Below are positions 1 to 64,000 of a stretch of 64,000 bases of DNA, one piece after another. Position 1 is the first letter of the stretch, and each line of letters begins with the position of its first letter. The translations under genes were made by a program, and so were the position numbers. The stretch is taken from contig CAWCFX010000004.1 in the NCBI GenBank assembly GCA_963795085.1, positions 704,001 through 768,000 on the forward strand, given 5' to 3'. The notes beneath the pieces were generated by a model. That model was not told where the DNA came from, searched no databases, and saw nothing but the letters and a program-made list of their open reading frames with translations. The DNA is from an uncultured Gemmatimonadales bacterium. GTDB taxonomy: Bacteria > Gemmatimonadota > Gemmatimonadetes > Gemmatimonadales > GWC2-71-9.

Positions 1-1
1 C

Positions 2-259
2 GCCCCGCCGGCGGTCGGTGAGTGGGTAGCCTATGGCGCCAGCGTCCGGGCCGCGCAGTACCTGGTCCTCGGTGGCAAGGCGCGAGCCCTCCTGCAGGGC
101 CGCTCCCACGTGAGCTTCGAGGACGTGCGTGCGCTGGCGCACCCGGTGCTCCGCCACCGTATCCTGACCAACTTCCACGCCCAGTCCGAGCGCGTGAACA
201 CCGGCCAGGTAATCGACCAGTTGCTGGCCGCGGTCCCGGTGCCCGCGTCCCGGATGTAG
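2..259 (+). CDS. moxR: MoxR-family AAA+ ATPase, C-terminal lid (5'-truncated by window edge)
   Basis: Manual frame-2 translation ...YGASVRAAQYLVLGGKARALLQGRSHVSFEDVRALAHPVLRHRILTNF...* resembles the MoxR lid; directly upstream of a DUF58 gene. Confidence 0.9.
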   Translation, partial: APPAVGEWVAYGASVRAAQYLVLGGKARALLQGRSHVSFEDVRALAHPVLRHRILTNFHAQSERVNTGQVIDQLLAAVPVPASRM

Positions 260-265
260 GCCGCC

Positions 266-1203
266 ATGCTCGCCGCCCACCGCCACCAGCCGGAGAGCGG
301 GGCCCGGTTCATCGATCCCCGGGCACTCGCCCGGATCGCGAACCTGGAGCTGCTTGCCCGCACGGTAGTGGAAGGGTTTGTCAGCGGGCTGCACCGCTCT
401 CCCCGCCTCGGCCTCTCCACCGATTTCGCGGAGCACCGCCCGTATCAGCCGGGCGATGATCTCCGGCGGCTGGACTGGAAACTCTTCGGCCGGACCGATC
501 GCTTCTACCTCAAGGAGTTCGAGGCGGAGACCAATGCCGGCGTCACCGTGCTGCTGGATGGCTCCCGGTCGATGCATTACGGGAGCCAGGGCGTGACCAA
601 GCTCGACTACGCCCGATACCTGGCGGCATCCCTGCTCTGGTTCTCCCAGAGCCAGCGGGACAAGGTGGGCCTGCTCACCTTTGACCGCGACATCCTGGAG
701 CACGTTCCGCCCAGCACCCGCCGCCTTCCGCACTGCCTGCACGCCCTGGAACGGATGCGGGAACACCCCGCCGGTCCCGGGGCCAGCCTGCGCGCCCTGG
801 AGGGCCCGCTTCGAAAGGCCGCCGAGTTGCTGACCCGGCGGGGCATCGTGATCCTGATCTCGGACCTGTACGAAGATCCCCAGGCCGTGCTGCACGCCTG
901 CGGGCACCTCGGCCGCCGGGGCAATGACCTGGTCGTGCTCCAGGTGCTGGATCCCGCCGAGCTCACCTTTCCCTTAGTGACGCGGCCAGTTTCGAGGACA
1001 TGGAGACCGGTGAGCGCATTCCCATCGTACCGGACCGGGTAACTGCCGCGTACCGCGACAAGGTCACGCACCACCTCAGCGAACTGCGCCGGCTGCTGGG
1101 CCGGGGCGGCGTGGACTACGCCGCCTTCGAAACCTCGAAACCCCTGGACCACGCCCTGTTCAGCTACCTGAGCGCGCGCCAGCGGCGCAACCGGGTGCGC
1201 TGA
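266..1203 (+). CDS. DUF58 domain protein, split by an apparent 1-nt deletion at ~974
   Basis: GLHRS..DFAEHRPYQPGDDLRRLDWK motif; ORFs 266-1042 and 1000-1203 join as LTFP(F)SDAASFEDMETG if one base is restored. Confidence 0.88.
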
Positions 1204-3263
1204 TGGGACTCGGCTTCCTGGTTCCGCTCTTTCTGGCCGGGCTCGCCGCGCTGGCGATTCCCGTCGTGGTCCATCTCCTGAACCGGGAGCGGAAGGAGAT
1301 TGTCCGATTTCCGTCGCTCATGTTTCTGGAGCGCGTGCCGTATCGCGCCATCCGGCGTCAGACCATCCGGCATCCGCTCCTGCTGGCGCTCCGGGCCCTC
1401 GCGATCATCTTGCTGGTCGCCGCGTTCGCGCGGCCGTTCTTCCAGCGGGACCCCGGTCTGGCGATGGCTACCGCCGGCGGAACCGAGCGGGTGATCCTGC
1501 TCGACCGGTCGTACAGCATGGCGCGGAGCGGGCGGTGGGAGCGGGCGCTCCGGGCGGTGCGGGAAGAGCTGGAAAACTCCGGGCCATCGGACCGGGTTTC
1601 CTTGGTGGCCTTCGACGAGCGGGTCTCCCTGGCCTTCGCGTCTTCGGTTCCCCCGGCCGCCGGCGGGGTAACGGACAGCCTGGCGCCGGGGAGCCGGGGC
1701 ACCCGGCTGGGGCCGGCGCTCGCCGCCGCACGCGAGGTACTGGCCGGATCGTCGCTGCCCCGCCGTGAGGTCGTCATCGTGAGCGATCTTCAGCGCAATG
1801 CCTGGGACGGTCGGAGCGAGGGGCGGCTTCCCTCCAATGTCGAGACGAGAATCATCGATCTGTCCGATTCGGCCACGGGCAACGCCCTGGTCGCCGGTGT
1901 GGAAGTGAGCCGGGAAATGCGGGGCGGGCAGGTCATGGGCAGCGTGGTTGCGAATATCAGGAACCAGGGGCCGGCTGCCACCAGTCGCCGTGCCGTGCTC
2001 GAAATCCAGGGCAGGGTCCAGGAAAGCCGGACCGTCACGGTGCCGGCCCAGGGCACAGCCACGGTCCGGTTCGCGGCGCTTCCGGTGCCGCCCCGTCCGG
2101 CGGCGGCCTCGGTCCGGATGGACCCGGACGTGCTGGCGGCGGACGATATCTTTCATTTCACGCTCTCCCGCGACCAGTCCCTGCCCATCCTGGTGCTGAG
2201 CCGGATGCCCGGGTCGCGTTCACTCTTTCTTCGCCGCGCCCTGGGGCTGGGCCGGGACCCTCCTTTCGACCTCACGATCCAGGCTCCCGCCACGGTGAGC
2301 CCGGCTTCGCTCGGCGGCTACGCCGTGATCGTGCTCAACAATCTTGATTTTCCCGGCGGCGCCCTCGGTGCCGCGCTGCGGGAGCGGGTGGAGCGGGGCG
2401 CCGGCCTCATCGTGATCCTGGGAGAGGCCGCCGACCCGTCCCGGTGGACCGCGGCCGATGCCGCCCTGCTGCCCGCGACTGTCCCGGCGATGGTGGACCG
2501 CACCGGGGATCACGGCGGGCGCATCGCCGCGCTGGAACGCTCCCACCATGTGTTCCAGCCGTTCGCGGGTCCCCGGAGCGGGGACTTCTCCGCCTCACGA
2601 TTTCTCCGCTATCGCCCCCTGGAGCCCGGGGACAGCGCGACCGCGCTCGCCTGGTTCGATGACGGACATGTGGCGCTGGTTGAAGGCCGGGCGGGTCACG
2701 GTCGCGTCCTGGTCTGGGGATCGACCATGGATGATTTCTGGAATGACCTGGTGCTGCAACCGGTCTTCCTTCCATTCGTGCATGCCCTGGTTCGGCACGC
2801 TGCGGGCTTCACCCCCGATCCCCTCTGGCGAACCGTGGGCCAGCGGGTCCGGCTTGCGGACAGCGACAGCGCCGCGGAGCCGCCGGTCCTGGTGAGGCCC
2901 GGTGGCGGACGGCAGCGACTGGAGCCGGGAAGCGGCGCGGTCGAGCTTCACGACCCGGGATTCTATGAGGTCCAGAACAATGCCCGAGAGACGGCACGCC
3001 TGCTCGCGGTGAACGTGGATCGGGCGGAGTCGGAAACCGCGCGATGGAACCCCGATGAACTCCGGGCCGCGATCACTTCCGGCGACACCCTGGCGACCGC
3101 CGGCGGTGCGGCCGTCCTTACCGCCGCCGAGCGGGAATCCCGGCAGCGGGTCTGGTGGTTCCTGCTGGTTGCCGCCGCCATGGTGCTGCTGGCCGAATCG
3201 TTGCTGGCCAGCCGGATAAGCCGGACGCGACTCGGGTTACGGCAGGAGCCGGGAAGAACCTGA
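1203..3263 (+). CDS. BatA N-terminal + vWA domain membrane protein
   Basis: LAIPVVVHLL..RFPSLMFL..LLLALR..FARP BatA pattern, DRSYSM MIDAS-like motif, VSD, C-terminal TM; 1-nt overlap with the DUF58 stop. Confidence 0.88.
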   Translation: MGLGFLVPLFLAGLAALAIPVVVHLLNRERKEIVRFPSLMFLERVPYRAIRRQTIRHPLLLALRALAIILLVAAFARPFFQRDPGLAMATAGGTERVILLDRSYSMARSGRWERALRAVREELENSGPSDRVSLVAFDERVSLAFASSVPPAAGGVTDSLAPGSRGTRLGPALAAAREVLAGSSLPRREVVIVSDLQRNAWDGRSEGRLPSNVETRIIDLSDSATGNALVAGVEVSREMRGGQVMGSVVANIRNQGPAATSRRAVLEIQGRVQESRTVTVPAQGTATVRFAALPVPPRPAAASVRMDPDVLAADDIFHFTLSRDQSLPILVLSRMPGSRSLFLRRALGLGRDPPFDLTIQAPATVSPASLGGYAVIVLNNLDFPGGALGAALRERVERGAGLIVILGEAADPSRWTAADAALLPATVPAMVDRTGDHGGRIAALERSHHVFQPFAGPRSGDFSASRFLRYRPLEPGDSATALAWFDDGHVALVEGRAGHGRVLVWGSTMDDFWNDLVLQPVFLPFVHALVRHAAGFTPDPLWRTVGQRVRLADSDSAAEPPVLVRPGGGRQRLEPGSGAVELHDPGFYEVQNNARETARLLAVNVDRAESETARWNPDELRAAITSGDTLATAGGAAVLTAAERESRQRVWWFLLVAAAMVLLAESLLASRISRTRLGLRQEPGRT

Positions 3264-3278
3264 TGGGCGGGAGGTCCA

Positions 3279-6200
3279 ATGACTGATTCAGACTATCGCG
3301 AAGAGCTGCGCCGGGTGATCCGGCTGGTCCGCAACCGGTACCGGTGGCGGGTGCTGCTGACCGGTGCGGCCATCCTGTTCGCCGCCATGCTGGGCCTCCT
3401 GGTCGCGTCCGCCTTCCTGCTGGAATGGCTGAAGTTTACCCCCGTCGGCGTGACCCTCGTGCGGGCCGGGTTCTACCTGCTGCTCGGCGCGGTGCTGCTG
3501 CGCTGGCTGGTCCTGCCGCTGTCCCGCCGCCACTCCGATGGCGAGATCGCACTCTATATAGAAACCCACGAACCCACCCTGCAGGCGGCGGTGCTGAGCG
3601 CCGTGGAGTACGACGCAGCCGAGGCCGGCGGGTCTCCCGGCCTGGTGCGCCGGCTGCTGCAGGAGGCCGTCGAGAGAACCCGGGCCGTGGAGGAGGGCCG
3701 CCGGATCGAGCGGCGCCGGCTGCGCTGGTTGCCGGGTGCCGTGGCCGGCGCGGTTGGAGCCATGGTGCTGCTGGCGCTCTTCGGCCCTCCCTCGGCACGC
3801 ACGGTGATGCAGGTGCTCTTCATGCCCTGGAGCAGCGCGGAAGCGGCGCAACCTTATGCCGTCCTGGTGGAGCCGGGGAATACCGTGGTGCCGCGCGGAG
3901 GCGACGCGCGGATCACGGCCCGGCTCCGCGGCTTCGAGAGCGACCAGGTGGTGCTCCATCTTCGGCGGCTGGACAGCCTGGGCCCCTCGGCCTGGGAAGC
4001 CACCGCGATGGGCGAGGGCATGGTTCCCGGCACCTGGCTGGCCGAACTGTTCGGCCTGGAGGTGAATGCGGAGTACTACGTCGAGGCCAGCGGGGTGAAG
4101 TCGCCCGCCTATCGGCTCGAGGTGCGCGACCTGCCCTATACCCGGTCGATCGACCTGGAATACCGGTATCCCGCCTATACCGGTCTGCCGGCCCAGCGCG
4201 TCCCCGACGGTGGGGATATCGCGGTCCTCCGCGGCACCCGGGTGATCGTGCTGGTCACGCCCACCATGCCGGCCGGCGGAGGCCAGCTGGTGGTGGAGGG
4301 CGCGGAGCCGGTCCCCCTGGTCCCGGCCGACAGCGGCAGGCTGCGCGGGGTCTTCACCGTGCAGGGCAATGGCTTCTACCACATCCAGCTGATGGGCAGT
4401 GACAGCGCGATGGTCCGGGCGTCGCTCGACTACGCCATCGAATCGCTGGGAGACCAGCCCCCGCTGGTGCAGATCACCAGGCCGGGGCGGGATACCCGGG
4501 TGACTTCACTCGAGGAAGTCTTCATCGAAGCGCGGGGCGAGGACGATTTCGGCGTCCAGAAGATGGAACTGGTCTATTCGGTGAATGGCGGGCCGGAGCA
4601 GACGGTCGAGCTCCGCGCGCCGGGCGGCCGCCGGCTGACCGAGGTTGCCGCGGGGCACACGCTGTACCTCGAGGAATATGACCTGGAGCCGGGCGACGTG
4701 GTGAGCTACCACGCGCGGGCCTGGGACGCTAATCCGTTCGGCGGACCGGGGTCGGGAAGTACCGATATCTACTTCCTCACGGTGCGTCCGTTCGACCGGG
4801 AGTATCGCGAAGCGGAACAGGCCGGCATGCCGGGACAGCAGGGAGATTCGCCGGAAGGACTCTCCGAGCAGCAGAAAGAGATCGTGTCCGCCACCTTCAA
4901 GGCCAACCGCGACCGGGCCGCCATTTCGCCGGCGGAATGGCAGGAAAACCTGGCGACCATTGCCCTGGCCCAGGGCCGGCTTCGGCAGCAGGCGGAGACG
5001 CTGGGCCGCCGGCTGGTCCAGCGCGGGCTCAGCGGCAGCGACTCGACCTTCGCGGCGATCGCGGCCGAGCTTCCGGCGGCCATCGAGGCCATGAAGCAGG
5101 CGGAGGAACAGCTGGGCCGGCGGGAGCCGGCCGAGGCGTTGCCGCCGGAACAGCGGGCCCTGCAGCACCTGCAGCGGGCGGAAGCCGCATTCCGGGAAGT
5201 CCAGGTCAGCCAGGGGAATCAACCCGGCGGGGGCGGCCGGTCGCAGTCCAGCGCCGAAGAGCTCGCGGACCTCTTTGAGCTGGAAAACGACCGGCGACAG
5301 AACCAGTACGAGACGGTGCAGCGGGGCCGGGAGGAACAGGCGCAGCAGGAGATGGACGCGGTGATGGAGCGGCTCAAGGAGCTGGCCAGCCGGCAGCAGC
5401 AGGAGAACGAACGGATGCTGCGGGAAGCGGAGCGGATGCGGCAGTCGGGCGGGGCCGGTGGCGGGTCCGCCAGTCAGCGGCGGCTGGCCCAGGAAGTGGA
5501 TTCTCTCGCCCGAAGGCTGGAACGGCTCACCCGGGAGCAGCGTTCCCCAGAATTGCAGGAGACGATGCGCCGCCTGCAGGAAGCGGCCGACGCAATGCGC
5601 CGCTCCGCCGCCCAGCCCGGCCAGGGAGGGGGACTGGGAAGCCGGGCGCTGGAACGCATCGAGGAGGCCCGGCGGCTGCTGGAGCAGGGGAGCGCCTCAA
5701 GGGTACGGGAGAACCTGGAACGCAACGCGAACCAGGCGCGCCGGCTGGCGCAGGAACAGCGTGATGTCCAGCGTCAGGCTGGGGCGCTCAAGCCGGGAGA
5801 CGCCGCGGAACGCCGCCGCCTGGAACAGGCCAAGGACCGAATGGCCGGCGAACTGCGCGACCTGGAGAACCAGTTGGAGCGCGCCGGGCGGGAAGCGCGC
5901 AGCGACCAGCGTGAGGCGGCCCGGCAGGTCCAGGAGGCCGTGACCGGCCTGCGCGAGCGGCGGGTGCGGGAAAAGATCGAATACTCGCGGGGCCTGCTGG
6001 GGTCGGGACAGGCTTCCCGGCAGTTCGAAGAGAATATCGCCGCCAACCTGGACCAGCTGGAGCAGGACCTCGAAGAGGCGGTCGCGGCGGTTGGCGAGAA
6101 TCAGGGCCAGCGCGCCGAACGGGCGCTGGAACGCACCCGGGCGCTCGCCCAGGGGTTGGAGTCATTGGCCGAACGAGCCCGGCAGGCGCAGGAGGGCGGC

Positions 6201-6656
6201 CAGCCCGGGGGGCAGGCCAACGGAACGCCACGGCCCGGCGCTACGCCAGGCGGAGAGCGGGAACCGCCCGCGGGCGATGCGGCTCCCGATACACCGGGGG
6301 GACGAACGAACGGGATCGATCCCCGCCAGCTGGGCCGCGAATTGCGAGAGCGGCGGATGGACTCGGAGCAGCTTCGGCGCGAGTTACAGGAGGAGGGAGT
6401 GGACGTGGCCGACCTGGACCGGGTCATCAGCCGGCTCCGGGGATTGGAAGGCCGCGGCATCGGCAGCGACCGGCAGGCGCTCGAGATGCTGCGATCGGAG
6501 GTGATTGCCGGGCTCCAGGAGTTCGAGTTCGCGCTGCGCCGGGCGCTGGCCGGCCCCGATCCCCGGCGACCCCTCTCCGGCCGCCAGGGCGAGGTGGCGC
6601 CGGAATACCGGGAACTGGTGGAGAAGTACTACGAGAGCCTGGCGGGGGAGGAATGA
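3279..6656 (+). CDS. DUF4175-like membrane protein with Ig-like region and long coiled coil
   Basis: Three N-terminal TMs, YRYPAYTG and DDFGV motifs, Q/E/R-rich helical C-half, terminal PEYRELVEKYYESL; operon context. Confidence 0.8.
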   Translation: MTDSDYREELRRVIRLVRNRYRWRVLLTGAAILFAAMLGLLVASAFLLEWLKFTPVGVTLVRAGFYLLLGAVLLRWLVLPLSRRHSDGEIALYIETHEPTLQAAVLSAVEYDAAEAGGSPGLVRRLLQEAVERTRAVEEGRRIERRRLRWLPGAVAGAVGAMVLLALFGPPSARTVMQVLFMPWSSAEAAQPYAVLVEPGNTVVPRGGDARITARLRGFESDQVVLHLRRLDSLGPSAWEATAMGEGMVPGTWLAELFGLEVNAEYYVEASGVKSPAYRLEVRDLPYTRSIDLEYRYPAYTGLPAQRVPDGGDIAVLRGTRVIVLVTPTMPAGGGQLVVEGAEPVPLVPADSGRLRGVFTVQGNGFYHIQLMGSDSAMVRASLDYAIESLGDQPPLVQITRPGRDTRVTSLEEVFIEARGEDDFGVQKMELVYSVNGGPEQTVELRAPGGRRLTEVAAGHTLYLEEYDLEPGDVVSYHARAWDANPFGGPGSGSTDIYFLTVRPFDREYREAEQAGMPGQQGDSPEGLSEQQKEIVSATFKANRDRAAISPAEWQENLATIALAQGRLRQQAETLGRRLVQRGLSGSDSTFAAIAAELPAAIEAMKQAEEQLGRREPAEALPPEQRALQHLQRAEAAFREVQVSQGNQPGGGGRSQSSAEELADLFELENDRRQNQYETVQRGREEQAQQEMDAVMERLKELASRQQQENERMLREAERMRQSGGAGGGSASQRRLAQEVDSLARRLERLTREQRSPELQETMRRLQEAADAMRRSAAQPGQGGGLGSRALERIEEARRLLEQGSASRVRENLERNANQARRLAQEQRDVQRQAGALKPGDAAERRRLEQAKDRMAGELRDLENQLERAGREARSDQREAARQVQEAVTGLRERRVREKIEYSRGLLGSGQASRQFEENIAANLDQLEQDLEEAVAAVGENQGQRAERALERTRALAQGLESLAERARQAQEGGQPGGQANGTPRPGATPGGEREPPAGDAAPDTPGGRTNGIDPRQLGRELRERRMDSEQLRRELQEEGVDVADLDRVISRLRGLEGRGIGSDRQALEMLRSEVIAGLQEFEFALRRALAGPDPRRPLSGRQGEVAPEYRELVEKYYESLAGEE

Positions 6657-6657
6657 A

Positions 6658-6729
6658 GAAATTGAAGAAATTGAGGGAATTGAGGGAATTGAGGGAATTG
6701 ATGGAATTGAGGGAATTGAGGGAATTGAG
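6658..6729 (+). repeat. 9-bp tandem array (GGAATTGAG)x8
   Basis: Read directly; begins 1 nt after the stop at 6656. Confidence 0.95.
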
Positions 6730-6734
6730 ACGAA

Positions 6735-6774
6735 AACGGGGGATCCTTCCAGAGCCGTGGAGAGATCCCCCGTT
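6735..6774 (-). terminator. Hairpin between convergent genes, probable intrinsic terminator
   Basis: AACGGGGGATC...GATCCCCCGTT 11-bp inverted repeat; short T-run on the minus strand. Confidence 0.6.
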
Positions 6775-6793
6775 CGGTCCAGCCCAGCCCAGC

Positions 6794-7246
6794 TCAGGAA
6801 GATGTTGCTTTTCGGTCAAAGATCTTGTTCACGATCTGCCACTGCCCGTTGATCTTGAGCAGGGACATGTAATCGGTGAGGACGGCATTGGCCGAGGTCA
6901 GCCTGAGCTTGGCGACGGCCGCCGTCCCTGAAATATCTATCGAGACGATCTCCTTCCTGGTCTGGTCCGGGGTTGATCCAGCGGCCCGGGGGGCGGCCAC
7001 CCGGGACAGGTAGTCGGGAAAGATCGGCATCCGCACGAACTGGGTGTCCCGGACGAAGAACATCATCGCGACCTTGTTGAATGCCTTCGCGACGACGGCG
7101 GAATCCCTGGCGGTCCCCCCCTCGAAGTAGTACCCGACCACCTTCCGGATAGCTTCCTCGTCCGGGTTCGCCGGCCGGGCAGCCAGCAGGGGGACGCTGA
7201 CCAGTGCCAATCCCATGACGGCCAGGGCTCGAACACGATTTGTCAT
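6794..7246 (-). CDS. Secreted NTF2-like (putative lumazine-binding family) protein
   Basis: Signal peptide, SIDISGTAAVAKL..TDYMSLLKINGQWQIVNK; GGAG RBS before ATG 7246. Confidence 0.85.
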   Translation of the reverse strand: MTNRVRALAVMGLALVSVPLLAARPANPDEEAIRKVVGYYFEGGTARDSAVVAKAFNKVAMMFFVRDTQFVRMPIFPDYLSRVAAPRAAGSTPDQTRKEIVSIDISGTAAVAKLRLTSANAVLTDYMSLLKINGQWQIVNKIFDRKATSS

Positions 7247-7303
7247 TGCAGTAGCTCCAGGTTTGGCGTAAATCCCGCTCACCTCTCGATTGTCACTCGT
7301 CAT

Positions 7304-8656
7304 TCACTCCCGGTAGTGCAGTCGCGCGATCCTCGCCGGGTTCTTCCCCGGCGACTCTCCATATGCCAGCCAGACGTCGCCCCGTTCCGAATCTACCCAC
7401 AGGTGGCGGACCAGCGCGCCATTGGTGGGAAGCCCGTAGGTGGTAAACTGCCGGGTGACCGGATCGTAGGCGAACACCGCGTCGGCGGCGCCGGTTCCTA
7501 CCCAGACCGTTCCGGTAGCCGAGTCCACCCGCGCGACGTAGGGCGCGGCATCCTTGATCGGGAGCGCGATCTCCTCGAACAGCCTGAGGCGGGGGTCAAA
7601 CCGTACCAGGGTTCCCCCCCCATAGGCCGGGATCCACAAAATCCCGTTCCGGTCCACGTCGAAACGGCGGGGGCCGCTGTGGGCGGTGGGCATGGGGAAC
7701 GCCTCGGCGGCGCCGGTCCGGGGATCGAGCACCACCATCCGGTTGCCCTGCAGTTCGCTCATCCAGATTCGCCCGTCCGGTGCGGCGCGGAGCTCGTAGG
7801 GGATGGGTCCTCCTCCTCCGGTCGCCAGGTCCGGGTGGAGGGGCAGGTCGTGGGTGCGAATCTCGCCCGCCGCCGTGACCTCCTTGATCTGCTCCGGGTT
7901 GCGGGAGAAGTGGCCGTTCGCGTAGGCGCTTCCGTTTACCCCCAGCGCGATGCTGTGGGCGTAGAATCCGATGTCGAACCAGGTCCAGCTGCCCCCGTCG
8001 TAGCGGCCGACCTGTCCGGGGCCGCCCAGGACCACCCACCAGCGGCCTTCCTTGTCGATGTCCACCGCACGCGGATTGGCGTGGTCGAACATGTCCACCG
8101 GCGTCCAGATGCCCAGGGTCGGCTCCAGCGAGTACATCTTGTGGGAGAACATCCCGGTCACGATGACCCGGCCGTTCCGGTCCACCGCCACATCGTGCGG
8201 CAGGTCGCCGCCCACGGGAAAGAGGTATTCCCGCACCCGGTCGGACGGTGCCGGGCCGTTTGCCGCCGGCTGGGTCCGCTGCCTGGGGAGGTGGCGGGCC
8301 AGCCAGGCCGCGCTGCCGGCCGGGGTCTGCGCCGCCGAAATGACCGGGAACCCGGAACTGGGCCCGGCAAATCCGAGCATCCGCTGGATCGCGGCCGACC
8401 AGTCCGCCTCGCTTCGAGGCTGCCCGCCAGGCTGGGTCCGTACCGCATCAAACTGGTGACAGCCGGTGCAGTCAATGATGAACTGACGCTTCTCCGGCCC
8501 ATCAGGCAGCAGCGCCAGCCACGCCGAGCTCGGCGCCGTCGTATCGGCGGAGATGGCTGCGGGAGTCGAGGGGGCCAGGCGGAAGGACGTCAGCGCGAGC
8601 CCGAGGACGCCGGTGGAGACCAGCAGTATCCGGCCCGAAGTCGGGAAGTTTGGCAT
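7304..8656 (-). CDS. Secreted cytochrome c (CxxCH) + Vgb-like beta-propeller protein
   Basis: Signal peptide, CTGCH, repeated blades (PHDVAVD, PRAVDID, PRRFDVD). Start uncertain (8656 or 8713). Confidence 0.8.
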   Translation of the reverse strand: MPNFPTSGRILLVSTGVLGLALTSFRLAPSTPAAISADTTAPSSAWLALLPDGPEKRQFIIDCTGCHQFDAVRTQPGGQPRSEADWSAAIQRMLGFAGPSSGFPVISAAQTPAGSAAWLARHLPRQRTQPAANGPAPSDRVREYLFPVGGDLPHDVAVDRNGRVIVTGMFSHKMYSLEPTLGIWTPVDMFDHANPRAVDIDKEGRWWVVLGGPGQVGRYDGGSWTWFDIGFYAHSIALGVNGSAYANGHFSRNPEQIKEVTAAGEIRTHDLPLHPDLATGGGGPIPYELRAAPDGRIWMSELQGNRMVVLDPRTGAAEAFPMPTAHSGPRRFDVDRNGILWIPAYGGGTLVRFDPRLRLFEEIALPIKDAAPYVARVDSATGTVWVGTGAADAVFAYDPVTRQFTTYGLPTNGALVRHLWVDSERGDVWLAYGESPGKNPARIARLHYRE

Positions 8657-8740
8657 TCCGGCATTACGAACCAGTCTCGGTCCGGTTTCGCGGCTGGGCC
8701 GATTACTTTTCATGGATGTAACCCTTTTCCCGAGCCGAAC

Positions 8741-9634
8741 ATGAACGAAGTTGACTATCCCTATCTGATCGCCATCGCCACCCTGGCCTCCCGGGCCGAT
8801 GGGCACTCCGGGGTCGCCGAGCAGGAGGCCATTGACCGGGTGCTGGACCGGATCGGGCGGCCCGACGTCTCCGATATCTCGCGCCGTGCCGCGGCGGGGG
8901 AACTCCGGCTGGCGGACCTGGCCGGCAAACTGTCCAGCGAGGAGAGCCGCCGGCTGGCCTACGAGACCGCCTTGACCGTCTGCAACGCCGATGGGTCCGC
9001 CAACCTGGCGGAGCAGACCTTTCTCGAGGAGCTCCGGGACAAGCTTGGGCTTACTCCGGCGAGCGTGCAGGACATGACCGCCACCGCCGGACAACTCGCC
9101 GGCTCCCCGCTGCCCGAAAGCGGCACCGCCGGCGCCGGCCCGCCGGACCACGGTGACATGATCCTGCAGCATGCGATGCTGACGGGTGCCCTCGAGTTGC
9201 TGCCGGATCGTTTGGCCAATATCGCGGTGCTCCCGGTGCAACTGCGGATGGTGTACCAGATCGGCCAGGGCCACGGCCAGAAACTGGATGCCAGCCAGGT
9301 AAAGGATCTCGCGGCGACCATGGGCCTGGGCATCGCTGCGCAGGCGGTCGAGAGCGTCGTCATCAAGGCAGTGGGGGGTCTGCTCGGCGGTCTACTGGGC
9401 GGCGCGTCCCGGGTGGCCGGCGGCGCGGCCATCACCTTTGCCGCCACCTATGCGCTGGGACATGTCGCCGACCAGTACTACGCCCAGGGCCGCACCCTGA
9501 GCGCGACGGACCTGAAGGCGCTCTTTACCAGGTTCCAGTCGGATGCGAAGACACTGTATCCCCGGGTGCAGGAACAGATCCAGGCTCAGTCGCGATCGCT
9601 CAACCTGGCGGCGGTGCTGGACAAGGTGAGGTAG
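8741..9634 (+). CDS. TerB-like + DUF697-like domain protein
   Basis: ASRADG..EQEAI and VCNADG..EQTFL TerB-like motifs; LPVQLRMVYQIG and FAATYALG in the C-half. Confidence 0.78.
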   Translation: MNEVDYPYLIAIATLASRADGHSGVAEQEAIDRVLDRIGRPDVSDISRRAAAGELRLADLAGKLSSEESRRLAYETALTVCNADGSANLAEQTFLEELRDKLGLTPASVQDMTATAGQLAGSPLPESGTAGAGPPDHGDMILQHAMLTGALELLPDRLANIAVLPVQLRMVYQIGQGHGQKLDASQVKDLAATMGLGIAAQAVESVVIKAVGGLLGGLLGGASRVAGGAAITFAATYALGHVADQYYAQGRTLSATDLKALFTRFQSDAKTLYPRVQEQIQAQSRSLNLAAVLDKVR

Positions 9635-9763
9635 GAATTGAGGGAATGGGGGAATTGAGGAATTGATGGAATTGATGGAATTGAGGGAATTGAGGGAATT
9701 GAGAAATTTGCTGCCAATTCCCCCATTCCCCCATTCCCTCAATTCCCCCCTCCCCTCAATTCC
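9634..9763. repeat. Head-to-head 9-bp arrays (GGAATTGAG)n ... (CTCAATTCC)n
   Basis: Left arm ~9634-9709, right arm ~9715-9763; fills the gap between two convergent stops. Confidence 0.92.
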
Positions 9764-10658
9764 TTCCGTTGCCGCTGTCCAGCAGGAACTTGTAGCTCCC
9801 GTCGGGCTGCCGGCGCCACACGGTGAGATACTTGCCCTGGTAAACCGAGGCGCCCGGTTCGCGCGATGACCGGATCGTTGCTTCGCCGGCAGTGAACCCG
9901 AGGTCGCCGCCGGCGGCAGCGCCGCCAAAGACCGGGTGCCAGGCCCACACCGAAAGCATCCGGGCCGGCGTGGAGAGGCGTGCCTGGATAGCCTCGGGGC
10001 CAATCAGCAGGGGCCGCTCTCCCGGCGGTGTCGTCGCGTCGGGCGCCGCGTAGCGCCCAAAGGCGATACCGGCTCCACTGTCCCCCGCCAGCCTGGCAAA
10101 GGCCAGGTCCGCCTCGGCCATCAGCCGGGCCGGGCCGTTCATCAACGGCACCGGCCCCCGGTCAGGATCCGCCAGCGGCTGCAGCTTTCCTTCCCCGATG
10201 AGCCCGTTCTCGAGCAGCGCGACGATCTTCCAGGGTTGGGTCGGCGCCATCCGCCGCCAGACGATGATGTAGTGCCCATGAACCGAAGCCGAATCGGGCG
10301 GGTGGGCCATCCGCCGGATGATGGTGGCGCCGGTCGTAGCTCCATAGGTGCCATCGCCGGAAACCGCCAGAAATACGGGCAGACGCTCCAGCCGGACCTG
10401 GCTGATGGCCGGCTGGGAGGCGAGGGCGTGAATGATGCGGCTCCGGCTGGCAATAAAGGGCGCCCCTTCCAGCAGCAGCACCGCGTCTTCGGCCAGCGCT
10501 CCCTCGAGCCCGGCGACCAGGCCCCGGTCGAAGACGGATCTCGCGACCGCCTGCTCCGCCTCCAGCAGAGACGCCTGGGCTTCCGGGGCGCCCTGGGCAT
10601 GCAGGGGCGCCAGGGCCGTGACCAGCAGGATGGATGCGGTAACAGTGAAGCGATTCAT
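9756..10658 (-). CDS. Secreted tandem DUF4440/SnoaL-like (NTF2-fold) protein
   Basis: Signal peptide; two repeats ending GHYIIVWRR and GKYLTVWRRQPDGSYK. Confidence 0.82.
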   Translation of the reverse strand: MNRFTVTASILLVTALAPLHAQGAPEAQASLLEAEQAVARSVFDRGLVAGLEGALAEDAVLLLEGAPFIASRSRIIHALASQPAISQVRLERLPVFLAVSGDGTYGATTGATIIRRMAHPPDSASVHGHYIIVWRRMAPTQPWKIVALLENGLIGEGKLQPLADPDRGPVPLMNGPARLMAEADLAFARLAGDSGAGIAFGRYAAPDATTPPGERPLLIGPEAIQARLSTPARMLSVWAWHPVFGGAAAGGDLGFTAGEATIRSSREPGASVYQGKYLTVWRRQPDGSYKFLLDSGNGRN

Positions 10659-13600
10659 TATCCGGCTGAACCGGTGGCCCGGTCCCCAGGTGGAGGGTTC
10701 AGCGCCCGGCGGCGAACCAGGGCGCGTTCGATTTCATATGCGGTGTACGACCCGAAGTCTCCCAGCTGGCGCACGGTACCTCCCTCCAGCGCCGCGAGCG
10801 GCACACCGTCGCCGAAGACGATCCGGTTCTTGCGAAGTGCCGGCACCCGCTCGCCCGGCGTGACGATACCCACGAGGTTGAGCGGATCGGCGGCGCTGAT
10901 GCTGATCAGCCGGCCCGCAGGCGGCTCCCGGCGGACCGCCCGAAGCGAGCCCACCGCCTCGGGCAAGGCGAACTGTTCGCCCGACATGCCATGCACGAAG
11001 CGGCCGCCCCGGATTTCGCCCCGCGCCTCCAGACGGCGGTACACCATCGCCAGTTTCCGCCAGGGAATCGTCAGGCTCTCCCGCAGCAGGGCCCGGCGGA
11101 AGACCACCCCATAGCGGCGGAGAAAAGTCCAGGCCGCGGCCTCGATGGCCTCGCCCTCGTCCCGCGGGCCGGCATGGCTCAGCAGCGACCAGCGCCCCGC
11201 GCTCTCCACGCCGGCCGCCGCCATGCGGAACCGGCGGGTGCTGCTTCCGAACGGCTTTCGCCTGTCGGAGGGAACCAGCAGTGCCCGCAACCCCGCGAAA
11301 CTGTCCGAGGTCACCAGGCCCGCCGCCGCCAGTTCGCCCAGCGCGGCTTCGACCTGGGTATTGAGCAGGCCGGACCCCTGCACCAGATCATGATAAAACG
11401 AAGCGCCCCGCTGCTGTAGTACGCTCAGCACTTCCCTGGCATAGGTTGACAGCCCCTCGCCCGGGTTTTCCGGGACGCTCTGCAGGGCCAGCCACAGGTC
11501 GGCATGGGGACGGAGGAACAACGCGATGGGGGTGGAACGAATCGGCCGGCCCGCCTCTCCGCCCCCCCGTTTCCCGTCGAGCCGTCCCCACATCACCCGG
11601 CCGGTCAGGCAGAGCGTATCCAGGAGCGTGGGATCGTAGTCTTCACAACGGGCCGCCAGCAGGTCGCTCTCCCAGGCTGCCGCCGGACTCTCGAATCCAT
11701 CCAGCTGGCCGACGACGGAGGCGAGTCCTTCCACTCCGCGCACCCGGTGGTCCGGATCCATGCGCTGCCAGGCGAAGAGGAAGCGCAGGTACTCCGCCTG
11801 GGTGACCGGCGCGATTTCCGCACGGAGCCGGTTGAGCGTGTAGCGGTGAATCCGGGCCAGCAGCCGGCGGTCGCACCACTCGAGGGGGCCAGGGGGCAAG
11901 GCGGCCAGGGGGCTGTTGGTCCTGTCACGCGGGGTGAATGTCCCCCGTAGCACCACCCCTTCGCCTTCCAGCTGGGCCAGGGCAATGTCGGCGTCCGAAC
12001 TATCAATGCCCAGTGATTCGGCCAGGGCTGCAGCGGTGACGGGACCAACAACCTCCAGCCGCCCGCGCAGCAACTCCCGGATTGCCCCGCTGCGGTCCAG
12101 GGTAGAGCCCGGGGGAGCCGGCTCGGCGGGGCGCAGCAGGGCTTCGGGGTGAACCCGAACGATCTCGTCGGTCCGCTCGGTGGCCACCCAGAGGAAGAGG
12201 CCTCTCGCCGGGACCGCGATGCGCTTGACCCGCCCAGTCGCCTCCAGCTGGTCCAGCAGCGGCACCCAGCCGGACGCCGCCTCTCCCGCCGGCCTCGTGG
12301 CTTCCGGGTTCGAGACAAAGCCGGCCATGAGCAGCGCGTCGTGCATCTCGTCGGCGTCGCGGGGGTCGGGCCAGGCTTCTTCCCGCACCCGCTCGATGGC
12401 CGCGGAGTCCAGCGCTCCCAGGTCGGCGGCGGTCGAAGGGTCGAGCGCGCGGCGGGTCAGCACGGCCTGGGTCCGCCGCTCTTCGAGCGGCGCATCGTCG
12501 AGGAAGGCGTACGGCTTGGCGTTCAGGATTTCGTGGGTAAGCGGCGATGGCTCGGGCAGGTCCCGGGCAATGAGCCGGACCCGGCCGCCGTGAATCTTCT
12601 CCAGGATCTCCTTGAGCTGGTCAACATCCATGGCCTCCCGGAGGCAGTCGCTGATGGTCTGCCGGGCCAGCGGATGGCCGGGGATCTCCCGGTCGCCGGG
12701 AATGTTTTCCAGGCAGGCGGCCGCATCCGGGAACACGGCGGAGAGCAGGTCTTCCGACATCATCCGCTGCAGTTGGGGGGCGACCTTGGCGCCGTTCCTG
12801 TTGCGGGGGACCGCCAGCGAGATGTTCGCGTTCCACCGCCACCGGGTGCCGAACACGGGCGCGTCCAGCAGGGCCTGCACCAGGATATTCTCCAGCGAGG
12901 CCGGATGGAGGAAACGAAAGACATCGTCCAGCGGGAACGAGTGCTGCGGCCCCAGCGACAGGAGAATGGCTTCTTCGGTCGCGGCCGCCTGCAATTCGAA
13001 ATTGAACTGGCGGCAGAAGCGTTTGCGCAGCGCCAGTCCCCATGCCCGGTTGACCCGGCTGCCGAAGGGCGAGTGAATCACCAGCTGCATGCCGCCGGCC
13101 TCATCGAAGAACCGTTCGATGATGATCGTATCCTGGGTCGGGAGGGCGCCGAGGAGGCGGTGGGACTCGCCGAGGTAGGCGACGATCTGCTCGGCCGCGG
13201 CCCGCATCGCCGGCTCCCCTCCTTCTGACAGGGAAGGGGTGACCGCCAGTTCGGCTTCCAGCCAGGCGGCCGCGGTGCCGTCGTCGAGGCGCTGCTCCAC
13301 CTCGCGGCGCAGGGCTGCCACCGCCTGCGACAGTTCGGCGCTTCGGGCCGGCGCCTCGCCCAGCCAGAACGGGATAGTCGGCGGCTGGCCCTTCGCATCC
13401 TCGACCCGCACCGTGCCGCTCGCCACCTGCAGGATTCGCCAGGAGGTGTTGCCCAGCTGGAAGATGTCGCCGGCCGAGCTCTCGATGGCGAAGTCCTCGT
13501 TCAGGGTGCCGATGGTGATCCGCTCCGGCTCCAGCACCACCCGGTAGTCGGCATTCTCGGGGATGGCGCCGCCGGACATGATGGCCGCCATGCGGGCGCC

Positions 13601-15052
13601 GCGGCGTCCCCGGATCCGCTGGTTAATGGCGTCCTGGTGTACCAGCGCGCCCCGGCGGCCGCGCTGGGTGGCGAAGCCCTGCGACACCATTTGAACCACT
13701 TCGTCGAATTCTTCCCGCGCGAGGCCCCGGTAGGGATACGCGCCTCGATACAGGTCATACAACTCGCCCTGGCCCCAGTCCTCCGCCGCCGACTCGGCCA
13801 CGATCTGCTGGGCCAGCACATCGAGAGGCTTCTCCATCACGATGAGGTGGTCCAGCTCCCCGGCGCGCACCGCCCGGACCAGGGAGGCGCATTCCACGAG
13901 GTCGTCCCGGGTGAGCGGGAAAATCCGGCCTTTCGGCGTGCCCTGGACGGTATGACCTGACCGCCCCACCCGTTGCAGGAAGGTCGCGATGCGGTGGGGC
14001 GAGGAGATCTGGCATACCAGGTCCACGTGGCCGATATCGATGCCCAGCTCGAGCGAGGCGGTCGCGACCAGGGCGCGCAGCTTGCCGCCCCTGAGGCGCT
14101 CTTCGGCGTCCAGCCGGACCTCCTTGGCCAGGCTGCCATGGTGCGCGGTCACCGCGGACTCGCCCAGCCGTTCCGCCAGCTGCCGGGCCAGTCGCTCGGC
14201 CAGCCGGCGGGTATTGACGAAGACCAGGGTGGTCTGGTGCCCGGTAATCAGCTCGGTAAGACGCCCATAGACTTCTTCCCATACTTCCCCGGACATGACC
14301 GCCTCGAGCGGAGAACCGGGAAGCTCGAGCGCGAGATCCATCTCGCGGCGATGGCCGCGGTTGATGATCGTGACTGCTTCCGCCATCCCGCCGGTGCGGC
14401 CGCCGGCCAGCCACTTTGCCACCGTTTCGATGGGCTTCTGCGTCGCCGAGAGGCCGATCCGCTGAACCGGCTGCTCCGCCACATGGGCCAGCCGTTCCAG
14501 GGTGAGGGCGAGGTGGGCGCCTCGCCGCGACTCGATCACCGCATGGATTTCGTCCACGATGACCGTGCGGACCGTCTTGAGCATGTTGCGGCTGCGCTCG
14601 GCGGTCAGCAGGAGGTAGAGCGACTCGGGGGTCGTGACGAGAATGTGGGGCGGGTGGCGCAGCATGGCTGCCCGGTCCGCGGTCGGCGTGTCCCCGGTGC
14701 GCACCGCGGCGGTAATGCGGGCCGGGGCCAGGCCCATCGCCTCCGCCATCTGGCGGATCTCGCGCCGCGGCTCGGCCAGGTTCTTGTGGATGTCGCTGCT
14801 CAAGGCCTTGAGCGGCGACACGTAGATCACCCGCACCTCCTCCGGCAACTCGTGGTCGATGCCTTCCCGGAGCAGCTGGTCCAGCGCGTTGAGGAAGGCG
14901 GCCAGGGTCTTGCCGGAACCGGTCGGGGCCGCGATCAGCGTGTCCCGGCCGGCCCGAATGGCTTCCCAGCCCTCCTGCTGGGCAGAAGTAGGCTGGCCGA
15001 TTTTCTCAAGAAACCAGCGGGCAACGGCGGGATGGAAACCAGCGAGGGACAT
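10658..15052 (-). CDS. lhr: Lhr-family DEAD/H helicase with extended C-terminal domain
   Basis: APTGSGKT, DEIH, SAT, QRVGRSGH, PFWLGE, C-terminal RGEIRGGRFV..GEQFALP; 1464 aa. Confidence 0.92.
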   Translation of the reverse strand: MSLAGFHPAVARWFLEKIGQPTSAQQEGWEAIRAGRDTLIAAPTGSGKTLAAFLNALDQLLREGIDHELPEEVRVIYVSPLKALSSDIHKNLAEPRREIRQMAEAMGLAPARITAAVRTGDTPTADRAAMLRHPPHILVTTPESLYLLLTAERSRNMLKTVRTVIVDEIHAVIESRRGAHLALTLERLAHVAEQPVQRIGLSATQKPIETVAKWLAGGRTGGMAEAVTIINRGHRREMDLALELPGSPLEAVMSGEVWEEVYGRLTELITGHQTTLVFVNTRRLAERLARQLAERLGESAVTAHHGSLAKEVRLDAEERLRGGKLRALVATASLELGIDIGHVDLVCQISSPHRIATFLQRVGRSGHTVQGTPKGRIFPLTRDDLVECASLVRAVRAGELDHLIVMEKPLDVLAQQIVAESAAEDWGQGELYDLYRGAYPYRGLAREEFDEVVQMVSQGFATQRGRRGALVHQDAINQRIRGRRGARMAAIMSGGAIPENADYRVVLEPERITIGTLNEDFAIESSAGDIFQLGNTSWRILQVASGTVRVEDAKGQPPTIPFWLGEAPARSAELSQAVAALRREVEQRLDDGTAAAWLEAELAVTPSLSEGGEPAMRAAAEQIVAYLGESHRLLGALPTQDTIIIERFFDEAGGMQLVIHSPFGSRVNRAWGLALRKRFCRQFNFELQAAATEEAILLSLGPQHSFPLDDVFRFLHPASLENILVQALLDAPVFGTRWRWNANISLAVPRNRNGAKVAPQLQRMMSEDLLSAVFPDAAACLENIPGDREIPGHPLARQTISDCLREAMDVDQLKEILEKIHGGRVRLIARDLPEPSPLTHEILNAKPYAFLDDAPLEERRTQAVLTRRALDPSTAADLGALDSAAIERVREEAWPDPRDADEMHDALLMAGFVSNPEATRPAGEAASGWVPLLDQLEATGRVKRIAVPARGLFLWVATERTDEIVRVHPEALLRPAEPAPPGSTLDRSGAIRELLRGRLEVVGPVTAAALAESLGIDSSDADIALAQLEGEGVVLRGTFTPRDRTNSPLAALPPGPLEWCDRRLLARIHRYTLNRLRAEIAPVTQAEYLRFLFAWQRMDPDHRVRGVEGLASVVGQLDGFESPAAAWESDLLAARCEDYDPTLLDTLCLTGRVMWGRLDGKRGGGEAGRPIRSTPIALFLRPHADLWLALQSVPENPGEGLSTYAREVLSVLQQRGASFYHDLVQGSGLLNTQVEAALGELAAAGLVTSDSFAGLRALLVPSDRRKPFGSSTRRFRMAAAGVESAGRWSLLSHAGPRDEGEAIEAAAWTFLRRYGVVFRRALLRESLTIPWRKLAMVYRRLEARGEIRGGRFVHGMSGEQFALPEAVGSLRAVRREPPAGRLISISAADPLNLVGIVTPGERVPALRKNRIVFGDGVPLAALEGGTVRQLGDFGSYTAYEIERALVRRRALNPPPGDRATGSAG

Positions 15053-15112
15053 GGAGGGAAGATAATTGGCGATGGTTCAATAGTCATTGATCCATGCACC
15101 CATGGCCAGGGG

Positions 15113-16564
15113 CTACTGGCCGCTGGCCAATGCCTTGCCCAGGCTCTGCACCGTCTCCACCAGCATCCGCAGGTCGTCGATACGGGTTCTGTGATTGGTG
15201 ATCGCGCAGCGGATGGCGAACCGGCCACGCAGGACCGTACTGGAGGGCAGGGCGATACCAGAGTCCTGGAGCCGAAGCAGCAGTTCGCGGTTGAGCGCAT
15301 TCAGGCCGGTGTCATCCATTCCGGGACGGGTATAGCGGAAGCAGACCACGTTGAGCGGCACCGGGGCGAGCCGCTCCAGCTCCGGGGCGGCGTCGATCAG
15401 GTGGGCCAGGTGGCGGGCCTGCTCCACGTTCTGCCGGGCGAGGCGGCCGAAGGTTTCGGTGCCGTGTTCCAGGAACGACATCCACACCTTGAGGCTGCGG
15501 AACCCGCGGGAGAGTTCCGGGCCCAGCTGGGAGAAATCGACCGGGCCGGCCGCGGCTCCCCGTTCCAGCGGCTCCAGGTAGCTGGCGGCGGCCGCGAATG
15601 ACGCCTGCCGGTGGGCCGCCGCGTCCCGGAACAGGATGCAGCCGGCATCATACGGGACGTGCAGCCACTTGTGCAGGTCAAAGGCGAGCGAGTCGGCCCG
15701 CTCCATGCCCTCAAGCAGCGGCTTGAGCTCGGGTGCCAGGGCGGCAATGGCGCCGAACGCCCCGTCCACGTGGAGCCAGATCTTCTCGGCCTGGCAGAAA
15801 TCGGCCAGGTCCGCGAGTGGATCGATGGCGCCGGTATTGACCGTGCCGGCGTTGGCGACGATGCAGGCGGGCGTCATTCCGGCCGCCCGGTCGCTCTCGA
15901 CCCGGGCCCGGAGCGCGTCCATCTCGAGCCGGAACTCGCCGTCCACCGGGATCTTGCGGAGGAATGCCCGGCCGATCCCGAGCAGGGCGACGGCCTTGTC
16001 GATGGAACTGTGGGTCTGTTCGGAGCAATAGATGGTGCGCTGGGCCGGCTGGGCCCGCAGTCCGTCACTGGCGATATCGCCGGCCGAATCGCGCGCCACC
16101 GCGAGGCCCAGCAGGTTGGCCACCGACCCGCCGGTCACCAGGATGCCGCTTCCATCCCGGGGAAACCCCATTAGTTCCCGGCACCATTCCAGCACCTGCA
16201 GCTCTACCAGCGTCGCCGACTGCTGCCCCAGGGAGGCGTTGGTGTTCATCGCCGCCGCGATCAGTTCGGCCAGGATGCCGCCCGCGGTGCCGGAACCATT
16301 GACCCAGCCCCAGAAGCGGGGATGCCGGTTTCCCCACGCATAGGGAATCACCAGTTCCTTCGCAGCCTGGTAGCTGGCCTCGGCACCGATGCCGTCCCGG
16401 GGGACGGGCCGGCGCAGTCCCGCCCGGACCGACTCGGGGATCGGTTGCCAGACCGGGCGCTCTCGGACCGACTCCAGCTGGCTGAACATGTCGTCGAGAA
16501 TGGTGTGGCCCAGCGCGCGGAGGGCGGTCCAGTCGGAAGGGTCGAGGGTCGTTTCGTCGGTCAC
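15113..16564 (-). CDS. PLP-dependent group II amino acid decarboxylase
   Basis: HPRFWGWV, WLHVDGAFG, DLHKW (PLP lysine); GTG start inferred. Confidence 0.9.
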   Translation of the reverse strand: MTDETTLDPSDWTALRALGHTILDDMFSQLESVRERPVWQPIPESVRAGLRRPVPRDGIGAEASYQAAKELVIPYAWGNRHPRFWGWVNGSGTAGGILAELIAAAMNTNASLGQQSATLVELQVLEWCRELMGFPRDGSGILVTGGSVANLLGLAVARDSAGDIASDGLRAQPAQRTIYCSEQTHSSIDKAVALLGIGRAFLRKIPVDGEFRLEMDALRARVESDRAAGMTPACIVANAGTVNTGAIDPLADLADFCQAEKIWLHVDGAFGAIAALAPELKPLLEGMERADSLAFDLHKWLHVPYDAGCILFRDAAAHRQASFAAAASYLEPLERGAAAGPVDFSQLGPELSRGFRSLKVWMSFLEHGTETFGRLARQNVEQARHLAHLIDAAPELERLAPVPLNVVCFRYTRPGMDDTGLNALNRELLLRLQDSGIALPSSTVLRGRFAIRCAITNHRTRIDDLRMLVETVQSLGKALASGQ

Positions 16565-16598
16565 CGGGGCGTCCTGTAGTTTTGCCCCTAAGATAGCC

Positions 16599-17990
16599 TC
16601 AACGATGGAAGGCCAGCGCGCGCACCGCGGTTGCGGCCACCTGGGCGCTGCTGTCGTAGTTGGAGAGAATGACCACGGTATGGCCCGATTCGGGGTACAT
16701 CTCGATCTGGGCGCTGGTACCCGGGGCGTTGCCGCCTTTCCCGACCCGGTCCGGATGGCCGGCGAGTTCGAACCCGTAGCCGTTGGCCCGACCGAACGGG
16801 AGCTCGGTCCGTGGGGCCAGCAACTCCGCGGTGATGGCCAGCGGGAACAGCCGCGCCGATCGTAATGCATCGAGAAACGCCACCATGTCCCGGGCGGTGG
16901 AGTAGGCCCCTCCCGCCGGGGTGCCCTTGAGGCCCTGGAGGTCCGACGCGTCACGCCGGGCGGCTGGGCCGCCGGCCGTGGCGACCGTGTAGGTCGCCGC
17001 CCGCCGCGGATCCAGGCTGGTGATGGGCTCCCAGTTGGTATCCACCATGCCGGCGGGAGCCAGGATGTTGCGGCGCACATACTCCTCGTAGGAAACGCCC
17101 GAGACGCGTTCCACGATCAGGCCGGCGACGAGGTAGCACTCGTTGCAGTACCGGGTATCGGTGCCCGGCGCAAACTCGGGGGGAGCCGCGACCCGGCGAA
17201 CCAGTTCCGCCAGGGAAATGTTTTCGCGGAGCGCAATCCAGTCGGTGCTGGCACGGCCCAGGCCCGCCGTGTGGGCGAGCAGTTGGCCCACCGTGGCCCC
17301 GCGTGACGCCGCGATGGGATAGTCGGGAAGGAACCGGGACAGGGGGTCGTCAAAGGAGAGTTTTCCTTCGGCGACCAGCTTGCCGAGCGCGGCCGCGGTG
17401 ATGGCCTTGCCCACCGAGGCGATGGGAAACCGGGTGACCATCTGGTTGCGGGTCTGCTGCTCGCGGTTCGCCCATCCGAAGGCGCCCTCGAAAAGCACCC
17501 GGCCATGCCGGGCCACGATGACCGACCCGGAAAAGAGATCGGCCTTCTCCATCGCCTCGAAATAGGCGGCCAGGCGGCGGGCGAGTTCCCTATCCTCCAC
17601 CGCGCGAAGCGCGGCCTGGCGGAGTTCCGGCGGCGGGCCGCCTCCCATCCAGAAGACGGGCGCCTGGTCGGGTACGAAGCCCCCCAGGCTGTCGACCCGC
17701 ACCTCGAACCCGAGCCAACCCCGGGACGTCGTCCCCTCGACCCACACCCGGAGTTGGCGGGGTGAGGCCTCCTCGATTCGCCTGGCTTCCACCGGCCCGA
17801 CAGCCAGTCTCCATCGTCTCCAGCGGGCCGCCTCCAGCTGGTTGGCATTGAACGTACGAATGAGCGTGGCGGCGGCGGTTCCGGCCGGCGTATCGGGCAG
17901 CCGGTCAAGCACTCGGGCCGGCTCCCCCTGGGGCGAGGCCAGGGTGGAGGTGAGGGAGAGCAGCAGGGAGAAGAGCAGAACCCGGGGCAT
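16599..17990 (-). CDS. Secreted serine hydrolase (beta-lactamase family)
   Basis: Signal peptide, SVGK (SxxK), YCN, LLAHTAG. Confidence 0.88.
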   Translation of the reverse strand: MPRVLLFSLLLSLTSTLASPQGEPARVLDRLPDTPAGTAAATLIRTFNANQLEAARWRRWRLAVGPVEARRIEEASPRQLRVWVEGTTSRGWLGFEVRVDSLGGFVPDQAPVFWMGGGPPPELRQAALRAVEDRELARRLAAYFEAMEKADLFSGSVIVARHGRVLFEGAFGWANREQQTRNQMVTRFPIASVGKAITAAALGKLVAEGKLSFDDPLSRFLPDYPIAASRGATVGQLLAHTAGLGRASTDWIALRENISLAELVRRVAAPPEFAPGTDTRYCNECYLVAGLIVERVSGVSYEEYVRRNILAPAGMVDTNWEPITSLDPRRAATYTVATAGGPAARRDASDLQGLKGTPAGGAYSTARDMVAFLDALRSARLFPLAITAELLAPRTELPFGRANGYGFELAGHPDRVGKGGNAPGTSAQIEMYPESGHTVVILSNYDSSAQVAATAVRALAFHR

Positions 17991-18147
17991 GGCAGGTCTG
18001 ACGTGTCGGGATCCCATAGGGTTGCCCCAGGGCCGGCCGGGCGGACCAGGACCGGTTGGTTTATCCGCCGTCGGGCCCGCCCAGCTGCCCCGCGCGGTTC
18101 CCGGTCGCCGGTCCGCCGGTCCGGCCCCCGCTCCTTATATTCCTTCC

Positions 18148-18726
18148 ATGCCGCCCGCGATCTCCGACCTCGTCCACCGGGCTGAATCAGACCCCGCCGC
18201 CGCGGATCAGTTGTTTGCCCTGCTGTACGGCGAGCTGCGCCGGCTGGCCGATCATCATCTCCGCAGGAACGCCGGTCTCACCCTCAGCACCACCACCCTG
18301 GTCCACGAAGCGTGGCTCAGCATGTCCGGGCGGAAGGATGTCGAGTTTCCCGACCGCTCCAGGTTCTTCGCCTACGCCTCCCGCGCCATGCGGGGACTGG
18401 TGATCGACCGTGCCCGCCGCCGTGCTGCCCGGAAGCGGGGGCGCCAACTGGAGATTACTCTCGAAGAGGGCGTGGACGGTGCCGCGGTCCAGGCCGCGGC
18501 CGATCTTCCCGCCCTGGGTGAAGCGCTTGAGGAGTTGCAGGCGCTCGATCCCCGCCTGGCAGAACTGGTGGACCTGCACTTTTTCGCGGGCTTTTCCTTC
18601 GCGGAAATCGCCGGCTTCCGAACGGTCTCCGAGCGAACGGTCCAGCGGGACTGGAAGAAGGCGCGGTTGCTGCTTCACCGGATGCTCCGGGATACCGGCG
18701 CCGCCGGCTCACTGGCCGGAGACTAG
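18148..18726 (+). CDS. ECF sigma factor, TIGR02999-like (kinase-associated)
   Basis: LYGELRRLA, TLSTTTLVHEAW, RAMRGLVID.ARRR, VSERTVQRDW. Confidence 0.9.
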   Translation: MPPAISDLVHRAESDPAAADQLFALLYGELRRLADHHLRRNAGLTLSTTTLVHEAWLSMSGRKDVEFPDRSRFFAYASRAMRGLVIDRARRRAARKRGRQLEITLEEGVDGAAVQAAADLPALGEALEELQALDPRLAELVDLHFFAGFSFAEIAGFRTVSERTVQRDWKKARLLLHRMLRDTGAAGSLAGD

Positions 18727-21372
18727 GCTCCGGCCCAGCCGAGCCCCGAGCGCGCGCGCCTCCAGCGTTCGGGCATGACCCGCTCCGTATCCGCGCGTCA
18801 GGGCGGCAATGGCGCGATCGAGATCCATCGCGACCCGGGACGTGTCGCCTCTCGCCCGCCTCGCCTCCGCACCCACCAGCAGCGCATAACCGATGATCCC
18901 GCTTTCGCCCTCGAGGTGCCCCTCCCCGCGGGCCAGCCGGAGGGCATGGGCCGAGAGCGTGTCGGCCGCGACCGCATCGCCGTCCTGCCGCGCCATGATG
19001 GCGGCGTCGAGGACCAGGTTGGCGAAATGGGTGGTGCTGCGGCCCCGCCCGGGGAACCCCCGCGCAATCAACACGTCCAGGTAGCGCCGGCGGGCTTCCT
19101 TTCCTTGCCCTTCGGCGAAGAGCAGCCGGGCGCCGAGGAGGTCGCGGCGCCAGGTCAGTCGGGGGGGGAGCACGGTGTCCAGCGCCTGCAGATACTCCCG
19201 GGCATCCTGAAGCCGTCCCCGCTCTATCAGTACTGGAATCAAAGCGGTCAGCGCGCGCAGCTGATACGGCGCATCGTTACGAGCCCGGCTCTCGGCCAGC
19301 CCCCGGTTCAGGGTGGCCAGCGCGGAATCGGTCTGCCCCAGGTCGGCTGCCAGGCCGCCCGCGAACAGCGTTACATAGGTGGGCACCCGCCGCTCCGGGT
19401 CTATGCCGCCGGCCAGGTCCACCACCCCTCTGAGCGTGGCGTCCGCGTTTCGCTTCTCGCCCAGCCAGGACAGGAGGCTCGCCTCGTTGTGACGTTCGAC
19501 CACCATGTTGAGGGTGGATCCCCGCCCGGTCTGCTGCAGGGCGCGAATCAGCTCACGGGTCTTGACCAGCGCCTCCCGCACCTGGCCGTCGTCGTGGAGG
19601 GCCCGGGCCAGTTCGTTCACCGCCCCCAGGTGGGCGGATGACAGGGTGTCGCCGGCGGCCTGCCCCAGCGCAATCGCCGCGCCGGCGCTCGCGACCGCGG
19701 ATTCGGTATCGCCCAGGAACCGGGAGAGGGCCGACCGGGCCCTCAGGCACTGGACCCGGGGCGTAATGATCTCGGCCGACAGGCTTTCGATATATCCGGT
19801 GGCCCGGGCCAGGTGCCCTTCCGCCCCCGGGACATCGCCATCGTCGGCGGCGCTCTTCGCCAGCCGGCAGGCTGCCAGGGCCGCGGTTTCCTGGTCGCCG
19901 GAGGCGAGCGCCAGGGTTTCGCCCCGGGTAAGGAGGGGAAGCTCTCGTTCCCGGTCGTGCAATTCGAAATAGTGCCCGGCCAGCTCGACCATCATCTGGC
20001 CGGTAAACCGGGGATTCTGTGCGGCATTCTGCTCCAGCATCCGGCGGGTGTGGTCGAGCATTTCCTGCATCGTGTACGCCTGGCCGGTCGGCGCGATGTT
20101 CTGGAGGAGAAACTCCATCAGGGCGAGGGACGCGGCGGCTCGCCGGTCGTGGTACACCGCGATGTCCCGCTGGGTGCGGGCCTCGTCGCGCTGGGTGCGG
20201 GCTTCGCCCATCTGGACCAGCGAGAAGGCGGTCGCGCCGACCAGCCCGAGCAGCACGGCGGCGACAGTGATGACCGCGGTGCGGTTCCGGCGGATGAACT
20301 TGGCCCCCCGGTGCCACACCGAATAGGCCCGGGCGCTGACCGGCTCCCGCCGGAGGTAGCTGCCCAGGTCGGACGCAAAGGCGCCGACCGTCTGGTAGCG
20401 CTCGGCGGGCGGCTTCCGGAGCGCCTTGCCGACCACGTTGCCGAGATCGCCCAGCCCGAGGGGGGCCGGGTCGCGCTCCAGCACGGCACTCACCGCCTCG
20501 GACTGGCTGCGCGAGGGTTCGCTGGTGGGGTGGCGGCCGGCGATGAGGACATACAGGAGCACGCCCAGCGCATAGACGTCGGTCGCGGTGGTGAGCGTCT
20601 CGCCCCGGATCTGTTCCGGCGCCGCGAAATCCGGAGTGAAAACCCGGCCGCCTTCGAGGGTCAGCGCGGTGCGGTCGCCACCCGACTCATCGTCCAGCAG
20701 CTTGGCAATGCCGAAATCGAGCAGCTTTACCTGGCCGGCCGGGGTCACCAGGATATTGGACGGCTTGAGGTCGCGGTGGACGATCAGGTTGGCGTGGGCA
20801 TGCTCCACCGCGTCCAGCACCTGCAGGAAGAGCCGGATGCGGCCATCCAGCGACAGGTCCATGTCCTGGACGAAGCGGTCAATCGGTTTCCCCTCGACAT
20901 GCTCGAGGACCAGGTAAGGCTGTCCGCTCTCGCTTACCCCCGCGTCCAGCAGCCGCGCGATGCCGGGATGCGTCAGCCGGGCCAGCACCGAGCCCTCCCG
21001 GTGAAACCGTTCCTGCCCGGTCGGGCTCACCAACCCCAGGTTCAGGATCTTGACCGCGGACGCGCCCTCGAACTGGCCGTCCGCCCGGTGAGCCAGCCAC
21101 ACCGTCCCCATGCCCCCCTGGCCCAGCAGCCGGTCCAGCCGGTACGCCCCCAGCTGCATGCCTTCCAGGGTGCCGCCCGGCGGCGCGGTCAAGAACCCCC
21201 GCCGGTCGGCGTCCGACTCTTCGGCGAGGATGGCGACGATCTGCGCGCCCAGTTCCGGGGAGCGGGTGCACAGGTCCCGGACCCACGCGCTCCGCTCCTC
21301 TGGATTGAGATCGAGCGCGTGGTCCAGCAGCGGCTCCAGTTCCTGCCAGGTGTTCCCGGGAAAGAGCGACAT
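18709..21372 (-). CDS. Ser/Thr protein kinase with TM and TPR-like C-terminus
   Basis: GQGGMG, HRDLKPSN, DFG, APE; one TM; helical repeats. Confidence 0.92.
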   Translation of the reverse strand: MSLFPGNTWQELEPLLDHALDLNPEERSAWVRDLCTRSPELGAQIVAILAEESDADRRGFLTAPPGGTLEGMQLGAYRLDRLLGQGGMGTVWLAHRADGQFEGASAVKILNLGLVSPTGQERFHREGSVLARLTHPGIARLLDAGVSESGQPYLVLEHVEGKPIDRFVQDMDLSLDGRIRLFLQVLDAVEHAHANLIVHRDLKPSNILVTPAGQVKLLDFGIAKLLDDESGGDRTALTLEGGRVFTPDFAAPEQIRGETLTTATDVYALGVLLYVLIAGRHPTSEPSRSQSEAVSAVLERDPAPLGLGDLGNVVGKALRKPPAERYQTVGAFASDLGSYLRREPVSARAYSVWHRGAKFIRRNRTAVITVAAVLLGLVGATAFSLVQMGEARTQRDEARTQRDIAVYHDRRAAASLALMEFLLQNIAPTGQAYTMQEMLDHTRRMLEQNAAQNPRFTGQMMVELAGHYFELHDRERELPLLTRGETLALASGDQETAALAACRLAKSAADDGDVPGAEGHLARATGYIESLSAEIITPRVQCLRARSALSRFLGDTESAVASAGAAIALGQAAGDTLSSAHLGAVNELARALHDDGQVREALVKTRELIRALQQTGRGSTLNMVVERHNEASLLSWLGEKRNADATLRGVVDLAGGIDPERRVPTYVTLFAGGLAADLGQTDSALATLNRGLAESRARNDAPYQLRALTALIPVLIERGRLQDAREYLQALDTVLPPRLTWRRDLLGARLLFAEGQGKEARRRYLDVLIARGFPGRGRSTTHFANLVLDAAIMARQDGDAVAADTLSAHALRLARGEGHLEGESGIIGYALLVGAEARRARGDTSRVAMDLDRAIAALTRGYGAGHARTLEARALGARLGRSLVSGQ

Positions 21373-21494
21373 GTATCCGTTCAATCGAAAGTCCCGCGAC
21401 CCGCACGACAGGCCCGCCTGTCAGGAGGCCGGGGTGGAATACGATATAGGCAGGGAGGGGACAACTCAACCCAACATCCGATGGCAGGTACCCC

Positions 21495-22868
21495 ATGCTT
21501 CGTCTCCCGCGTCACCTCCCGTGGTTGGTTGCTATCTCGTTCGCATCATTGAGTTTGGCCGCATGCTCGGAGGACGATCGCCAGTCCGCCACCGCCCCGG
21601 ACCTGGCCGCCGCCCACGCCCTGAGCCTGCCCGACTCGGTTCGGGCGCTGGCCGCCGGCCGGGGGATCGGGCCGCTGCCGACCCCCTCCACCGTTCGTCC
21701 GGCCCTGGTCCGGCTGGGCCAGTTTCTCGCGTTCGACAAGATTCTCTCCGGCAACCGGGACATCGCCTGCATGACCTGCCACATGGCCGAATTCGGGACC
21801 GGCGATGGACGGAGTCTTTCGGTTGGCCAGGGCGCGAGCGGGCTGGGGAAACGCCGCAACCACCCCCAGGGGCTCTTCATTCCCAGGAACGCACCGCCCC
21901 TCTTCAACATGACCGCCCTCACCACACTGTTCTGGGACGGGCGGGTAACCACGGACAATCTGGGGAACTTTCACACCCCGGCTGGTGCCGAGCTGACTGC
22001 GGAGATGGCCGGTGTGTTCGAGTTCGGGCCGCTGTCCGCGCTGCCATTGTTCCCGGTGCTCTCCCGCGAAGAGATGCGGGCGTTCAGCGGCAACGAGCTG
22101 GCTGACGTGCCGGACGCCGACCTGCAGGGAACCTGGTCCCTGCTGATGCAGCGGCTGGGGGCGATACCGCAATACCGGGCCCTGTTCGAGGCCGCCTATC
22201 CGGGAACCGCATTCGACGACATGACCTTCGCACATGCCAGCAACGCTATCGCGGGGTTCATCATCCAGAAGCTCAACTTCAGCAACACACCGTGGGACCG
22301 CTTCCTGGCTGGAAACGACCGGGCCATGAACGAGCGACAGCTGGAAGGAGCCCGGCTCTTCATGGAACTGCGCTGCTCCATCTGCCACAACGGCCCGGCC
22401 TTCACCGATAACCAGTTCCATAACGTGGCGCTGGCCCAGTTCGGCCCCGGCAAGGGCAATGGCCCGGGGCTGAACGACGATTTCGGGCGGATGAACGTGG
22501 ATGGCCGCCCGGAGTCGCAGTACGCCTTCCGAACCACGCCGCTGCGCAACGTGGTGCTCTCGGCGCCGTACGGGCACGATGGGGCCTTCTTCAGCCTCCG
22601 GGACTTCATCGGGCACTACAGCGAGTCCGACCTCAAGCTGCGGGCCTTCGATCCCATGGGCCTGGAGCAGCTTCTCCAGGGCACCCTGCTGGCCAACGCG
22701 GACGCCATCCTGGCCACTCGGGATACTATCCTTGATGGCGTGGTTATCCCCGATGCCCTGGTGGACCAGCTGGTTGATTTCATGTCCGCCCTGACCGACG
22801 ACCCGCGAAACTACCCCAGCGTGGTGCCGAAAAAGGTGCCGAGCGGGTTGCCGGTGGACGCACCTTAA
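21495..22868 (+). CDS. Di-heme cytochrome c peroxidase/MauG-family lipoprotein
   Basis: LAAC lipobox, CMTCH, CSICH, RNAP, FWDGR, FRTTPLRNV, PYGHDG. Confidence 0.9.
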   Translation: MLRLPRHLPWLVAISFASLSLAACSEDDRQSATAPDLAAAHALSLPDSVRALAAGRGIGPLPTPSTVRPALVRLGQFLAFDKILSGNRDIACMTCHMAEFGTGDGRSLSVGQGASGLGKRRNHPQGLFIPRNAPPLFNMTALTTLFWDGRVTTDNLGNFHTPAGAELTAEMAGVFEFGPLSALPLFPVLSREEMRAFSGNELADVPDADLQGTWSLLMQRLGAIPQYRALFEAAYPGTAFDDMTFAHASNAIAGFIIQKLNFSNTPWDRFLAGNDRAMNERQLEGARLFMELRCSICHNGPAFTDNQFHNVALAQFGPGKGNGPGLNDDFGRMNVDGRPESQYAFRTTPLRNVVLSAPYGHDGAFFSLRDFIGHYSESDLKLRAFDPMGLEQLLQGTLLANADAILATRDTILDGVVIPDALVDQLVDFMSALTDDPRNYPSVVPKKVPSGLPVDAP

Positions 22869-22869
22869 A

Positions 22870-22960
22870 CACGGCGTAAGACAGGGCGGTATATCAGGGC
22901 GGTAAGACAGGGCGGTAAGACAGGGCGGTATAACAGGGCGGTATAACAGGGCGGTATGAC
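22870..22960 (+). repeat. 13-bp tandem array (GGCGGTAWRACAG) ~7 units
   Basis: Read directly; starts just after the stop at 22868. Confidence 0.92.
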
Positions 22961-22965
22961 TCCAA

Positions 22966-23100
22966 TGACCCACTGTCCCACTGTCCCACTGACCCACTGT
23001 CCCACTGTCCCACTGACCCACTGTCCCACTGTCCCACTGACCCACTGTCCCACTGTCCCACTGTCCCACTGCCCCACTGACCCACTGACCCACTGACCCA
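22966..23100 (-). repeat. 8-bp tandem array (TGWCCCAC) ~17 units
   Basis: Read directly; reverse complement of the 41121-41274 array unit. Confidence 0.95.
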
Positions 23101-23111
23101 AGGATCTCTGC

Positions 23112-23558
23112 ATGCGAACTCAGCTTTTTTCTCTTCTTTTCCTGGGCGCCGCGGCGCCCCTTATGGCCCAGGCGCACGCTCCCGAGGTCAAATGGGGCCC
23201 GGCGCCGACGGTGTTCGCCCCAGGAGCCCGGCTTGCCGTGCTGCACGGGGATCCTTCCGGCACCGGCGAATTCACCGTCCGGCTCGAGCTGCCGGGTGGC
23301 TACTTCATCGCCCCCCATTCCCACCCCGGCAACGAGCACGTCACGGTTATTTCCGGGCTGCTCCGGGTAGGGATGGGCGATGCCGAGGATATTGCCAAGA
23401 CCATGGTATTCAAGCCGGGCGAGTTCGGCAGCATTCCCGGGGAGATGCCCCACTATGCGCGGGCGCTCGAAAAGACCGTCGTCCAGATCCACGGCGTCGG
23501 GCCGCTGGGGCTGACCTACGTGCATCCCAAGGACGATCCACGAACGGCGGGGCAATAG
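23112..23558 (+). CDS. Secreted cupin domain protein
   Basis: Signal peptide, PHSHPGNEHVTV, MPH. Confidence 0.85.
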   Translation: MRTQLFSLLFLGAAAPLMAQAHAPEVKWGPAPTVFAPGARLAVLHGDPSGTGEFTVRLELPGGYFIAPHSHPGNEHVTVISGLLRVGMGDAEDIAKTMVFKPGEFGSIPGEMPHYARALEKTVVQIHGVGPLGLTYVHPKDDPRTAGQ

Positions 23559-23585
23559 ACATCAGCGGACAAACCGGGCGGGTGT

Positions 23586-23625
23586 AACGGGCGGGCCATT
23601 TACTGATATTCCGGCCCGCCCGTTT
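23586..23625 (+). terminator. Hairpin, possible terminator
   Basis: AACGGGCGGGCC...GGCCCGCCCGTT 12-bp inverted repeat after the cupin gene. Confidence 0.5.
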
Positions 23626-23668
23626 GCTCGCCCTTTACGCCGGTCTGCGAGGCGGTTCAATTCTGGGC

Positions 23669-26600
23669 ATGGCTACTCCATTCCCCCAGTCGGCGGGTCA
23701 GCGGCCCGACCGTGCCGGGCCGGCCATGCGCGACCTGATCGACGCCTTTGACTGGCCGTCTTCCCCGCTGGGCCCCCGGGATACCTGGCCTCAGAGCCTT
23801 CGTACCACCGTCGATCTCGTGCTCGCCTCCGGGTTCCCGATGTATGTCTCCTGGGGCCCCGACTACATCCAGCTCTACAACGACGCCTTCCGGCCGATCC
23901 TCGGCAGTACCAAGCATCCCGAGGCCCTGGGCAACAGTTCCCGGCTCACCTTCCATGAAATCTGGGACGTGATAGGCCCCATGTTCGAGGAGGTCAAGGC
24001 CAGCGGCAAGGCGACGACGCAGGCCGATGCCATGATGCCGCTGGACCGGCACGGATTCCTCGAGGAATGTTACTTCACCTTTTCCTACAGCGCGATCACC
24101 GCGGAAGGCGGAAAGGCGGGCGGTGTGCTGGTGACCTGCACCGAGACGACGGAGCAGGTCCTGAGCGAGCGGCACCTGCGGACCCTGCGGGACCTGGGCA
24201 GCGTGTCCGCGCGGGCCCGCAGCACCGCGGAGGCCTGCGCCCTCAGCGTCGAAACCCTGGCGCTCAACCCCCACGACGTCCCCTTCACGCTGCTTTACCT
24301 GGTCGACCACCAGGCCCGCCGGGCCCATCTGGCCGGGAGCGCCGGCCTGGCGGCTGCCTCGCCGGTCGCGCCCTTGTCGGTGGATCTCTCTCCGGGTACC
24401 TCGGCCTGGCCCCTGTGCCAGGCGGCCGAATCCGGACAGCGGCTTCCCGTCGAGTGTCCGCCTGGCCTCTTCGGCGCGCTCCCCGGGGGGCCCTGGCCGG
24501 AACCTGCCCATCGGGCGGTCGTGCTGCCGGTCGCAGGGACCGGCGACGAGGCGCTCGCCGGCCTGCTCATCACCGGCGTGAGTGCCCGGCGCCCCCTCGA
24601 CGACAGCTATCTCCGCTTTCTCGACCTGGTCGCCGGAAACATCTCCACCGCCATCGGCAATGCCCGCGCCTATGAAACCGAGCGGCGGCGCGCCGAGTCG
24701 CTGGCCGAACTGGACCGGGCCAAAACGGCGTTCTTCTCCAATGTGTCCCACGAGTTCCGGACCCCGCTCACCCTCCAGCTGGGTCCCATCGAGGACGTCC
24801 TGGCCGACGCGGAGCATCCGGTGGATCCGGTCAATCGGAACCGGCTGGAAATGGCGCACCGCAACAGCCTGCGGCTGCTCAAGCTGGTCAACACGCTGCT
24901 CGATTTTTCCCGGATCGAGGCCGGCCGGGCCGATGCCGCCTACGAGCCGACCGATCTCGCCGCGCTGACGCGCGACCTGGCCAGCAGCTTCCGGTCGACG
25001 ATGGACCGGGCCGGCCTCGCGTTCGTCGTCGAGTGCGAGCCGCTGCTTTACGAAATGTTCGTGGACCGGGAGATGTACGAGAAGATCGTGCTCAACCTGC
25101 TGTCCAATGCCTTCAAGTTCACCCTGCAAGGACAGGTCTCGGTCTCGCTTCGCCAAGACCAGGGGGCGGCGTGCCTGGAGGTCCGCGACACCGGGGTCGG
25201 CATTCCTGCCGATTCGCTCCCCCGGATGTTCGAACGGTTCCACCGGATCAAGGGGCAGGGCGGGCGGACCCAGGAGGGCAGCGGGATCGGCCTGGCCCTG
25301 GTCCAGGAGCTGGTCAAGCTGCACCACGGGCGCATCGACGTCGAGAGCGAGCCGGGCCGGGGATCGACCTTCCGGGTTTTCCTGCCGGCCGGCTCCTCGC
25401 ACCTGCCTCCCGACCGCATCGGTGGCCGGAAGAGTCTCGACGCCACCACGCTGCGCGCCGAGCACTTTCTCGAGGAGGCGCTGCGCTGGTTGCCGGAGGG
25501 TGACCGGGCGTCTCGCCCCCTCGCTCCCCCCGCGGCGCGAACCGCCCCCAGTCCCCCGCCGGTCGACGGCGATGTCGTCTTCGTGGTCGACGACAACGCG
25601 GACATGCGCGACTATCTCGGGCACCTGCTGGGGGGCCGCTACGCGATCCGGGCCTTCAACCGCGGCGACGCGGCCCTCGAGGCGGCGCGCGCCGATCCAC
25701 CCGGCCTGGTCGTCAGCGATGTCATGATGCCGGGACTCGACGGGTTCGGGTTGCTGCGCGAGCTTCGCGCCGATGCCCGGACCGGCTCGGTCCCGGTCAT
25801 ACTGCTCTCCGCTCGCGCCGGCGAGGAAGCGCGGGTCGAAGCCCTGGCCGCCGGGGCGGACGACCACATGGTGAAGCCTTTTCTCGCCCGTGAGCTGCTG
25901 GCGCGGGTGGACGCGCACGTCGCCCTGGGACGCGCGCGGCTGGAGGCGCGGGAACGAGAGACCACCCTGCGCACCCAGGCGGAGAGCGATCGCCGCCGGC
26001 TACGCGAGTTCATCCAGCAGGCCCCGGCGTCCATCCTCATCGTGCGGGGTCCCGGCCACATCGTCGAACTGGTCAACCGGAACGCCGCCATCGCGACTGG
26101 CCGGCCGCCCGAAGCCCTGGTGGGCCGGCCCCTGACGGAAGCGCTGCCGGAGGTTGCCCAGCAGAAGTACGCCGCGTTGCTGGACCGGGTCTACCGGACC
26201 GGCGAGCCCCACGCCGAGCGGGATGCCCGGCTGCGGATCAGTCCCGGCGAAGGGCGAGACGATTACGATATCTATTTCGACTACGTCTACCAGCCGCTCA
26301 AGGACGCCGATGGCCAGGTGACCGGCATCCTGCTGCACGGGGTGGACGTCACCGACCGGGTCCGGGCCCGGACCCAGACCGAGGCGAGTCAGGCCCAACT
26401 CCGGCTGGTCACCGACGCCCTGCCCGGCCTGGTGACGTACATGGACCGGGAGTACCGATACCATTTCAGCAACCAGGCCTACCGCCACTGGTTTGGCATC
26501 GACCCGGCATCCATGATCGGCCGGACCGCCAGCGAGATCTTCGGCGCGGCCCAGTTTGCCCAGCGGCAAGGGTTCGTTGACCAGGCGCTCAAGGGCCAGT

Positions 26601-28276
26601 CCACGGTCTTCGAGGGCCCGGTGGAGACGCCGGCCGGTGTGCGCCATATCCGCGTCGTCATGGTGCCCGACCGGGGCCCCGACGGCGAGGTCCGCGGCAT
26701 CGTCACCCTGAGTACAGATGTCTCGGAACAGCTGGCGGCGGCGGCGGCGTTACGCCGGAGCGAAGAACGCTACCGCCTGGTCGCCCAGGCCACCCGCGAG
26801 GCCATCTGGGACTGGGACCTCGGCCGCGGGGCGATGGAATGGAACGAAGGCGTCCGCCTCCTCTTCGGGTACGATCCTGCCGACGTGGTGGAAACGGCCG
26901 CGTGGAAACGGGACCGCGTCCACCCGGGCGACCGGGAACAGTTCGACCGCAGCTTTGACGCCCTGCTGGTCACCGGGAGCCGGCATTGGCAGGAGGAGTA
27001 CCGGTTCCGCCGGAAGGACGACAGTTACGCCATCGTCAGCGACCAGGCCTACGTCATCCATGATGAGGCGGGCCGGCCTGCCCGGGTGCTGGGGACCATG
27101 TCCGATATTACCGAGCAGCGGAATACCGAGCAGCAGTTGCGGCAGGCCCAGCGCATGCAGGCGATCGGCAAGCTGGCGGGGGGGATCGCGCACGAGGTCA
27201 ACAACCAGATGACGGCGGTGCTGGGATTCAGCGAGTTTGCGCTTCGCCAGGTGGGCGACGCGGTGGTCCGCCGCGACATCCAGCAGATCATCAAGGCCGG
27301 GACCCGGGCCGCCTCCATTACCCAGCAGCTGCTTGCCTTCAGCCGGCAGCAGGTCCTCCAGCCGCAGGTGCTTCGGCTGAACGACGTGATCGACGGCCTG
27401 GCGCCCATATTCCGCCAACTGCTGGGCGCCGACCTCCAGCTGGACCTTCACCTGCTCCCCGACACCGGACAGGTGCGGGTGGACCGGAACCAGCTGGAGC
27501 AGGTGCTCATCAACCTCGGCCTCAACGCCCGCGATGCGACCCCCAGCGGCGGCACTCTCACCATCACCACCGAACGGCTGCTGGTAGGAGACCGGGAGGG
27601 GCGGGTCCCCGGCTGGTACGCCATGATCCGGATGACGGATACCGGAACGGGGATGGATGCCGCGACCCTGGCCCAGGCTTTCGAACCGTTCTTTACGACC
27701 AAGGCGGTAGGCAAGGGGAGCGGTCTTGGGCTCTCGACCGTGTACGGGATCATTACCCAGAGCGGCGGCTTCGTGGAGCTGGAGAGCGATATGGGCCGGG
27801 GCACCGAAGTGCGGGTGTTCCTGCCCAGCCACGCCGGACCGGCCACCGCGGCGGGAGATGAGGAAAGCCGGTCCCTGCCCAGCCAGGGTGAGCGCATCCT
27901 GGTCGTGGAAGACGAAGAGAGCGTTCGCTTGCTGATTGGCCGGTCGCTGCTGGAGGCAGGCTACCAGGTGGCGAGTGCGGAGAGCGGCGAGGCGGCGCTC
28001 GACCTGGCCGCCGCGCAGGAGCCCGACCTCGTCATTTGCGACCTCGTCATGCCAGGCCTGAGCGGCCGGGAAGTGGGTGAGCGGATCGCGGCCATCGGTC
28101 CCCGCATCCCGGTGCTCTATATCTCGGGGTACCCGGGCGAGGAAGTCATGCAGCGGGGATTGCTGCCCGAGGGAGCGGCCCTGTTGCAGAAGCCGTTTAC
28201 CCCCGGACAGCTGGCCCAGCGGGTGCGGGAAGTGCTGGACGGCATTGGAGAGCCGGGCGAGAGGACCCGGCGTTAG
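23669..28276 (+). CDS. Hybrid sensor kinase PAS-GAF-HK-REC-PAS(x3)-HK-REC
   Basis: Two H-boxes (SHEFRTPL, AHEVNN), two G-box sets (GSGIGL, GSGLGL), two receivers (DVMMP, DLVMP). Confidence 0.92.
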   Translation: MATPFPQSAGQRPDRAGPAMRDLIDAFDWPSSPLGPRDTWPQSLRTTVDLVLASGFPMYVSWGPDYIQLYNDAFRPILGSTKHPEALGNSSRLTFHEIWDVIGPMFEEVKASGKATTQADAMMPLDRHGFLEECYFTFSYSAITAEGGKAGGVLVTCTETTEQVLSERHLRTLRDLGSVSARARSTAEACALSVETLALNPHDVPFTLLYLVDHQARRAHLAGSAGLAAASPVAPLSVDLSPGTSAWPLCQAAESGQRLPVECPPGLFGALPGGPWPEPAHRAVVLPVAGTGDEALAGLLITGVSARRPLDDSYLRFLDLVAGNISTAIGNARAYETERRRAESLAELDRAKTAFFSNVSHEFRTPLTLQLGPIEDVLADAEHPVDPVNRNRLEMAHRNSLRLLKLVNTLLDFSRIEAGRADAAYEPTDLAALTRDLASSFRSTMDRAGLAFVVECEPLLYEMFVDREMYEKIVLNLLSNAFKFTLQGQVSVSLRQDQGAACLEVRDTGVGIPADSLPRMFERFHRIKGQGGRTQEGSGIGLALVQELVKLHHGRIDVESEPGRGSTFRVFLPAGSSHLPPDRIGGRKSLDATTLRAEHFLEEALRWLPEGDRASRPLAPPAARTAPSPPPVDGDVVFVVDDNADMRDYLGHLLGGRYAIRAFNRGDAALEAARADPPGLVVSDVMMPGLDGFGLLRELRADARTGSVPVILLSARAGEEARVEALAAGADDHMVKPFLARELLARVDAHVALGRARLEARERETTLRTQAESDRRRLREFIQQAPASILIVRGPGHIVELVNRNAAIATGRPPEALVGRPLTEALPEVAQQKYAALLDRVYRTGEPHAERDARLRISPGEGRDDYDIYFDYVYQPLKDADGQVTGILLHGVDVTDRVRARTQTEASQAQLRLVTDALPGLVTYMDREYRYHFSNQAYRHWFGIDPASMIGRTASEIFGAAQFAQRQGFVDQALKGQSTVFEGPVETPAGVRHIRVVMVPDRGPDGEVRGIVTLSTDVSEQLAAAAALRRSEERYRLVAQATREAIWDWDLGRGAMEWNEGVRLLFGYDPADVVETAAWKRDRVHPGDREQFDRSFDALLVTGSRHWQEEYRFRRKDDSYAIVSDQAYVIHDEAGRPARVLGTMSDITEQRNTEQQLRQAQRMQAIGKLAGGIAHEVNNQMTAVLGFSEFALRQVGDAVVRRDIQQIIKAGTRAASITQQLLAFSRQQVLQPQVLRLNDVIDGLAPIFRQLLGADLQLDLHLLPDTGQVRVDRNQLEQVLINLGLNARDATPSGGTLTITTERLLVGDREGRVPGWYAMIRMTDTGTGMDAATLAQAFEPFFTTKAVGKGSGLGLSTVYGIITQSGGFVELESDMGRGTEVRVFLPSHAGPATAAGDEESRSLPSQGERILVVEDEESVRLLIGRSLLEAGYQVASAESGEAALDLAAAQEPDLVICDLVMPGLSGREVGERIAAIGPRIPVLYISGYPGEEVMQRGLLPEGAALLQKPFTPGQLAQRVREVLDGIGEPGERTRR

Positions 28277-28309
28277 CGTGCGCAGGGTCCCGCCCACCTG
28301 CCCGACTCT

Positions 28310-29041
28310 CTACATCCCTTCGAACATGTTTCCGCCTCGGCCGAAACCGCCGCCCATCGCCTGGTTGAGCATCGCGCGATAGATGATCTTGGTGAGCCAG
28401 GCCGTGGCGACCAGCATGATGGGAATCGCCAGGGTGGCGGCGCGCTCGGAGATCTTGTAGATCCGGGTAATCCCGGCGAAGAGCATCAGGATGGTGAGCG
28501 TGCTGGCGAACATCGCCAGGAAGTAGATGATCTCGAAGTTCCCCATGCCGAGCAGGCTGGCGATGAGCAGGAGGAAGCCGAACGGCAGCAGGGAGGCCCC
28601 GGCCAGGAAGCTGTCACTGCCCAGGGCGCCTTCTCCCCGGAAGATGCTGCGGACCGCCAGGGCAGAAACCATCAACGCGATGAAGGGCACCACCGCGACC
28701 AGCACGATCATGAAGAAGCCGCCGGCGCCGTCGGGCCGGAACGGCACCATGCGGTACACGCCGAGAATGACGCACACCGCGAAGACGGCGCCGAAGGTCA
28801 GTCCGACCCCCAGTGCCCTGGATGCTCCCAGCGCGTGATAGGCATCGGCCAGCCCGCCCACCGGATTCCCCACGAAGGTCTTGAAGGCCCCCAGGGCATC
28901 GCTCGAGGCTGCCTTCATTTTCTGGCCTGCCATGGCCGCAGCGGCGCCGCCGCCAGGTGCTCCGGCGGCGAAGGAGGTGCCACAGCTGGAACAGGCGACG
29001 GAGCCGTCGGGCAGTTGCGTCCCGCATTTGGGGCAGAACAT
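28310..29041 (-). CDS. Zinc-ribbon + multi-TM (Yip1-like) membrane protein
   Basis: MFCPKCG...CSSCG and about five TM segments. Confidence 0.8.
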   Translation of the reverse strand: MFCPKCGTQLPDGSVACSSCGTSFAAGAPGGGAAAAMAGQKMKAASSDALGAFKTFVGNPVGGLADAYHALGASRALGVGLTFGAVFAVCVILGVYRMVPFRPDGAGGFFMIVLVAVVPFIALMVSALAVRSIFRGEGALGSDSFLAGASLLPFGFLLLIASLLGMGNFEIIYFLAMFASTLTILMLFAGITRIYKISERAATLAIPIMLVATAWLTKIIYRAMLNQAMGGGFGRGGNMFEGM

Positions 29042-29239
29042 GGATGAACCTCGCTCAGGAGAGGCTGGGAAGGAAAACGACCTGCTATGCCGAGCGCGGA
29101 GAGGCTCCGCGCGAGGGGCCTGAGCTGGAAGCCCCGCTATGATACACCTTTTGGGTCCGGACGCCAGAGAGAGCCGGGCGGAAGGGCGGGGCGGGATGGC
29201 GGACCATGCCAGGTACTCCGCTGCCGGTCTGCGCCCCCG

Positions 29240-30406
29240 TCACATTCGGTACCGCTCCACCCGCTGGAACCCGTCCTCGTCCACCGCGAGGAGATACACC
29301 GCCGCCCGGCCCACCGCAAGCAACCTCCGCCCGGCGGGCAGCCGGACGCTCCGGATGCGCGACCCGGTGTGGTCGAAGACGTCCCACTCGCTTGCCGCCC
29401 CGAATGGAACCGATCGCTCGACCCACAGCCGGCCGTCGGGTGCCAGGATCGGCGCGGCATCGGTGATCGGCGCCTTCATGGTGCCGAACTTGTTCTGCTC
29501 GACCATCCTCGTCACCTCGGCCTCGGAGCGCATGTCCGCGGGCAGGTTGCTCTCCCCGCTGGGCGCCGAGCCGGGCCCCCCGCGCCCCCCGATGGTGGCG
29601 GCTTCGAGGAAGCGGCGCACGTAGGCCACCTTGTCGGGACGGGTGACCGGCAGGCTCGGGGTGCGCACCGGCGCTCCGGTGATCGCGGGTCGCCCGGACT
29701 CGTCCCACCATTCCACGTGATAATCGTTGCTGCGCACCAGGACCAGGCGTCCCTCGCGGGTCACGCTCCAGCCGTCCTCGGGGGTAAAGGGAATGTAGGG
29801 CAGCCCGAACTTGCGGGGCCCCGGATCGGCGGCCTGCACGACCCAGGTGAGGACCTGGCCGCGTGCGGCCCCCTCGCGGGGATCCACCCGCACCACCGGC
29901 ACCGAGTCGCCCCGGCGGCCATAGCTCTCCGATGCCCAGCGCGGAATCTGCAGATACATCCGGCCGCGCTGGTCCACGGCGCGGGGCGCCAGGGTGGTCG
30001 GTACCCCGGGAAGGCCGAGGGTGAAACTGCGCGCGATCCGAAGATCGGGCCCGATGATGGCGAGCCGGTTGTTGCCTCCATCGTTGAGCAGGATCGAGTC
30101 CCCGGTCCACGGGATGAGTCGCCCGGGCAGGCGGTATTCTCCGGGGCCGGAACCCTTGCCCCCGATGGGGGTGGTGTTGCCCGCCGTGAAGTCAACTACG
30201 ACCAGCCGTTCCTCGCCGCGGTCGCTGACCAAAGCGCGTCCGTCGCGAAGTTCGAGAAAGCCGGCAACCTGGGTGAACTCGGCCGGCAGTACCCGGTCCG
30301 GCCGAGCCAGGGTCGTGAGCGGCGGATCACCCCGCTGAGCCAGGGCGGGGAGGAGGGCCAGGGACAGGAGACCGGCCACGAGGAGAGCGGATGACGTGAG
30401 GCGCAC
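29240..30406 (-). CDS. Secreted 6-bladed beta-propeller (NHL-like) protein
   Basis: Signal peptide, GGKGSGPGEY, DGRLWV, C-terminal DEDGFQRVERY; GTG start inferred. Confidence 0.78.
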   Translation of the reverse strand: MRLTSSALLVAGLLSLALLPALAQRGDPPLTTLARPDRVLPAEFTQVAGFLELRDGRALVSDRGEERLVVVDFTAGNTTPIGGKGSGPGEYRLPGRLIPWTGDSILLNDGGNNRLAIIGPDLRIARSFTLGLPGVPTTLAPRAVDQRGRMYLQIPRWASESYGRRGDSVPVVRVDPREGAARGQVLTWVVQAADPGPRKFGLPYIPFTPEDGWSVTREGRLVLVRSNDYHVEWWDESGRPAITGAPVRTPSLPVTRPDKVAYVRRFLEAATIGGRGGPGSAPSGESNLPADMRSEAEVTRMVEQNKFGTMKAPITDAAPILAPDGRLWVERSVPFGAASEWDVFDHTGSRIRSVRLPAGRRLLAVGRAAVYLLAVDEDGFQRVERYRM

Positions 30407-30602
30407 GGTTATGCCCAAGTGGGAGATGCCGGGTGGATGTGCCGATCGTGCAAAGCGTCGCATGGGACAAGGCCGGTACCGGCTGGCCTCCTTCCCTGGT
30501 GCCATGGGCTGATTCCGGGTGCGGGCGCTGGCCCGACGCCCCCGCGCTGCCCTACATTCATGGTTCCGCCACGATGTTCAACGCTTTTGCCCGGAGGGTC
30601 CC

Positions 30603-31037
30603 ATGCGAATGCTCGCCCTTGCGCTGGCCGCCGCCGTTCTGCCCCTCGCGCGGACCGCCGAGGCCCAGGTCGTCCTGCCGGCGACGACCCACTGGGACAT
30701 CGAATGGCGGAATCCCGAAGGGCACTTCTACACCGCCGACCTCCTGCTGCAGACAACCGGGAACAAGGTCGAAGGCGCTTTCACCTGGACTCTCCGCGCG
30801 TCGCCCCGGGCGGAGGAGCAGGGCAAGATCGGGCTCACCGGAGTGGAGCGTTTCCAGGGGATATATGATGTTCATTCCGGCACGCTGATCTTCGACGGAC
30901 TCACCCTGGAGGATCCCAACACCATCCTCGGCCTGGACCAGTACCGGTTGCTGGTAAGCCCCGGGGCCCGGCGGATCCTGGGCATGACCTCGCACGGTGG
31001 CGCCTGGACGGGGGAGCTGAAGGGAGAGCGGAGGTAG
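30603..31037 (+). CDS. Secreted hypothetical protein ('gene A', paralog of 37751-38182)
   Basis: Signal peptide, GGAGG RBS; strong similarity to 37751-38182 (WTLRASPRAEEQGK.GLTGVE). Confidence 0.8.
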   Translation: MRMLALALAAAVLPLARTAEAQVVLPATTHWDIEWRNPEGHFYTADLLLQTTGNKVEGAFTWTLRASPRAEEQGKIGLTGVERFQGIYDVHSGTLIFDGLTLEDPNTILGLDQYRLLVSPGARRILGMTSHGGAWTGELKGERR

Positions 31038-31085
31038 ATCCCGAAACCGCATCCCTCGCAGGCCGTATGAAGTCTCCAGCGACGC

Positions 31086-31415
31086 AACCAGCCCGGCACT
31101 CAACACGTGGACCAGGCGGTGCCCCAAATGGGCTATGTCTCCGGCGCGTCGGACCTGCTGCCGGCGGCCGTGGGATTCAAGGCAGGGGATGTCTACATCG
31201 CGCGTCTGGCACCGGACATGGAGACCGCCGAGGACCGGATCTTCTCGGTAATCGGGAAGGAAGGATGATGGTCGGGGGGGCCGAGTGGGAAGCCTGGCGG
31301 GTGGAAGAGCGGTGAGTCCGATCGCTCCATGGTGGCGATCTGGCCTGACCGATGTCTCGCCCTACATGGTAGCGGGCGATTCCTACCTGGCCCCGAGCAG
31401 ATCAACAAGATGAGG
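31086..31415 (+). pseudogene. Decayed 3' half of 'gene B' (33741-34493)
   Basis: Aligns by eye to ~34140-34478 with several indels and no 5' half. Confidence 0.8.
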
Positions 31416-31531
31416 CAGGACAGCAGGACGGTAGGGCGGTATGAGTGGGCGGCGAGCGATCGCCGCTCACTTTTCATTCCTGATTGTCGTTTCGTGATGG
31501 CGCGGTCCGTCCAGGCTCAGGTGAAAGGTTC

Positions 31532-33505
31532 ATGCGAAGATTCCGGCTTCCCCTCCTGCTTTTGCTGGCGGTCCCATCGTGCCGGGCGTCCGGTCCTCCA
31601 GGGCAGGAGGTCGAGTTCTTTCTCCGCGGCCGGGCTGTCGGCGCCGAGCGGGTGGTCTACCGGAACCCGGCGGGGGACTCGCTGGAGGTGGAAACGAACC
31701 TCAAGGCTGGATCGGGGATTGCGCTGAGCACCAGCATGAAGCTGGACCCGGCTGGCCGGATCGTCGTCGCCGCCGCGTCGGGCCAGGCTTGGCCCTGGCT
31801 GGAGGTAACGCCGGAGCGGGCAGGCCCTTTCCCGCTCTATCGTCTGACCGACGGGGTCCGGCGCTTTGCCGCGGGAGACAGCGTCGGCCGTGGGGAAACG
31901 ATCCAGCGATGCGAGGATCCGGATCGAGGCGCGCCGGCTCGCAGCGAGGATCTCGCCGGCGAGTGTTTCAGCGTTCGCGAGGCCACCTGGGGCCAGGTGC
32001 TGGTCTGGATCGACGATGACCGGCTGGTCGCCGCGGCCATCCCCACGGCGTTCGGCCTGGTCATCGCGCTTCCCGCGGGCCACGCACCACGGCTGGCGAC
32101 GGTGCTCGCTGCGGCCGCGCGGCAGGGAACGGCGGCGCCTGGTAATCTCCCGGATCTTCCGGCCGAGCCGCTGCTCGTTCGCGACGTCAGGGTCATCGTG
32201 GGTGACGGCACCCCTCCGCGTGAACAACAGGACGTCTATATCGAAGATGGCCGGATCAGGGCGCTGGGCCCGGCCGGTTCGTTGGGTGACCTGCCGGCCG
32301 GGGTCGCGACCCTCGACGGCACGGGCCGAACACTCCTGCCCGGCTTGTGGGACATGCATGCCCACCTGAAGCAGGTGGAATGGCTCCCGGCCTATCTCGC
32401 CGCCGGAGTCACCACCGTTCGCGACCTGGGCAACGACCAGCCATATCTCCTCGGCCTCAGAGCAAGCGTGACCGCGCGACCCTGGATCGGGCCGGCGATC
32501 CTGGCCGCCGGCTGGATCGATGGTCCCGGCACCTCGCACCCGGCCACCGACACCGCGGGAACTCCCGCGGAAGCTCGCCGGCTGGTCCGCCGGTATCACG
32601 CGGCGGGATACCAGCAGGTCAAGGTGTGGAATTACCTCTCTCCCCGACTGCTCCCCGAAGTGACCGACGAGGCTCACCGGCTCGGCATGACGGTGACCGG
32701 GCACGTCCCGTCCGGCATGACGCTCCGTGACGCCGTCACCGATGGCCTGGACCAGGTCAATCACGTCACGTTCGTGGACCAGGACGACGTCGAGACTTTG
32801 GCACGGGCTGGAACGGTGGTGGACCCGACCCTGGTGGTTCCGGCCTACGGCGCCAGGTACCGGGGCGAGCCCATGGCGGCGTTCGAGCCCTGCGCGGCCA
32901 GGATGCCGGCCGAGGTGGTCGAGGTCTGGGAGCGGCTGGGGGCCGAAGCCCGGGACACCGCGGCGGCGACGCGTCAGCTGGAGAATGCGAAAGCCACCGT
33001 GCTCCGCCTGCACCGGGCGGGTGTTTCGCTGGTGGCGGGGAGCGACCAGGGGTTACCCGGCTGCACGCTGCTCAAGGAGCTGGAGCTGTACGTGGCCGCC
33101 GGCCTGACTCCGCTCGAGGCGATCGCCACCGCCACCGCCATCCCGGCCCGGGTGAGCGGGCTCGAGCAGGAAGTGGGCACCGTGTCCCCCGGCAAGCGAG
33201 CCGACCTCCTGCTGGTGGAGGGGAATCCGGCGGAGAACATCAACGACTTGAGGAGAGCGGTCAGCGTGATCCGGGCCGGCCGGCGACTGGACCCGGAGGC
33301 CCAGTGGTGCGCGGCGTTTTGCGGTGCGGAGAGGCGTCAAGTCAGCCAGCCGGTCGCCGGAGGGGGAAGACCGGCATGGCCCCGGGGCGCTCGTCGGGGT
33401 ACGTGGAGCCGTCCGCACATGGCCGGAAGTCGGGGCCACGATTTTCCAGCCTTCACCGGGGAGCTTCTCATACGAATGCCCAGTCTCGCGCTTTGCTGCA
33501 GGTGA
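31532..33505 (+). CDS. Secreted metal-dependent amidohydrolase
   Basis: LPGLWDMHAH, GVTTVRD, GH, AGSD, PGKRADL; the last ~60 aa look like an unrelated tail. Confidence 0.88.
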   Translation: MRRFRLPLLLLLAVPSCRASGPPGQEVEFFLRGRAVGAERVVYRNPAGDSLEVETNLKAGSGIALSTSMKLDPAGRIVVAAASGQAWPWLEVTPERAGPFPLYRLTDGVRRFAAGDSVGRGETIQRCEDPDRGAPARSEDLAGECFSVREATWGQVLVWIDDDRLVAAAIPTAFGLVIALPAGHAPRLATVLAAAARQGTAAPGNLPDLPAEPLLVRDVRVIVGDGTPPREQQDVYIEDGRIRALGPAGSLGDLPAGVATLDGTGRTLLPGLWDMHAHLKQVEWLPAYLAAGVTTVRDLGNDQPYLLGLRASVTARPWIGPAILAAGWIDGPGTSHPATDTAGTPAEARRLVRRYHAAGYQQVKVWNYLSPRLLPEVTDEAHRLGMTVTGHVPSGMTLRDAVTDGLDQVNHVTFVDQDDVETLARAGTVVDPTLVVPAYGARYRGEPMAAFEPCAARMPAEVVEVWERLGAEARDTAAATRQLENAKATVLRLHRAGVSLVAGSDQGLPGCTLLKELELYVAAGLTPLEAIATATAIPARVSGLEQEVGTVSPGKRADLLLVEGNPAENINDLRRAVSVIRAGRRLDPEAQWCAAFCGAERRQVSQPVAGGGRPAWPRGARRGTWSRPHMAGSRGHDFPAFTGELLIRMPSLALCCR

Positions 33506-33649
33506 CCGGGAGCAAGGCGGAGGCGCGTTCACCTGGATGACCCTCCGCCTTCCCCCCCACGGCTGGTGAGCCCCGGGGCCCGGCGGATCCTGGGCATGAC
33601 CTCGCACGGTGGCGCCTGGATGGGGGAGCTGAAGGGAGAGCGGAGGTAG
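33468..33649 (+). pseudogene. Internally deleted remnant of 'gene A'
   Basis: Start mutated (ATA CGA ATG); 33562-33662 matches 30950-31050 with 2 mismatches. Confidence 0.82.
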
Positions 33650-33740
33650 ATCCCGAAACCGCTCCCGCCCGGTTCCGTATGGAGACCCCAGCGACCGTTT
33701 CCCCATTTCGTTGCCTTTCGAGACCTTCCGGAGGTTCGCC

Positions 33741-34493
33741 ATGCCCTTCGCTCCCCTCCTTCTCCTGTGCCTTGCGGCTCCCGCGCCGGGCGGACACGCG
33801 GCGGACACGACGCGCATCGAAATCGGGTCTCGGCTGGTCAACGGCAGCGTTTACAAGCCGCACCGCGCCCGGGTGCGCGTGCACCTCAACTCGCTCGACA
33901 CCCCGCCCACCAATGAATGGACCAACGAGCTCACCATCGGCGACTCGGCCGGCCGCAAGGTCATGCGCTGGGTGACGCTGGGGCAGTTCGACTCCACCCG
34001 GACGGCGGGCTTCGAGCTGCGGCAGACCTACGACCTGGTCACCCTGGCGCCGATGGGCTACAACCTGAAGACCCGGACCGGCACCGCGATCTCCCTGGCC
34101 ATCTCCGGAAACCGCATGCGCGGCACCCGAAAGCTGGCCAACCAGGCCGACACCCAGCACGTGGACCAGGCCGTCCCCCGGCTGGGGTTCTTCGCCGGGG
34201 CCTCCGACCTGCTCCCGGCGGCCGTGGGGTTCAAGGCCGGGGACGTCTACATCGCGCCGGTCTGGAGCCCGACGTCGGAGGCGGAAAACCGGATCTTCTC
34301 GGTCATTGGGAAGGAACGGATGATGGTGGAGGGGCAGGAATGGGAGGTCTGGCGGGTCGAGGAGCGAAAGGAGTCGGATCGCACACTGGCCGCCACCTGG
34401 TTCCTGACCGACGTCTCTCCCTACATGGTGGCGGGTGAAGCCTATCTCCCCAACGGCCAGGTCCAGAAGATGACGGAGATCGCCCTTCCCTGA
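33741..34493 (+). CDS. Secreted hypothetical protein ('gene B', possibly DUF3108-like)
   Basis: GGAGG RBS, signal peptide, beta-rich sequence with typical codon bias. Confidence 0.8.
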   Translation: MPFAPLLLLCLAAPAPGGHAADTTRIEIGSRLVNGSVYKPHRARVRVHLNSLDTPPTNEWTNELTIGDSAGRKVMRWVTLGQFDSTRTAGFELRQTYDLVTLAPMGYNLKTRTGTAISLAISGNRMRGTRKLANQADTQHVDQAVPRLGFFAGASDLLPAAVGFKAGDVYIAPVWSPTSEAENRIFSVIGKERMMVEGQEWEVWRVEERKESDRTLAATWFLTDVSPYMVAGEAYLPNGQVQKMTEIALP

Positions 34494-34612
34494 AGAACAG
34501 CGGCGGCATAAACACGGCGGTAGAACAGCGGCGGTAGAAGAGCGGCGGTAGAACCCAGTTTTCCGCCCGTTTTCTACCGCCGCTCTTCTACCGCCCTTTT
34601 GTCTACCGCCCT
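34494..34612. repeat. Head-to-head 13-14 bp arrays (GGCGGTAGAASAGC)n ... (TTCTACCGCC)n
   Basis: Perfect 24-bp inverted repeat 34530-34553/34572-34595; begins at the stop at 34493. Confidence 0.9.
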
Positions 34613-34669
34613 TATTAGCCAGTTCTTGCGTTTTCCCGCCCCGGAGGCATCTTATCAGGCCCAGCCTAC

Positions 34670-34915
34670 ATGGAGGCCCTTGTGCATCGAGGCCAGATTG
34701 AAGCGCTCAAGCGGGCCGAGCGGGAAGCGGCGGAGCGGGTCCTGGAGGCATCGCGAGCGGAGCCGTTCGACGCCACCCGGCATCGCTCGGCGGTGCTCGA
34801 ATGGCAATCGGCGCGGATCGCGCTCCGGAGCGTCGGGATCGAGGTGAGCCGGAGCGAACCGGGTCCCGTCCGCCGAAGCCGGTCCGGCACGCCGCGGGAG
34901 GGCGCAGGCCGTTGA
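34670..34915 (+). CDS. Small hypothetical protein
   Basis: ATG ORF whose TGA overlaps the next ATG (TGATG); no recognisable motif. Confidence 0.45.
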   Translation: MEALVHRGQIEALKRAEREAAERVLEASRAEPFDATRHRSAVLEWQSARIALRSVGIEVSRSEPGPVRRSRSGTPREGAGR

Positions 34916-35394
34916 TGAAGCGGATCCTCCAGTCACTGCTGATTGGTTTTTTCCTGTTGTCGCCGTGCTGGAGTTCCGCCGAGGCTCAGCTGGGGTCTCG
35001 ACGCACCCTCACCCTCGACGCGGCCAAGACCATGGTCGCGGCGGCGGAGGAAGAGGCGCGGGCGAACGGCTGGAAGCTGGTGATCGTCGTGGTGGACGAA
35101 TCGGGGAACCTGCTGCTACTCCACCGGATGGACGGGGTCCAGCTGGGGAGTCTCCAGATTGCCCAGGCCAAGGCGCGCACCGCGGCGCTCTACCGGCGCC
35201 CCACGAAGGATTTTGCCGACCGGGTGGCCGGCGGTAACCTGACGACCCTGGCGCTGCCGGAGGTGATGCCGCTGGAGGGGGGCCTGCCCATCGTGGTGGA
35301 TGGCGAGGTCATCGGCGCCATGGCCGCCAGCGGCGCCACCGGGGCGCAGGACGCCCAGGCCGTCCAGAAGGGGATCGCCGCCCTCTCCCCGTGA
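34915..35394 (+). CDS. Secreted GlcG/HbpS-family heme-binding protein
   Basis: VVVDESG..RMDG, AQAKARTAA, GGLPI..GAMAASG..QD. Confidence 0.88.
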   Translation: MKRILQSLLIGFFLLSPCWSSAEAQLGSRRTLTLDAAKTMVAAAEEEARANGWKLVIVVVDESGNLLLLHRMDGVQLGSLQIAQAKARTAALYRRPTKDFADRVAGGNLTTLALPEVMPLEGGLPIVVDGEVIGAMAASGATGAQDAQAVQKGIAALSP

Positions 35395-35513
35395 ATCCAA
35401 CCTTCAAGTCCCTAAATCTCTGAATCACTAAATGACAAAGACCCTCTGCCCCACGCAGAAGGTCCTTTGCCACCCACACAGTTTCCCATGACTGCACCAT
35501 CTCCCTTCTCCGG

Positions 35514-36691
35514 ATGACACTCACTCAATGGCGGGCGGATACGCCCGCCACGGCCACCATCTGTCACCTCAACAACGCCGGGGCCGGCCTGATGCCGGCG
35601 CCCGTCCTCCAGGCGATCACCGATCACCTTGCCCTCGAAGCCCGGGTCGGCGGGTACGAAGCGGCAGAAGGCCGGGCCGAAGCCCTCGAGCGGGCCTATG
35701 CCTCCCTCGGCCGGCTCCTCGGCGCCGATCCCCGTCACCTCGCGGTGGTAGAGAACGCCACGGTCGGCTTCTGGCAGGCGCTCGACGCGTTCGATCTCCA
35801 GCCTGGCGACCGGATTCTCACCACGGTGAACGAGTACGCCTCCTACCGGATCACCTGGCTTGCGCTGGCCCGGCGGATCGGCGTGGAGGTAGTGACCGCG
35901 CGGGAGCTGCCGGAGGGGGGCGCCGACCCCAATGACTGGCGCCGGCAGCTGGCGCATCCCCTGACCCGGTTCGCCACGATCTGCTGGTCCCCGACCAACT
36001 CGGGGATCCTTCAGGATGTTCCCCGCCTGGTCGCGCTGGCCCGGGAGGCCGGGGTTCCCTCGCACGTGGACGCCTGCCAGGCGGTGGGCCAGGTTGCCAT
36101 CGACTGCGCGGCGCTGGGCTGTGATTTCCTGAGCGGCACCGGCCGGAAGTTTCTCCGCGGTCCCCGCGGCATCGGCTTCCTGTATGTCTCCGGTGAGGTC
36201 CTCGGTGCCGGGCGGTATCCCCGGCACCTCGACGGCCGCGGTGCCACCTGGACCGAGGCGCAGGAGTTCACGCTCGACCCGACCGCCCGGCGGTTCGAGA
36301 ACTGGGAGTTTCCCTATGCCCTGGTGCTGGGACTGGGGGCCGCCGCCGACTACGCCCTCGGCGTCGGCATGGAGAAGGCCAGCGGGCGGGCGCGCCGGCT
36401 GGCGGCCGAGGCCCGTCGCCGCCTGGCGGAGATTCCGGGAATCTCGGTGATGGACCGGGAGAGAGGCTCGGTGCCATCGTGAGCCTGGCGGCGGCAGGAT
36501 GGGACGCCGGTGACCTGGTTATCTCGCTGCGACGCCAGGGGATCAACACCAGTGCCACCAGCCGCGACTGGGCGCTCCTCGACATGGACCGGAAAGGCGT
36601 CGGGAGTACTCTGCGGGTTTCCCCCCATTACTACAACACCGAAGAGGAGCTGGACCGGCTGGCGGGGGCACTCGCGGCCCTGGCCAGGTGA
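35514..36691 (+). CDS. Class V aminotransferase (cysteine desulfurase/C-S lyase-like), 1-nt frameshift at ~36458
   Basis: HLNNAGAG, DACQ, TGRKFLRGPRG; C-terminal LRVSPHYYNT lies in ORF 36479-36691. Confidence 0.87.
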
Positions 36692-36746
36692 CCGAAACCT
36701 CGCCGATCCGCGTGACGTACAGTCGCCACAATCAACGGGAGCCAGC

Positions 36747-37382
36747 ATGCGGACACGGTGGATGATCGCCCTCGCGGGGGCGGCAATCGCGGGTGTTCCT
36801 GCCGCCGCCAGCGGGCAGAGTCGCCATGGCGATCGGCCGGTGATGGACCGGGTCACCGAGATCGCGCTGGCCCGGAGCGCGGCCCCGGCGGCGGTGAGCG
36901 AGAAGGCCCGGATCTGGGTCTGGACCGGGCAGCGGTATGCGGTGGCTGATTCGGGAACCAGCTCGGTTCAGTGCTTCCTGGCCCGCCTCTGGGTTCCTTC
37001 GGTCGAGCCGCACTGCTTCGACGAAGAAGGAGCCGCCACCATCCTCCCGGTCCTGATGCGCCGGGTGGAGCTCTATGCCCAGGGCCGGCCCGACTCGCTG
37101 GTCGAGCGGGAGATCGCCCGGGGATTGGCCGGAGGGACGTTTCGCCTTCCCCGCCGCCCGGCGGTGACCTACATGATGTCGGCCGAGCAGAAGCTGGTGA
37201 ACGGGGAAGGAGTCGCGGTCGGCCCGTGGCAGCCCCACCTCATGATCTACTATCCCAACCTGACCGGGGCCCAGACCGGCCTCGCCGGCTTTGTACCCGG
37301 CGTCGGGTTCGTGGAGAATCCCGGGCAACCGATGTCCGCCCTGGTCGTTCCTCTCACTTCGTTCGTCGCGGTCGCGCAATAG
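36747..37382 (+). CDS. Secreted hypothetical protein
   Basis: Signal peptide; ALARSAAP, YMMS, PHLMIYYP; GGAG RBS. Confidence 0.75.
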   Translation: MRTRWMIALAGAAIAGVPAAASGQSRHGDRPVMDRVTEIALARSAAPAAVSEKARIWVWTGQRYAVADSGTSSVQCFLARLWVPSVEPHCFDEEGAATILPVLMRRVELYAQGRPDSLVEREIARGLAGGTFRLPRRPAVTYMMSAEQKLVNGEGVAVGPWQPHLMIYYPNLTGAQTGLAGFVPGVGFVENPGQPMSALVVPLTSFVAVAQ

Positions 37383-37412
37383 CTGCGCGCCCCGCTACGA
37401 GCTGCAGCAAAC

Positions 37413-37583
37413 CTACGACACCGATCGTTCCAGGCTGGCCGTGCCATAGTGCCGGGAGAACACGACCTCGTGTCCCCCCGCCACGCTGACCGCCACGCCG
37501 GGGATTCCCCGCTCGGCCATGGCCTCGCGGACGATGGAATCCACCGCGGGATCCTGCGGAGAGGAGCCCGCGGAGAGCGAGCA
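37413..37583 (-). pseudogene. N-terminal fragment of a serine hydrolase
   Basis: VDSIVREAMAERGIPGVAVSVAGGHEVVFSRHYGTA, then a stop before any SxxK motif. Confidence 0.6.
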
Positions 37584-37750
37584 TGGGAGCAGTCCTGCAA
37601 TGGTAGGTTGGAGGCAAGCTGGCCGGCCGTGCTGAGCGCGGAAGCCGTGCGCTTCCTCTGGCCCCGGGACGCTCGAACGGGGTATGTTGGAGTCGCCCTC
37701 CATCGGGCCGGAAGTCCCAGCCACGATTCTCAGCCTCCCGGGAGCTTCTC

Positions 37751-38182
37751 ATGCGAATCCTCAGCCTCGCGCTGGCGGCCGTGCTGTTCCTTGCGCCCGG
37801 CGCCGAGGCGCAGGACGTGCTTCCCGCCACGACCCAGTGGGATGTCGAGTGGCGGAACCCCGACGGGTATTTCTACACGGCCGATTTCCGGCTGCTGGTC
37901 GCCGGGAGCAATGTGACGGGGGTCTGCACCTGGACCCTCCGGGCATCTCCCCGGGCGGAGGAGCAGGGCAAGGTCGGCCTCACCGGCGTCGAGTACGTGG
38001 AAGGAACCTACGATGCCCAGGGCGGCACGTTGTTCTTCAACGGGCTTCGGCTGGAGGACCCCAACGCCGTCCTCGGCATGGACCAGTACCGTCTCCTGGT
38101 GAGCCCCGGGGCCGCACGCATGGCGGGCATGACCTCGAATGGCGGAAGCTGGACCGGAGAACTGAAAGGCGCACGAAAGTAG
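37751..38182 (+). CDS. Secreted hypothetical protein ('gene A' paralog)
   Basis: Signal peptide; collinear with 30603-31037. Confidence 0.8.
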   Translation: MRILSLALAAVLFLAPGAEAQDVLPATTQWDVEWRNPDGYFYTADFRLLVAGSNVTGVCTWTLRASPRAEEQGKVGLTGVEYVEGTYDAQGGTLFFNGLRLEDPNAVLGMDQYRLLVSPGAARMAGMTSNGGSWTGELKGARK

Positions 38183-38275
38183 CAAGGCAACCGGGGGCCG
38201 GGGACTGGCGACATTGAACGCGGAAGGTATTTTCTCCCAGCCCCCGGCACCCCTTCACCCGCCACCCGCCCGTCC

Positions 38276-39622
38276 ATGACTGAAACCATCGAACGCTGGA
38301 ACGCCGCCCTCAACGGTCTCGTCTGGGGCCCGCCCATGCTGATCCTCCTGGTCGGCACCGGGCTCCTCCTCACCGTCATCACCGGCGGCATCCAGTTCCG
38401 CCACCTGGGCACCGCCCTGGGCGAGGTGCTGGGCAAGCTCCGGCAGAAGACCACCGACGCCGGTAGTGTCACTCCCTTCCAGGCCGTCGCCACCGCGCTG
38501 GCCTCCACGGTCGGGGTCGGCAACATCGCCGGCGTGGCCACCGCGATTTTCATCGGCGGGCCGGGCGCCCTCTTCTGGCTCTGGGTCTCCGGCATCCTCG
38601 GCATGGCCACCAAGTTCAGCGAGATCGTGGTGGCACTGCACTACCGGGAACCCGATGCCTCCGGCACCATGCGGGGCGGCGCCATGTACACCCTCAAGAA
38701 GCTGGGCCTGCCGTGGCTGGGCGCCGCGTTCGCGCTGCTGACCGGGCTCGCCGCGTTCGGCATCGGCAACATGGTGCAGGCCAACTCGGTGGCCCAGGTG
38801 CTCGGCGCATCGTTCGGAATCTCCGCGCCGGTGGTGGGCATCATTCTTATCGTCGTCACCGGCGCGGTCATCCTCGGCGGCATCAAGCGCATCGCCCAGG
38901 TCACCGAGTACATGGTGCCGTTCATGGCGCTCTTCTACCTGGCCGGCGGCATCATCATTCTCATCCTGCGGGCCGGCGAAGTGCCCGCCGCCCTCGCCGC
39001 GGTGTTCGAAGGCGCCTTCAGCGGGAGTGCGGCCGCGGGCGGCTTCGCCGGCAGCACCATCATGATGGCCATGCGCTTCGGGATCGCCCGGGGACTCTTC
39101 TCCAACGAGGCCGGCCTGGGGAGCGCTCCCATGGTCCACGCCGCCGCGAAGACCGACCACCCGGTGCGGCAGGGCCTCTACGGCATCTTCGAAGTGTTCG
39201 TGGACACCGTGCTGATCTGCACCGTGACCGGCCTGGTCATCCTGGTCACCGGGGTGTGGACCGGGGGCGCGACCGGCGCCGAACTGTCGTCCCAGGCGTT
39301 CGCCGTCGGGCTCCCGGGGACCTGGGGCCACATCGTCGTCACCACCGGCCTGGTCCTGTTCGCCTACTCGACGATCATCGGGTGGAGTTACTACGGAGAA
39401 ACCGGGATGGTCTACCTCTTCGGCCCCCGGGCCACCCTGCCGTACCGCATCGCCTGGCTGGCGTTCATCTACCTCGGCGCCACCGGGTCGCTGCACCTGG
39501 TCTGGAACATCGCCGACACGCTCAATGGCCTCATGGCCATTCCCAACCTGGTCGCTGTCCTGATGTCGCTGGGCCTCCTGCGCCGGCTGATCCGGGAATT
39601 CTTCGAGCGCAAAGACGCCTGA
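38276..39622 (+). CDS. Alanine/glycine:cation symporter (AGCS family)
   Basis: VGVGNIAGVATAI..GGPGALFW, RGLFSNEAGLGS, MAIPNL. Confidence 0.93.
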   Translation: MTETIERWNAALNGLVWGPPMLILLVGTGLLLTVITGGIQFRHLGTALGEVLGKLRQKTTDAGSVTPFQAVATALASTVGVGNIAGVATAIFIGGPGALFWLWVSGILGMATKFSEIVVALHYREPDASGTMRGGAMYTLKKLGLPWLGAAFALLTGLAAFGIGNMVQANSVAQVLGASFGISAPVVGIILIVVTGAVILGGIKRIAQVTEYMVPFMALFYLAGGIIILILRAGEVPAALAAVFEGAFSGSAAAGGFAGSTIMMAMRFGIARGLFSNEAGLGSAPMVHAAAKTDHPVRQGLYGIFEVFVDTVLICTVTGLVILVTGVWTGGATGAELSSQAFAVGLPGTWGHIVVTTGLVLFAYSTIIGWSYYGETGMVYLFGPRATLPYRIAWLAFIYLGATGSLHLVWNIADTLNGLMAIPNLVAVLMSLGLLRRLIREFFERKDA

Positions 39623-41117
39623 TGCATCTCTCCGTACTGCTGCTCGCTCTCCCGCTGGCGGCGCAGGCTCCACGTGCCGCGGCCCCGGAGATCGCGCGGT
39701 CGGTTGATACGCTGGCCGCGCGAGTCGTCGCGTCGGGCCTGAGCCCGGCGCTCGGCGTGGCCGTCGCGATGGATGGAAAGACAGTCTTCTCGAAGGCGTA
39801 CGGCTGGGCCGACGCCACCGCCCGCATTCCCGCCGATGACCGGACCCTCTGGTATGTCGCCTCGACATCCAAGTCGTACACCGGGTTCGGGATCATGCTG
39901 CTGGTGGCGCAGGGGAAGCTCGGCCTGGCGACGCCGATCACCGCCCTGCTCCCCGGCGTGCAATGGCCGGAAGGGAGTGGATGCCGACCCAGCTCACGCT
40001 CGCCCGGTTCCTCGCCCATACCCACCACCTCGACGACAACGCGGTGGTGCTCAGCGCGGCCTTTACCGGCGCCATTCCCGAAAAGGAATGGCCCCGGCTG
40101 ATCCGGCTGGCCCGGCCCACCGGCAACCAGGACCTGGTGTACAGCAACTTCGGCTACAACGTCGCGGCGATGGTCATCGACCGGATCCGGCCGGAGGGAT
40201 GGCGCCGCTTCCTGGAAACCGCGGTCAATGGTCCGGCCGGCATGTCCGAGACCTACACCCGGGTGAGCGGCCTGGATCCCCGGCGGATCGCGAAACCCCA
40301 TGACATGGCGGGGGACAGTGGCTTCATCGCCCGCCCCTTCGAAAAGACCGATGCCACCATGAACTCCGCCGGTGGCCATCTCGCGACTCTCCACGACCTG
40401 GCCCGGTGGATGATCGTCCAGATGGACAGCGGCCGGATTGACGGGCGCCAGGTATTCCCGGCCGCGGCGGTGCTGCAGGGTCAGGAGATCCTGGGCCGGC
40501 AGACCAGGGACCGGAGCCGGCGGTTTGCATATTTCGACCGCGAGGGATGGGGAGCGGGATGGGACATCGGCTCCTATCGGGGCGAGCGGATGGTGGGCCG
40601 GTTCGGCGGCTACCACTCGTTCCGGTCCCACCTCTCCATGCTGCCGGCCCGCCGGATCGGGGTGACGGTCCAGGTCAATGGCCCGGGCGCGAGCCTGGCG
40701 ACGGATATCCTGGCCGCCCTGGTCTATGATCTCGAAGCTGGCCGGCCCGATGCCCGCGCCGTCGCCTCAGCCCGGCTGGATTCGCTGGTCGGGCGCCTGC
40801 CCGCCGCCCGGCAGGGCGCCGCCGTCAGTGATTCGACGCGCCGGTCCCGGCAGCGGCCGCTCCGGCGTCCGATCGCCGACTTCGCCGGCTCGTACACCAG
40901 CGAGGCCTACGGCACCATCGCCTTCACCAGGGATGGTGCCGGGTTGCGCTACCGCTGGGGGGTCCTGGAAGGGCCGGTGGAAGTGCTCAACGCCGAGCAG
41001 GACCGGCTCCGGATCGAGTTTGCCGGGTCCGGGTACCCGGTGTCGTTCCGATTCGAGGGCGAAGGAGTTGCTCGGGCCATCGAGGTGATGGAAGTGCGGT
41101 TTGAGAGACGGCCGTGA
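39622..41117 (+). CDS. Secreted serine hydrolase with C-terminal DUF3471-like domain, frameshifted at ~39973-39987
   Basis: ASTSK in frame 1, YSN and NSAGG in frame 3; removing two extra bases gives QWPEGVDATQLT. Confidence 0.83.
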
Positions 41118-41120
41118 ACA

Positions 41121-41274
41121 CAGGGGGACAGTGGGTCAGTGGGACAGTGGGACAGTGGGTCAGTGGGACAGTGGGACAGGGGGACAGTGGGACAGTGGGA
41201 CGGTGGGACAGTGGGTCAGTGGGACAGTGGGACAGTGGGACAGTGGGACAGTGGGACAGTGGGACGGTGGGACA
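41121..41274 (+). repeat. 8-bp tandem array (GGGWCAGT) ~19 units
   Basis: Read directly; starts 3 nt after the stop at 41117. Confidence 0.95.
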
Positions 41275-41334
41275 TCCCCTCTATGGTTTAGAACTTCTGC
41301 TAGTATGAATGTCTGTCCAGCAACGGAGACTTCC

Positions 41335-42513
41335 ATGCCCCGACTCGCTCTGGCCGGCGCACTCGCCCTTGCCTTCCTCACCGCCTGCGGCTCGCCGCCG
41401 GATAACCAGGCCGGTTCCGAATCGACCCCGGGTGGGGAGGCGGGTGGGACCGCCGGCACGCCGCAGCAGGATGGGCTGCAGGCCAACGCGCTCCGGGTCC
41501 AGCGGCTGGATATCATGGACCGCCGGGGCTTCGAGAAGCCGCTGGTGGCGTACACCATGTTCGTCCCCACCGGGTGGCGAGGGACCGGCGAGGTCGAGTA
41601 CGCTCCCCCCGCCGACAATTGCGGCCCCGGCCAGCGCCTCAACTGGCAGGCCACGGCGCCCGATGGCGTGGGTACCATCTCCATCATTCCCGAGGAGAAA
41701 TGGAGCTTCTCCTCCTTTCCCACCCCTCCTGACAACTGTCTCCATTCCCGGGTGGACAACACCCGCGGCTACCTCGAGTGGTGGGTGCAGCGGAATCGTC
41801 CCGGGGCCCGGGTGCTCGACTATCGCCCCCGCCCCGAGCTGGCCCAGTCGCTCCGGCAGCTGGAGCAGGACGCCAACGGCCTCAAGAGCTGGGCCGACGC
41901 CGGTGAACTCCTGGTTGCCTATGCCGTCAACGGCACCGAGGTGCGGGAGAGCATCGCCAGCGCCGTGTTCTTCATGCGGACCCGGTTCCCCGGAATGAAC
42001 CCTGGCCAGGACATGGAAATGCTCCAGGGCATGACCTCGCCGGGCTTCGCGATGCGGATGCCGGAGGGCAAGCTGGATTTCAACGCCGCGGAAGCGCTGC
42101 GGCAGTCCATTCGATCGGCGCCGGAGTGGCAGCAACGGATGAACCAGGTGATGGCCGAGCGGGGCCGGATCAACCTGGAACACGGCCGGCGCATGTCCGA
42201 AATCAACCTGCAGGGCGCCCGGGACCGCTCGGCGATCATCGCCAATACCGCGAAAGAGATCAACGAGATCCAGATGGGCACCTGGCAGAGCCGGAGCGAG
42301 AGCATGGATCGGCAGCAGCGGGAGACCATAGAAGGGATCCGGGGCGTGGAGACCTACAATGACCCGCACTACGGCGGCACCGTTCAGCTTTCGAATCAGT
42401 ACAACCATGCCTGGCAGCTGCGCGATGGCAGCTACGTGCTGACTAACGACCCGAACTTCAACCCATCGCGGACGCTGAACGTGGAGGGCCGGCAACTGGA
42501 CCGCACGCAGTAG
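41335..42513 (+). CDS. Hypothetical lipoprotein
   Basis: GGAG RBS, LTAC lipobox, C-terminal IRGVETYNDP..SNQYNHAW..YVLTNDPNFNP. Confidence 0.82.
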   Translation: MPRLALAGALALAFLTACGSPPDNQAGSESTPGGEAGGTAGTPQQDGLQANALRVQRLDIMDRRGFEKPLVAYTMFVPTGWRGTGEVEYAPPADNCGPGQRLNWQATAPDGVGTISIIPEEKWSFSSFPTPPDNCLHSRVDNTRGYLEWWVQRNRPGARVLDYRPRPELAQSLRQLEQDANGLKSWADAGELLVAYAVNGTEVRESIASAVFFMRTRFPGMNPGQDMEMLQGMTSPGFAMRMPEGKLDFNAAEALRQSIRSAPEWQQRMNQVMAERGRINLEHGRRMSEINLQGARDRSAIIANTAKEINEIQMGTWQSRSESMDRQQRETIEGIRGVETYNDPHYGGTVQLSNQYNHAWQLRDGSYVLTNDPNFNPSRTLNVEGRQLDRTQ

Positions 42514-42527
42514 GGAGCAGGATGGAT

Positions 42528-42573
42528 CTTGCCCTCCTTGCCCCCTTGGCCCCCTTGCCCCCTTGCCCCCTTT
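42528..42573 (-). repeat. 8-bp degenerate array (CCCCTTGC)n
   Basis: About five units just upstream of the Smr gene. Confidence 0.8.
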
Positions 42574-42579
42574 GAGATC

Positions 42580-42924
42580 ATGTCCGGCGTCCTGACCATC
42601 AACATCAAGGCCGACATGCCCACGGTGGAGGAGGCGCGGAAGCGGCTCCTCGCCGAGCTGGCCAGTGCCAGGGCGAAGGGGTTTACCGCGATCAAGCTGA
42701 TCCACGGCTACGGTTCCACGGGGCAGGGCGGGGCGCTCCGCGACGGGTTACGCCGGTCGCTGACCCTCCGGCGGAAAGAAGGAAAGATCCGGTCCTGGAT
42801 CGCCGGCGAGCGCTGGGATCCCTTCGAAGCGGCGGCGCGGGAGATGATGGACGCGTGTCCCGAGCTGGCGCGGGACCGGGACATCGGGATGGGGAACGAG
42901 GGGGTGACGGTGGTGCTGTTGTGA
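42580..42924 (+). CDS. Stand-alone Smr/MutS2 C-terminal domain protein
   Basis: TVEEAR, LIHGYGSTGQGGALR, terminal GNEGVTVVLL. Confidence 0.85.
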   Translation: MSGVLTINIKADMPTVEEARKRLLAELASARAKGFTAIKLIHGYGSTGQGGALRDGLRRSLTLRRKEGKIRSWIAGERWDPFEAAAREMMDACPELARDRDIGMGNEGVTVVLL

Positions 42925-42968
42925 GTGCAGAGTGCAGAGTGCAGAGTGCAGCGTGCAGCGTGCAGCGT
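42923..42968 (+). repeat. 7-bp tandem array (GMGTGCA) ~6 units
   Basis: Overlaps the Smr stop codon. Confidence 0.9.
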
Positions 42969-43012
42969 TCCATGCCCGATACCCGGACGGAGACCACCCC
43001 GGCGCCCATCCC

Positions 43013-43504
43013 ATGGAAATCAGATCTCCCGATCCCGCTGAAGTGGACTCGCTCGCCCGGATCTGGTACGACGCCTGGCGGGATTCCCACCTCGAACTGC
43101 TTCCGGCCGAATTGATCCGGCATCGCACGCTGGAGAGTTTCCGGGAACGTATGGCGGCCGGCCTGGCGCATGTGCGGGTCGCGGGCCCGCCCGGCGCGGC
43201 GGTGGGTTTCCATATGCTCAGGGGCGACGAGCTCTACCAGCTCTTCGTCGCGGCGCCGGCGCGGGGGGGCGGAGCCGCGGCCGCCCTGGTCGCGGACGCG
43301 GAGCAGCGGCTCCGGGAGGATGGTGTCGAGACCGCCTGGCTCGCGTGCGCCATCGGGAACGACCGGGCCGCCCGGTTCTACGAGAAGACCGGGTGGCGGC
43401 GGGTTGGGACCTTTGTCAGCAACCTGGAAACCCCGGACGGCACCCTCCCGCTGGAGACGTGGCGGTATGAAAAGGAACTGGGCGGGCCCCCCGCTCACGC
43501 GTGA
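43013..43504 (+). CDS. GNAT family N-acetyltransferase
   Basis: LFVAAPARGGGAA, GNDRAARFYEKTGW. Confidence 0.88.
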   Translation: MEIRSPDPAEVDSLARIWYDAWRDSHLELLPAELIRHRTLESFRERMAAGLAHVRVAGPPGAAVGFHMLRGDELYQLFVAAPARGGGAAAALVADAEQRLREDGVETAWLACAIGNDRAARFYEKTGWRRVGTFVSNLETPDGTLPLETWRYEKELGGPPAHA

Positions 43505-43546
43505 GGCCCGCCCAGCCTGTCCGCCCAGGAGACTACCGCGGGGTTG

Positions 43547-44560
43547 TCACCGGGCCGCCACCGCGCCCGGCCGGCTCACCTGGAACAGTCCCACGGCTCC
43601 CTTTGTCGCGTCGGCGAAGGCGTGGGTCACAAAGGCGTAGGTGCCTTCCCCGCTATACCCCTGCATGAATTCCAGCTCGAACACCGCACCGCCGCCGGTG
43701 GGCACCGTGTAGGTCTGCACCCCATCGATCGCCTGGCGGACGTTCCCTCCGGGATACACCCGGCTGAAGATGTTGCCTACCACGTGGAAGTCACTGCGCG
43801 CGTTGGGGCCGGCGTTCATCACGAAGAGCCGGACCCGGTCGCCTTCGGCCACCTGCAGCGGGGCGATGTCCTTGTACTGGAAGGCCCGCCCGTTGAAGGT
43901 CACGTACTGCGGGGCCCCGTTCTGCATCCGGGCCCAGTCGCCCTCGAGGATGGTGCTGTCCCCGGCGGAGCGACGGGGGTAGAAGTCGCTCTGCACCAGC
44001 ACGAACTCCTTGTCCACGCTGCCGGGCCAGCCGTCTTCCGGGTCCACGATGATGGGCAGGTACATTCCCTGGGCGATATGCATCAGCGCCGGCGGCGTGC
44101 CGCAGTGCACCATGAACACGCCCGGCGTGGTGGCCTCGAACTCGAACTGGAGGCTGTCGCCCGGGGCGATGGACTTCATGGCGTGGTTCATGGGGATCTT
44201 CGAGGCATGAAAATCGATCGAGTGAGGCATGTCCTTCGCCTCGTTGACCAGCGTGATCCGGACCAGGTCGCCCTGGCGGACCCGGATCACCGGGCCGGGC
44301 ACCGTGCCGCCGAAGGTCCAGCCCACGTAGCGGACCCCTTTCGCGATCTCGACGGTGTCGTGAGTCATCGGGATGCGAAACTCCTTCTGTTCCGCCCGCG
44401 ATGCCGGCAGGACGGCCGCATCATATACCGGGGTCACGTTGTGGGGGGTGAGCCCGAAGTCCGTCCGCTCGGTGGCCGGGGCATTCGACCGGGTCCCGAT
44501 GAAGGCGATGCCCAGCAGCAGCGTGGTGAAGGCGGTCAGGGTGATGGTCTTCGCTTTCAT
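43547..44560 (-). CDS. nirK: Copper-containing nitrite reductase (two cupredoxin domains)
   Basis: Signal peptide, HSIDFH, HCGTPPALMHIAQGM, DFHVVG, FVTH: type 1/type 2 Cu ligands plus catalytic Asp/His positions. Confidence 0.8.
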   Translation of the reverse strand: MKAKTITLTAFTTLLLGIAFIGTRSNAPATERTDFGLTPHNVTPVYDAAVLPASRAEQKEFRIPMTHDTVEIAKGVRYVGWTFGGTVPGPVIRVRQGDLVRITLVNEAKDMPHSIDFHASKIPMNHAMKSIAPGDSLQFEFEATTPGVFMVHCGTPPALMHIAQGMYLPIIVDPEDGWPGSVDKEFVLVQSDFYPRRSAGDSTILEGDWARMQNGAPQYVTFNGRAFQYKDIAPLQVAEGDRVRLFVMNAGPNARSDFHVVGNIFSRVYPGGNVRQAIDGVQTYTVPTGGGAVFELEFMQGYSGEGTYAFVTHAFADATKGAVGLFQVSRPGAVAAR

Positions 44561-44678
44561 GGGGCTGTCCTCGTGACGTGAGTGCGCGGAACCCGGGGTC
44601 CGGGGATTCGATGCTGGGAGGATAGAGCGGGGCGGGAAAAAGCGGGGTGAAGGGGACGTGAAGGATCGTTCAGCTTCC

Positions 44679-44757
44679 CTGCACTCTGCACTCTGCACTC
44701 TGCACTCTGCACTCTGCACTCTGCACTCTGTACTCTGTCACTCTGCCCTCTGCCCCT
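44679..44757 (-). repeat. 7-bp tandem array (CTGCACT) ~11 units
   Basis: Abuts the RES gene stop; reads GAGTGCA on the minus strand. Confidence 0.93.
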
Positions 44758-45211
44758 ACCTTCCCACCAGCCTCGGATCAAACCGGAACGCCCGCTCGGC
44801 CACCACCGTCACCTTCGCGAAGGCGGGATGGCCAGGGTGGAGGATCAGGTTCGATTCCTCGGGAACCAGCGCGGACGGTACCAGCAGCGACAGCGAGTCT
44901 CCGGTGGCGAGCCAGCGGGCTCCGTAGTCGGCGCACCAGGGATGCTCCGGGATCCGCTGCCAATCGGCGGGAAGTTCGACCGGGTCCAGCCGGTGGACCG
45001 GCTGGTCGGGCAACTCAATGGTGAGAGCGATCAGGTCAGAAGGGGCCTGGGCAATCTCGAGATGAACCAGGTATTCCAGTGCCGCGAGCGAGAGGGTCGT
45101 CGAGGTGTACACCGCGGCGGTTCCCGGCCGGTTCCATCGCCCGCCATACCGGAACGCCCCCTCGCCGTCCAGTGCCCGATAGGCCGCTCGACACAGCCGA
45201 TAGACGATCAC
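44756..45211 (-). CDS. RES-domain toxin (MbcT/ParT-like)
   Basis: YRL, GGRWN, YTS..LAALE, VPSA, NLILHP, FDPRL. Confidence 0.92.
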   Translation of the reverse strand: MIVYRLCRAAYRALDGEGAFRYGGRWNRPGTAAVYTSTTLSLAALEYLVHLEIAQAPSDLIALTIELPDQPVHRLDPVELPADWQRIPEHPWCADYGARWLATGDSLSLLVPSALVPEESNLILHPGHPAFAKVTVVAERAFRFDPRLVGR

Positions 45212-45217
45212 CGGGAC

Positions 45218-45655
45218 TCAGCTGGCGATGCCGTGCTCGATCCGGCCCAGCACCCGCTCGACCGCGAGCGAGCCGGCATCGCTCCCGAGGAGCGAGATGG
45301 GCGTCCGCCCGCCCAGGGCTCGGTTGGGCGCGGCGAGCCAGGGGCGCACCTGTCCCGGGTTGCCCAGGGCCGCTTCGGTTCGGACCACCATGCGGGCCAG
45401 CCGCGCCAGCCGGTCGGACTCCTCGGCGGAGAGGGTAGTCCCCTGGGAGCGCTTGCGCTGCAGGGTGCGGGCGCTGCCCACCACCCCATACACATCGGCC
45501 TGGGAGACGAACTCGCCCACCAGGTCGCCCAGCAGCGTGTCCAGCGCCTTCACCGGAAGCCCGGCCCTGATGGCGGAATCCAGCTCCAGGTCGCTCTTGA
45601 ACTTGCGGCGGAACACCCGGTACCCGCCCAGTTTCTCCATGACCACGTTTTCCAT
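45218..45655 (-). CDS. Xre/MbcA/ParS-family antitoxin
   Basis: IRAGLP, RTLQRK, LSAEESDRL.R, WLAAPNRALGGRTP.SLL, LGRIEHG. Confidence 0.92.
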   Translation of the reverse strand: MENVVMEKLGGYRVFRRKFKSDLELDSAIRAGLPVKALDTLLGDLVGEFVSQADVYGVVGSARTLQRKRSQGTTLSAEESDRLARLARMVVRTEAALGNPGQVRPWLAAPNRALGGRTPISLLGSDAGSLAVERVLGRIEHGIAS

Positions 45656-45715
45656 GCCCGCTCCATGCGCCAAATGACGTATACAAGTTACCCGGAGGGC
45701 GGGGCGAAAGCAATT

Positions 45716-46011
45716 GGGGGAATGGGAATGGGAATGGGGAATTGAGGGAATTGAGGGAATGAGGGAATTGAGGGAATGTGGGAATTGTAAAGGCATCCTC
45801 CAATTCCAACATTCCCTCAATTCCACCATTCCCTCAATTCCCCCATTCCCTCAATTCCCCCATTCCCTCAATTCCAACATTCCCTCACTTCCAACATTCC
45901 CTCAATTCCAACATTCCCTCAATTCCCCCATTCCCTCAATTCCAACATTCCCTCAATTCCAACATTCCCTCAATTCCAACATTCCCTCAATTCCAACATT
46001 CCCTCAATTCC
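45716..46011. repeat. Head-to-head GGAATTGAG/GGGAAT arrays; right arm built of a 17-bp composite unit (CAATTCCAACATTCCCT)
   Basis: Left arm ~45716-45788, right arm ~45799-46011, between divergent genes. Confidence 0.93.
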
Positions 46012-46032
46012 TCCTTTCCCTTACCTTGCGAC

Positions 46033-48660
46033 ATGCCCCCTCATCTCGATCGCCTCAAGACCCTCCTCCGGGAGCGCTACGCCATCGAGCGCGAACTCGG
46101 CAGCGGGGGGATGGCCACGGTCTATCTCGCCGAGGACCTGCGGCACCACCGCAACGTGGCGGTCAAGGTGCTCCGCCCGGAGATCGCCGCCTCCCTCGGC
46201 AGCGAGCGGTTCTTCCGGGAAATCGAGGTGGCCGCACGGCTGCAGCATCCCCACATCCTCCCCCTCCTCGATTCCGGCGAAGGCGACGGGCTCTACTGGT
46301 TCGTCATGCCCTATGTGGCGGGGGAATCGCTGCGCGACCGGCTGACCCGGGAGGGCGAGCTGCCGGTGCACGACGCGGTGAAGATCCTGGCCGAGGTGGT
46401 GGACGCGCTGGCCGCGGCGCACGCGGAGGGCGTGGTGCACCGGGACATCAAGCCGGACAACGTGATGCTTTCCGGCCGACATGCGCTGGTGACCGACTTC
46501 GGGGTGGCCAAGGCGGTGAGCGAGGCGACCGGCCGGCAGACGCTGACCACCGCCGGGGTGGCCCTCGGCACCCCGTCCTACATGGCGCCGGAGCAGGCGA
46601 CGGCCGATCCCCAGCTCGACCACCGGGTGGACATTTACGCCGCGGGAGTGTTGGGCTACGAAATGCTGACGGGCAGCCCGCCGTTCGTCGGGCGGAGTGC
46701 GCAGGAGATCCTGGCGGCGCAGGTAACCCAGGCGCCGATGGCGATCACGGCCCGGCGAGCCGCGGTGCCGGCGGCGCTCGAGGCGGTGCTGATGAAGTGC
46801 CTGGAGAAGCGCCCCGCCGACCGGTGGCAGCACGCGGAGGAGCTGCTGGCCCAGCTGGAGGTCCTGGCCACGCCGAGCGCGGGGATGACCCCGGTCCAGA
46901 CCCGGCCGATCCCCGCGGTGGCGGCGCCGCCCCGGCAGTTTCCCCGTTGGGCCGCGTGGCTCACGGGCGGGGCGCTGGTGGCGGGCGGCGCGCTGGCGCT
47001 CAGCCTTCGGCAGTCGCCGCCCGACCTGGTGCGGCTTGGTCAACGCACCGTGGTGGCGGCCGAGCCGGCGTTCGAGGGCTGGCCCTCGCTCTCGCCGGAT
47101 GGGAAAGTCATCGCCTATGGCCGGTGGGAGGCGGGCGTCCAGGAAGTCATCGTGCAGCAGGTGGACGGCGGGGCGCCTGTCGTGGTGACCGCCCCGGTGC
47201 CGGGCGCCAACGGCTTGTCGGCCATCTCGCCCGATGGAAGCCGGATGCTCATGGTCGGCGACGATGGGCTCTACCTGATGCCCACCCTTGGGGGCCAGGC
47301 GCGGGTGGTCGCGACCGCGCCCGCCCTGTTCCCGGCCTGGTCAGCGGATGGCTCCCGGTTTGCCTTCGTCGGCGGCGGTGCGCTCGACACCCTCTACCTG
47401 CAGGCGCTGGAGGGGTCGGGCCGCACGGTGATCGCGACTGGGGCGATGATCCATTCTCCCGCCTGGTCCACCGATGGCGAATGGGTCGCCTACGTGGAGG
47501 GGAACGTCTTTTTCCATACCAGGGGAAACACGGCGCCCAGCTCTCTCAAGCTGGTCCGCGCTTCGGGGGGCACGCCCATCGCGCTCAGCGATTCGACTTC
47601 GCTCAACACGAGCCCGGTGTGGATCCCCGGGCGGCGGGCGCTCCTGTTCATCAGCAATCGCGAAGGGGGGCGGGACATCTACCAGCTGGAGGTGAAAGGC
47701 TCGGGGCAGCCGCAGGGCAGGGGCGTCAGGATCACCACCGGCCTCAACCCGGAACGGCTCAGCTTCTCGGCGGACGGCCGCCGGCTGGCCTGGTCGGTCC
47801 TGACCCAGACCTCGAACGTGTGGTCCATCGCCATTCCCGGCCGGGACTCGGTGCCGCTCTCCCGGGCCCGCCAGGTGACCAGCGGAACCCAGAATATCGA
47901 GAACGCAGTGGTGTCCTCCGACGGGTGGCTCTACTACGACTCGGACCGGAGCGGCAACTTCGATATCTGGCGGATTCCCCTGGCCGGCGGCCAGCCGCAG
48001 CAGCTCACCACCGATCCCGCCGATGATTTTGCGCCGGATCCCTCACCCGACGGTAAGCAGGTGGCCTTCCACTCCACGAGAAACGGGGTCAACAACCGGG
48101 ACATCTTCGTGATGCCTGTAGGGGGAGGAGCGGCGGTCCAGGTTTCGACCAGTCCGGGGGACGATCGCGGCCCCAACTGGTCGCCGGATGGCCGGTTCCT
48201 GTCCTGGGGTGATAACTACTCCGACAGCGGGGTGCTGTTGGTGGAGCAACAGCCCCGCGGCGGCTGGTCGGCCCCGAGACGGTTCCTCGGCCACGGAGGA
48301 GATTCCTGGTCAGCCGATGGGCGGTTTGTAATCTTCGATTCGCTGGGCATGCACCTCGTGGATCCGGGCGCCGGGGGGCGCAGCCTGCTGCTCTCCATGC
48401 AGGCGATAGGAGGCCGGGGCTTCTCCTACAGCGTCCTGTCCGCCGACCTGCGCACCGTGTACGCCCCGAGAGTGGACAGCACCGGCCGGTTTTCCATCGT
48501 GGCCTTTCCGGTGGGAGGGGAAACCTCCCGCACCCTGGTGTACGCCGATAACCCGCTGGCACAGCAGCACCGCTACGGGCTGGAGGTGTCCGGCGGCCGG
48601 TTCTATGTGCCGGTGTTGGAGGCGAAGCTGGACGTATGGGTGGGGGAGGTGAGGCAGTGA
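46033..48660 (+). CDS. Ser/Thr protein kinase with TM and TolB-like (PD40) propellers
   Basis: GSGGMA, HRDIKPDN, DFG, YMAPE; repeated SPDG/WSxDG blades. Confidence 0.93.
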   Translation: MPPHLDRLKTLLRERYAIERELGSGGMATVYLAEDLRHHRNVAVKVLRPEIAASLGSERFFREIEVAARLQHPHILPLLDSGEGDGLYWFVMPYVAGESLRDRLTREGELPVHDAVKILAEVVDALAAAHAEGVVHRDIKPDNVMLSGRHALVTDFGVAKAVSEATGRQTLTTAGVALGTPSYMAPEQATADPQLDHRVDIYAAGVLGYEMLTGSPPFVGRSAQEILAAQVTQAPMAITARRAAVPAALEAVLMKCLEKRPADRWQHAEELLAQLEVLATPSAGMTPVQTRPIPAVAAPPRQFPRWAAWLTGGALVAGGALALSLRQSPPDLVRLGQRTVVAAEPAFEGWPSLSPDGKVIAYGRWEAGVQEVIVQQVDGGAPVVVTAPVPGANGLSAISPDGSRMLMVGDDGLYLMPTLGGQARVVATAPALFPAWSADGSRFAFVGGGALDTLYLQALEGSGRTVIATGAMIHSPAWSTDGEWVAYVEGNVFFHTRGNTAPSSLKLVRASGGTPIALSDSTSLNTSPVWIPGRRALLFISNREGGRDIYQLEVKGSGQPQGRGVRITTGLNPERLSFSADGRRLAWSVLTQTSNVWSIAIPGRDSVPLSRARQVTSGTQNIENAVVSSDGWLYYDSDRSGNFDIWRIPLAGGQPQQLTTDPADDFAPDPSPDGKQVAFHSTRNGVNNRDIFVMPVGGGAAVQVSTSPGDDRGPNWSPDGRFLSWGDNYSDSGVLLVEQQPRGGWSAPRRFLGHGGDSWSADGRFVIFDSLGMHLVDPGAGGRSLLLSMQAIGGRGFSYSVLSADLRTVYAPRVDSTGRFSIVAFPVGGETSRTLVYADNPLAQQHRYGLEVSGGRFYVPVLEAKLDVWVGEVRQ

Positions 48661-48909
48661 GAGTGCAGAGTGCAGAGTGCAGAGTGCAGAGTGACGAGTG
48701 ACGAGTGCAGAGTACAGAGTACAGAGTACAGAGTGACGAGTACTGAGTAACTAATCCTTGTTCAAATCACCAACGTTGTTGTCCGCCTTTGCCGGTTCAG
48801 ATCCCTAACCCCCTGACCCCCTTTCCTTGCCCCCCTGCCCTCCTGCCCCCTTGCCCCCTTCCTGTCCCACTGACCCACTGACCCACTGACCCACTGTCCC
48901 ACTGTCCCT
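48661..48909. repeat. Head-to-head mixed arrays: (GAGTRCA)n left; (CCCCYTGC)n + (TGWCCCAC)n right
   Basis: Left arm 48661-48749 begins at the stop; ~50-bp spacer; right arm 48803-48909 ends at a -35 box. Confidence 0.92.
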
Positions 48910-48910
48910 C

Positions 48911-48939
48911 TTGACGACCCGCCACCCCGCCTGTACTCT
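48911..48939 (+). promoter_or_regulatory. Sigma70-type promoter TTGACG-N17-TACTCT
   Basis: Near-consensus hexamers with exact 17-nt spacing. Confidence 0.7.
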
Positions 48940-48945
48940 GGTCGC

Positions 48946-49076
48946 AGGCGTGCAGGACGCCTCCCGTCCGCGGGAAGGACCGAGTCCACCTGCGTAGTGC
49001 GCAGGACGAAGAGTTCGAATCCCACGAACCTCCTTCGCCCGGGCCAGCGGACCTCGGGCGCCACAGGAGGCTCGTT
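48946..49076 (+). ncRNA. Candidate structured cis-regulatory 5' leader RNA
   Basis: Five helices found by eye between the predicted TSS and the GGAGG RBS (49066-49070). Confidence 0.5.
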
Positions 49077-50375
49077 ATGCCCGTTCGTCGCCTGCCGGTT
49101 CGTCCCGATCTCACCCAGCTCAAGCACCAGGCCAAGGACCTGCTCCGCGCGTTTCGCCGCGGTGATCGCCGAGGCGGTGGCACTCTTCCGCCGAGTGGCA
49201 TCCAGGCGTCATACCGGAGGGAGCGAAGCTGGCCGACGCGCAGCATGCGCTGGCGCGGTCCTACGGCGCCGCCAGTTGGACCCGGGTGGTGCAGTGCTGC
49301 CAGCTGATCGACGCCATCTGGGACGACGACCTCGACAGCGTTCGCCGCCTGGTCACGGCCCATCCCAATCTCCTCACCGAGAACGCCGGCATCGGCAACC
49401 GGAACTGGGGGCCGCCGATGAGCTACGCCGCCAATCTCGGACGCGACCGGATCATCCGGCTGCTGTACGACCTGGGCGCGCGTGATCTCGAGACGGCGAT
49501 CGACCGCGCGGTGCTCCAGAGCCGAGTGAGCACCGCCGCGATGCTGCACGAGATGCTGGGCCGGGCGACGCCGCCGGACGACGCCTTCGGCGGGCCGGCC
49601 TATACCCTGAGCGTGCCGGGCACGGAGTTTCTCTTCCGGGTGGGAGCGCGGGTCCGGTTTCCCGATGGCAGCCAGCGGGCACCGGTCGAGGCGGCGATCG
49701 GGTCCGACAGCCGGAACCCGGCGGCCAAGCGGCGGATCCTCGAGCTCTACGCCGAGCATGGGTACGAGTACCCGGACACGCCGATCATGGCGTTTCACCG
49801 CGGGCGGTTCGACCTGCTGGAAGAGCACCTGGCCCGGGACCCCGGGCTGCTCGCACCGCCGGTTCGCGATCCACGAGATCTTCCCGCCGGAGGTGGGATG
49901 CCACCACCCACCGTACGAGTGCATGGGGACGCCGGTGGACGGCGGCACGCTGCTCCACCTGGCGGTGTACTGGGACGAGCTGGACATGGCGGAGTGGCTG
50001 CTGGAGCGCGGCGCCGACGTCAACGCGGGGACGGCCCTCGAGGTCGACGGGTTCGGGGGACACACCCCGCTCTTCAACGCGGTAGTATCCCAGGCCGCTT
50101 TCTGGATGAACTACCAGGGCGGCGGGCCCCCTCGGCCGGAGGACGCACGGTTCGCCGAGCTGCTGCTCGCGCGCGGGGCCGACCCGAACGCGCGGGCGTC
50201 CATCCGGATGCGGCTGGGCGAGGGCCATGGCGATCCCCGCATCCGGGAGTTCCGGGATGTCACCCCCCTCGACTGGGCTCGGCGGTTGCACGACGAGACG
50301 CTGCCGGAGAGCAAGCACAGCGAGCGGCTGTTTGTGAACCAGGCGGCGGTCAAGCTACTCAGCATTGAGGACTGA
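49077..50375 (+). CDS. Ankyrin-repeat protein with N-terminal LPxRPDLxQLKxQAKDLL domain; three +1 frameshifts (~49167, ~49191, ~49856)
   Basis: GGTLLHLA..LLERGADVN, GHTPLFNA, LLARGADPN; removing three extra C gives one ORF (..GDAEAVALFREWHP..LADAQHALARSYG..). Confidence 0.8.
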
Positions 50376-50390
50376 GTGCTGAGTGCCGAG
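50364..50390 (+). repeat. Short 7-bp array (TGAGKRC)n
   Basis: Contains the ankyrin gene stop codon. Confidence 0.7.
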
Positions 50391-50392
50391 AA

Positions 50393-51182
50393 GTCATTGC
50401 GAGGAGCGCGCAGCGCGACGAAGCAATCTGGCTCGGGTGAGCCGGTGAGCGGATTGCCACGTCGGCCTGCGGCCTCCTCGCAATGACTGCGCTATTTATC
50501 CGGTGCAGTCGTCTGTCGCACTGGGAGTTTCCATAGTCATTGCGAGGAGCGCGCAGCGCGACGAAGCAATCTGGCTCGGGTGAGCAGGTAAGCAGTGCCA
50601 CGTCCCGGGCCTCCTCGCAGTGACTGCGCATTCATCCGGCGCAGCGTCGGCCTGCGGCCTCCTCGCCATGATTGCCCTATGTTCCGGCGGCAGGGAGCAG
50701 GTTCTTTCGCACTGGGAGTTTCCATAGTCATTGCGAGGAGCGCGCAGCGCGACGAAGCAATCTGGCTCGGGTGGGCAGGAAGCCCGCTCCCGAGCCAGGT
50801 GAGCAGATTGCCACGTCGGCCTGCGGCCTCCTCGCAATGACTGCCCTATGTTCCGGCGGCAGGGAGCAGGTTCTTTCGCACAGGGAGATTCCATAGTCAT
50901 TGCGAGGAGCGCGCAGCGCGACGAAGCAATCTGGCTCGGGTGCGAAGCCGGTGAGCAGATTGCCACGTCGGCCTGCGGCCTCCTCGCAATGACTGCCTAT
51001 GTTCCCAAGCCAGGTGAGCAGATTGCCACGTCGGCCTGCGGCCTCCTCGCAATGACTACCTCGGTTCCCAAGCCAGGTGAGCAGATTGCCACGTCGGCCT
51101 GCGGCCTCCTCGCAATGACTGCCGAGGTTCCCAAGCCGGGTGAACAGATTGCCACGTCGGCCTGCGGCCTCCTCGCAATGAC
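50393..51182. repeat. REP/BIME-like cluster of GTCATTGCGAG...GCAATC palindromes
   Basis: Four forward copies (50393, 50536, 50727, 50896); six near-perfect and two degenerate reverse copies. Confidence 0.92.
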
Positions 51183-51268
51183 TGCCCCCCCGTCCGGCCT
51201 GGCCCCGCATTAGGATTCGAGGCCCGCGCCCGGTGCGATCCCGGATGTCTCCTTCAAGGAGGATCTCC

Positions 51269-51796
51269 ATGCCCCTTTGGCCCCCAGCGGCTGCCGCGCT
51301 CGCCGCACTCGCCCTCTCCAGCCTGGCCGCCGCGGCCGAGGCGCAGCAGCCGGACAGCACCCAGCTTCGTCCGACCACCGTGATCGTCAGAATAGCCAAC
51401 GATGCGACCCCGCAGTACAACGGGGTGTATCAGGCGTCGGGGATCTCGACCAAGTGTGGCCTGGCCGACTATGGCTATCCGCACCGGGCCCATTCGTTCG
51501 CCGTCATGTTCCCCGACGATACGGCTACCATCGCGGTGCGCTCGGTGAATTTCGACGCGGATACGCTCGCCGCGGGCACGACGGGGTCGAGCTTTAATCT
51601 CGCGGTTGGAATCCGGGTGGGCCAGACCGGCACCCCGCCCCTGTATGTCGTTCGCGCCAACCAGCCCCAGTTCAACGAGCCCGGCACGGCCACGCGCACC
51701 CGGACGACGAGCGGCATTGACTCGCTCCACGTGGTGGGCACGGCGACCAAGGGCACCAAGGTTCGGGTCGAGATGACGCTTGTGTGCCAGCCGTGA
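51269..51796 (+). CDS. Secreted hypothetical protein
   Basis: AAGGAGG RBS, signal peptide, beta-rich, two Cys. Confidence 0.78.
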   Translation: MPLWPPAAAALAALALSSLAAAAEAQQPDSTQLRPTTVIVRIANDATPQYNGVYQASGISTKCGLADYGYPHRAHSFAVMFPDDTATIAVRSVNFDADTLAAGTTGSSFNLAVGIRVGQTGTPPLYVVRANQPQFNEPGTATRTRTTSGIDSLHVVGTATKGTKVRVEMTLVCQP

Positions 51797-51801
51797 ACTG
51801 T

Positions 51802-51884
51802 CCTCACCCCTGACCCCTCTCCAACCTCACCCCTGACCCCTCTCAAACCTCACCCCTGGCCCCTCTCCATTTCATGGAGAGGGG
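51802..51884. repeat. Three 23-bp CCTCACCCCTGRCCCCTCTC units ending in a hairpin (REP-like/terminator)
   Basis: Units at 51802, 51825, 51848; stem CCCCTCTCCAT/ATGGAGAGGGG. Confidence 0.85.
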
Positions 51885-51926
51885 AATTACCGCCAGGTGC
51901 ATGGAAAGAAACGGTGGTAAAGCGCC

Positions 51927-53663
51927 TCACTCCACCGCCGGCAGGATGTACTCCGGCACCAGCACTCGGCCGGGGATAAACGTCGCGGCCTGGCCGTAGT
52001 TTCCCGCGGTGAACCCGATGGCGAGGTCCAGGTCGGGGATGGCCATGAAGATCTGGCCACCGTTGCCGCCGGCGAAGAAGGCCCGGATGCTCCGGCCCTG
52101 CCAGGTGTAGGCGACCGAGTTCCAGAGCCAGCCCCAGTCCTGCCCGGGGAAGAGGGGCCGGAGCGGCAGCACCGATTGCCGGGCCCAGTCCCGCTGGACG
52201 ATCTGCCGCCCGTTCCATTTCCCTCCGTTCATCATCAGCTGCGCCAGCTTGAGAAAATCCCGGGGGCGGAACTGGTGTCCGCCGCCGCCGTAGGCCTCGC
52301 CGGTCGGGGTGAGGAACAGGTGGTAGTCCTCCATCTGGAGCGGCCGGCCGACCAGCCGGGCGAACATCTCCGGGAGCGGCTCGCCGCTGATCTTCCGGAG
52401 CATCCCGGCGGCGAGGTTGGCCTCGCCGCTGCAGTAGACCAGCGTGTCTCCCGGCGCGGTAACCAGGGGAACCTTCAGCATGTAACGATACCAGTCCGGC
52501 TCCTCGCTCTGCTCCTGCATCACGTCTTCGTTGCCGACCGACTCGTCGGGCCCGCAGTCGTATCCGGCGGTCATTGACACCAGGTGCTCCAGCGTCATGG
52601 CGCGCTTCCTGGGGTCCGGGTCCGGCGGCTGGGTCCCCTGCAGCGTGGCATAGACGGGGGTGTTGAGTTGGATCTGCACGCCGTCCTGCATGGCGGCGCC
52701 GAGGAGCACGCTGGTCCAGCTCTTCGCGGCGGAACGGGTGTCGTGGGGGCGGGCGCGGTCGAAGCCGTGGAAATATTCCTCCACCACCAGCCGGCCGTGC
52801 CGGGCAATGAGCACGCTGTGGATCTGGAGCGTGGCGAGCGAGTCCATGGACATGCCGATCAGCATCCGCACCAGGTGTTCGATGCCGGCGCGGGAGATCC
52901 CCACGTCCTCCACCGTGCCGACCGGCCACCCGTCGGCCAGTGACACCGGCGGGATGTAATGGTACGCGGCCGGTGGCCGGCCCCGGGGGTAAAACGGGCT
53001 CGCGGTGGTGTCGCCGACTCGCCGAAAATCGAGCGACATCCCGTTGAGCGGCAGCTGCAGCGCGTCCTCCTCGATGCGTCCCTCGGCCAACACCCGGGTC
53101 GTCGTGTCGCGCCGGCCGCCCGTCAGGCGGATGACCGGGCCCTCGACACCGAGGCGCTTGGCGGGGAAGAAGCGTCCCTGGTTGCGCTCCGGGTTCCGGA
53201 GGTAGGTGCTGTAGCTGCCGTCGGGCTGGCGGGTGAGGGGGAGGAACCAGGTGAAGGTGTCGTCCAGCGGGTGCACCTCGCCGGCCCAGGTCTCGTTGCC
53301 CCGGGCGGCGAGCACAACCGGCGTGGCGAAGGGCATTCCGCTGGACTGGGTGGGCGCTGCGATCCACTGGCCGGTGATGTCGGCTCCCTGCCGCCGACCG
53401 CGGAACCGGCCGAGCCCGTCGGGGAGCTCGAATGAAATGGCGGGCCCGTCCATCCGAGCGGGGACCCGGAACCCGGCGATGTCGGCGGTCCACTCCAATC
53501 CGTTTTTGAGGAGCAGGAGCGGACCGGCGACCGGGCTGAACCGTACCTGGGCGGCCCAGAGGCCGGAGAGGTCGGGTGGAGTGGAGGGGGACTGGGCCCG
53601 GGCCGGGGATGGGAGGAGGAGGGCCAGGGCGAGGGCGGCGGCAGCGAGTCTGGGCATGGGCAT
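51927..53663 (-). CDS. Secreted serine hydrolase (beta-lactamase family) with N-terminal extension
   Basis: Signal peptide, SAAK, YCS, AGGNGGQ. Confidence 0.88.
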   Translation of the reverse strand: MPMPRLAAAALALALLLPSPARAQSPSTPPDLSGLWAAQVRFSPVAGPLLLLKNGLEWTADIAGFRVPARMDGPAISFELPDGLGRFRGRRQGADITGQWIAAPTQSSGMPFATPVVLAARGNETWAGEVHPLDDTFTWFLPLTRQPDGSYSTYLRNPERNQGRFFPAKRLGVEGPVIRLTGGRRDTTTRVLAEGRIEEDALQLPLNGMSLDFRRVGDTTASPFYPRGRPPAAYHYIPPVSLADGWPVGTVEDVGISRAGIEHLVRMLIGMSMDSLATLQIHSVLIARHGRLVVEEYFHGFDRARPHDTRSAAKSWTSVLLGAAMQDGVQIQLNTPVYATLQGTQPPDPDPRKRAMTLEHLVSMTAGYDCGPDESVGNEDVMQEQSEEPDWYRYMLKVPLVTAPGDTLVYCSGEANLAAGMLRKISGEPLPEMFARLVGRPLQMEDYHLFLTPTGEAYGGGGHQFRPRDFLKLAQLMMNGGKWNGRQIVQRDWARQSVLPLRPLFPGQDWGWLWNSVAYTWQGRSIRAFFAGGNGGQIFMAIPDLDLAIGFTAGNYGQAATFIPGRVLVPEYILPAVE

Positions 53664-53885
53664 CAGACCCCGGGGAAGGGGAGAGGGTTGCATGGGGACC
53701 CAACCCCCCGCGACCGAGCGCAGATCCCTAACCCCCTGTTACCGAGCGTAGCGCGGGCAGTGCTGGACCCGGAGGTTCGGACCTGGCCAGTGCTGGCCGA
53801 TGCCTCGCCTTCCATGCTAGCTTAGCACCGCGGCTAGCTTTGCAACGCGGCTCACCGCCGGCATCACCCCTTCCCGGTCACCCTG

Positions 53886-54407
53886 GTGCCACACAGCGAC
53901 CCATCGGTGGACGAACTGTTCAGCCTCACTTACGAGGAACTGCGCCGGCTGGCCGCCACGGTCAGCCGGGGCGACCCCGCGCTGACGCTCACACCCACCG
54001 CCCTGGTCAACGAGGCGTGGCTCAAGCTCCACGGCTCTCCCCGGCTCGCGGGGCTCTCACACCTTCACTTCAAGCGGATCGCGGCCCGCGCGATGCGGCA
54101 GGTGCTGGTCGAAGCGGCCCGGCGCCGGCTGGCCGAAAAGCGGGGCGGCGGTGAAGCCATGGTGACCCTGGACGAGGGAGTGGACGCTGCCCCCTCGACC
54201 GGCGAGGAAGTCCTGGCGCTGGAGGCCGCGCTCGAGGAGTTGGGCCGCCGGAACCCGCGCCAGGCCGCGATGGTCGAGTACCGTTTCTACGGCGGTCTCG
54301 ACGCGACCGAGATCGCGGCCCTGCTCGAGGTCTCCGAGGCGACGGTGCTGCGCGACTGGCGGGCGGCCCGCGCCTGGCTGGCCCACGAGCTTCGGATTCA
54401 ACGATGA
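53886..54407 (+). CDS. ECF sigma factor, TIGR02999-like
   Basis: YEELRRLA, TLTPTALVNEAW, RAMRQVLV, KRGGG, VSEATVLRDW. Confidence 0.9.
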   Translation: MPHSDPSVDELFSLTYEELRRLAATVSRGDPALTLTPTALVNEAWLKLHGSPRLAGLSHLHFKRIAARAMRQVLVEAARRRLAEKRGGGEAMVTLDEGVDAAPSTGEEVLALEAALEELGRRNPRQAAMVEYRFYGGLDATEIAALLEVSEATVLRDWRAARAWLAHELRIQR

Positions 54408-57001
54408 CCGGGCCTTCCGCCGCCGAGCGCTGGGAACGGGTCCAGCAGCTCTTTCACGACGCGCTGGACCGAACCCCGGAAGAGCGCGAGGCCTGGGTTA
54501 CCGCCGCCGCGGGCGACAACCCCGGCCTGGCCGCCGAGGTGATGGCGATGCTCGCCGCCGATGAGGACCATGGCCTGCTCGACCGCGGCGTGGCGGACGC
54601 CGCCGGCCAGGTGCTGGGCGGGCCCGGACCGGCGCCGCTTCCCACCGGCCGGTTCGGCCCCTATCGGGTGCTCCGGGTGCTTGGCGAGGGCGGGATGGGC
54701 GTCGTTTATCTCGCCGAGCGGGAGGACCTCGGGACCAGTGCGGCGATCAAGATCCTCCGCGACGCCTGGCTCTCGCCGGCCCGGCGGGAACGGTTCGACA
54801 GCGAGCGGCGGACCCTGGCCCACCTGAACCATCCCTCGATCGCCCGGCTGTTCGATGCCGACGCGCTCCCCGACGGCACGCCCTGGTTCGTGATGGAGTT
54901 CGTCGAAGGCGTCCCCCTCTTCACCTATTGCGTCGCCCGGTCGGCCCCGCTGGAGGAGCGCCTCAGGCTCTTTCGCGCGGTGTGCGAAGCGGTCCACCAT
55001 GCCCACTCCCACCTGGTGGTGCACCGCGATCTCAAGCCGTCCAACATCCTGGTCAAGAACGACGGGACCATCAAGCTGCTGGACTTCGGCATCGCCAAAC
55101 AGCTGGAGAGCCTCGACGGCCCGGTGGACCAGACCCGGACCGGGCTCCGGCTCCTGACGCCGGCCTACGCCGCGCCCGAGCAGCTGCGGGGCGAGCCGGC
55201 CGGTGTCGCCGGCGACATCTACTCGCTGGGCGTCATTCTCTACCAGCTCCTGTCCGGCCGGCTGCCGTTCGAGATGACCGGCGCCGCCGGCGACCTCGAA
55301 GCCGTCCTCTCCGAGCGCGAGCCCGAGCGCCCGTCGGCGGTGGCCCGCCGGGACGGGGCAGGGGAGAACGCACCGCCCGATGCCCGGTCGCTCAGCCGGT
55401 CGGCATGGGCCGACCTCGACGTGCTCTGCCTGACCGCCATGCGGAAGGACCCGGCCCGCCGCTACCGCTCGGCCGAAGCGCTGATGCGGGACGTGGACCA
55501 GTACCTCGCCGGCGAGCCGCTGGACGCCCGGCCCGACAGCCTGGGCTACCGGCTGGGCAAGTTCTCCCGGCGGAACTGGCGGCCGCTCACGGTAACCGCG
55601 GCACTGCTGCTCGTGCTGATCGGCGTGGTCGGGTTCTATACCTGGCGCCTGGCCCAGGCGCGGAACGCCGCGGTCGCGGAGGCGGCCCGCACCCAGCGGA
55701 TCCAGGGGTTCATGCTGCGCCTCTTCTCCGATGACGAGGTCGGGCCGGCCGACACGCTGCGGGTGGTGACGCTGCTCGAGCGGGGTTACCGCGAGGCGCA
55801 GGCGCTGGACCAGGACCCGGCCGTGCGGGCCGAGCTGTACGCGACGCTGGGCGGGATCTTTCAGCAGCTGGGCAACCTCGACCGGGCCGACACCCTGCTC
55901 ACCGCCGCGCTGGCCGAGCGCCGGCGGGTGCTGGGCGAGGAGCACGCCGACGTGGCCGACAACCTGGTGGCCCTGGGTCTCCTCCGGAACGCGCAGGCTT
56001 CCTATGACGAAGCCGACAGCCTGGTCCGGGAAGGACTGGCCATGAACCACCGCACCCTGCCGCCGAACCACCCGGCGATCGCGGGGGCGCTGGTGTCGCT
56101 CGGCGAAGTCCTCATCGAGAAGGGAGAGTACGACAGCGCGGTCGTCGTGCTGGAGGACGCTGTCGCCCGGCAGCGCGGGGCGGGCTCGGCCCCGGCCGAC
56201 CTGAGCGTCAGCCTCACCGACCTGGCCAACGCCCATTACTATGCCGGCCGCTACACTGTCTCCGACTCACTGAACCAGCGGGTGCTGGACATTGACCGCC
56301 GGGTCTTCGGCTCCCACCACCCCAACGTGGCGATGGACCTGATCAACCTCGGCGCCATCCAGTTCGAGGCGGGCAAGTATCCCGCCGCCGAAGAACGCTA
56401 CCGGCAGGCGCTGGAGATCCTGCGGCCGTGGTACGGGGCGGAACACCCCGAGGTCGCCTCAGTCCTCACCATGCTCGGCCGCGCGATGGTGGCGCAGGAC
56501 CGGAACGAGGAGGCCGCCGGCATTCTCCAGCAGGCGCTGGCGATCCAGGAGCGCGCCTACGGGCCGGTGCATCCCCGGGTCGCGTCCGCGCTGAACGAGC
56601 TGGGCAAGGTGGCGCAGGACCAGGGCAGGCTGGACGACGCCGAAGCCAGCTTCAGGCGGATGGCGGAGATCTACCGGCAACTGTACGACGATCGCCACTA
56701 CCTGATCGGGGTCGCGCTCTCCAACCTGGCCGGGGTGTACGTGGATGCGAAGGCATACGACCGGGCGGAGGCGCTCTTCCGCGACGTGCTCCGGCGGTAC
56801 GCCGAGGTGCTGGATCCGGGGCACCAGTTGATCGGGATCGCCCGTACCCGCTATGGCCGGACCCTGCTGCGTCACGGCCGCCTGGCCGAGGCTGCGGTGG
56901 AGAGCCAGCGCGGCCTGGACATCCTGCTTCAGCAGGACGACCCGCCCCAGGCCTGGATTGACATGGCCCGGAAGGACCTGGCCGAAGCGGCGGCGAAGTA
57001 A
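54404..57001 (+). CDS. Ser/Thr protein kinase with TM and TPR repeats
   Basis: GEGGMG, HRDLKPSN, DFG, APE; HPxVA TPR repeats; ATGA overlap with the sigma gene. Confidence 0.93.
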   Translation: MTGPSAAERWERVQQLFHDALDRTPEEREAWVTAAAGDNPGLAAEVMAMLAADEDHGLLDRGVADAAGQVLGGPGPAPLPTGRFGPYRVLRVLGEGGMGVVYLAEREDLGTSAAIKILRDAWLSPARRERFDSERRTLAHLNHPSIARLFDADALPDGTPWFVMEFVEGVPLFTYCVARSAPLEERLRLFRAVCEAVHHAHSHLVVHRDLKPSNILVKNDGTIKLLDFGIAKQLESLDGPVDQTRTGLRLLTPAYAAPEQLRGEPAGVAGDIYSLGVILYQLLSGRLPFEMTGAAGDLEAVLSEREPERPSAVARRDGAGENAPPDARSLSRSAWADLDVLCLTAMRKDPARRYRSAEALMRDVDQYLAGEPLDARPDSLGYRLGKFSRRNWRPLTVTAALLLVLIGVVGFYTWRLAQARNAAVAEAARTQRIQGFMLRLFSDDEVGPADTLRVVTLLERGYREAQALDQDPAVRAELYATLGGIFQQLGNLDRADTLLTAALAERRRVLGEEHADVADNLVALGLLRNAQASYDEADSLVREGLAMNHRTLPPNHPAIAGALVSLGEVLIEKGEYDSAVVVLEDAVARQRGAGSAPADLSVSLTDLANAHYYAGRYTVSDSLNQRVLDIDRRVFGSHHPNVAMDLINLGAIQFEAGKYPAAEERYRQALEILRPWYGAEHPEVASVLTMLGRAMVAQDRNEEAAGILQQALAIQERAYGPVHPRVASALNELGKVAQDQGRLDDAEASFRRMAEIYRQLYDDRHYLIGVALSNLAGVYVDAKAYDRAEALFRDVLRRYAEVLDPGHQLIGIARTRYGRTLLRHGRLAEAAVESQRGLDILLQQDDPPQAWIDMARKDLAEAAAK

Positions 57002-57027
57002 CTCGCCGCCGGGCCCGGTCGCCAGGC

Positions 57028-58041
57028 TCATGGGCTGTGGAACAACCCGATATCAATGGACCCGCTGGTAATCACCAGGGGCCCCAGCTGGGCCGCAGCG
57101 GTGTTGGGCTGGGGGGTGAGCGTCGCGCTGAAGCTGCCCCGGGCCCGGGTGCTCGAGATGCTGGTGAGGGTGACGCTGCCGACATCGCCGGGGATGCCCC
57201 AGCAGCAGCGGGGACCGTTCAGGGTCACCGGGTCCCAGGCCTGGAGTATGTTGCCGCTCGTGTTGTTGAGGGCGTAGGTGCCGGGGGCGCCGGGCAGGGG
57301 AACGTTGAAGATGAAGGTCTGGGCCAGGTTGATCCCCGTGACCGTAAACCGGCCGTTGATCGCACCGGCGCTTATGATGGCCGCGTTCCAGGGGTTTCCG
57401 CCGAGGGTGGCGCTCATCCGGCTGCCGACGGAGTCGGGCAGCACCGGGACCGGGGCGACGGCGCTCGTCCTGATATTGAAGGCACCGTTGGTCACCACCC
57501 GGCTCCCGCTGATCACGCCGCCGCTCGAGTCGGCGGTGAAGGCAAAGGTCCCGGCCACGCTGGAATCGGTGAGCGCGGTGATGGTGATGCTGCCGGCGGC
57601 GCCGGAGAGCGGGGTGCCCCACTGTCCCCCGCCGCCGCTGGATTGGGTGATGCCGGCGAAGCCGCCGGTCACGCTCACCCCGTCCACGCCCAGGGGATAG
57701 GTGCCCGGCGCGGCGATGTTGTTGATCGTCAGCAGCAGGGTGGTCCCGATGGTGCCGTTGGGCAACCGCTCGATACCGGTGATCAGGTAGCCGCCGCTGG
57801 CGGGGAGGTACTGGATCGCGGTGGCGAATCCCGCCAGGGTGTCCGCCTTCCAGGGCTGCCCGTCAATGTTGGCGGTCATCGGCGAGGGCTGCGGTGTGCC
57901 TCCACCCCCGCCACCGCCGCCGCCTCCTCCACCTCCTCCGTTCCCGTTGTTATTGGGCCCCGTCCCGTCGCTGCCGCCGCACGCGGCGATGGCCAGCCAT
58001 CCGGCGGCGACCAGCGCGCCGCCCATTCGTATGAACCGCAT
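57028..58041 (-). CDS. Lipoprotein with Gly linker and two repeated beta domains (DUF6252-like)
   Basis: IAAC lipobox, poly-Gly, repeats MTANIDGQPWKA / MSATLGGNPWNA. Confidence 0.78.
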   Translation of the reverse strand: MRFIRMGGALVAAGWLAIAACGGSDGTGPNNNGNGGGGGGGGGGGGGGTPQPSPMTANIDGQPWKADTLAGFATAIQYLPASGGYLITGIERLPNGTIGTTLLLTINNIAAPGTYPLGVDGVSVTGGFAGITQSSGGGGQWGTPLSGAAGSITITALTDSSVAGTFAFTADSSGGVISGSRVVTNGAFNIRTSAVAPVPVLPDSVGSRMSATLGGNPWNAAIISAGAINGRFTVTGINLAQTFIFNVPLPGAPGTYALNNTSGNILQAWDPVTLNGPRCCWGIPGDVGSVTLTSISSTRARGSFSATLTPQPNTAAAQLGPLVITSGSIDIGLFHSP

Positions 58042-58077
58042 ACTGCCTCCTCGAGAAATCATGGTGAACCCCGGTGC

Positions 58078-58881
58078 CTACGCCTGGCTCCGGGCAACGA
58101 GAAACCGGCGGATCCCGGCGAGCGCGAAGTAGCCGGCCACCGCGAGGGCCAGGTAGGTCCCCAGCCCGATCGAGATCGCGTCGCTGATCTGGGCCTGCAT
58201 CTCGGCCCGGATCTGGTTGGCGCCGGGGCCTTCGAAGGCGTTGCCCCCGCCCATGCTGCTCCGGACGCTGCTGTAGAGCTTGAAGGCGACGACCAGCATG
58301 AGCCCGAGCGGCAGCAGCGCGCCAAGATGGGCCCGGCGGTCTTTCCAGTAGTGGTGGACGAAGGGACCGGCCAGCGCGGCGATGGCGATGAAGCCATAGA
58401 TCCCGGCACTCGCGCCCTGGCCGGAGATCTGGCTCAGGACTCCCAGCGCGCCCGCGTTGATCACGCCGAGCACCTCCCAGAAAGTGAAGCTCAGGGTGCC
58501 GAGCCCCATGTCGATCGAGCCGGCGCTGAGGAAGAACCAGGCGATGGCGAGGAGCCCAAGGGCGGCCAGCTCCCGGCCGCCGAAGCGGGCGACCATCACG
58601 CCCATCACGGCGGTTCCCTTTTCCCGGGCGGCGGCGAGCGCCACCTGGGCCTGTTCCTTGGCGACCTGCGACTCGGCGACCACCGTAATGGCCGCGACCT
58701 GGCCCGGGGCGCTGAAGGCCACCTCGACCGTCATCCCCGCCCTGGGGGGGAGGTCGGAGCGCCACATGCCTTCGAGCTGGAAGGGGTACTGGGTGCCGGC
58801 GACCGAGATGATGCCGGGACCCCGGCTGGTGTCCTGCAGAACGGTGCCGCGTGCGGTAAGCGATCGTGCGGTGGTGCCCAT
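58078..58881 (-). CDS. Membrane protein with small N-terminal beta domain
   Basis: AGGAGG RBS; about four TM segments. Confidence 0.78.
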   Translation of the reverse strand: MGTTARSLTARGTVLQDTSRGPGIISVAGTQYPFQLEGMWRSDLPPRAGMTVEVAFSAPGQVAAITVVAESQVAKEQAQVALAAAREKGTAVMGVMVARFGGRELAALGLLAIAWFFLSAGSIDMGLGTLSFTFWEVLGVINAGALGVLSQISGQGASAGIYGFIAIAALAGPFVHHYWKDRRAHLGALLPLGLMLVVAFKLYSSVRSSMGGGNAFEGPGANQIRAEMQAQISDAISIGLGTYLALAVAGYFALAGIRRFLVARSQA

Positions 58882-59041
58882 GGGGCCTCCTGGTGAAGGA
58901 AGGGGTGCACCAGGCATTGCGTGGAGAGGGGAGGGAAACCGTCAAACCTCCGGGAGACCCGCCGTTCACCCTGGAAGCACGAGAGCCCACGGAGGCCTCA
59001 ACCGTTTGACATTCCCTCGACGCGACGACGATCTTGCCCTG

Positions 59042-60703
59042 ATGCCACCTCCTTCCCGACCCCAACCGGGCCACCCCGCCATCCTCGAGCGGGGACTCGA
59101 TACCTCCAGCGGGTCGGAGTTCGTACGGGAGCGGCTGGCGCTGCTGGCCCGGACCCTGTTCCTCGTCTCCTTCGGCTTCTATCTCTTCCTGCTGGCCAGC
59201 CTGGTCCTGCTGGGCGGCGCCCCCTTCGGCGCGGTGTTACTGGCCCCGGCCTCCCTGGGACACCTCGCCGCCAGCCTCACGATGGCCCTGCTCTGGTGGC
59301 TGGCCCGCCGGACGCGGGCCATCCCCCTTGGCCTGGGGGCGCTCGATGCGCTCGGCTTTGTCCTGGCCGGCGGGTTTCTGTCGTTCATGACCGTGGAGGA
59401 CGAGGGACAGATCCTGCAGACCCTGCTGGCCCTGACCGTGACCGTCATGCTCCGCGCGATCCTGCTGCCCTCCCGGCCGGGCCGGACCATGCTGCTCTCC
59501 GCCCTGGTCTTCGTCCCCACCGTGGCGGTCTGTATCGGGTTCCACGCGCCCACCGCCTTCCTGCCGGGATTCGCCGCCGGGTATCAGAAGTTCCACATGA
59601 CCCTCAACACCATTCTCTGGAGCGTGCTGGGGACGACGCTGGCCACCATCACCTCGCGGGTGACCTACGGGCTCCGGCGGCAGGTCGCCGAGGCGCGCGA
59701 GCTGGGGCAATACGTCCTGGAGGAGAGAATCGGGGGCGGCGGCATGGGCGATGTCTGGCGCGCGCGGCACCGCCTGCTGATCCGGCCGGCCGCCATCAAG
59801 CTGATCCGCCCCGAGGCGCTGGGAGCGATCTCCGGCGACGCCGAGCTGCTGCACCGGCGCTTCGAGCGGGAAGCGCGGGCCACCGCGGCGCTCAAGTCGC
59901 CCCACACGGTGCAACTGTACGATTTCGGCGCGACCGATGACGGCACCCTGTACTACGTCATGGAGCTGCTCGACGGTCTCGATCTCGACACCCTGGTCCG
60001 GCAGCACGGCCCGCTGCCGGCCGAGCGGGCCATACATCTCCTGCGCCAGGTCTGCGCGTCGCTGCTCGATGCGCACCGGAACGGGCTGGTGCACCGGGAC
60101 ATCAAGCCGGCCAACATCGTGGTCAGCCGGGCGGGCACCACGTTTGATTTCGTCAAGGTGCTCGACTTCGGACTGGTCAAGCTTGACGCGAGCCGCGCCA
60201 CCGGGGACGACGCCGTGGCCCGGCTCAGCGCGGAAGGCAGCACCAGCGGCACGCCGGCCTTCATGGCGCCGGAGGTGATCCTGGGGGACGCCGTGACCGA
60301 CCACCGGGTCGATCTCTACGCGCTGGGTTGCGTCGGGTATTGGCTGCTGACCGGCAAGCTGGTCTTCGAGGGTGAGAGCGCGATGCAGGTGCTGGTCCAC
60401 CACGCGAAGACCCCGGCGCCGCGGCCGTCCAGCCGGGTCGCCTGGCCCATCCCGGCCCAGCTGGAGGACCTGGTCATGGCCTGCCTCGAAAAGGATCCGG
60501 CGTCCCGCCCCGCCAGTGCGGAGGAGGTAAGCGCGCGGCTCGGCGCCGTGCCCCTGGCCTCGGCGTGGACCGCGGTTCGGGCGGAGGAGTGGTGGGCCGC
60601 GCACCGGCCGCCCGCGCCGGATGCGCGGCCGGTGGCGGACCTGCTGCTGTCGCAAGAGGGGAGGGAGTTGCGGGTGGGACCGGGGGTCAGGCCTCGGCAG
60701 TAA
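59042..60703 (+). CDS. Ser/Thr protein kinase with N-terminal multi-TM sensor
   Basis: About six TMs, then GGGGMG, HRDIKPAN, DFG, FMAPE. Confidence 0.92.
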   Translation: MPPPSRPQPGHPAILERGLDTSSGSEFVRERLALLARTLFLVSFGFYLFLLASLVLLGGAPFGAVLLAPASLGHLAASLTMALLWWLARRTRAIPLGLGALDALGFVLAGGFLSFMTVEDEGQILQTLLALTVTVMLRAILLPSRPGRTMLLSALVFVPTVAVCIGFHAPTAFLPGFAAGYQKFHMTLNTILWSVLGTTLATITSRVTYGLRRQVAEARELGQYVLEERIGGGGMGDVWRARHRLLIRPAAIKLIRPEALGAISGDAELLHRRFEREARATAALKSPHTVQLYDFGATDDGTLYYVMELLDGLDLDTLVRQHGPLPAERAIHLLRQVCASLLDAHRNGLVHRDIKPANIVVSRAGTTFDFVKVLDFGLVKLDASRATGDDAVARLSAEGSTSGTPAFMAPEVILGDAVTDHRVDLYALGCVGYWLLTGKLVFEGESAMQVLVHHAKTPAPRPSSRVAWPIPAQLEDLVMACLEKDPASRPASAEEVSARLGAVPLASAWTAVRAEEWWAAHRPPAPDARPVADLLLSQEGRELRVGPGVRPRQ

Positions 60704-60754
60704 ATTCTCCGGGCCTCTCTGCGGGTAGGAGAACCCGCACGCCCTCACCCACTA

Positions 60755-60812
60755 CGACCGAGCGCCCTGGAGGGACTTCCTCGCTACGCTCGGTCGCAGG
60801 GGGTTAGGGATC
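60755..60812 (-). repeat. Dispersed REP-like element GATCCCTAACCCCCTG..ACCGAGCGTAGCG
   Basis: Also at 53723-53753 and partly at 48800-48815; CGACCGAGCG/CGCTCGGTCG stem. Confidence 0.75.
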
Positions 60813-60836
60813 CCGAGGCGAAGGTGGCCTCACGAA

Positions 60837-62012
60837 TCAGTCCTTCCTCAGCTCCCGATGCAGCGGCGTGGGAAACCGCGGCATCACCGTCACCTCCTTG
60901 AGCCAGCCCTGCAGCCGCTCCGCCTCCTGCTCCACCATCCGGGTGCGGTCCCGCCCGATGTCCTCCAGCAGCCGGGTCACCACCTCGCCGCCTTTCCGCA
61001 CCGCCCAGCCGCCCACGATCCGGCCGTCGCTCCAGATGGTCGCACCGGCGTTGCCGTTGGTGTCGAAGAGGCGGGGCTGGTGGGGGCCCAGGTACCAGTC
61101 GCGCCGTTTCCAGCCCATCGTCGTGGGATCCAGCGAGGGGAGGAGGGCGACCCAGGGCTTAGGGGCGCGGGTCGGCTCGAGGTCATCGGGCAGCAGGTAG
61201 CCGGTCTCTCCATCGAGCGAGACCTCGACCGCGCGGTTCGCGGCCAGCGCCTGGCGCACCGCGGCCAGGGTCCACCCGGTCCACCAGCGGAGATCGTCCA
61301 GGGTGCCAGGGCCGAAGCGGGCCAGCCAGCGCCTCACCACCTCCGCTCTCGCCGTCTCGAGCGGCACCTCGGCCAGGGGAGCGCCCAGCCACCCGGTCAT
61401 CGTCGCCCAGCGGTACTGGCTGCTCACCCAGCTGCCGCGGGGGCGGGCCCGCACCGCCTTGCCTTCCAGCGCCAGGAGCAGCAGCACTCGACTCACCATC
61501 CCGATGTCGCCGGCGTAGGCCTTCCCCTCGTTCACCCGCACCTTGCGGGCGAGGGCGGGGACTTCGCGGGCCAGCTCCTGCGCGGTCGCTTCGCCCAGCC
61601 GCTCCAGGGCAGCCAGTCCATCCTTCTCCGCCTTCCGGAGCCAGGGGCCGGGCCGGGCGATGCCCAGCATCGTGACCAGCTGCTCGTTGCGCCGGCGCTC
61701 CACCCGGGCGAGGGCGGCCAGGGTGGCGGCGTGGAAGATCGGCGCTTCCTCGGCGGGGAGCACGAACATCGTGCGGCGCATGGCCAGCATGCGGACCAGG
61801 GTGCGGTCGTCGTAGAGCGCCTTGTCGAGCGCGGCGACGGAGGGCCGCTTCATCCGGGGGAAGATGGAGAGATAGACGGTGGCCGGGTCGGTGGCGTGGA
61901 GGGCGACGAGGTCCCGGGCGACCTGGAGCACCGACGTACACCGTGCCGCGGGGGCGAGGTGGTGGCGGAGGGCGAGGCGGGCGCGGCGCTCAGTGATTGA
62001 GATAGTGAGCAT
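60837..62012 (-). CDS. AlkZ/YcaQ-family (HTH_42) winged-helix DNA glycosylase
   Basis: ALHATD, MRRTMF, RWLARFGP..DLRWWTG, LLPSLDP, DGRIVGGW. Confidence 0.88.
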   Translation of the reverse strand: MLTISITERRARLALRHHLAPAARCTSVLQVARDLVALHATDPATVYLSIFPRMKRPSVAALDKALYDDRTLVRMLAMRRTMFVLPAEEAPIFHAATLAALARVERRRNEQLVTMLGIARPGPWLRKAEKDGLAALERLGEATAQELAREVPALARKVRVNEGKAYAGDIGMVSRVLLLLALEGKAVRARPRGSWVSSQYRWATMTGWLGAPLAEVPLETARAEVVRRWLARFGPGTLDDLRWWTGWTLAAVRQALAANRAVEVSLDGETGYLLPDDLEPTRAPKPWVALLPSLDPTTMGWKRRDWYLGPHQPRLFDTNGNAGATIWSDGRIVGGWAVRKGGEVVTRLLEDIGRDRTRMVEQEAERLQGWLKEVTVMPRFPTPLHRELRKD

Positions 62013-62025
62013 GGTCTATAGCCTT

Positions 62026-62060
62026 CAGCGTGCACCGTGCACCGTGCAGCGTGCAGCGTT
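62026..62060 (+). repeat. 7-bp array (CASCGTG)x5
   Basis: Fills most of the gap between the AlkZ-like and ERCC4 genes. Confidence 0.85.
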
Positions 62061-62062
62061 GC

Positions 62063-63124
62063 CTAGACCCAGCGGGCCTTGTCGCCGCGGCCGCTCTTTA
62101 CCAGCACTCCTTCCTTCACCATCTGTCCCAGCACCCGCTTGATCCTGCTCACCGGCGCCTCGGGGAACCGCTCCTGCACCTGGCTCAGCGCGAAGGGGCG
62201 AGGCAGCTCGGCGGTCGCCGCGTGGCGGATCCGCTCATCCAGGCCCGCCTCGCGGGGGAAGGGATCGTAGTTCCGCTCGATGTCCAGCGCCAGCTGGGGA
62301 GCGGACTCGAGGCGAGTCCGGGCGATGGCCAGGAAGAAGTTGTGGGTCCAGGCGTTGGCCGCCTTGCGGTTGCCGGCATAGACGATGGGCAGGGTCGGGT
62401 GGAGCGCCGCCAGCTCGGCCAGCACCCGGGCCAGGTGTTCCGGGGGCCAGCGGCCGGCCATCTTCCGCGGGTTGAGGAAGTCGCGGTACTCCGCCTCGAT
62501 CACCAGGGCGGCGTGGCTCAACCCGGCCAGGTCGGAGAGCTGGTGGTGCAACCCCTGGATCTTGCCGACCTCGCCCAGCAGGTTCTCGAACGTCTTCCGC
62601 TCCACCGCGGCGAGCACCAGCCCGTCCTGGACCAGGGCGTAATCGCCGCTGGCCAGCCTGCGCCGAGCCTGCGTGGCCCCGGGAAAGCGCCAGGGGTAGC
62701 GCTCGGCGCTGTCCACGACGACTTCCAGGTTCTCCGGCATCGCCCGCAGCTCGACCCGGCCGCCGGAGCGGTGGGCCCGGATCCCCCGCTCGGTGCGGAA
62801 GAAGACCTGCTCCACCATCTCGCCGCCGTTCTTCGCCGGCTTCTGGATCGCGAGAAACTCGCAGCGCTTGCGGTGGGGGCGGTCCAGCACCACGCTCAGC
62901 TTGCGGCCGACCCGGGAGAGCTGGGCGACGGGCACCCGTTCGACAAAGTCGAGCGGCTCGTCGGCCTCCACCTCGCGCTCCCGGAGACAGAAGACCTGCT
63001 GGCCCGGTCCGGGCCACGCCTCCTGGGTGCGGAAGGCGGCCAGGACTCGGCCGTGCTGCTCCAGGCTGATGCGGTAGCGAAAGCGCCGGTGCTCGGTGCG
63101 TTCGAGGGTCCAGGTGGTGGACAT
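62063..63124 (-). CDS. ERCC4 (XPF/Mus81-type) nuclease domain protein
   Basis: VVDSAE, GDY, VERKT, LVIEA; C-terminal winged-helix-like segment. Confidence 0.85.
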   Translation of the reverse strand: MSTTWTLERTEHRRFRYRISLEQHGRVLAAFRTQEAWPGPGQQVFCLREREVEADEPLDFVERVPVAQLSRVGRKLSVVLDRPHRKRCEFLAIQKPAKNGGEMVEQVFFRTERGIRAHRSGGRVELRAMPENLEVVVDSAERYPWRFPGATQARRRLASGDYALVQDGLVLAAVERKTFENLLGEVGKIQGLHHQLSDLAGLSHAALVIEAEYRDFLNPRKMAGRWPPEHLARVLAELAALHPTLPIVYAGNRKAANAWTHNFFLAIARTRLESAPQLALDIERNYDPFPREAGLDERIRHAATAELPRPFALSQVQERFPEAPVSRIKRVLGQMVKEGVLVKSGRGDKARWV

Positions 63125-63132
63125 GCCTTAAA

Positions 63133-63213
63133 AGTGCAGAGTGCAGAGTGCAGAGTCCAGAGTGAGAACAAAGAGTACTGAGTACTGAGTGCTGAGGGCT
63201 GAGTGCTGAGTAC
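63133..63213 (+). repeat. 7-bp arrays (AGTGCAG)n then (AGTRCTG)n
   Basis: Starts 8 nt from the ERCC4 start codon. Confidence 0.9.
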
Positions 63214-63353
63214 CGCCACGGAGGGCACGGGTCCGGGCGTGGGGTGGATCACATCCCGCCGCCGTGCCGAGGGGGTAAGGTGCTTCTCCGGCGGGGAAAA
63301 CATCTCGTGCGACATTCCCACGGATTGACCCGCAGACTCTTGGGAGGTGCACC

Positions 63354-63731
63354 ATGCTGGCAAGCGCCAATGCCGTTGCGACCATCGCGGTCCGGGACCT
63401 GGACCGTGCCACCGACTTCTACCGCGACACCCTGGGGCTCAAGCCGGTCGAGACCGGGGAGGAGGGAGTCGCCGGGTTCAAGAGCGGTGATTCCAGTGTC
63501 CTGGTGTATCAGTCGCAGTTCGCGGGCACCAACCAGGCCACCTCCGCGACCTGGATCGTCGGCGACCGGCTGGACGAGATCGTCGAGGGGTTGCGGGGCC
63601 GAGGGGTGCGCTTCGAGCATTACGACCTGCCGGAGACCACGCGCCAGGGCGATATCCACGTGAGCGGGAAAACGAAAGTCGCCTGGTTAAAGGACCCGGA
63701 CGGGAACATTCTTTCGCTGGTGAATGGGTAG
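63354..63731 (+). CDS. VOC (glyoxalase/bleomycin resistance) family protein
   Basis: VRDLDRATDFYRDTLG, AWLKDPDGNIL; GGAGG RBS. Confidence 0.9.
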   Translation: MLASANAVATIAVRDLDRATDFYRDTLGLKPVETGEEGVAGFKSGDSSVLVYQSQFAGTNQATSATWIVGDRLDEIVEGLRGRGVRFEHYDLPETTRQGDIHVSGKTKVAWLKDPDGNILSLVNG

Positions 63732-63743
63732 GAGGGAGAGGGG

Positions 63744-63799
63744 CGAGTACAGAGTGCAGAGTGCAGAGTGCAGAGTGCAGAGTGCTGAGGACTGAGTAA
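63744..63799 (+). repeat. 7-bp array (GAGTGCA)n
   Basis: Follows the VOC gene stop. Confidence 0.9.
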
Positions 63800-64000
63800 T
63801 TCTTGATCGGCTGTTCAGGGGAAGGGGGTACGCACGTCCAGGATTGGTCGGGTTTGATGCTGAGCACGGGGCGGCATCGCCGGCAGGCTTCGGAGATGGG
63901 GCAGGGCCTTCCCCTCTTGCACTTCTTCTCGGCCGATGCATACTACCGGAGTCCGGCGAAACCCATCGAGCCGCAGGATTGGTGGCGGCCGGCGTCGCGG

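Follow-up and report, generated by a model that had tools for sequence, protein, structure and literature searches.

Cyanobacteria have STRR heptamers, and Mrazek et al. reportedly described in 2007 'long simple sequence repeats' with units of 5–11 nt. According to the accessible part of one survey, no intergenic periodic repeat of prokaryotes is more abundant than tandem heptamers, and there is 'no clear clue' to their function (PMC6344855). G-rich heptamers include GGGAATC in Xanthomonas and GGGGA(C/T)T in Nostoc (Rehm et al. 2015, PMC4692102). According to the available portion of the same paper, GGGAATC forms 70–75 convergent array pairs in Xanthomonas, always one array per strand; the arrays lie nearest an ORF at their 5′ side, whatever the ORF orientation, and overlap stop codons, and in-vitro folding of similar G-run units is reported. 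TAACTGA repeats, in the part of their description at hand, are mostly direct and stand immediately upstream of start codons (PMC4679880). The 23S rRNA intervening sequence (IVS) found in Coxiella burnetii, as far as the available text goes, combines an S23p ORF, a 28-bp terminal stem and tandem heptamers of variable copy number, is excised by RNase III, and is considered a selfish element whose mobility is unknown (PMC4990558).

The window analysed here is a 64-kb stretch of an uncultured Gemmatimonadales genome (3.89 Mb, 6 contigs, 93% complete; G000 among the genomes compared). Tandem Repeats Finder (TRF) recovers all of the intergenic arrays listed for it in an earlier note (Table 1); the one at 50372–50390 is weak, with just 2.7 copies. 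As that note had claimed, all five two-armed sites carry the G-rich strand on top at the left and the C-rich strand on top at the right, and the array at 62029 is uninformative. The window has no TIGR02436 match, in keeping with the note's remark that no candidate enzyme is encoded there. Gene orientation around the sites was taken from our own gene calls, made with a crude codon model built for this analysis, together with family hits.

Table 1. Tandem arrays in the 64-kb window
Feature	Position	Strand	Arms and setting
Solo arm, AATTGAGGG x7.8	6660..6729	+	G-rich strand begins 3 nt past stop of gene 3279-6656; convergent gap
Two-armed, one family	9634..9763	.	GGAATTGAG x8 (9634-9703, G on top), 13-nt spacer, complementary arm 9717-9763; convergent gap, arms touched by stop codons of both genes
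Two-armed, heterologous arms	22867..23100	.	13-mer ACAGGGCGGTATA x5.9 (22867-22960, G on top), then CCCACTGT/CCCACTGA x16.5 (22962-23100, C on top); tandem gap preceding cupin gene at 23112
Two-armed, 14-mer	34494..34613	.	AGAACAGCGGCGGT x4.4 (34494-34554), 8-nt spacer, complement x3.6 (34563-34613); tandem gap, left arm begins at stop codon
Solo arm, ACAGTGGG/TCAGTGGG x19.4	41120..41274	+	Begins 2 nt past stop at 41117
Solo arm, CTTGCCCC x5.4, C-rich on top	42528..42572	-	66-nt gap nearly filled; Smr-domain gene next at 42580
Solo arm, GAGTGCA x6.1	42923..42965	+	First unit overlapped by stop codon of upstream gene
Solo arm, CTGCACT x10.6, minus strand G-rich	44679..44753	-	Ends 2 nt from stop of minus-strand RES toxin gene at 44756
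Two-armed	45718..46011	.	GGGAAT(TGA) units (45718-45787, G on top), 13-nt spacer, 17-mer CAATTCCAACATTCCCT x12.4 (45801-46011); divergent gap, Xre antitoxin on minus strand, kinase on plus strand
Two-armed	48656..48908	.	AGTGCAG-type x12 (48656-48749, G on top), 53-nt spacer, C-rich arms at 48803-48908 from two further families, CCCCTTGC-type and CCCACTGA/CCCACTGT; tandem gap, kinase stop overlaps left arm
C-rich 23-mer x3	51802..51869	-	57 nt downstream of stop of minus-strand gene 51927-53663; polarity same as other arrays
CGTGCAC x4.4	62029..62059	.	Near-palindromic unit, fills gap
Solo arm, AGTGCAG x11.4	63133..63211	+	8 nt from 5′ end of minus-strand gene 62063-63124; divergent gap
Solo arm, GAGTGCA x6.4	63745..63797	+	13 nt past stop at 63731

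The whole genome contains 339 arrays, 317 of them intergenic; their 7–17-nt units fall into at least five families, some without G-runs (GAGTGCA), and 311 oriented arrays are spread over 249 gaps. Inward-facing intergenic arrays are real and have one polarity genome-wide. Among the 57 gaps with two or three arrays, the order is G then C in 44 and C then G in one; consecutive intergenic arrays less than 120 nt apart (n = 47) form 38 GC and no CG pairs, with three GG, three CC and three that include an unskewed member. The GC pairs occur in gaps of every type (10 convergent, 5 divergent, 10 tandem+, 13 tandem−), and the order is retained in 32 of 36 pairs when both flanking genes score ≥30. Array orientation shows no association with GC skew genome-wide (odds ratio 1.32, p = 0.24), and tandem gaps, with 95 sense-G and 91 sense-C arrays, show no transcription-strand preference. 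Since a G-left/C-right pair reads identically on either strand, transcription or replication strand is excluded as the cause. The geometry noticed in the window is right, and it is independent of gene orientation and replication strand. The polarity rule itself is already in print for the Xanthomonas GGGAATC repeats, which share with these arrays their intergenic, tandem and paired arrangement; in its available part that paper deals with a single unit family, seen as quadruplex-forming regulators, and is silent on a four-helix-bundle gene, whereas several families are present here (PMC4692102).

That the arrays are an assembly artefact is the least probable of the explanations considered; in its favour is the fact that no independent contig bridges an array. 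Raw-read support, on which the earlier note had made its reading depend, is partial: in short Logan contigs from four soil metagenome runs of one study, both the flanks (depth 2–4) and 39-nt repeat unitigs (depth 21–26) are present. Unit words stand at 5–10x flank depth in the four public runs, the 6-contig assembly embeds arrays in unique sequence at 317 sites, and the same structures are found in finished plasmids and other genomes.

For single arms the rule is weaker than claimed: the G-strand 5′ end lies nearer a gene in the majority (136 arrays) and farther from it in 49. It is sharp only where this end faces a gene 3′ end. There, 132 of 172 arrays start ≤10 nt from the stop codon and 63 of 172 have the stop codon inside the array; where a gene 5′ end is faced, the median distance is 46–67 nt, with neither side preferred. 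Arrays are carried by 63 of 232 convergent gaps compared to 25 of 372 divergent ones. Read along the G-rich strand, 172 of 297 arrays have a stop codon in one or more frames; along the C-rich strand, 78 of 297 do.

All five strong TIGR02436 matches in the genome (those over the cut-off) are enclosed by inward-facing arms of a cognate unit, which bears out the earlier note's statement that such repeats occur around TIGR02436 genes. All five also match PF05635, the family of the '23S rRNA intervening-sequence protein', an Avd-like four-helix bundle. Among solved structures, 2GSC (XCC0516 of Xanthomonas) comes closest. The arms are 450–520 nt apart around four of the genes, and the fifth gene is frameshifted, with arms of merely ~2 units. 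Each paralogue has its own arm-unit family: AATTGAGGG and its 17-mers at C6:19715, ACAGTGGG at C6:720760, GAGTGCA/GCGTGCA at C1:1140502, and 13–15-mers with a GGCGGTA core at C2:35362. Every main array family has a cassette of matching unit; the AAGGGGGC family (19 arrays) has none in this assembly. A divergent TIGR02436 copy (C1:470449) lacks arms. GC3 of the four arm-flanked genes is 0.63–0.76; small genes have a median of 0.85, with the 5th percentile at 0.77, and the difference fits a foreign origin. No transposase is associated with the cassettes.

We therefore favour, with a probability of roughly 0.65, the explanation that the arrays are terminal arms of small insertable four-helix-bundle gene cassettes, accompanied by many gene-less and single-arm copies. 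Such a cassette would consist of a G-rich tandem arm, a PF05635/TIGR02436 gene and a complementary C-rich tandem arm. Because this arm order reads identically on both strands, every copy appears inward-facing regardless of neighbouring genes or replication fork.

Gene-less pairs (n = 38) outnumber the 5–7 gene-bearing cassettes, and together with solo arms they exceed them by more than 40:1. Both arms belong to one family in 25 of the 38 pairs (9.7 expected by chance); in ~8 of 38 the arms come from unrelated families yet keep to the polarity, and a single palindromic element does not account for these heterologous pairs. The spacers of all 38 are short, unrelated and free of any gene remnant, so descent from cassettes is read from shared units and polarity alone. 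The earlier note's second option, a repeat-flanked mobile gene that had been lost, is borne out in modified form: TIGR02436 genes do stand between cognate arms (5/5), but the 38 pairs look more like gene-less copies than 38 separate gene losses.

Homologous arm pairs have strong hairpin potential: whichever strand is folded, RNA-fold z-scores lie between −6.6 and −10.2 (−6.6 on the + and −8.1 on the − strand at 9634..9763, −9.1 at 34494..34613, −10.2 at 45718..46011). The heterologous arms at 22867..23100 form no hairpin (z = −0.4). If the Coxiella intervening sequence (PMC4990558) is a fair analogue, transcribed arms may pair into a long stem cuttable by RNase III, and such a stem would make the insert tolerable between genes, even in operons or rRNA. 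As to the G-first order, our best guess is that selection acts on what comes into the element from its surroundings. The G-rich strand, richer in stop codons than the C-rich strand, would close incoming reading frames, and a G-rich arm transcribed first would keep C-rich, Rho-loading RNA from being exposed until the stem has formed.

Like MITEs and REP/REPIN elements, the small noncoding, hairpin-forming intergenic copies outnumber the gene-bearing form; unlike them, that form has no transposase and its ends are tandem arrays rather than unique terminal inverted repeats. Hairpin formation, and four sites with Y1_Tnp matches (a full-length and a partial one, and two that are neighbouring fragments of a single broken gene), might suggest REP/REPIN-type palindromes moved by a RAYT (Y1, IS200-like) transposase. 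This is highly improbable. The 7–17-nt arrays flank none of the three Y1 loci, so that, unlike in REP/REPIN systems, the Y1 genes show no association with the arrays; the only array near one, ~100 nt upstream of the broken copy on C4, is a 24-mer x9 unrelated to them, and what flanks the full-length copy is a different palindrome that is not tandem. REP elements are, moreover, single short palindromes without tandem arrays of many unit families.

TIGR02436 is present in 26 of 31 genomes of the order, this one included. At 22 of 30 loci read in relatives, arrays stand on both sides of the gene: 16 are G then C, two are C then G (both with low-skew units) and four are low-skew or ambiguous. Arms are absent at 4 of the 30. 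Close +/− pairs, picked by eye among the matches listed, run + then −, apart from two wider pairs in G015, which are C then G and ~180 nt apart; with L001, L025 and the Pseudanabaena plasmid locus L103, these are exceptions to the G-first order. Unit families are patchy among relatives and follow the cassettes. Thus, (GGGACAGT)4 is restricted to G000 and G030, whose cassette has GTGGGACG arms; (AGGGTGT)4 is found only in genus g17, except for two 3-mismatch hits in G001, and g17 cassettes carry AGGGTGT; GGAAGCG is most plentiful in G023, as TAGGGGC is in G020, and both genomes have the matching cassette. A resident cassette is unnecessary, since G012 and G022 have GGAAGCG or TAGGGGC arrays and no TIGR02436 match. 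No presence/absence (empty versus filled) allele was found: same-genus genomes are only 72–80% identical in orthologous genes, and a metagenome scan gave distant relatives only; insertion as a unit therefore stays a proposal.

The arrays might instead be autonomous long simple-sequence repeats, born by slippage and retained, or put up with, in the role of hairpin terminators, insulators or G-quadruplex elements, with the four-helix-bundle genes as secondary lodgers that favour the loops of repeat hairpins already there. They do resemble STRR and long simple sequence repeats in being short-unit tandem arrays, mainly intergenic and taxonomically patchy. The excess of gene-less copies, the arrays of G012 and G022, the terminator-like enrichment at gene 3′ ends with starts at stop codons, and the G3–4 runs at quadruplex-like spacing seen in many units all agree with this explanation, which we nevertheless consider doubtful. 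Independent slippage can neither put one 7–17-nt unit, with the same variants, at ~40–60 loci nor yield the patchy spread of units among relatives. Lodging predicts that protein clade and arm unit are unrelated, yet each G000 paralogue has its own unit, and L011, L017 and L023, with proteins 57–63% identical, share a GGCGGT arm core at non-homologous loci; the arm of L024, the fourth member of this clade, is GGACGGGAC and lacks the core. Heterologous pairs, too, keep the polarity in the absence of a fold. The TAACTGA repeats, in the accessible part of their description, also differ from these arrays, which are inverted-paired, G-first and linked to a gene cassette (PMC4679880).

The cassette layout extends to other phyla. 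A tblastn search of plasmids gave 28 records, and 10 of the 12 plasmid loci read have a G/purine-rich arm upstream of the gene and its complement downstream. The gene with its arms is found on cyanobacterial, Azospirillum and Riemerella replicons, at positions between cas10 and cmr3, between cas6 and cas4, and between two ribonucleotide-reductase subunits. On an Azospirillum plasmid (L099), the insert, with G-rich then C-rich tandem arms, lies within a putative 23S rRNA (an unannotated stretch, by our own reading) and so would be a counterpart of ORF-bearing 23S IVSs. The likeness to the Coxiella IVS, judged from the available part of its description, comprises the PF05635 protein, an ORF enclosed by stem-forming terminal inverted repeats, and adjoining tandem heptamers of variable copy number (PMC4990558). 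Unlike that IVS, the inserts of this genome lie between protein genes rather than in rRNA, their arms are long tandem arrays (up to ~20 units) of several unit families, and gene-less pairs and solo arms exceed gene-bearing copies.

The earlier note's main reading of the geometry was telomerase-like healing: at a chromosome break, G-rich units copied from a short template would be added to the two 3′ ends, which are then joined, giving head-to-head arms. The geometry fits exactly, since on either side the G-rich strand runs 5′ to 3′ away from the flanking gene, its 5′ end abutting host sequence, and unequal arm lengths and short unrelated spacers agree as well. We find this reading unsupported and very improbable: the 93%-complete genome has no RVT_1 (reverse transcriptase) match, and 107 arrays lack a gradient in which outer units would be degenerate and inner ones homogeneous (self-periodicity 0.859 versus 0.841, p = 0.26). 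Nor do the arm families, matched at 25 of 38 sites, support it, and break healing does not predict one gene family between the arms at 5/5 loci here and in other phyla. The same design also stands inside a putative 23S rRNA gene and in operons, where repeated breaks are implausible.

At every array site that the earlier note had listed in the window, the sequence was inspected and the array was recovered by TRF. Read on the G-rich strand, the units fall into AATTGAGGG with 17-mer compounds, ACAGTGGG/TCAGTGGG, GAGTGCA, GGGGCAAG and a set of 13–14-mers with a GGCGGTA core. At all five sites with two arms (an arm being one tandem array of a short unit), the G-rich strand is the top strand in the left arm and the bottom strand in the right arm, just as had been noted. 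One of these sites lies in a convergent gap, three lie in tandem gaps and one in a divergent gap, as judged from our own gene calls and family hits. The gene content of the window is ordinary (ECF sigma factors, Ser/Thr kinases, an Lhr-like helicase and a RES/Xre pair). Profile searches detected neither a reverse transcriptase nor a four-helix-bundle gene there, in agreement with the earlier statement that the window encodes no candidate enzyme.

The same inward-facing arrangement, the GC pair, prevails throughout the source genome (3,885,868 bp, six contigs, 67% G+C; the window is C4:704001-768000), on the whole of which TRF was run. Arrays were accepted with at least three copies, a score of at least 50 and a period of 5–40; gene calls came from a codon model fitted to the genome itself, a crude procedure with approximate start codons, which gave 3247 genes and 86% coding sequence. 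The resulting 339 merged arrays, 317 of them intergenic and 22 genic, have 8, 7, 9, 17 and 13 as their most frequent periods and occupy 63 of 232 convergent, 161 of 1479 tandem and 25 of 372 divergent gaps. Their orientation is non-random: among 57 gaps with two or three arrays, G is followed by C in 44 and C by G in one. Consecutive intergenic arrays less than 120 nt apart (n = 47) comprise 38 GC, no CG, three GG and three CC pairs, plus three pairs with an unskewed array. The 38 GC pairs are spread over convergent (10), divergent (5), tandem+ (10) and tandem− (13) gaps, and GC is kept in 32 of the 36 pairs that have high-scoring genes on both sides. The inward-facing polarity is real, strong and general. 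None of the short Logan contigs, in which read support was sought, bridges an array.

Because a GC pair keeps its polarity when read on the other strand, no strand-specific process can explain the pattern. An origin in the replication strand was rejected since the arrays do not follow local GC skew in their orientation, and one in the transcription strand because tandem gaps contain 95 sense-G and 91 sense-C arrays and reverse complementation leaves the GC pattern unchanged.

The extension of the rule to single arms survives as a preference that is weaker than stated: the G-strand 5′ end is gene-proximal in 136 single arrays and in the opposite position in 49. Where this end faces the stop codon at the 3′ end of a gene, 132 of 172 arrays start at most 10 nt from it, and 63 of the 172 contain the stop codon. 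Where it faces the 5′ end of a gene, the median distance is 46–67 nt, and neither side is preferred. Stop codons are present along the G-rich strand in 172 of 297 arrays vs 78 of 297 along the C-rich strand; such a stop-rich G strand would terminate reading frames that run in from either flank. If the G-rich arm is transcribed first, the C-rich RNA would, moreover, be kept paired. Either effect may be what favours the G-first order.

Common 7-mers are found in both arms of 25 of the 38 pairs, with 9.7 expected and a maximum of 18 in 2000 shuffles. Homologous arm pairs are predicted to form long hairpins on both strands (z of −6.6 to −10.2), and the heterologous pair listed in the table forms none (z of −0.4). 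About eight of the 38 pairs are truly heterologous, yet their polarity is kept. The spacers of arm pairs are short and unrelated to one another.

A search of the source genome with TIGR02436 gives six matches, all of them outside the window, so that the window arms are all gene-less. Five matches are above the curated cut-off. These five, which our own gene caller had missed, all match PF05635 ("23S rRNA intervening-sequence protein"), and every one lies between terminal repeats that are complementary to each other. In four of the five, the gene sits exactly between a G-rich and a C-rich arm 450–520 nt apart, an arrangement hereafter called a cassette; the fifth gene, frameshifted near its N-terminus, has arms of about two units. 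The four arm-flanked ORFs have a GC3 of 0.63–0.76, below the 5th percentile for the small genes of the source genome, and the nearest solved structure to the cassette protein is XCC0516 of Xanthomonas. The unit differs from cassette to cassette, and the cassette units are those of the main genome-wide array families (GCGTGCA being a variant of GAGTGCA). Both unit families and polarity are common to the cassette arms and the gene-less arrays in the window. Three further G...C pairs, 565–599 nt apart, enclose ordinary genes, including adenylate kinase and a hydrolase, so arm spacing alone is not diagnostic. Four-helix-bundle gene remnants were sought in the spacers of gene-less pairs and none were found there.

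Coordinates of features in the window and in contigs C1 and C3 of the source genome
Feature	Location	Remarks
Two-armed array site	window 9634	
Two-armed array site	window 22867	
Two-armed array site	window 34494	
Two-armed array site	window 45718	
Two-armed array site	window 48656	
Heterologous arm pair	window 22890-23030	
ECF sigma factor (TIGR02999 type) and large Ser/Thr kinase	window 18148-21384	genes overlapping or abutting
ECF sigma factor (TIGR02999 type) and large Ser/Thr kinase	window 53907-57001	genes overlapping or abutting
Further kinase gene	window 46033-48660	
Further kinase gene	window 59042-60703	
RES toxin/Xre antitoxin type II pair	window 44756-45655	solo arm on 3′ side, two-armed site on 5′ side
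Tandem repeat of a 63-nt unit	window 50945-51186	3.9 copies
Four-helix-bundle gene (locus L053)	C1:181150-181850	frameshift near N-terminus; arms of about 2 units
Fragmented four-helix-bundle copy	C1:717216-717398	adjoins a GATTGCC x5 arm; found with own HMM
Divergent four-helix-bundle copy	C1:470449-470802	without arms; GC3 0.81, near-normal codon composition; found with own HMM
Full-length Y1 (IS200/RAYT-like) gene	C3:370163-371310	flanked by a different, non-tandem palindromic repeat

The reading favoured here is that the arrays belong to four-helix-bundle cassettes of the intervening-sequence (IVS) type, either as their arms, as copies that lack the gene or as solitary remnants. A strand-symmetric, G-first design built into the cassettes then gives the arrays their inward-facing look. 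A strict 23S rRNA intervening sequence sits in an rRNA helix, whereas all sites in the source genome are located between protein genes.

The TIGR02436 family is present in 26 of the 31 genomes of the order, the source genome counted, with the relative G018 adding one row to the tallies and one locus without arms (L019), on which no conclusion depends. Among 30 loci examined in relatives, the gene is flanked by arrays on both sides in 22 and by none in four. The 22 two-sided loci consist of 16 with G then C, two with C then G (L001 and L025, both with low-skew units) and four that are low-skew or ambiguous.

Unit pattern searches, which covered the same 31 genomes, show that each unit family is patchy. 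(GGAATTGAG)3 gives 148 hits in the source genome and 10 in G003, and (GGGACAGT)4 gives 374 in the source genome and 75 in G030, a member of another family of the order that carries a cassette with GTGGGACG arms. (GAGTGCA)4 is confined, among the 31, to the window's genus, where all five genomes have it, and (AGGGTGT)4 is found in a genus of relatives, g17, where cassettes carry it, and as two three-mismatch hits in G001. GGAAGCG is most abundant in G023 (222) and TAGGGGC in G020 (89), each matching the cassette there; the former occurs in ten other genomes and the latter in five. Close +/− array pairs, picked by eye among the hits listed, run + then −, the exceptions being two pairs in G015 about 180 nt apart. 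GGAAGCG or TAGGGGC arrays are present in G012 and G022, yet these genomes, which are 95–97% complete, have no TIGR02436 match. TRF found no 7–9-mer arrays in 170 kb of G012 and 149 kb of G009; as the pattern search does find GGAAGCG arrays in G012, the small TRF sample of that genome is misleading. The regions of G026 and most of those of G025 were picked around known hits and are not density estimates.

Three g17 cassettes, L003 (G028), L005 (G026) and L007 (G020), occupy one orthologous locus with flanking proteins 82–94% identical. Both arms differ in concert there (AGGGTGT vs TAGGGGC), and the cassette proteins are only 60–64% identical. This could be either fast concerted change or in-place replacement of the cassette. 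Other similar cassette proteins are found in non-homologous flanks. Four G026 loci (L077, L078, L079 and L083) carry AGGGGTT/CCCTAAC heptamer arrays, in a genome that also has the AGGGTGT family. As to empty and filled alleles, the orthologous loci examined in G003 and G004 have no arrays or different neighbours, and same-genus genomes are only 72–80% identical in orthologous genes. A metagenome scan for alleles with a flanking protein returned only relatives of 32–54% identity, none of them usable.

The cassette arrangement extends to other phyla. A tblastn search of plasmids with one cassette protein gave 28 records, from Nostoc, Calothrix, Trichormus and other cyanobacteria, Azospirillum and Riemerella. 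Ten of the 12 plasmid loci examined have a G/purine-rich tandem arm before the gene and its complement after it; of the remaining two, one is ambiguous and the other, from Pseudanabaena, has its gene between A-rich arrays in direct orientation. The gene forms a compact insert, which at one site lies between secretion genes. Three cyanobacterial plasmid loci (L096, L103 and L097) have as their sites cas10/cmr3 and cas6/cas4 in CRISPR–Cas operons and the junction between ribonucleotide-reductase subunit genes, and their arms start at the upstream stop codon and run as far as the downstream start codon. At plasmid loci as well, host stop codons fall inside the upstream arm's first unit or right at it. 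The unannotated flanks of the Azospirillum plasmid locus read as 23S rRNA, the only such locus. A cross-phylum scan with a single protein gave two loci only, both in Gemmatimonadota; as the nearest named relatives of a cassette protein, they hint at this phylum for the source genome, though weakly, since the gene may be mobile.

Parts of this architecture have been described separately. The passages of Rehm et al. 2015 (PMC4692102) on the GGGAATC arrays of Xanthomonas report 70–75 convergent pairs, always one array per strand, and arrays that are closest to the ORF on their 5′ side, whatever the ORF orientation, and overlap stop codons. The polarity is the same as here, with convergent pairs and one arm per strand in both systems. 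The 5′-side proximity is seen in the source genome at gene 3′ ends but not at gene 5′ ends. As regards quadruplex-forming G-runs, some units here have runs of three to five G (GGGACAGT, GGGGCAAG and GAGGGAATT), and GAGTGCA and GCGTGCA have none. The Coxiella IVS, in the sections of Warrier et al. 2016 (PMC4990558) that deal with it, contains an S23p ORF and a 28-bp terminal stem cut by RNase III; its tandem heptamer number varies among strains, and older mobile-element proposals are cited. Tandem heptamers are called the most abundant intergenic periodic repeat in prokaryotes, with "no clear clue" to function, in the relevant text of PMC6344855, and PF05635 is equated with Avd of diversity-generating retroelements in that of PMC10053308. 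No paper that ties this protein family to genome-wide polar arrays was found in the literature open to search, a scope that leaves out subscription journals and database family comments. PF05635 four-helix-bundle proteins are very common, and we know of no function for them outside diversity-generating retroelements. The source genome connects these two puzzles, the intergenic tandem heptamer-type repeats and the PF05635 proteins. The connection rests on the same-armed cassette of each main unit family and on one strand-symmetric polarity across families and phyla. The rRNA intervening sequence of the classical kind then appears to be one special form of such cassettes.

Three observations remain left over by the cassette reading, namely heterologous pairs that are still polar, arrays in genomes that lack the gene, and array starts only bases away from stop codons. 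The telomerase-like healing of breaks proposed in the earlier note is unsupported: the source genome (93% complete) has no RVT_1 match, and no degenerate-to-homogeneous gradient runs along the arms (self-periodicity of 0.859 in outer and 0.841 in inner parts, p = 0.26, 107 arrays). An improbable possibility is a transposase-free copying process whose sequence-specific subunit is the Avd-like four-helix-bundle protein, in which case the geometry put forward earlier would be mechanistically right, with the cassette and not a telomerase as its agent. Unit-specific tandem arms would be laid onto both 3′ ends of a break in the target, or maintained or extended at existing arrays, by a host polymerase using a template carried by the cassette. 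Such copying, if it occurs, would explain why arms of unequal length at one site share one unit, why each protein paralogue has its own genome-wide unit family, why G-strand 5′ ends abut host sequence, and how both arms changed in concert from AGGGTGT to TAGGGGC at the orthologous g17 locus.

REP/REPIN elements mobilized by RAYT are a very unlikely source of the arrays. Y1 transposase matches occur at four places in the source genome, two of them being pieces of one broken gene, and none of the three loci is flanked by these arrays. The palindromic repeat around the full-length Y1 gene suggests a REP/RAYT system at that locus; the two other Y1 copies are partial or broken. The 63-nt-unit repeat of the window is also distinct: its 27-nt core has 39 genome copies at up to three mismatches, on contigs C1 and C4 only, and it constitutes a separate dispersed family with no relation to the short-unit arrays.

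Follow-up and report, generated by a model that had tools for sequence, protein, structure and literature searches.

Several kinds of structured 5' leader come close to the element described here. The ZTP (pfl) riboswitch (RF01750) is composed of two sub-domains that a long-range or pseudoknot helix connects across a variable linker, and is spread over many phyla. SAM-II, preQ1-II and guanidine-III are built on an H-type pseudoknot in which unpaired nucleotides are conserved, and they act by occluding the Shine-Dalgarno (SD) sequence. Ribosomal-protein leaders and the thrS operator precede genes of one protein family only and carry the ribosome-binding site within their structure; ribosomal-protein and threonyl-tRNA-synthetase leaders are the models for feedback by the encoded protein. 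In ROSE and fourU thermometers, a hairpin of the 5' UTR takes up the SD by pairing.

The leader considered here was located in a window of 64,000 nt (the whole stretch of DNA analysed) from an uncultured Gemmatimonadales bacterium (GCA_963795085.1, contig CAWCFX010000004.1, positions 704,001-768,000, forward strand). It shared with ZTP (pfl) the two sub-domains, the variable linker, the long-range helix, a 3' part overlapping the expression platform and a broad range of phyla, but neither sequence nor model matched, helices and conserved nucleotides were unlike, and the genes encoded repeat proteins with a common N-terminal domain (N-domain) in contrast to the purine or folate genes of ZTP. 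Unlike SAM-II, preQ1-II and guanidine-III, it had its SD hidden by a separate anti-SD hairpin whose loop appears to dock to the 5' domain; it was also much larger (about 130 nt), had two pseudoknot-type contacts and matched nothing in Rfam. Ribosomal-protein leaders and the thrS operator are similarly bound to one family of genes, whereas this leader was conserved far beyond their usual range (eight or more phyla), and no cellular RNA that it would mimic was identified. From ROSE and fourU elements it was set apart by an invariant, covarying and pseudoknotted upstream domain, a long GC-rich sequestering helix and, again, the lack of an Rfam match.

Table 1. Features of the leader and its gene, in window positions.
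Feature	Position	Strand	Basis or remark
-35-like hexamer TTGACG	48911-48916	+	sequence reading; 17 nt before TACTCT
-10-like hexamer TACTCT	48934-48939	+	sequence reading; 6 nt upstream of P1
Whole leader RNA, P1 to start codon	48946-49079	+	match to covariance model R1
P1 hairpin AGGCG(U)/(A)CGCCU, loop GCAGG	48946-48962	+	RNAalifold on MAFFT alignment
PK1 5' strand CAGG, in P1 loop	48953-48956	+	partner 48989-48992
Nearly invariant CC after P1	48963-48964	+	C at 94% and 89% (142 leaders)
Long-range helix, 5' strand GUCCGC	48966-48971	+	RNAalifold; partner 49047-49052
Conserved unpaired GG-GAA (consensus GG RAA)	48972-48976	+	alignments A2, A4, A5
P2 hairpin GGAC-cga-GUCC	48977-48987	+	inner pairs covary
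PK1 3' strand CCUG, just after P2	48989-48992	+	covariation with P1 loop
Variable linker with CCTGCG/CGCAGG hairpin and part of CGAAG stem	48993-49024	+	lineage-specific
Anti-SD strand CGAACCUCCU	49025-49034	+	pairs with 49065-49074, 9/10 pairs by reading
P4 hairpin C-GCCCG/CGGGC-G, GCGGAC in loop	49036-49060	+	covariation
Long-range helix, 3' strand GCGGAC, inside P4 loop	49047-49052	+	RNAalifold, covariation
Shine-Dalgarno AGGAGG (49065-49070) and CUCG	49065-49074	+	3' strand of sequestering helix
Start codon ATG	49077	+	sequence reading
Gene for N-domain and ankyrin protein	49077-50375	+	broken in assembly, three reading frames
N-terminal helical domain LPxRPxLxQLKxQAK...LADAQxxLARxYG	49077-49340	+	read across two insertions

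The best explanation as a whole, to which we give a probability of roughly 0.8, is a conserved pseudoknotted 5' leader RNA acting as a translational switch. On comparative evidence, the stretch from P1 to the start codon (Table 1) is a real and conserved leader RNA. It was the sole match of R1 in the 64-kb window (89.0 bits, E = 4.8e-19), and would measure about 130 nt between its likely transcription start and the ATG. A promoter TTGACG-N17-TACTCT had been proposed in front of it. Both hexamers were found, and in 142 distinct homologous leaders T was enriched at -57 to -54 and A/T peaked at -33 to -26, counted from GUCCGC, with TAnnnT-like hexamers in the -10-like position across alignment A2. 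Judged by two near-consensus hexamers 16-18 nt apart, a simple sigma-70-type promoter scan called no site at TTGACG/TACTCT, because TACTCT agrees with the consensus at only three of six positions. A look-up of sequencing runs listed no RNA run and four DNA runs with small shares.

The sequence-only reading had staked its RNA on folding better than shuffled sequence and on conserved, covarying structure upstream of homologs. The first held modestly (z = -2.15; two of 200 shuffles folded equally well), and the minimum-energy fold of the window leader was formed without the long-range helix. The second was clearly found, and as judged from the alignments the support beyond chance is comparative rather than from single-sequence folding. 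Among 100 leaders, 92.6% of cells paired versus 84.4 +/- 0.3 in shuffles (0/500 reached 92.6%), and among 54 leaders collected pattern-free 93.0% versus 83.2 (0/500), counts that overstate significance because the leaders are related. When partners were slid in the 100 leaders, pairing fell to 43-50%. Changes on both sides were encountered in 22 of 32 pairs of the pattern-free set, including pseudoknot PK1 and the long-range helix, which were both absent from the model used for making the alignment. The model to which alignments A4 and A5 were fitted already contained P1, P2, P4 and the anti-SD helix, and the counts for these four lean towards them; from a plain MAFFT alignment, RNAalifold recovered P1, P2 and the long-range helix unaided. 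The RNA core was nearly invariant, with 97-100% conservation at about 25 positions.

P1, already recognised as an AGGCGT/ACGCCT hairpin in the sequence-only reading, displayed compensatory changes in two of four pairs (100 leaders) and in three of four (54 pattern-free leaders). In the latter set, its loop was engaged in PK1 through pair 12-57 (AU 34, GC 16, GU 2) and pair 15-53 (GC 48, GU 3, AU 2, none unpaired). The PK1 variants CGGA:UCCG and xGGG:CCCx were also observed. RNAalifold predicted a pairing of GG 48972-48973 with CC 48989-48990, which was rejected: it showed no covariation, had four mismatches and equalled shuffles, and this CC instead covaries with the loop of P1. P2, likewise claimed before as GGAC/GTCC, covaried at its inner pairs (GC 37, AU 17; CG 38, AU 10, UA 3, UG 3; 54 pattern-free leaders) and did so in the MAFFT alignment as well.

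The closing helix formerly drawn from CCCG-TCCGC and GCGGA-CGGG stood in its TCCGC/GCGGA part. The long-range helix GUCCGC:GCGGAC was paired in 100% of cells and showed double changes (UA to AU in L166, CG to UA in L182) in addition to G-U variants. Its CCCG/CGGG extension is possible: the CC after P1 possibly pairs with the GG of the P4 3' strand, a partner we infer only, because near-invariance permits no covariation.

Two further hairpins that had been placed inside the closing helix, CCTGCG/CGCAGG and CGAAG..GTTCG/CGAAC..CTTCG, are present in the window and recurred only in the same-genus locus L004. The four-way junction built from them is not the conserved fold, because these lineage-specific stems fall in a linker variable in length (16-41 nt in 54 leaders) and without conserved sequence. 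The linker also holds a T-loop-like GTTCGAATCC (49013-49022), considered as part of a tRNA or tRNA-like element; ARAGORN reported 0 genes in the whole window, the motif was missing from homologous leaders and the candidate was dropped.

Downstream of the linker, the anti-SD:SD helix displayed double changes at all nine pairs in 100 leaders and at seven of nine in the 54 pattern-free ones, and P4 at five of five pairs in both sets. The spacer 3' of GCGGAC was 0-2 nt in 51 of 54 leaders as aligned, and by reading of the alignment the remaining three are misaligned insertions.

Comparison thus gives the following fold. In the 5' domain, CAGG of the P1 loop pairs with CCUG behind P2 as an H-type pseudoknot, leaving the invariant GUCCGC-GG-RAA between P1 and P2. 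After the variable linker comes a 3' hairpin in which the anti-SD strand pairs with the Shine-Dalgarno; P4 caps this helix and, from its loop, offers GCGGAC to the 5' GUCCGC. A mechanism may be read from this arrangement. The RNA would serve as a translational switch in which the sequestering helix hides the ribosome-binding site, and docking of the 5' domain on the P4 loop would set the stability of this helix. In a nested model of 142 leaders, forcing versus forbidding the long-range helix made an energy difference of +2.3 +/- 4.9 kcal/mol, and SD positions were paired at 86% in folds without this helix versus 61% with it forced; by these nested-model energies the two switch states would be nearly equal. 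The 0-2 nt spacer would also let the long-range helix stack on P4 within one pseudoknot, and in that case an effector would lock the ribosome-binding site shut.

A riboswitch-type translational switch is the reading favoured here. A covarying aptamer-like structure (P1, PK1, P2 and the long-range helix) was found, and so was a platform overlapping it, since covariation supports both anti-SD:SD and P4, whose loop supplies one strand of the long-range helix. The controlled genes gave no hint at a ligand, being composed of the N-domain and repeats, with unrelated neighbours. The docked core could form a pocket for an effector identical across phyla (small molecule or ion), a suggestion to which we give slightly less than even odds. 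Equally tentative is its boldest form, a novel class of riboswitch whose aptamer would be a double pseudoknot, occurring in at least eight phyla, in which a candidate universal small molecule or ion would control signalling or adaptor proteins and the N-domain of these proteins may bind the same ligand.

The short core pattern was found at 120 loci or more, in at least eight phyla, in contigs taken from one genome per species. Among the matches listed, 80 titled records included 44 Acidobacteriota, 13 Actinomycetota, 9 Gemmatimonadota and 5 Pseudomonadota, one each of Chloroflexota, Eisenbacteria, Myxococcota, Planctomycetota, Rhodothermales and Verrucomicrobiota, two unclassified records and one chance match. 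When 96 of the pattern loci were scored with R1, 95 reached 55.9-104 bits and L036 reached 29 bits. Independently of the pattern, an R1 search of 151 genomes from the window's phylum was positive in 41 (69 matches, 1-5 per genome), and one of 151 genomes from the phylum of G184 in 13. The leader was also carried by a replicon of Burkholderia cenocepacia (R1 81 bits) and by a Methylosinus plasmid (R1 74 bits), while viral contigs displayed 0 matches to the core pattern.

The sequence-only reading had not recognised the leader as a known riboswitch, and cmscan against Rfam 15 agreed: positions 48935-49080 matched nothing at E <= 10, and 12 leaders of different phyla had 0 matches at E <= 1. No description of the motif was found in the searchable literature, and the main texts of three motif-discovery papers (PMC11109978, PMC8632094, PMC5737381) leave ankyrin, glyoxalase and Burkholderia unmentioned.

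Every leader examined preceded a gene starting with the LPxxPxLxxLKxQAK helical domain. This domain, to which the leader had been tied before by its LPxRPxLxQLKxQAK...LADAQ..LARxYG signature, was common to 103 distinct leader-linked N-termini; in six genomes, the leader preceded 18 of the 19 genes that encode the domain. Domain genes without it included L005 (35-nt intergenic gap, no R1 match) and one on contig C3 of G184. Fusion to varied C-terminal parts, stated in the sequence-only reading, was borne out: among 38 distinct leader-linked proteins scanned, 36 displayed ankyrin repeats (one through a single weak Ank_3 match plus Clp_N), one LRR only (L194) and one no match (L137). The window piece 49857-50369 matched Ank at 45.7 bits (cut-off 21.1) and Ank_2 at 40.1 bits (cut-off 27.3), and intact relatives also scored above the curated ankyrin cut-offs. 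A protein search gave close ankyrin orthologues only, among the matches listed, and a protein atlas 'ankyrin repeat protein' clusters only.

The N-domain was present in more than 2000 proteins at E <= 1e-5. In keeping with the earlier remark that it lacks an assigned function, Pfam holds no family dedicated to it, and no relative of solved structure was found. An AlphaFold model of the L004 N-domain (pLDDT 87.7) consisted of five helices. Its best Foldseek match in the PDB had E = 1.3, its best VIA-align score against 48,161 chains was Z = 4.0, and a sequence-profile search of the PDB returned one chain at E = 0.25. PF20066 (Glyoxalase_8) was rejected as a family for the whole protein (L003, 12.4 bits versus a cut-off of 23.7) and did not match the L004 N-domain. 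Its N-part weakly matched 11 of 92 N-domains at profile positions of about 4-60, with a similar helix followed by AKxL and W..L, but 0/9 Streptomycetales PF20066 genes displayed the leader; the resulting test of a domain without ankyrin is not clean, because the N-part is only distantly alike. PF20066 was detected in 0/151 genomes of the window's phylum.

Restriction of the leader to genes of this one domain raises feedback as an explanation: the N-domain or the whole protein would bind the 5' domain of the leader and shift the SD-sequestering balance, the ankyrin part being a putative sensor in the version of the sequence-only reading, and in its bold form the N-domain would be a new RNA-binding fold with feedback on its own mRNA. 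Control of one protein family, with no enzymes or transporters, would be out of the ordinary in a metabolite riboswitch, and it is the typical pattern where an encoded protein feeds back on its leader. The leader was indeed encountered only before the gene of the presumed binder, and the link was kept across ankyrin, LRR and unmatched C-terminal parts. No metabolic gene stood under it, all downstream genes being composed of the N-domain plus repeats, and upstream neighbours at 50 loci had no family in common. The same link could, however, reflect a promoter, leader and 5' coding block that were inherited together while 3' parts were swapped. The predicted five-helix fold resembled no known RNA-binding fold (Foldseek, VIA), a result that speaks neither for nor against binding. 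The RNA core was near-invariant across phyla whereas the domain averaged 27% column identity with only three invariant columns. An RNA core so much more conserved than the domain fits a partner constant in all phyla better than a co-evolving protein, and we regard feedback as unlikely, at about one chance in four.

A constant partner need not be a small molecule. The invariant core would be explained equally well by a universal partner such as the ribosome, a tRNA, a global RNA-binding protein or an sRNA, and an SD-sequestering helix as long as this one (8-10 pairs plus P4), predicted to form alone, would also suit a constitutive anti-SD hairpin or a thermometer. A thermometer or attenuating hairpin, however, needs no invariant double-pseudoknotted domain 60-100 nt upstream; this conserved domain belongs to the element, and a simple SD hairpin of ROSE or fourU type was rejected. 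No thermometer or protein-binding family of Rfam was matched, and the P1 loop is paired with CCUG and so not open to a CsrA-type protein as an unpaired GGA. Such effector-free or global control appears improbable. Conservation of a DNA site (promoter or operator) or recent horizontal spread of a cassette, either of them without RNA function, would agree with a unit that stands alone among unrelated neighbours, occurs on a plasmid and is very similar in records of different phyla (L025 versus L029), but is very hard to credit, as the element is located 3' of the -10-like box, N-domains fall to 25-65% identity while the RNA core stays fixed, and six helices are maintained by compensatory changes, more than a DNA site would need.

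With such conservation and such spread among soil bacteria (Acidobacteriota, Gemmatimonadota, Actinomycetota, Burkholderia and others), and missing from Rfam, the leader would merit attention as an orphan regulatory RNA. It marks an otherwise uncharacterised protein family, and its effector, once found, would tell which signal these ankyrin, LRR and Clp_N proteins answer to. Cultured carriers (Streptomyces, Kribbella, Nonomuraea, Caballeronia, Burkholderia and, on a plasmid, Methylosinus) open it to direct tests.

Alignment of the window's gene to the intact same-genus gene L004 opened three one-base gaps, corresponding to 1-nt insertions near 49168, 49188 and 49854. They are probably assembly errors: the base at 49854 was missing from one short-read contig. 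Near-identical contigs do not cover the sites near 49168 and 49188. The open reading frame broken by these three insertions, PK1, P4 and the anti-SD:SD helix were features beyond those noticed in the sequence-only reading.

The region upstream of the window's ankyrin gene displayed the elements listed by the sequence-only reading: TTGACG and TACTCT 17 nt apart, an AGGCGT/ACGCCT hairpin, complementary TCCGC and GCGGA, and GGAC/GTCC. Two further small hairpins were followed by AGGAGG and the start codon. Folded alone, positions 48940-49080 (-64.9 kcal/mol) did surpass shuffled sequences (-56.7 ± 3.8; z = -2.15), but two of 200 shuffles folded equally well and the minimum-energy fold differed from the four-way junction proposed by that reading, which makes the single-sequence fold undecisive. 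A simple promoter scan called no site at TTGACG/TACTCT because TACTCT fits the consensus at just three of six positions. Among 142 distinct leaders, A/T rose to 60-70 % at -33 to -26 from GUCCGC and T was enriched at -57 to -54; both peaks coincided exactly with TACTCT and TTGACG in the window. Judging from sequence, the transcript likely starts at the first hairpin, P1.

Coordinates of the leader, its gene and associated features
Feature	Replicon or locus	Position	Strand
Promoter-like hexamers and leader elements	window	48911-49079	
Conserved leader	window	48946-49079	
N-domain and ankyrin gene (ATG at 49077)	window	49077-50375	+
T-loop-like word GTTCGAATCC	window	49013-49022	
Single-base insertions relative to L004	window	near 49168, 49188, 49854	
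Span of soil contig (run X1)	window	49826-50091	
Ser/Thr kinase-PD40 gene	window	45778-48660	
17-nt tandem repeat (12.4 copies, 94 % matches) and 9-nt repeat	window	45730-46011	
Intergenic arrays before the promoter	window	48656-48749, 48862-48908	
Palindromic repeat cluster	window	50392-51199	
63-nt tandem array within the cluster	window	50945-51186	
Palindrome upstream of leader	L004	about 2475-2545	
Interrupted leader-linked gene	L161 (G184)	1625-1741	
Interrupted leader-linked gene	L167 (G184)	1387-1503	
Three leader-gene units	contig C6 (G143)	237594-264626	
Leader and gene	L200 (plasmid pMSC49b)	3001-4797	

The core GUCCGCGG-RAA-GG-hairpin-CCACCUG was common to the upstream regions of the window gene, its same-genus counterpart L004 and L006 (identity of the proteins, 58 %). 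It also preceded a second gene of the window's own genome (product beginning MSRILPGRPSLEHLKSQAK), and no leader was present in the mere 35 nt upstream of another relative, L005. Scanned as a pattern of 19 fixed letters against a one-genome-per-species collection, the core gave at least 120 loci; among the matches listed, the same element was recognized by eye in 118 of 120. The 80 titled records among the matches listed comprised Acidobacteriota (44), Actinomycetota (13), Gemmatimonadota (9), Pseudomonadota (5), one record each of Chloroflexota, Eisenbacteria, Myxococcota, Planctomycetota, Rhodothermales and Verrucomicrobiota, two unclassified records and one chance match in Bacteroidales.

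A MAFFT alignment was made of 87 non-redundant leaders, excluding 17 near-duplicates, four truncated loci, two chance matches and 14 long-insertion or oddly aligned loci. RNAalifold by itself returned P1, a second hairpin (P2) and the long-range helix GUCCGC:GCGGAC. Covariance model R1 was built with P1, a GG:CC pair set, P2, hairpin P4 and a helix joining the Shine-Dalgarno (SD) sequence to an anti-SD strand. It matched 95 of 96 tested pattern loci at 55.9-104 bits (29 bits for the chance locus L036) and gave a sole match in the 64 kb of the window (89.0 bits, E = 4.8e-19). Searched without the pattern, R1 found the RNA in 41 of 151 sampled genomes of the window's phylum (69 matches, one to five per genome) and in 13 of 151 from the phylum that includes G184 (genome of an Acidobacteriaceae record). 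Five named-record genomes held one to six copies each.

In a 100-leader alignment, 92.6 % of cells were paired against 84.4 ± 0.3 % when shuffled (0/500 reached 92.6 %) and 43-50 % with partners slid, and two-sided changes occurred in 9/9 anti-SD:SD and 5/5 P4 pairs; these figures are biased towards structure since the alignment was fitted to the R1 helices and the sequences are kin. The 54 pattern-free leaders are a cleaner structure test than the pattern-found set, and displayed 93.0 % of cells paired against 83.2 ± 0.4 % (0/500). They also supported pairing of the P1 loop with CCUG, outside R1: pair 12-57 was AU in 34, GC in 16 and GU in two, pair 15-53 was GC in 48, GU in three, AU in two and never unpaired, and variants CGGA:UCCG and xGGG:CCCx were observed. 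The long-range helix, likewise outside R1, was paired in every cell and had two double changes, UA to AU and CG to UA. RNAalifold's proposed GG:CC pairing was dropped, since it had four mismatches, did not covary and was on par with shuffles. Conservation upstream of homologs, as anticipated from the window, was borne out by a covarying leader ahead of N-domain genes in many phyla. Of the helices first drawn, P1, GGAC/GTCC (P2) and TCCGC/GCGGA are conserved, whereas the inner hairpins CCTGCG/CGCAGG and CGAAG/CTTCG are lineage-specific, the linker 3' of CCUG being variable in length (16-41 nt) and not conserved. In the window copy only, this linker contains a classic tRNA T-loop word; a tRNA reading was rejected, as ARAGORN found no tRNA in the whole window and homologous leaders lack the word.

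Every leader ended at a start codon. The helical N-domain (LPxxPxLxxLKxQAK) was found in 103/103 distinct readable 92-residue N-termini, a count omitting loci with short flank or stop, and 18 of 19 N-domain genes in six genomes were preceded by the leader. Among 38 distinct leader-linked proteins, Pfam gave ankyrin matches in 36 (one with a lone weak Ank_3 match and Clp_N when taken at full length), LRR matches only in L194 (652 aa) and none in L137 (276 aa). A profile search retrieved 2030 longer proteins with the N-domain at E <= 1e-5; ankyrin, LRR, LRR + ankyrin and Clp_N architectures among the best 120 agreed with the varied C-terminal parts named in the sequence-only reading. The domain was modelled as five helices (pLDDT 87.7), and structure and sequence searches gave no clear relative. 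At 50 loci, the longest ORFs upstream had no Pfam family in common. Genome G143 carries three leader-gene units inside 27 kb, and two of its proteins, one on this C6 stretch and one on contig C7, display a second, internal N-domain. On Methylosinus sp. C49 plasmid pMSC49b, the gene for a 'hypothetical protein' of 555 aa follows a leader scoring 74 bits; as this plasmid (263 kb) is mobilizable, the unit is able to travel on plasmids. Nine Streptomycetales PF20066 genes (L183-L191) share their own conserved stretch about 150 nt before the start (...gacaacgcgagcatcggc...gccgcgtggaaggctgacgc ATG), which R1 does not match and which may be a different leader or reflect mere close kinship.

Rfam 15 had no match in the window leader at E <= 10, nor in 12 diverse leaders at E <= 1. 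The motif was not found described in the full-text literature searched, and the searched main texts of large motif-discovery papers, as distinct from their supplements, mentioned neither ankyrin, glyoxalase, Burkholderia nor the phyla concerned. The leader is filed among structured cis-regulatory leaders that hide the SD sequence and, since cultured carriers exist, is experimentally testable. Our main reading (probability about 0.45) is a riboswitch, whose candidate effector would be a small molecule or ion: such an invariant partner is favoured by about 25 RNA positions near-invariant across phyla, against a mean N-domain identity of 27 %. That disparity speaks against the mechanism first proposed, feedback by the encoded protein through putative binding to its own leader, which appears rather unlikely even though the leader's exclusive tie to one protein domain speaks for it. 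An effector-free or globally bound element is less probable still, and DNA-level conservation or a by-product of hitch-hiking highly improbable; part of the weight is assigned to none of these readings.

For the riboswitch reading, an expression platform can be proposed. A covarying helix of 8-10 pairs joins the SD sequence to the upstream anti-SD strand (CGAACCUCCU with AGGAGGCUCG in the window); P4 caps this helix, and the loop of P4 bears GCGGAC, partner of GUCCGC, an invariant sequence in the 5' domain. By docking on the P4 loop, the 5' domain would couple a candidate effector-binding core with the ribosome-binding site. In nested-energy modelling of 142 leaders, forcing and forbidding the long-range helix differed by only +2.3 ± 4.9 kcal/mol, and 86 % of SD positions were paired without it against 61 % with it; within this model, the near-equal energies and pairing shift fit a two-state switch. 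The spacer from GCGGAC to the P4 3' strand was 0-2 nt in 51/54 leaders as aligned, the other three looking like misaligned insertions further 3', and the 5' spacer was 3-7 nt. By our own geometric reasoning, this spacing would permit the long-range helix to stack on P4 as one pseudoknot, and the effector would then lock the ribosome-binding site shut. The switch could have either sign, as nested energies fit two states and stacking would lock the site.

The window product begins in frame 0 (MPVRRLPVRPDLTQLKHQAKDLLRAFRRGD), shifts to frame 1, then to frame 2, and is back in frame 0 over the ankyrin part (Pfam Ank, 45.7 bits; cut-off 21.1). Intact relatives of 421-434 aa occurred in the same genus (L004, 85 % identity) and two other genera. 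The three insertions relative to L004 all lie in CGCCG context. A short-read soil contig, possibly from the window's own sample, differed by one letter and lacked the base at 49854, the only one of the three sites it covers; as one contig at depth 3 it may be in error. The frame breaks are probable assembly errors. Two leader-linked genes of the G184 MAG stop after 39 codons, the N-domain going on in another frame, and may likewise reflect long-read indel errors.

Several repeats surround the locus. Before the promoter, AGTGCAG/AGAGTAC units of 7 nt, about 12 in tandem, lie directly 3' of the kinase stop codon, and a 16/24-nt array (CCCACTGA-type) stops 3 nt short of the -35-like hexamer. The 17-nt and 9-nt repeats are found at the 5' end of the kinase-PD40 gene or directly precede it; because they encode a repetitive peptide in the ORF as listed, its true start probably lies further downstream. 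The dense palindromic cluster downstream of the ankyrin gene (GTCATTGCGAGGAG ... CTCCTCGCAATGAC, both orientations) looks like REP-type extragenic elements, and a related palindrome is found at L004.
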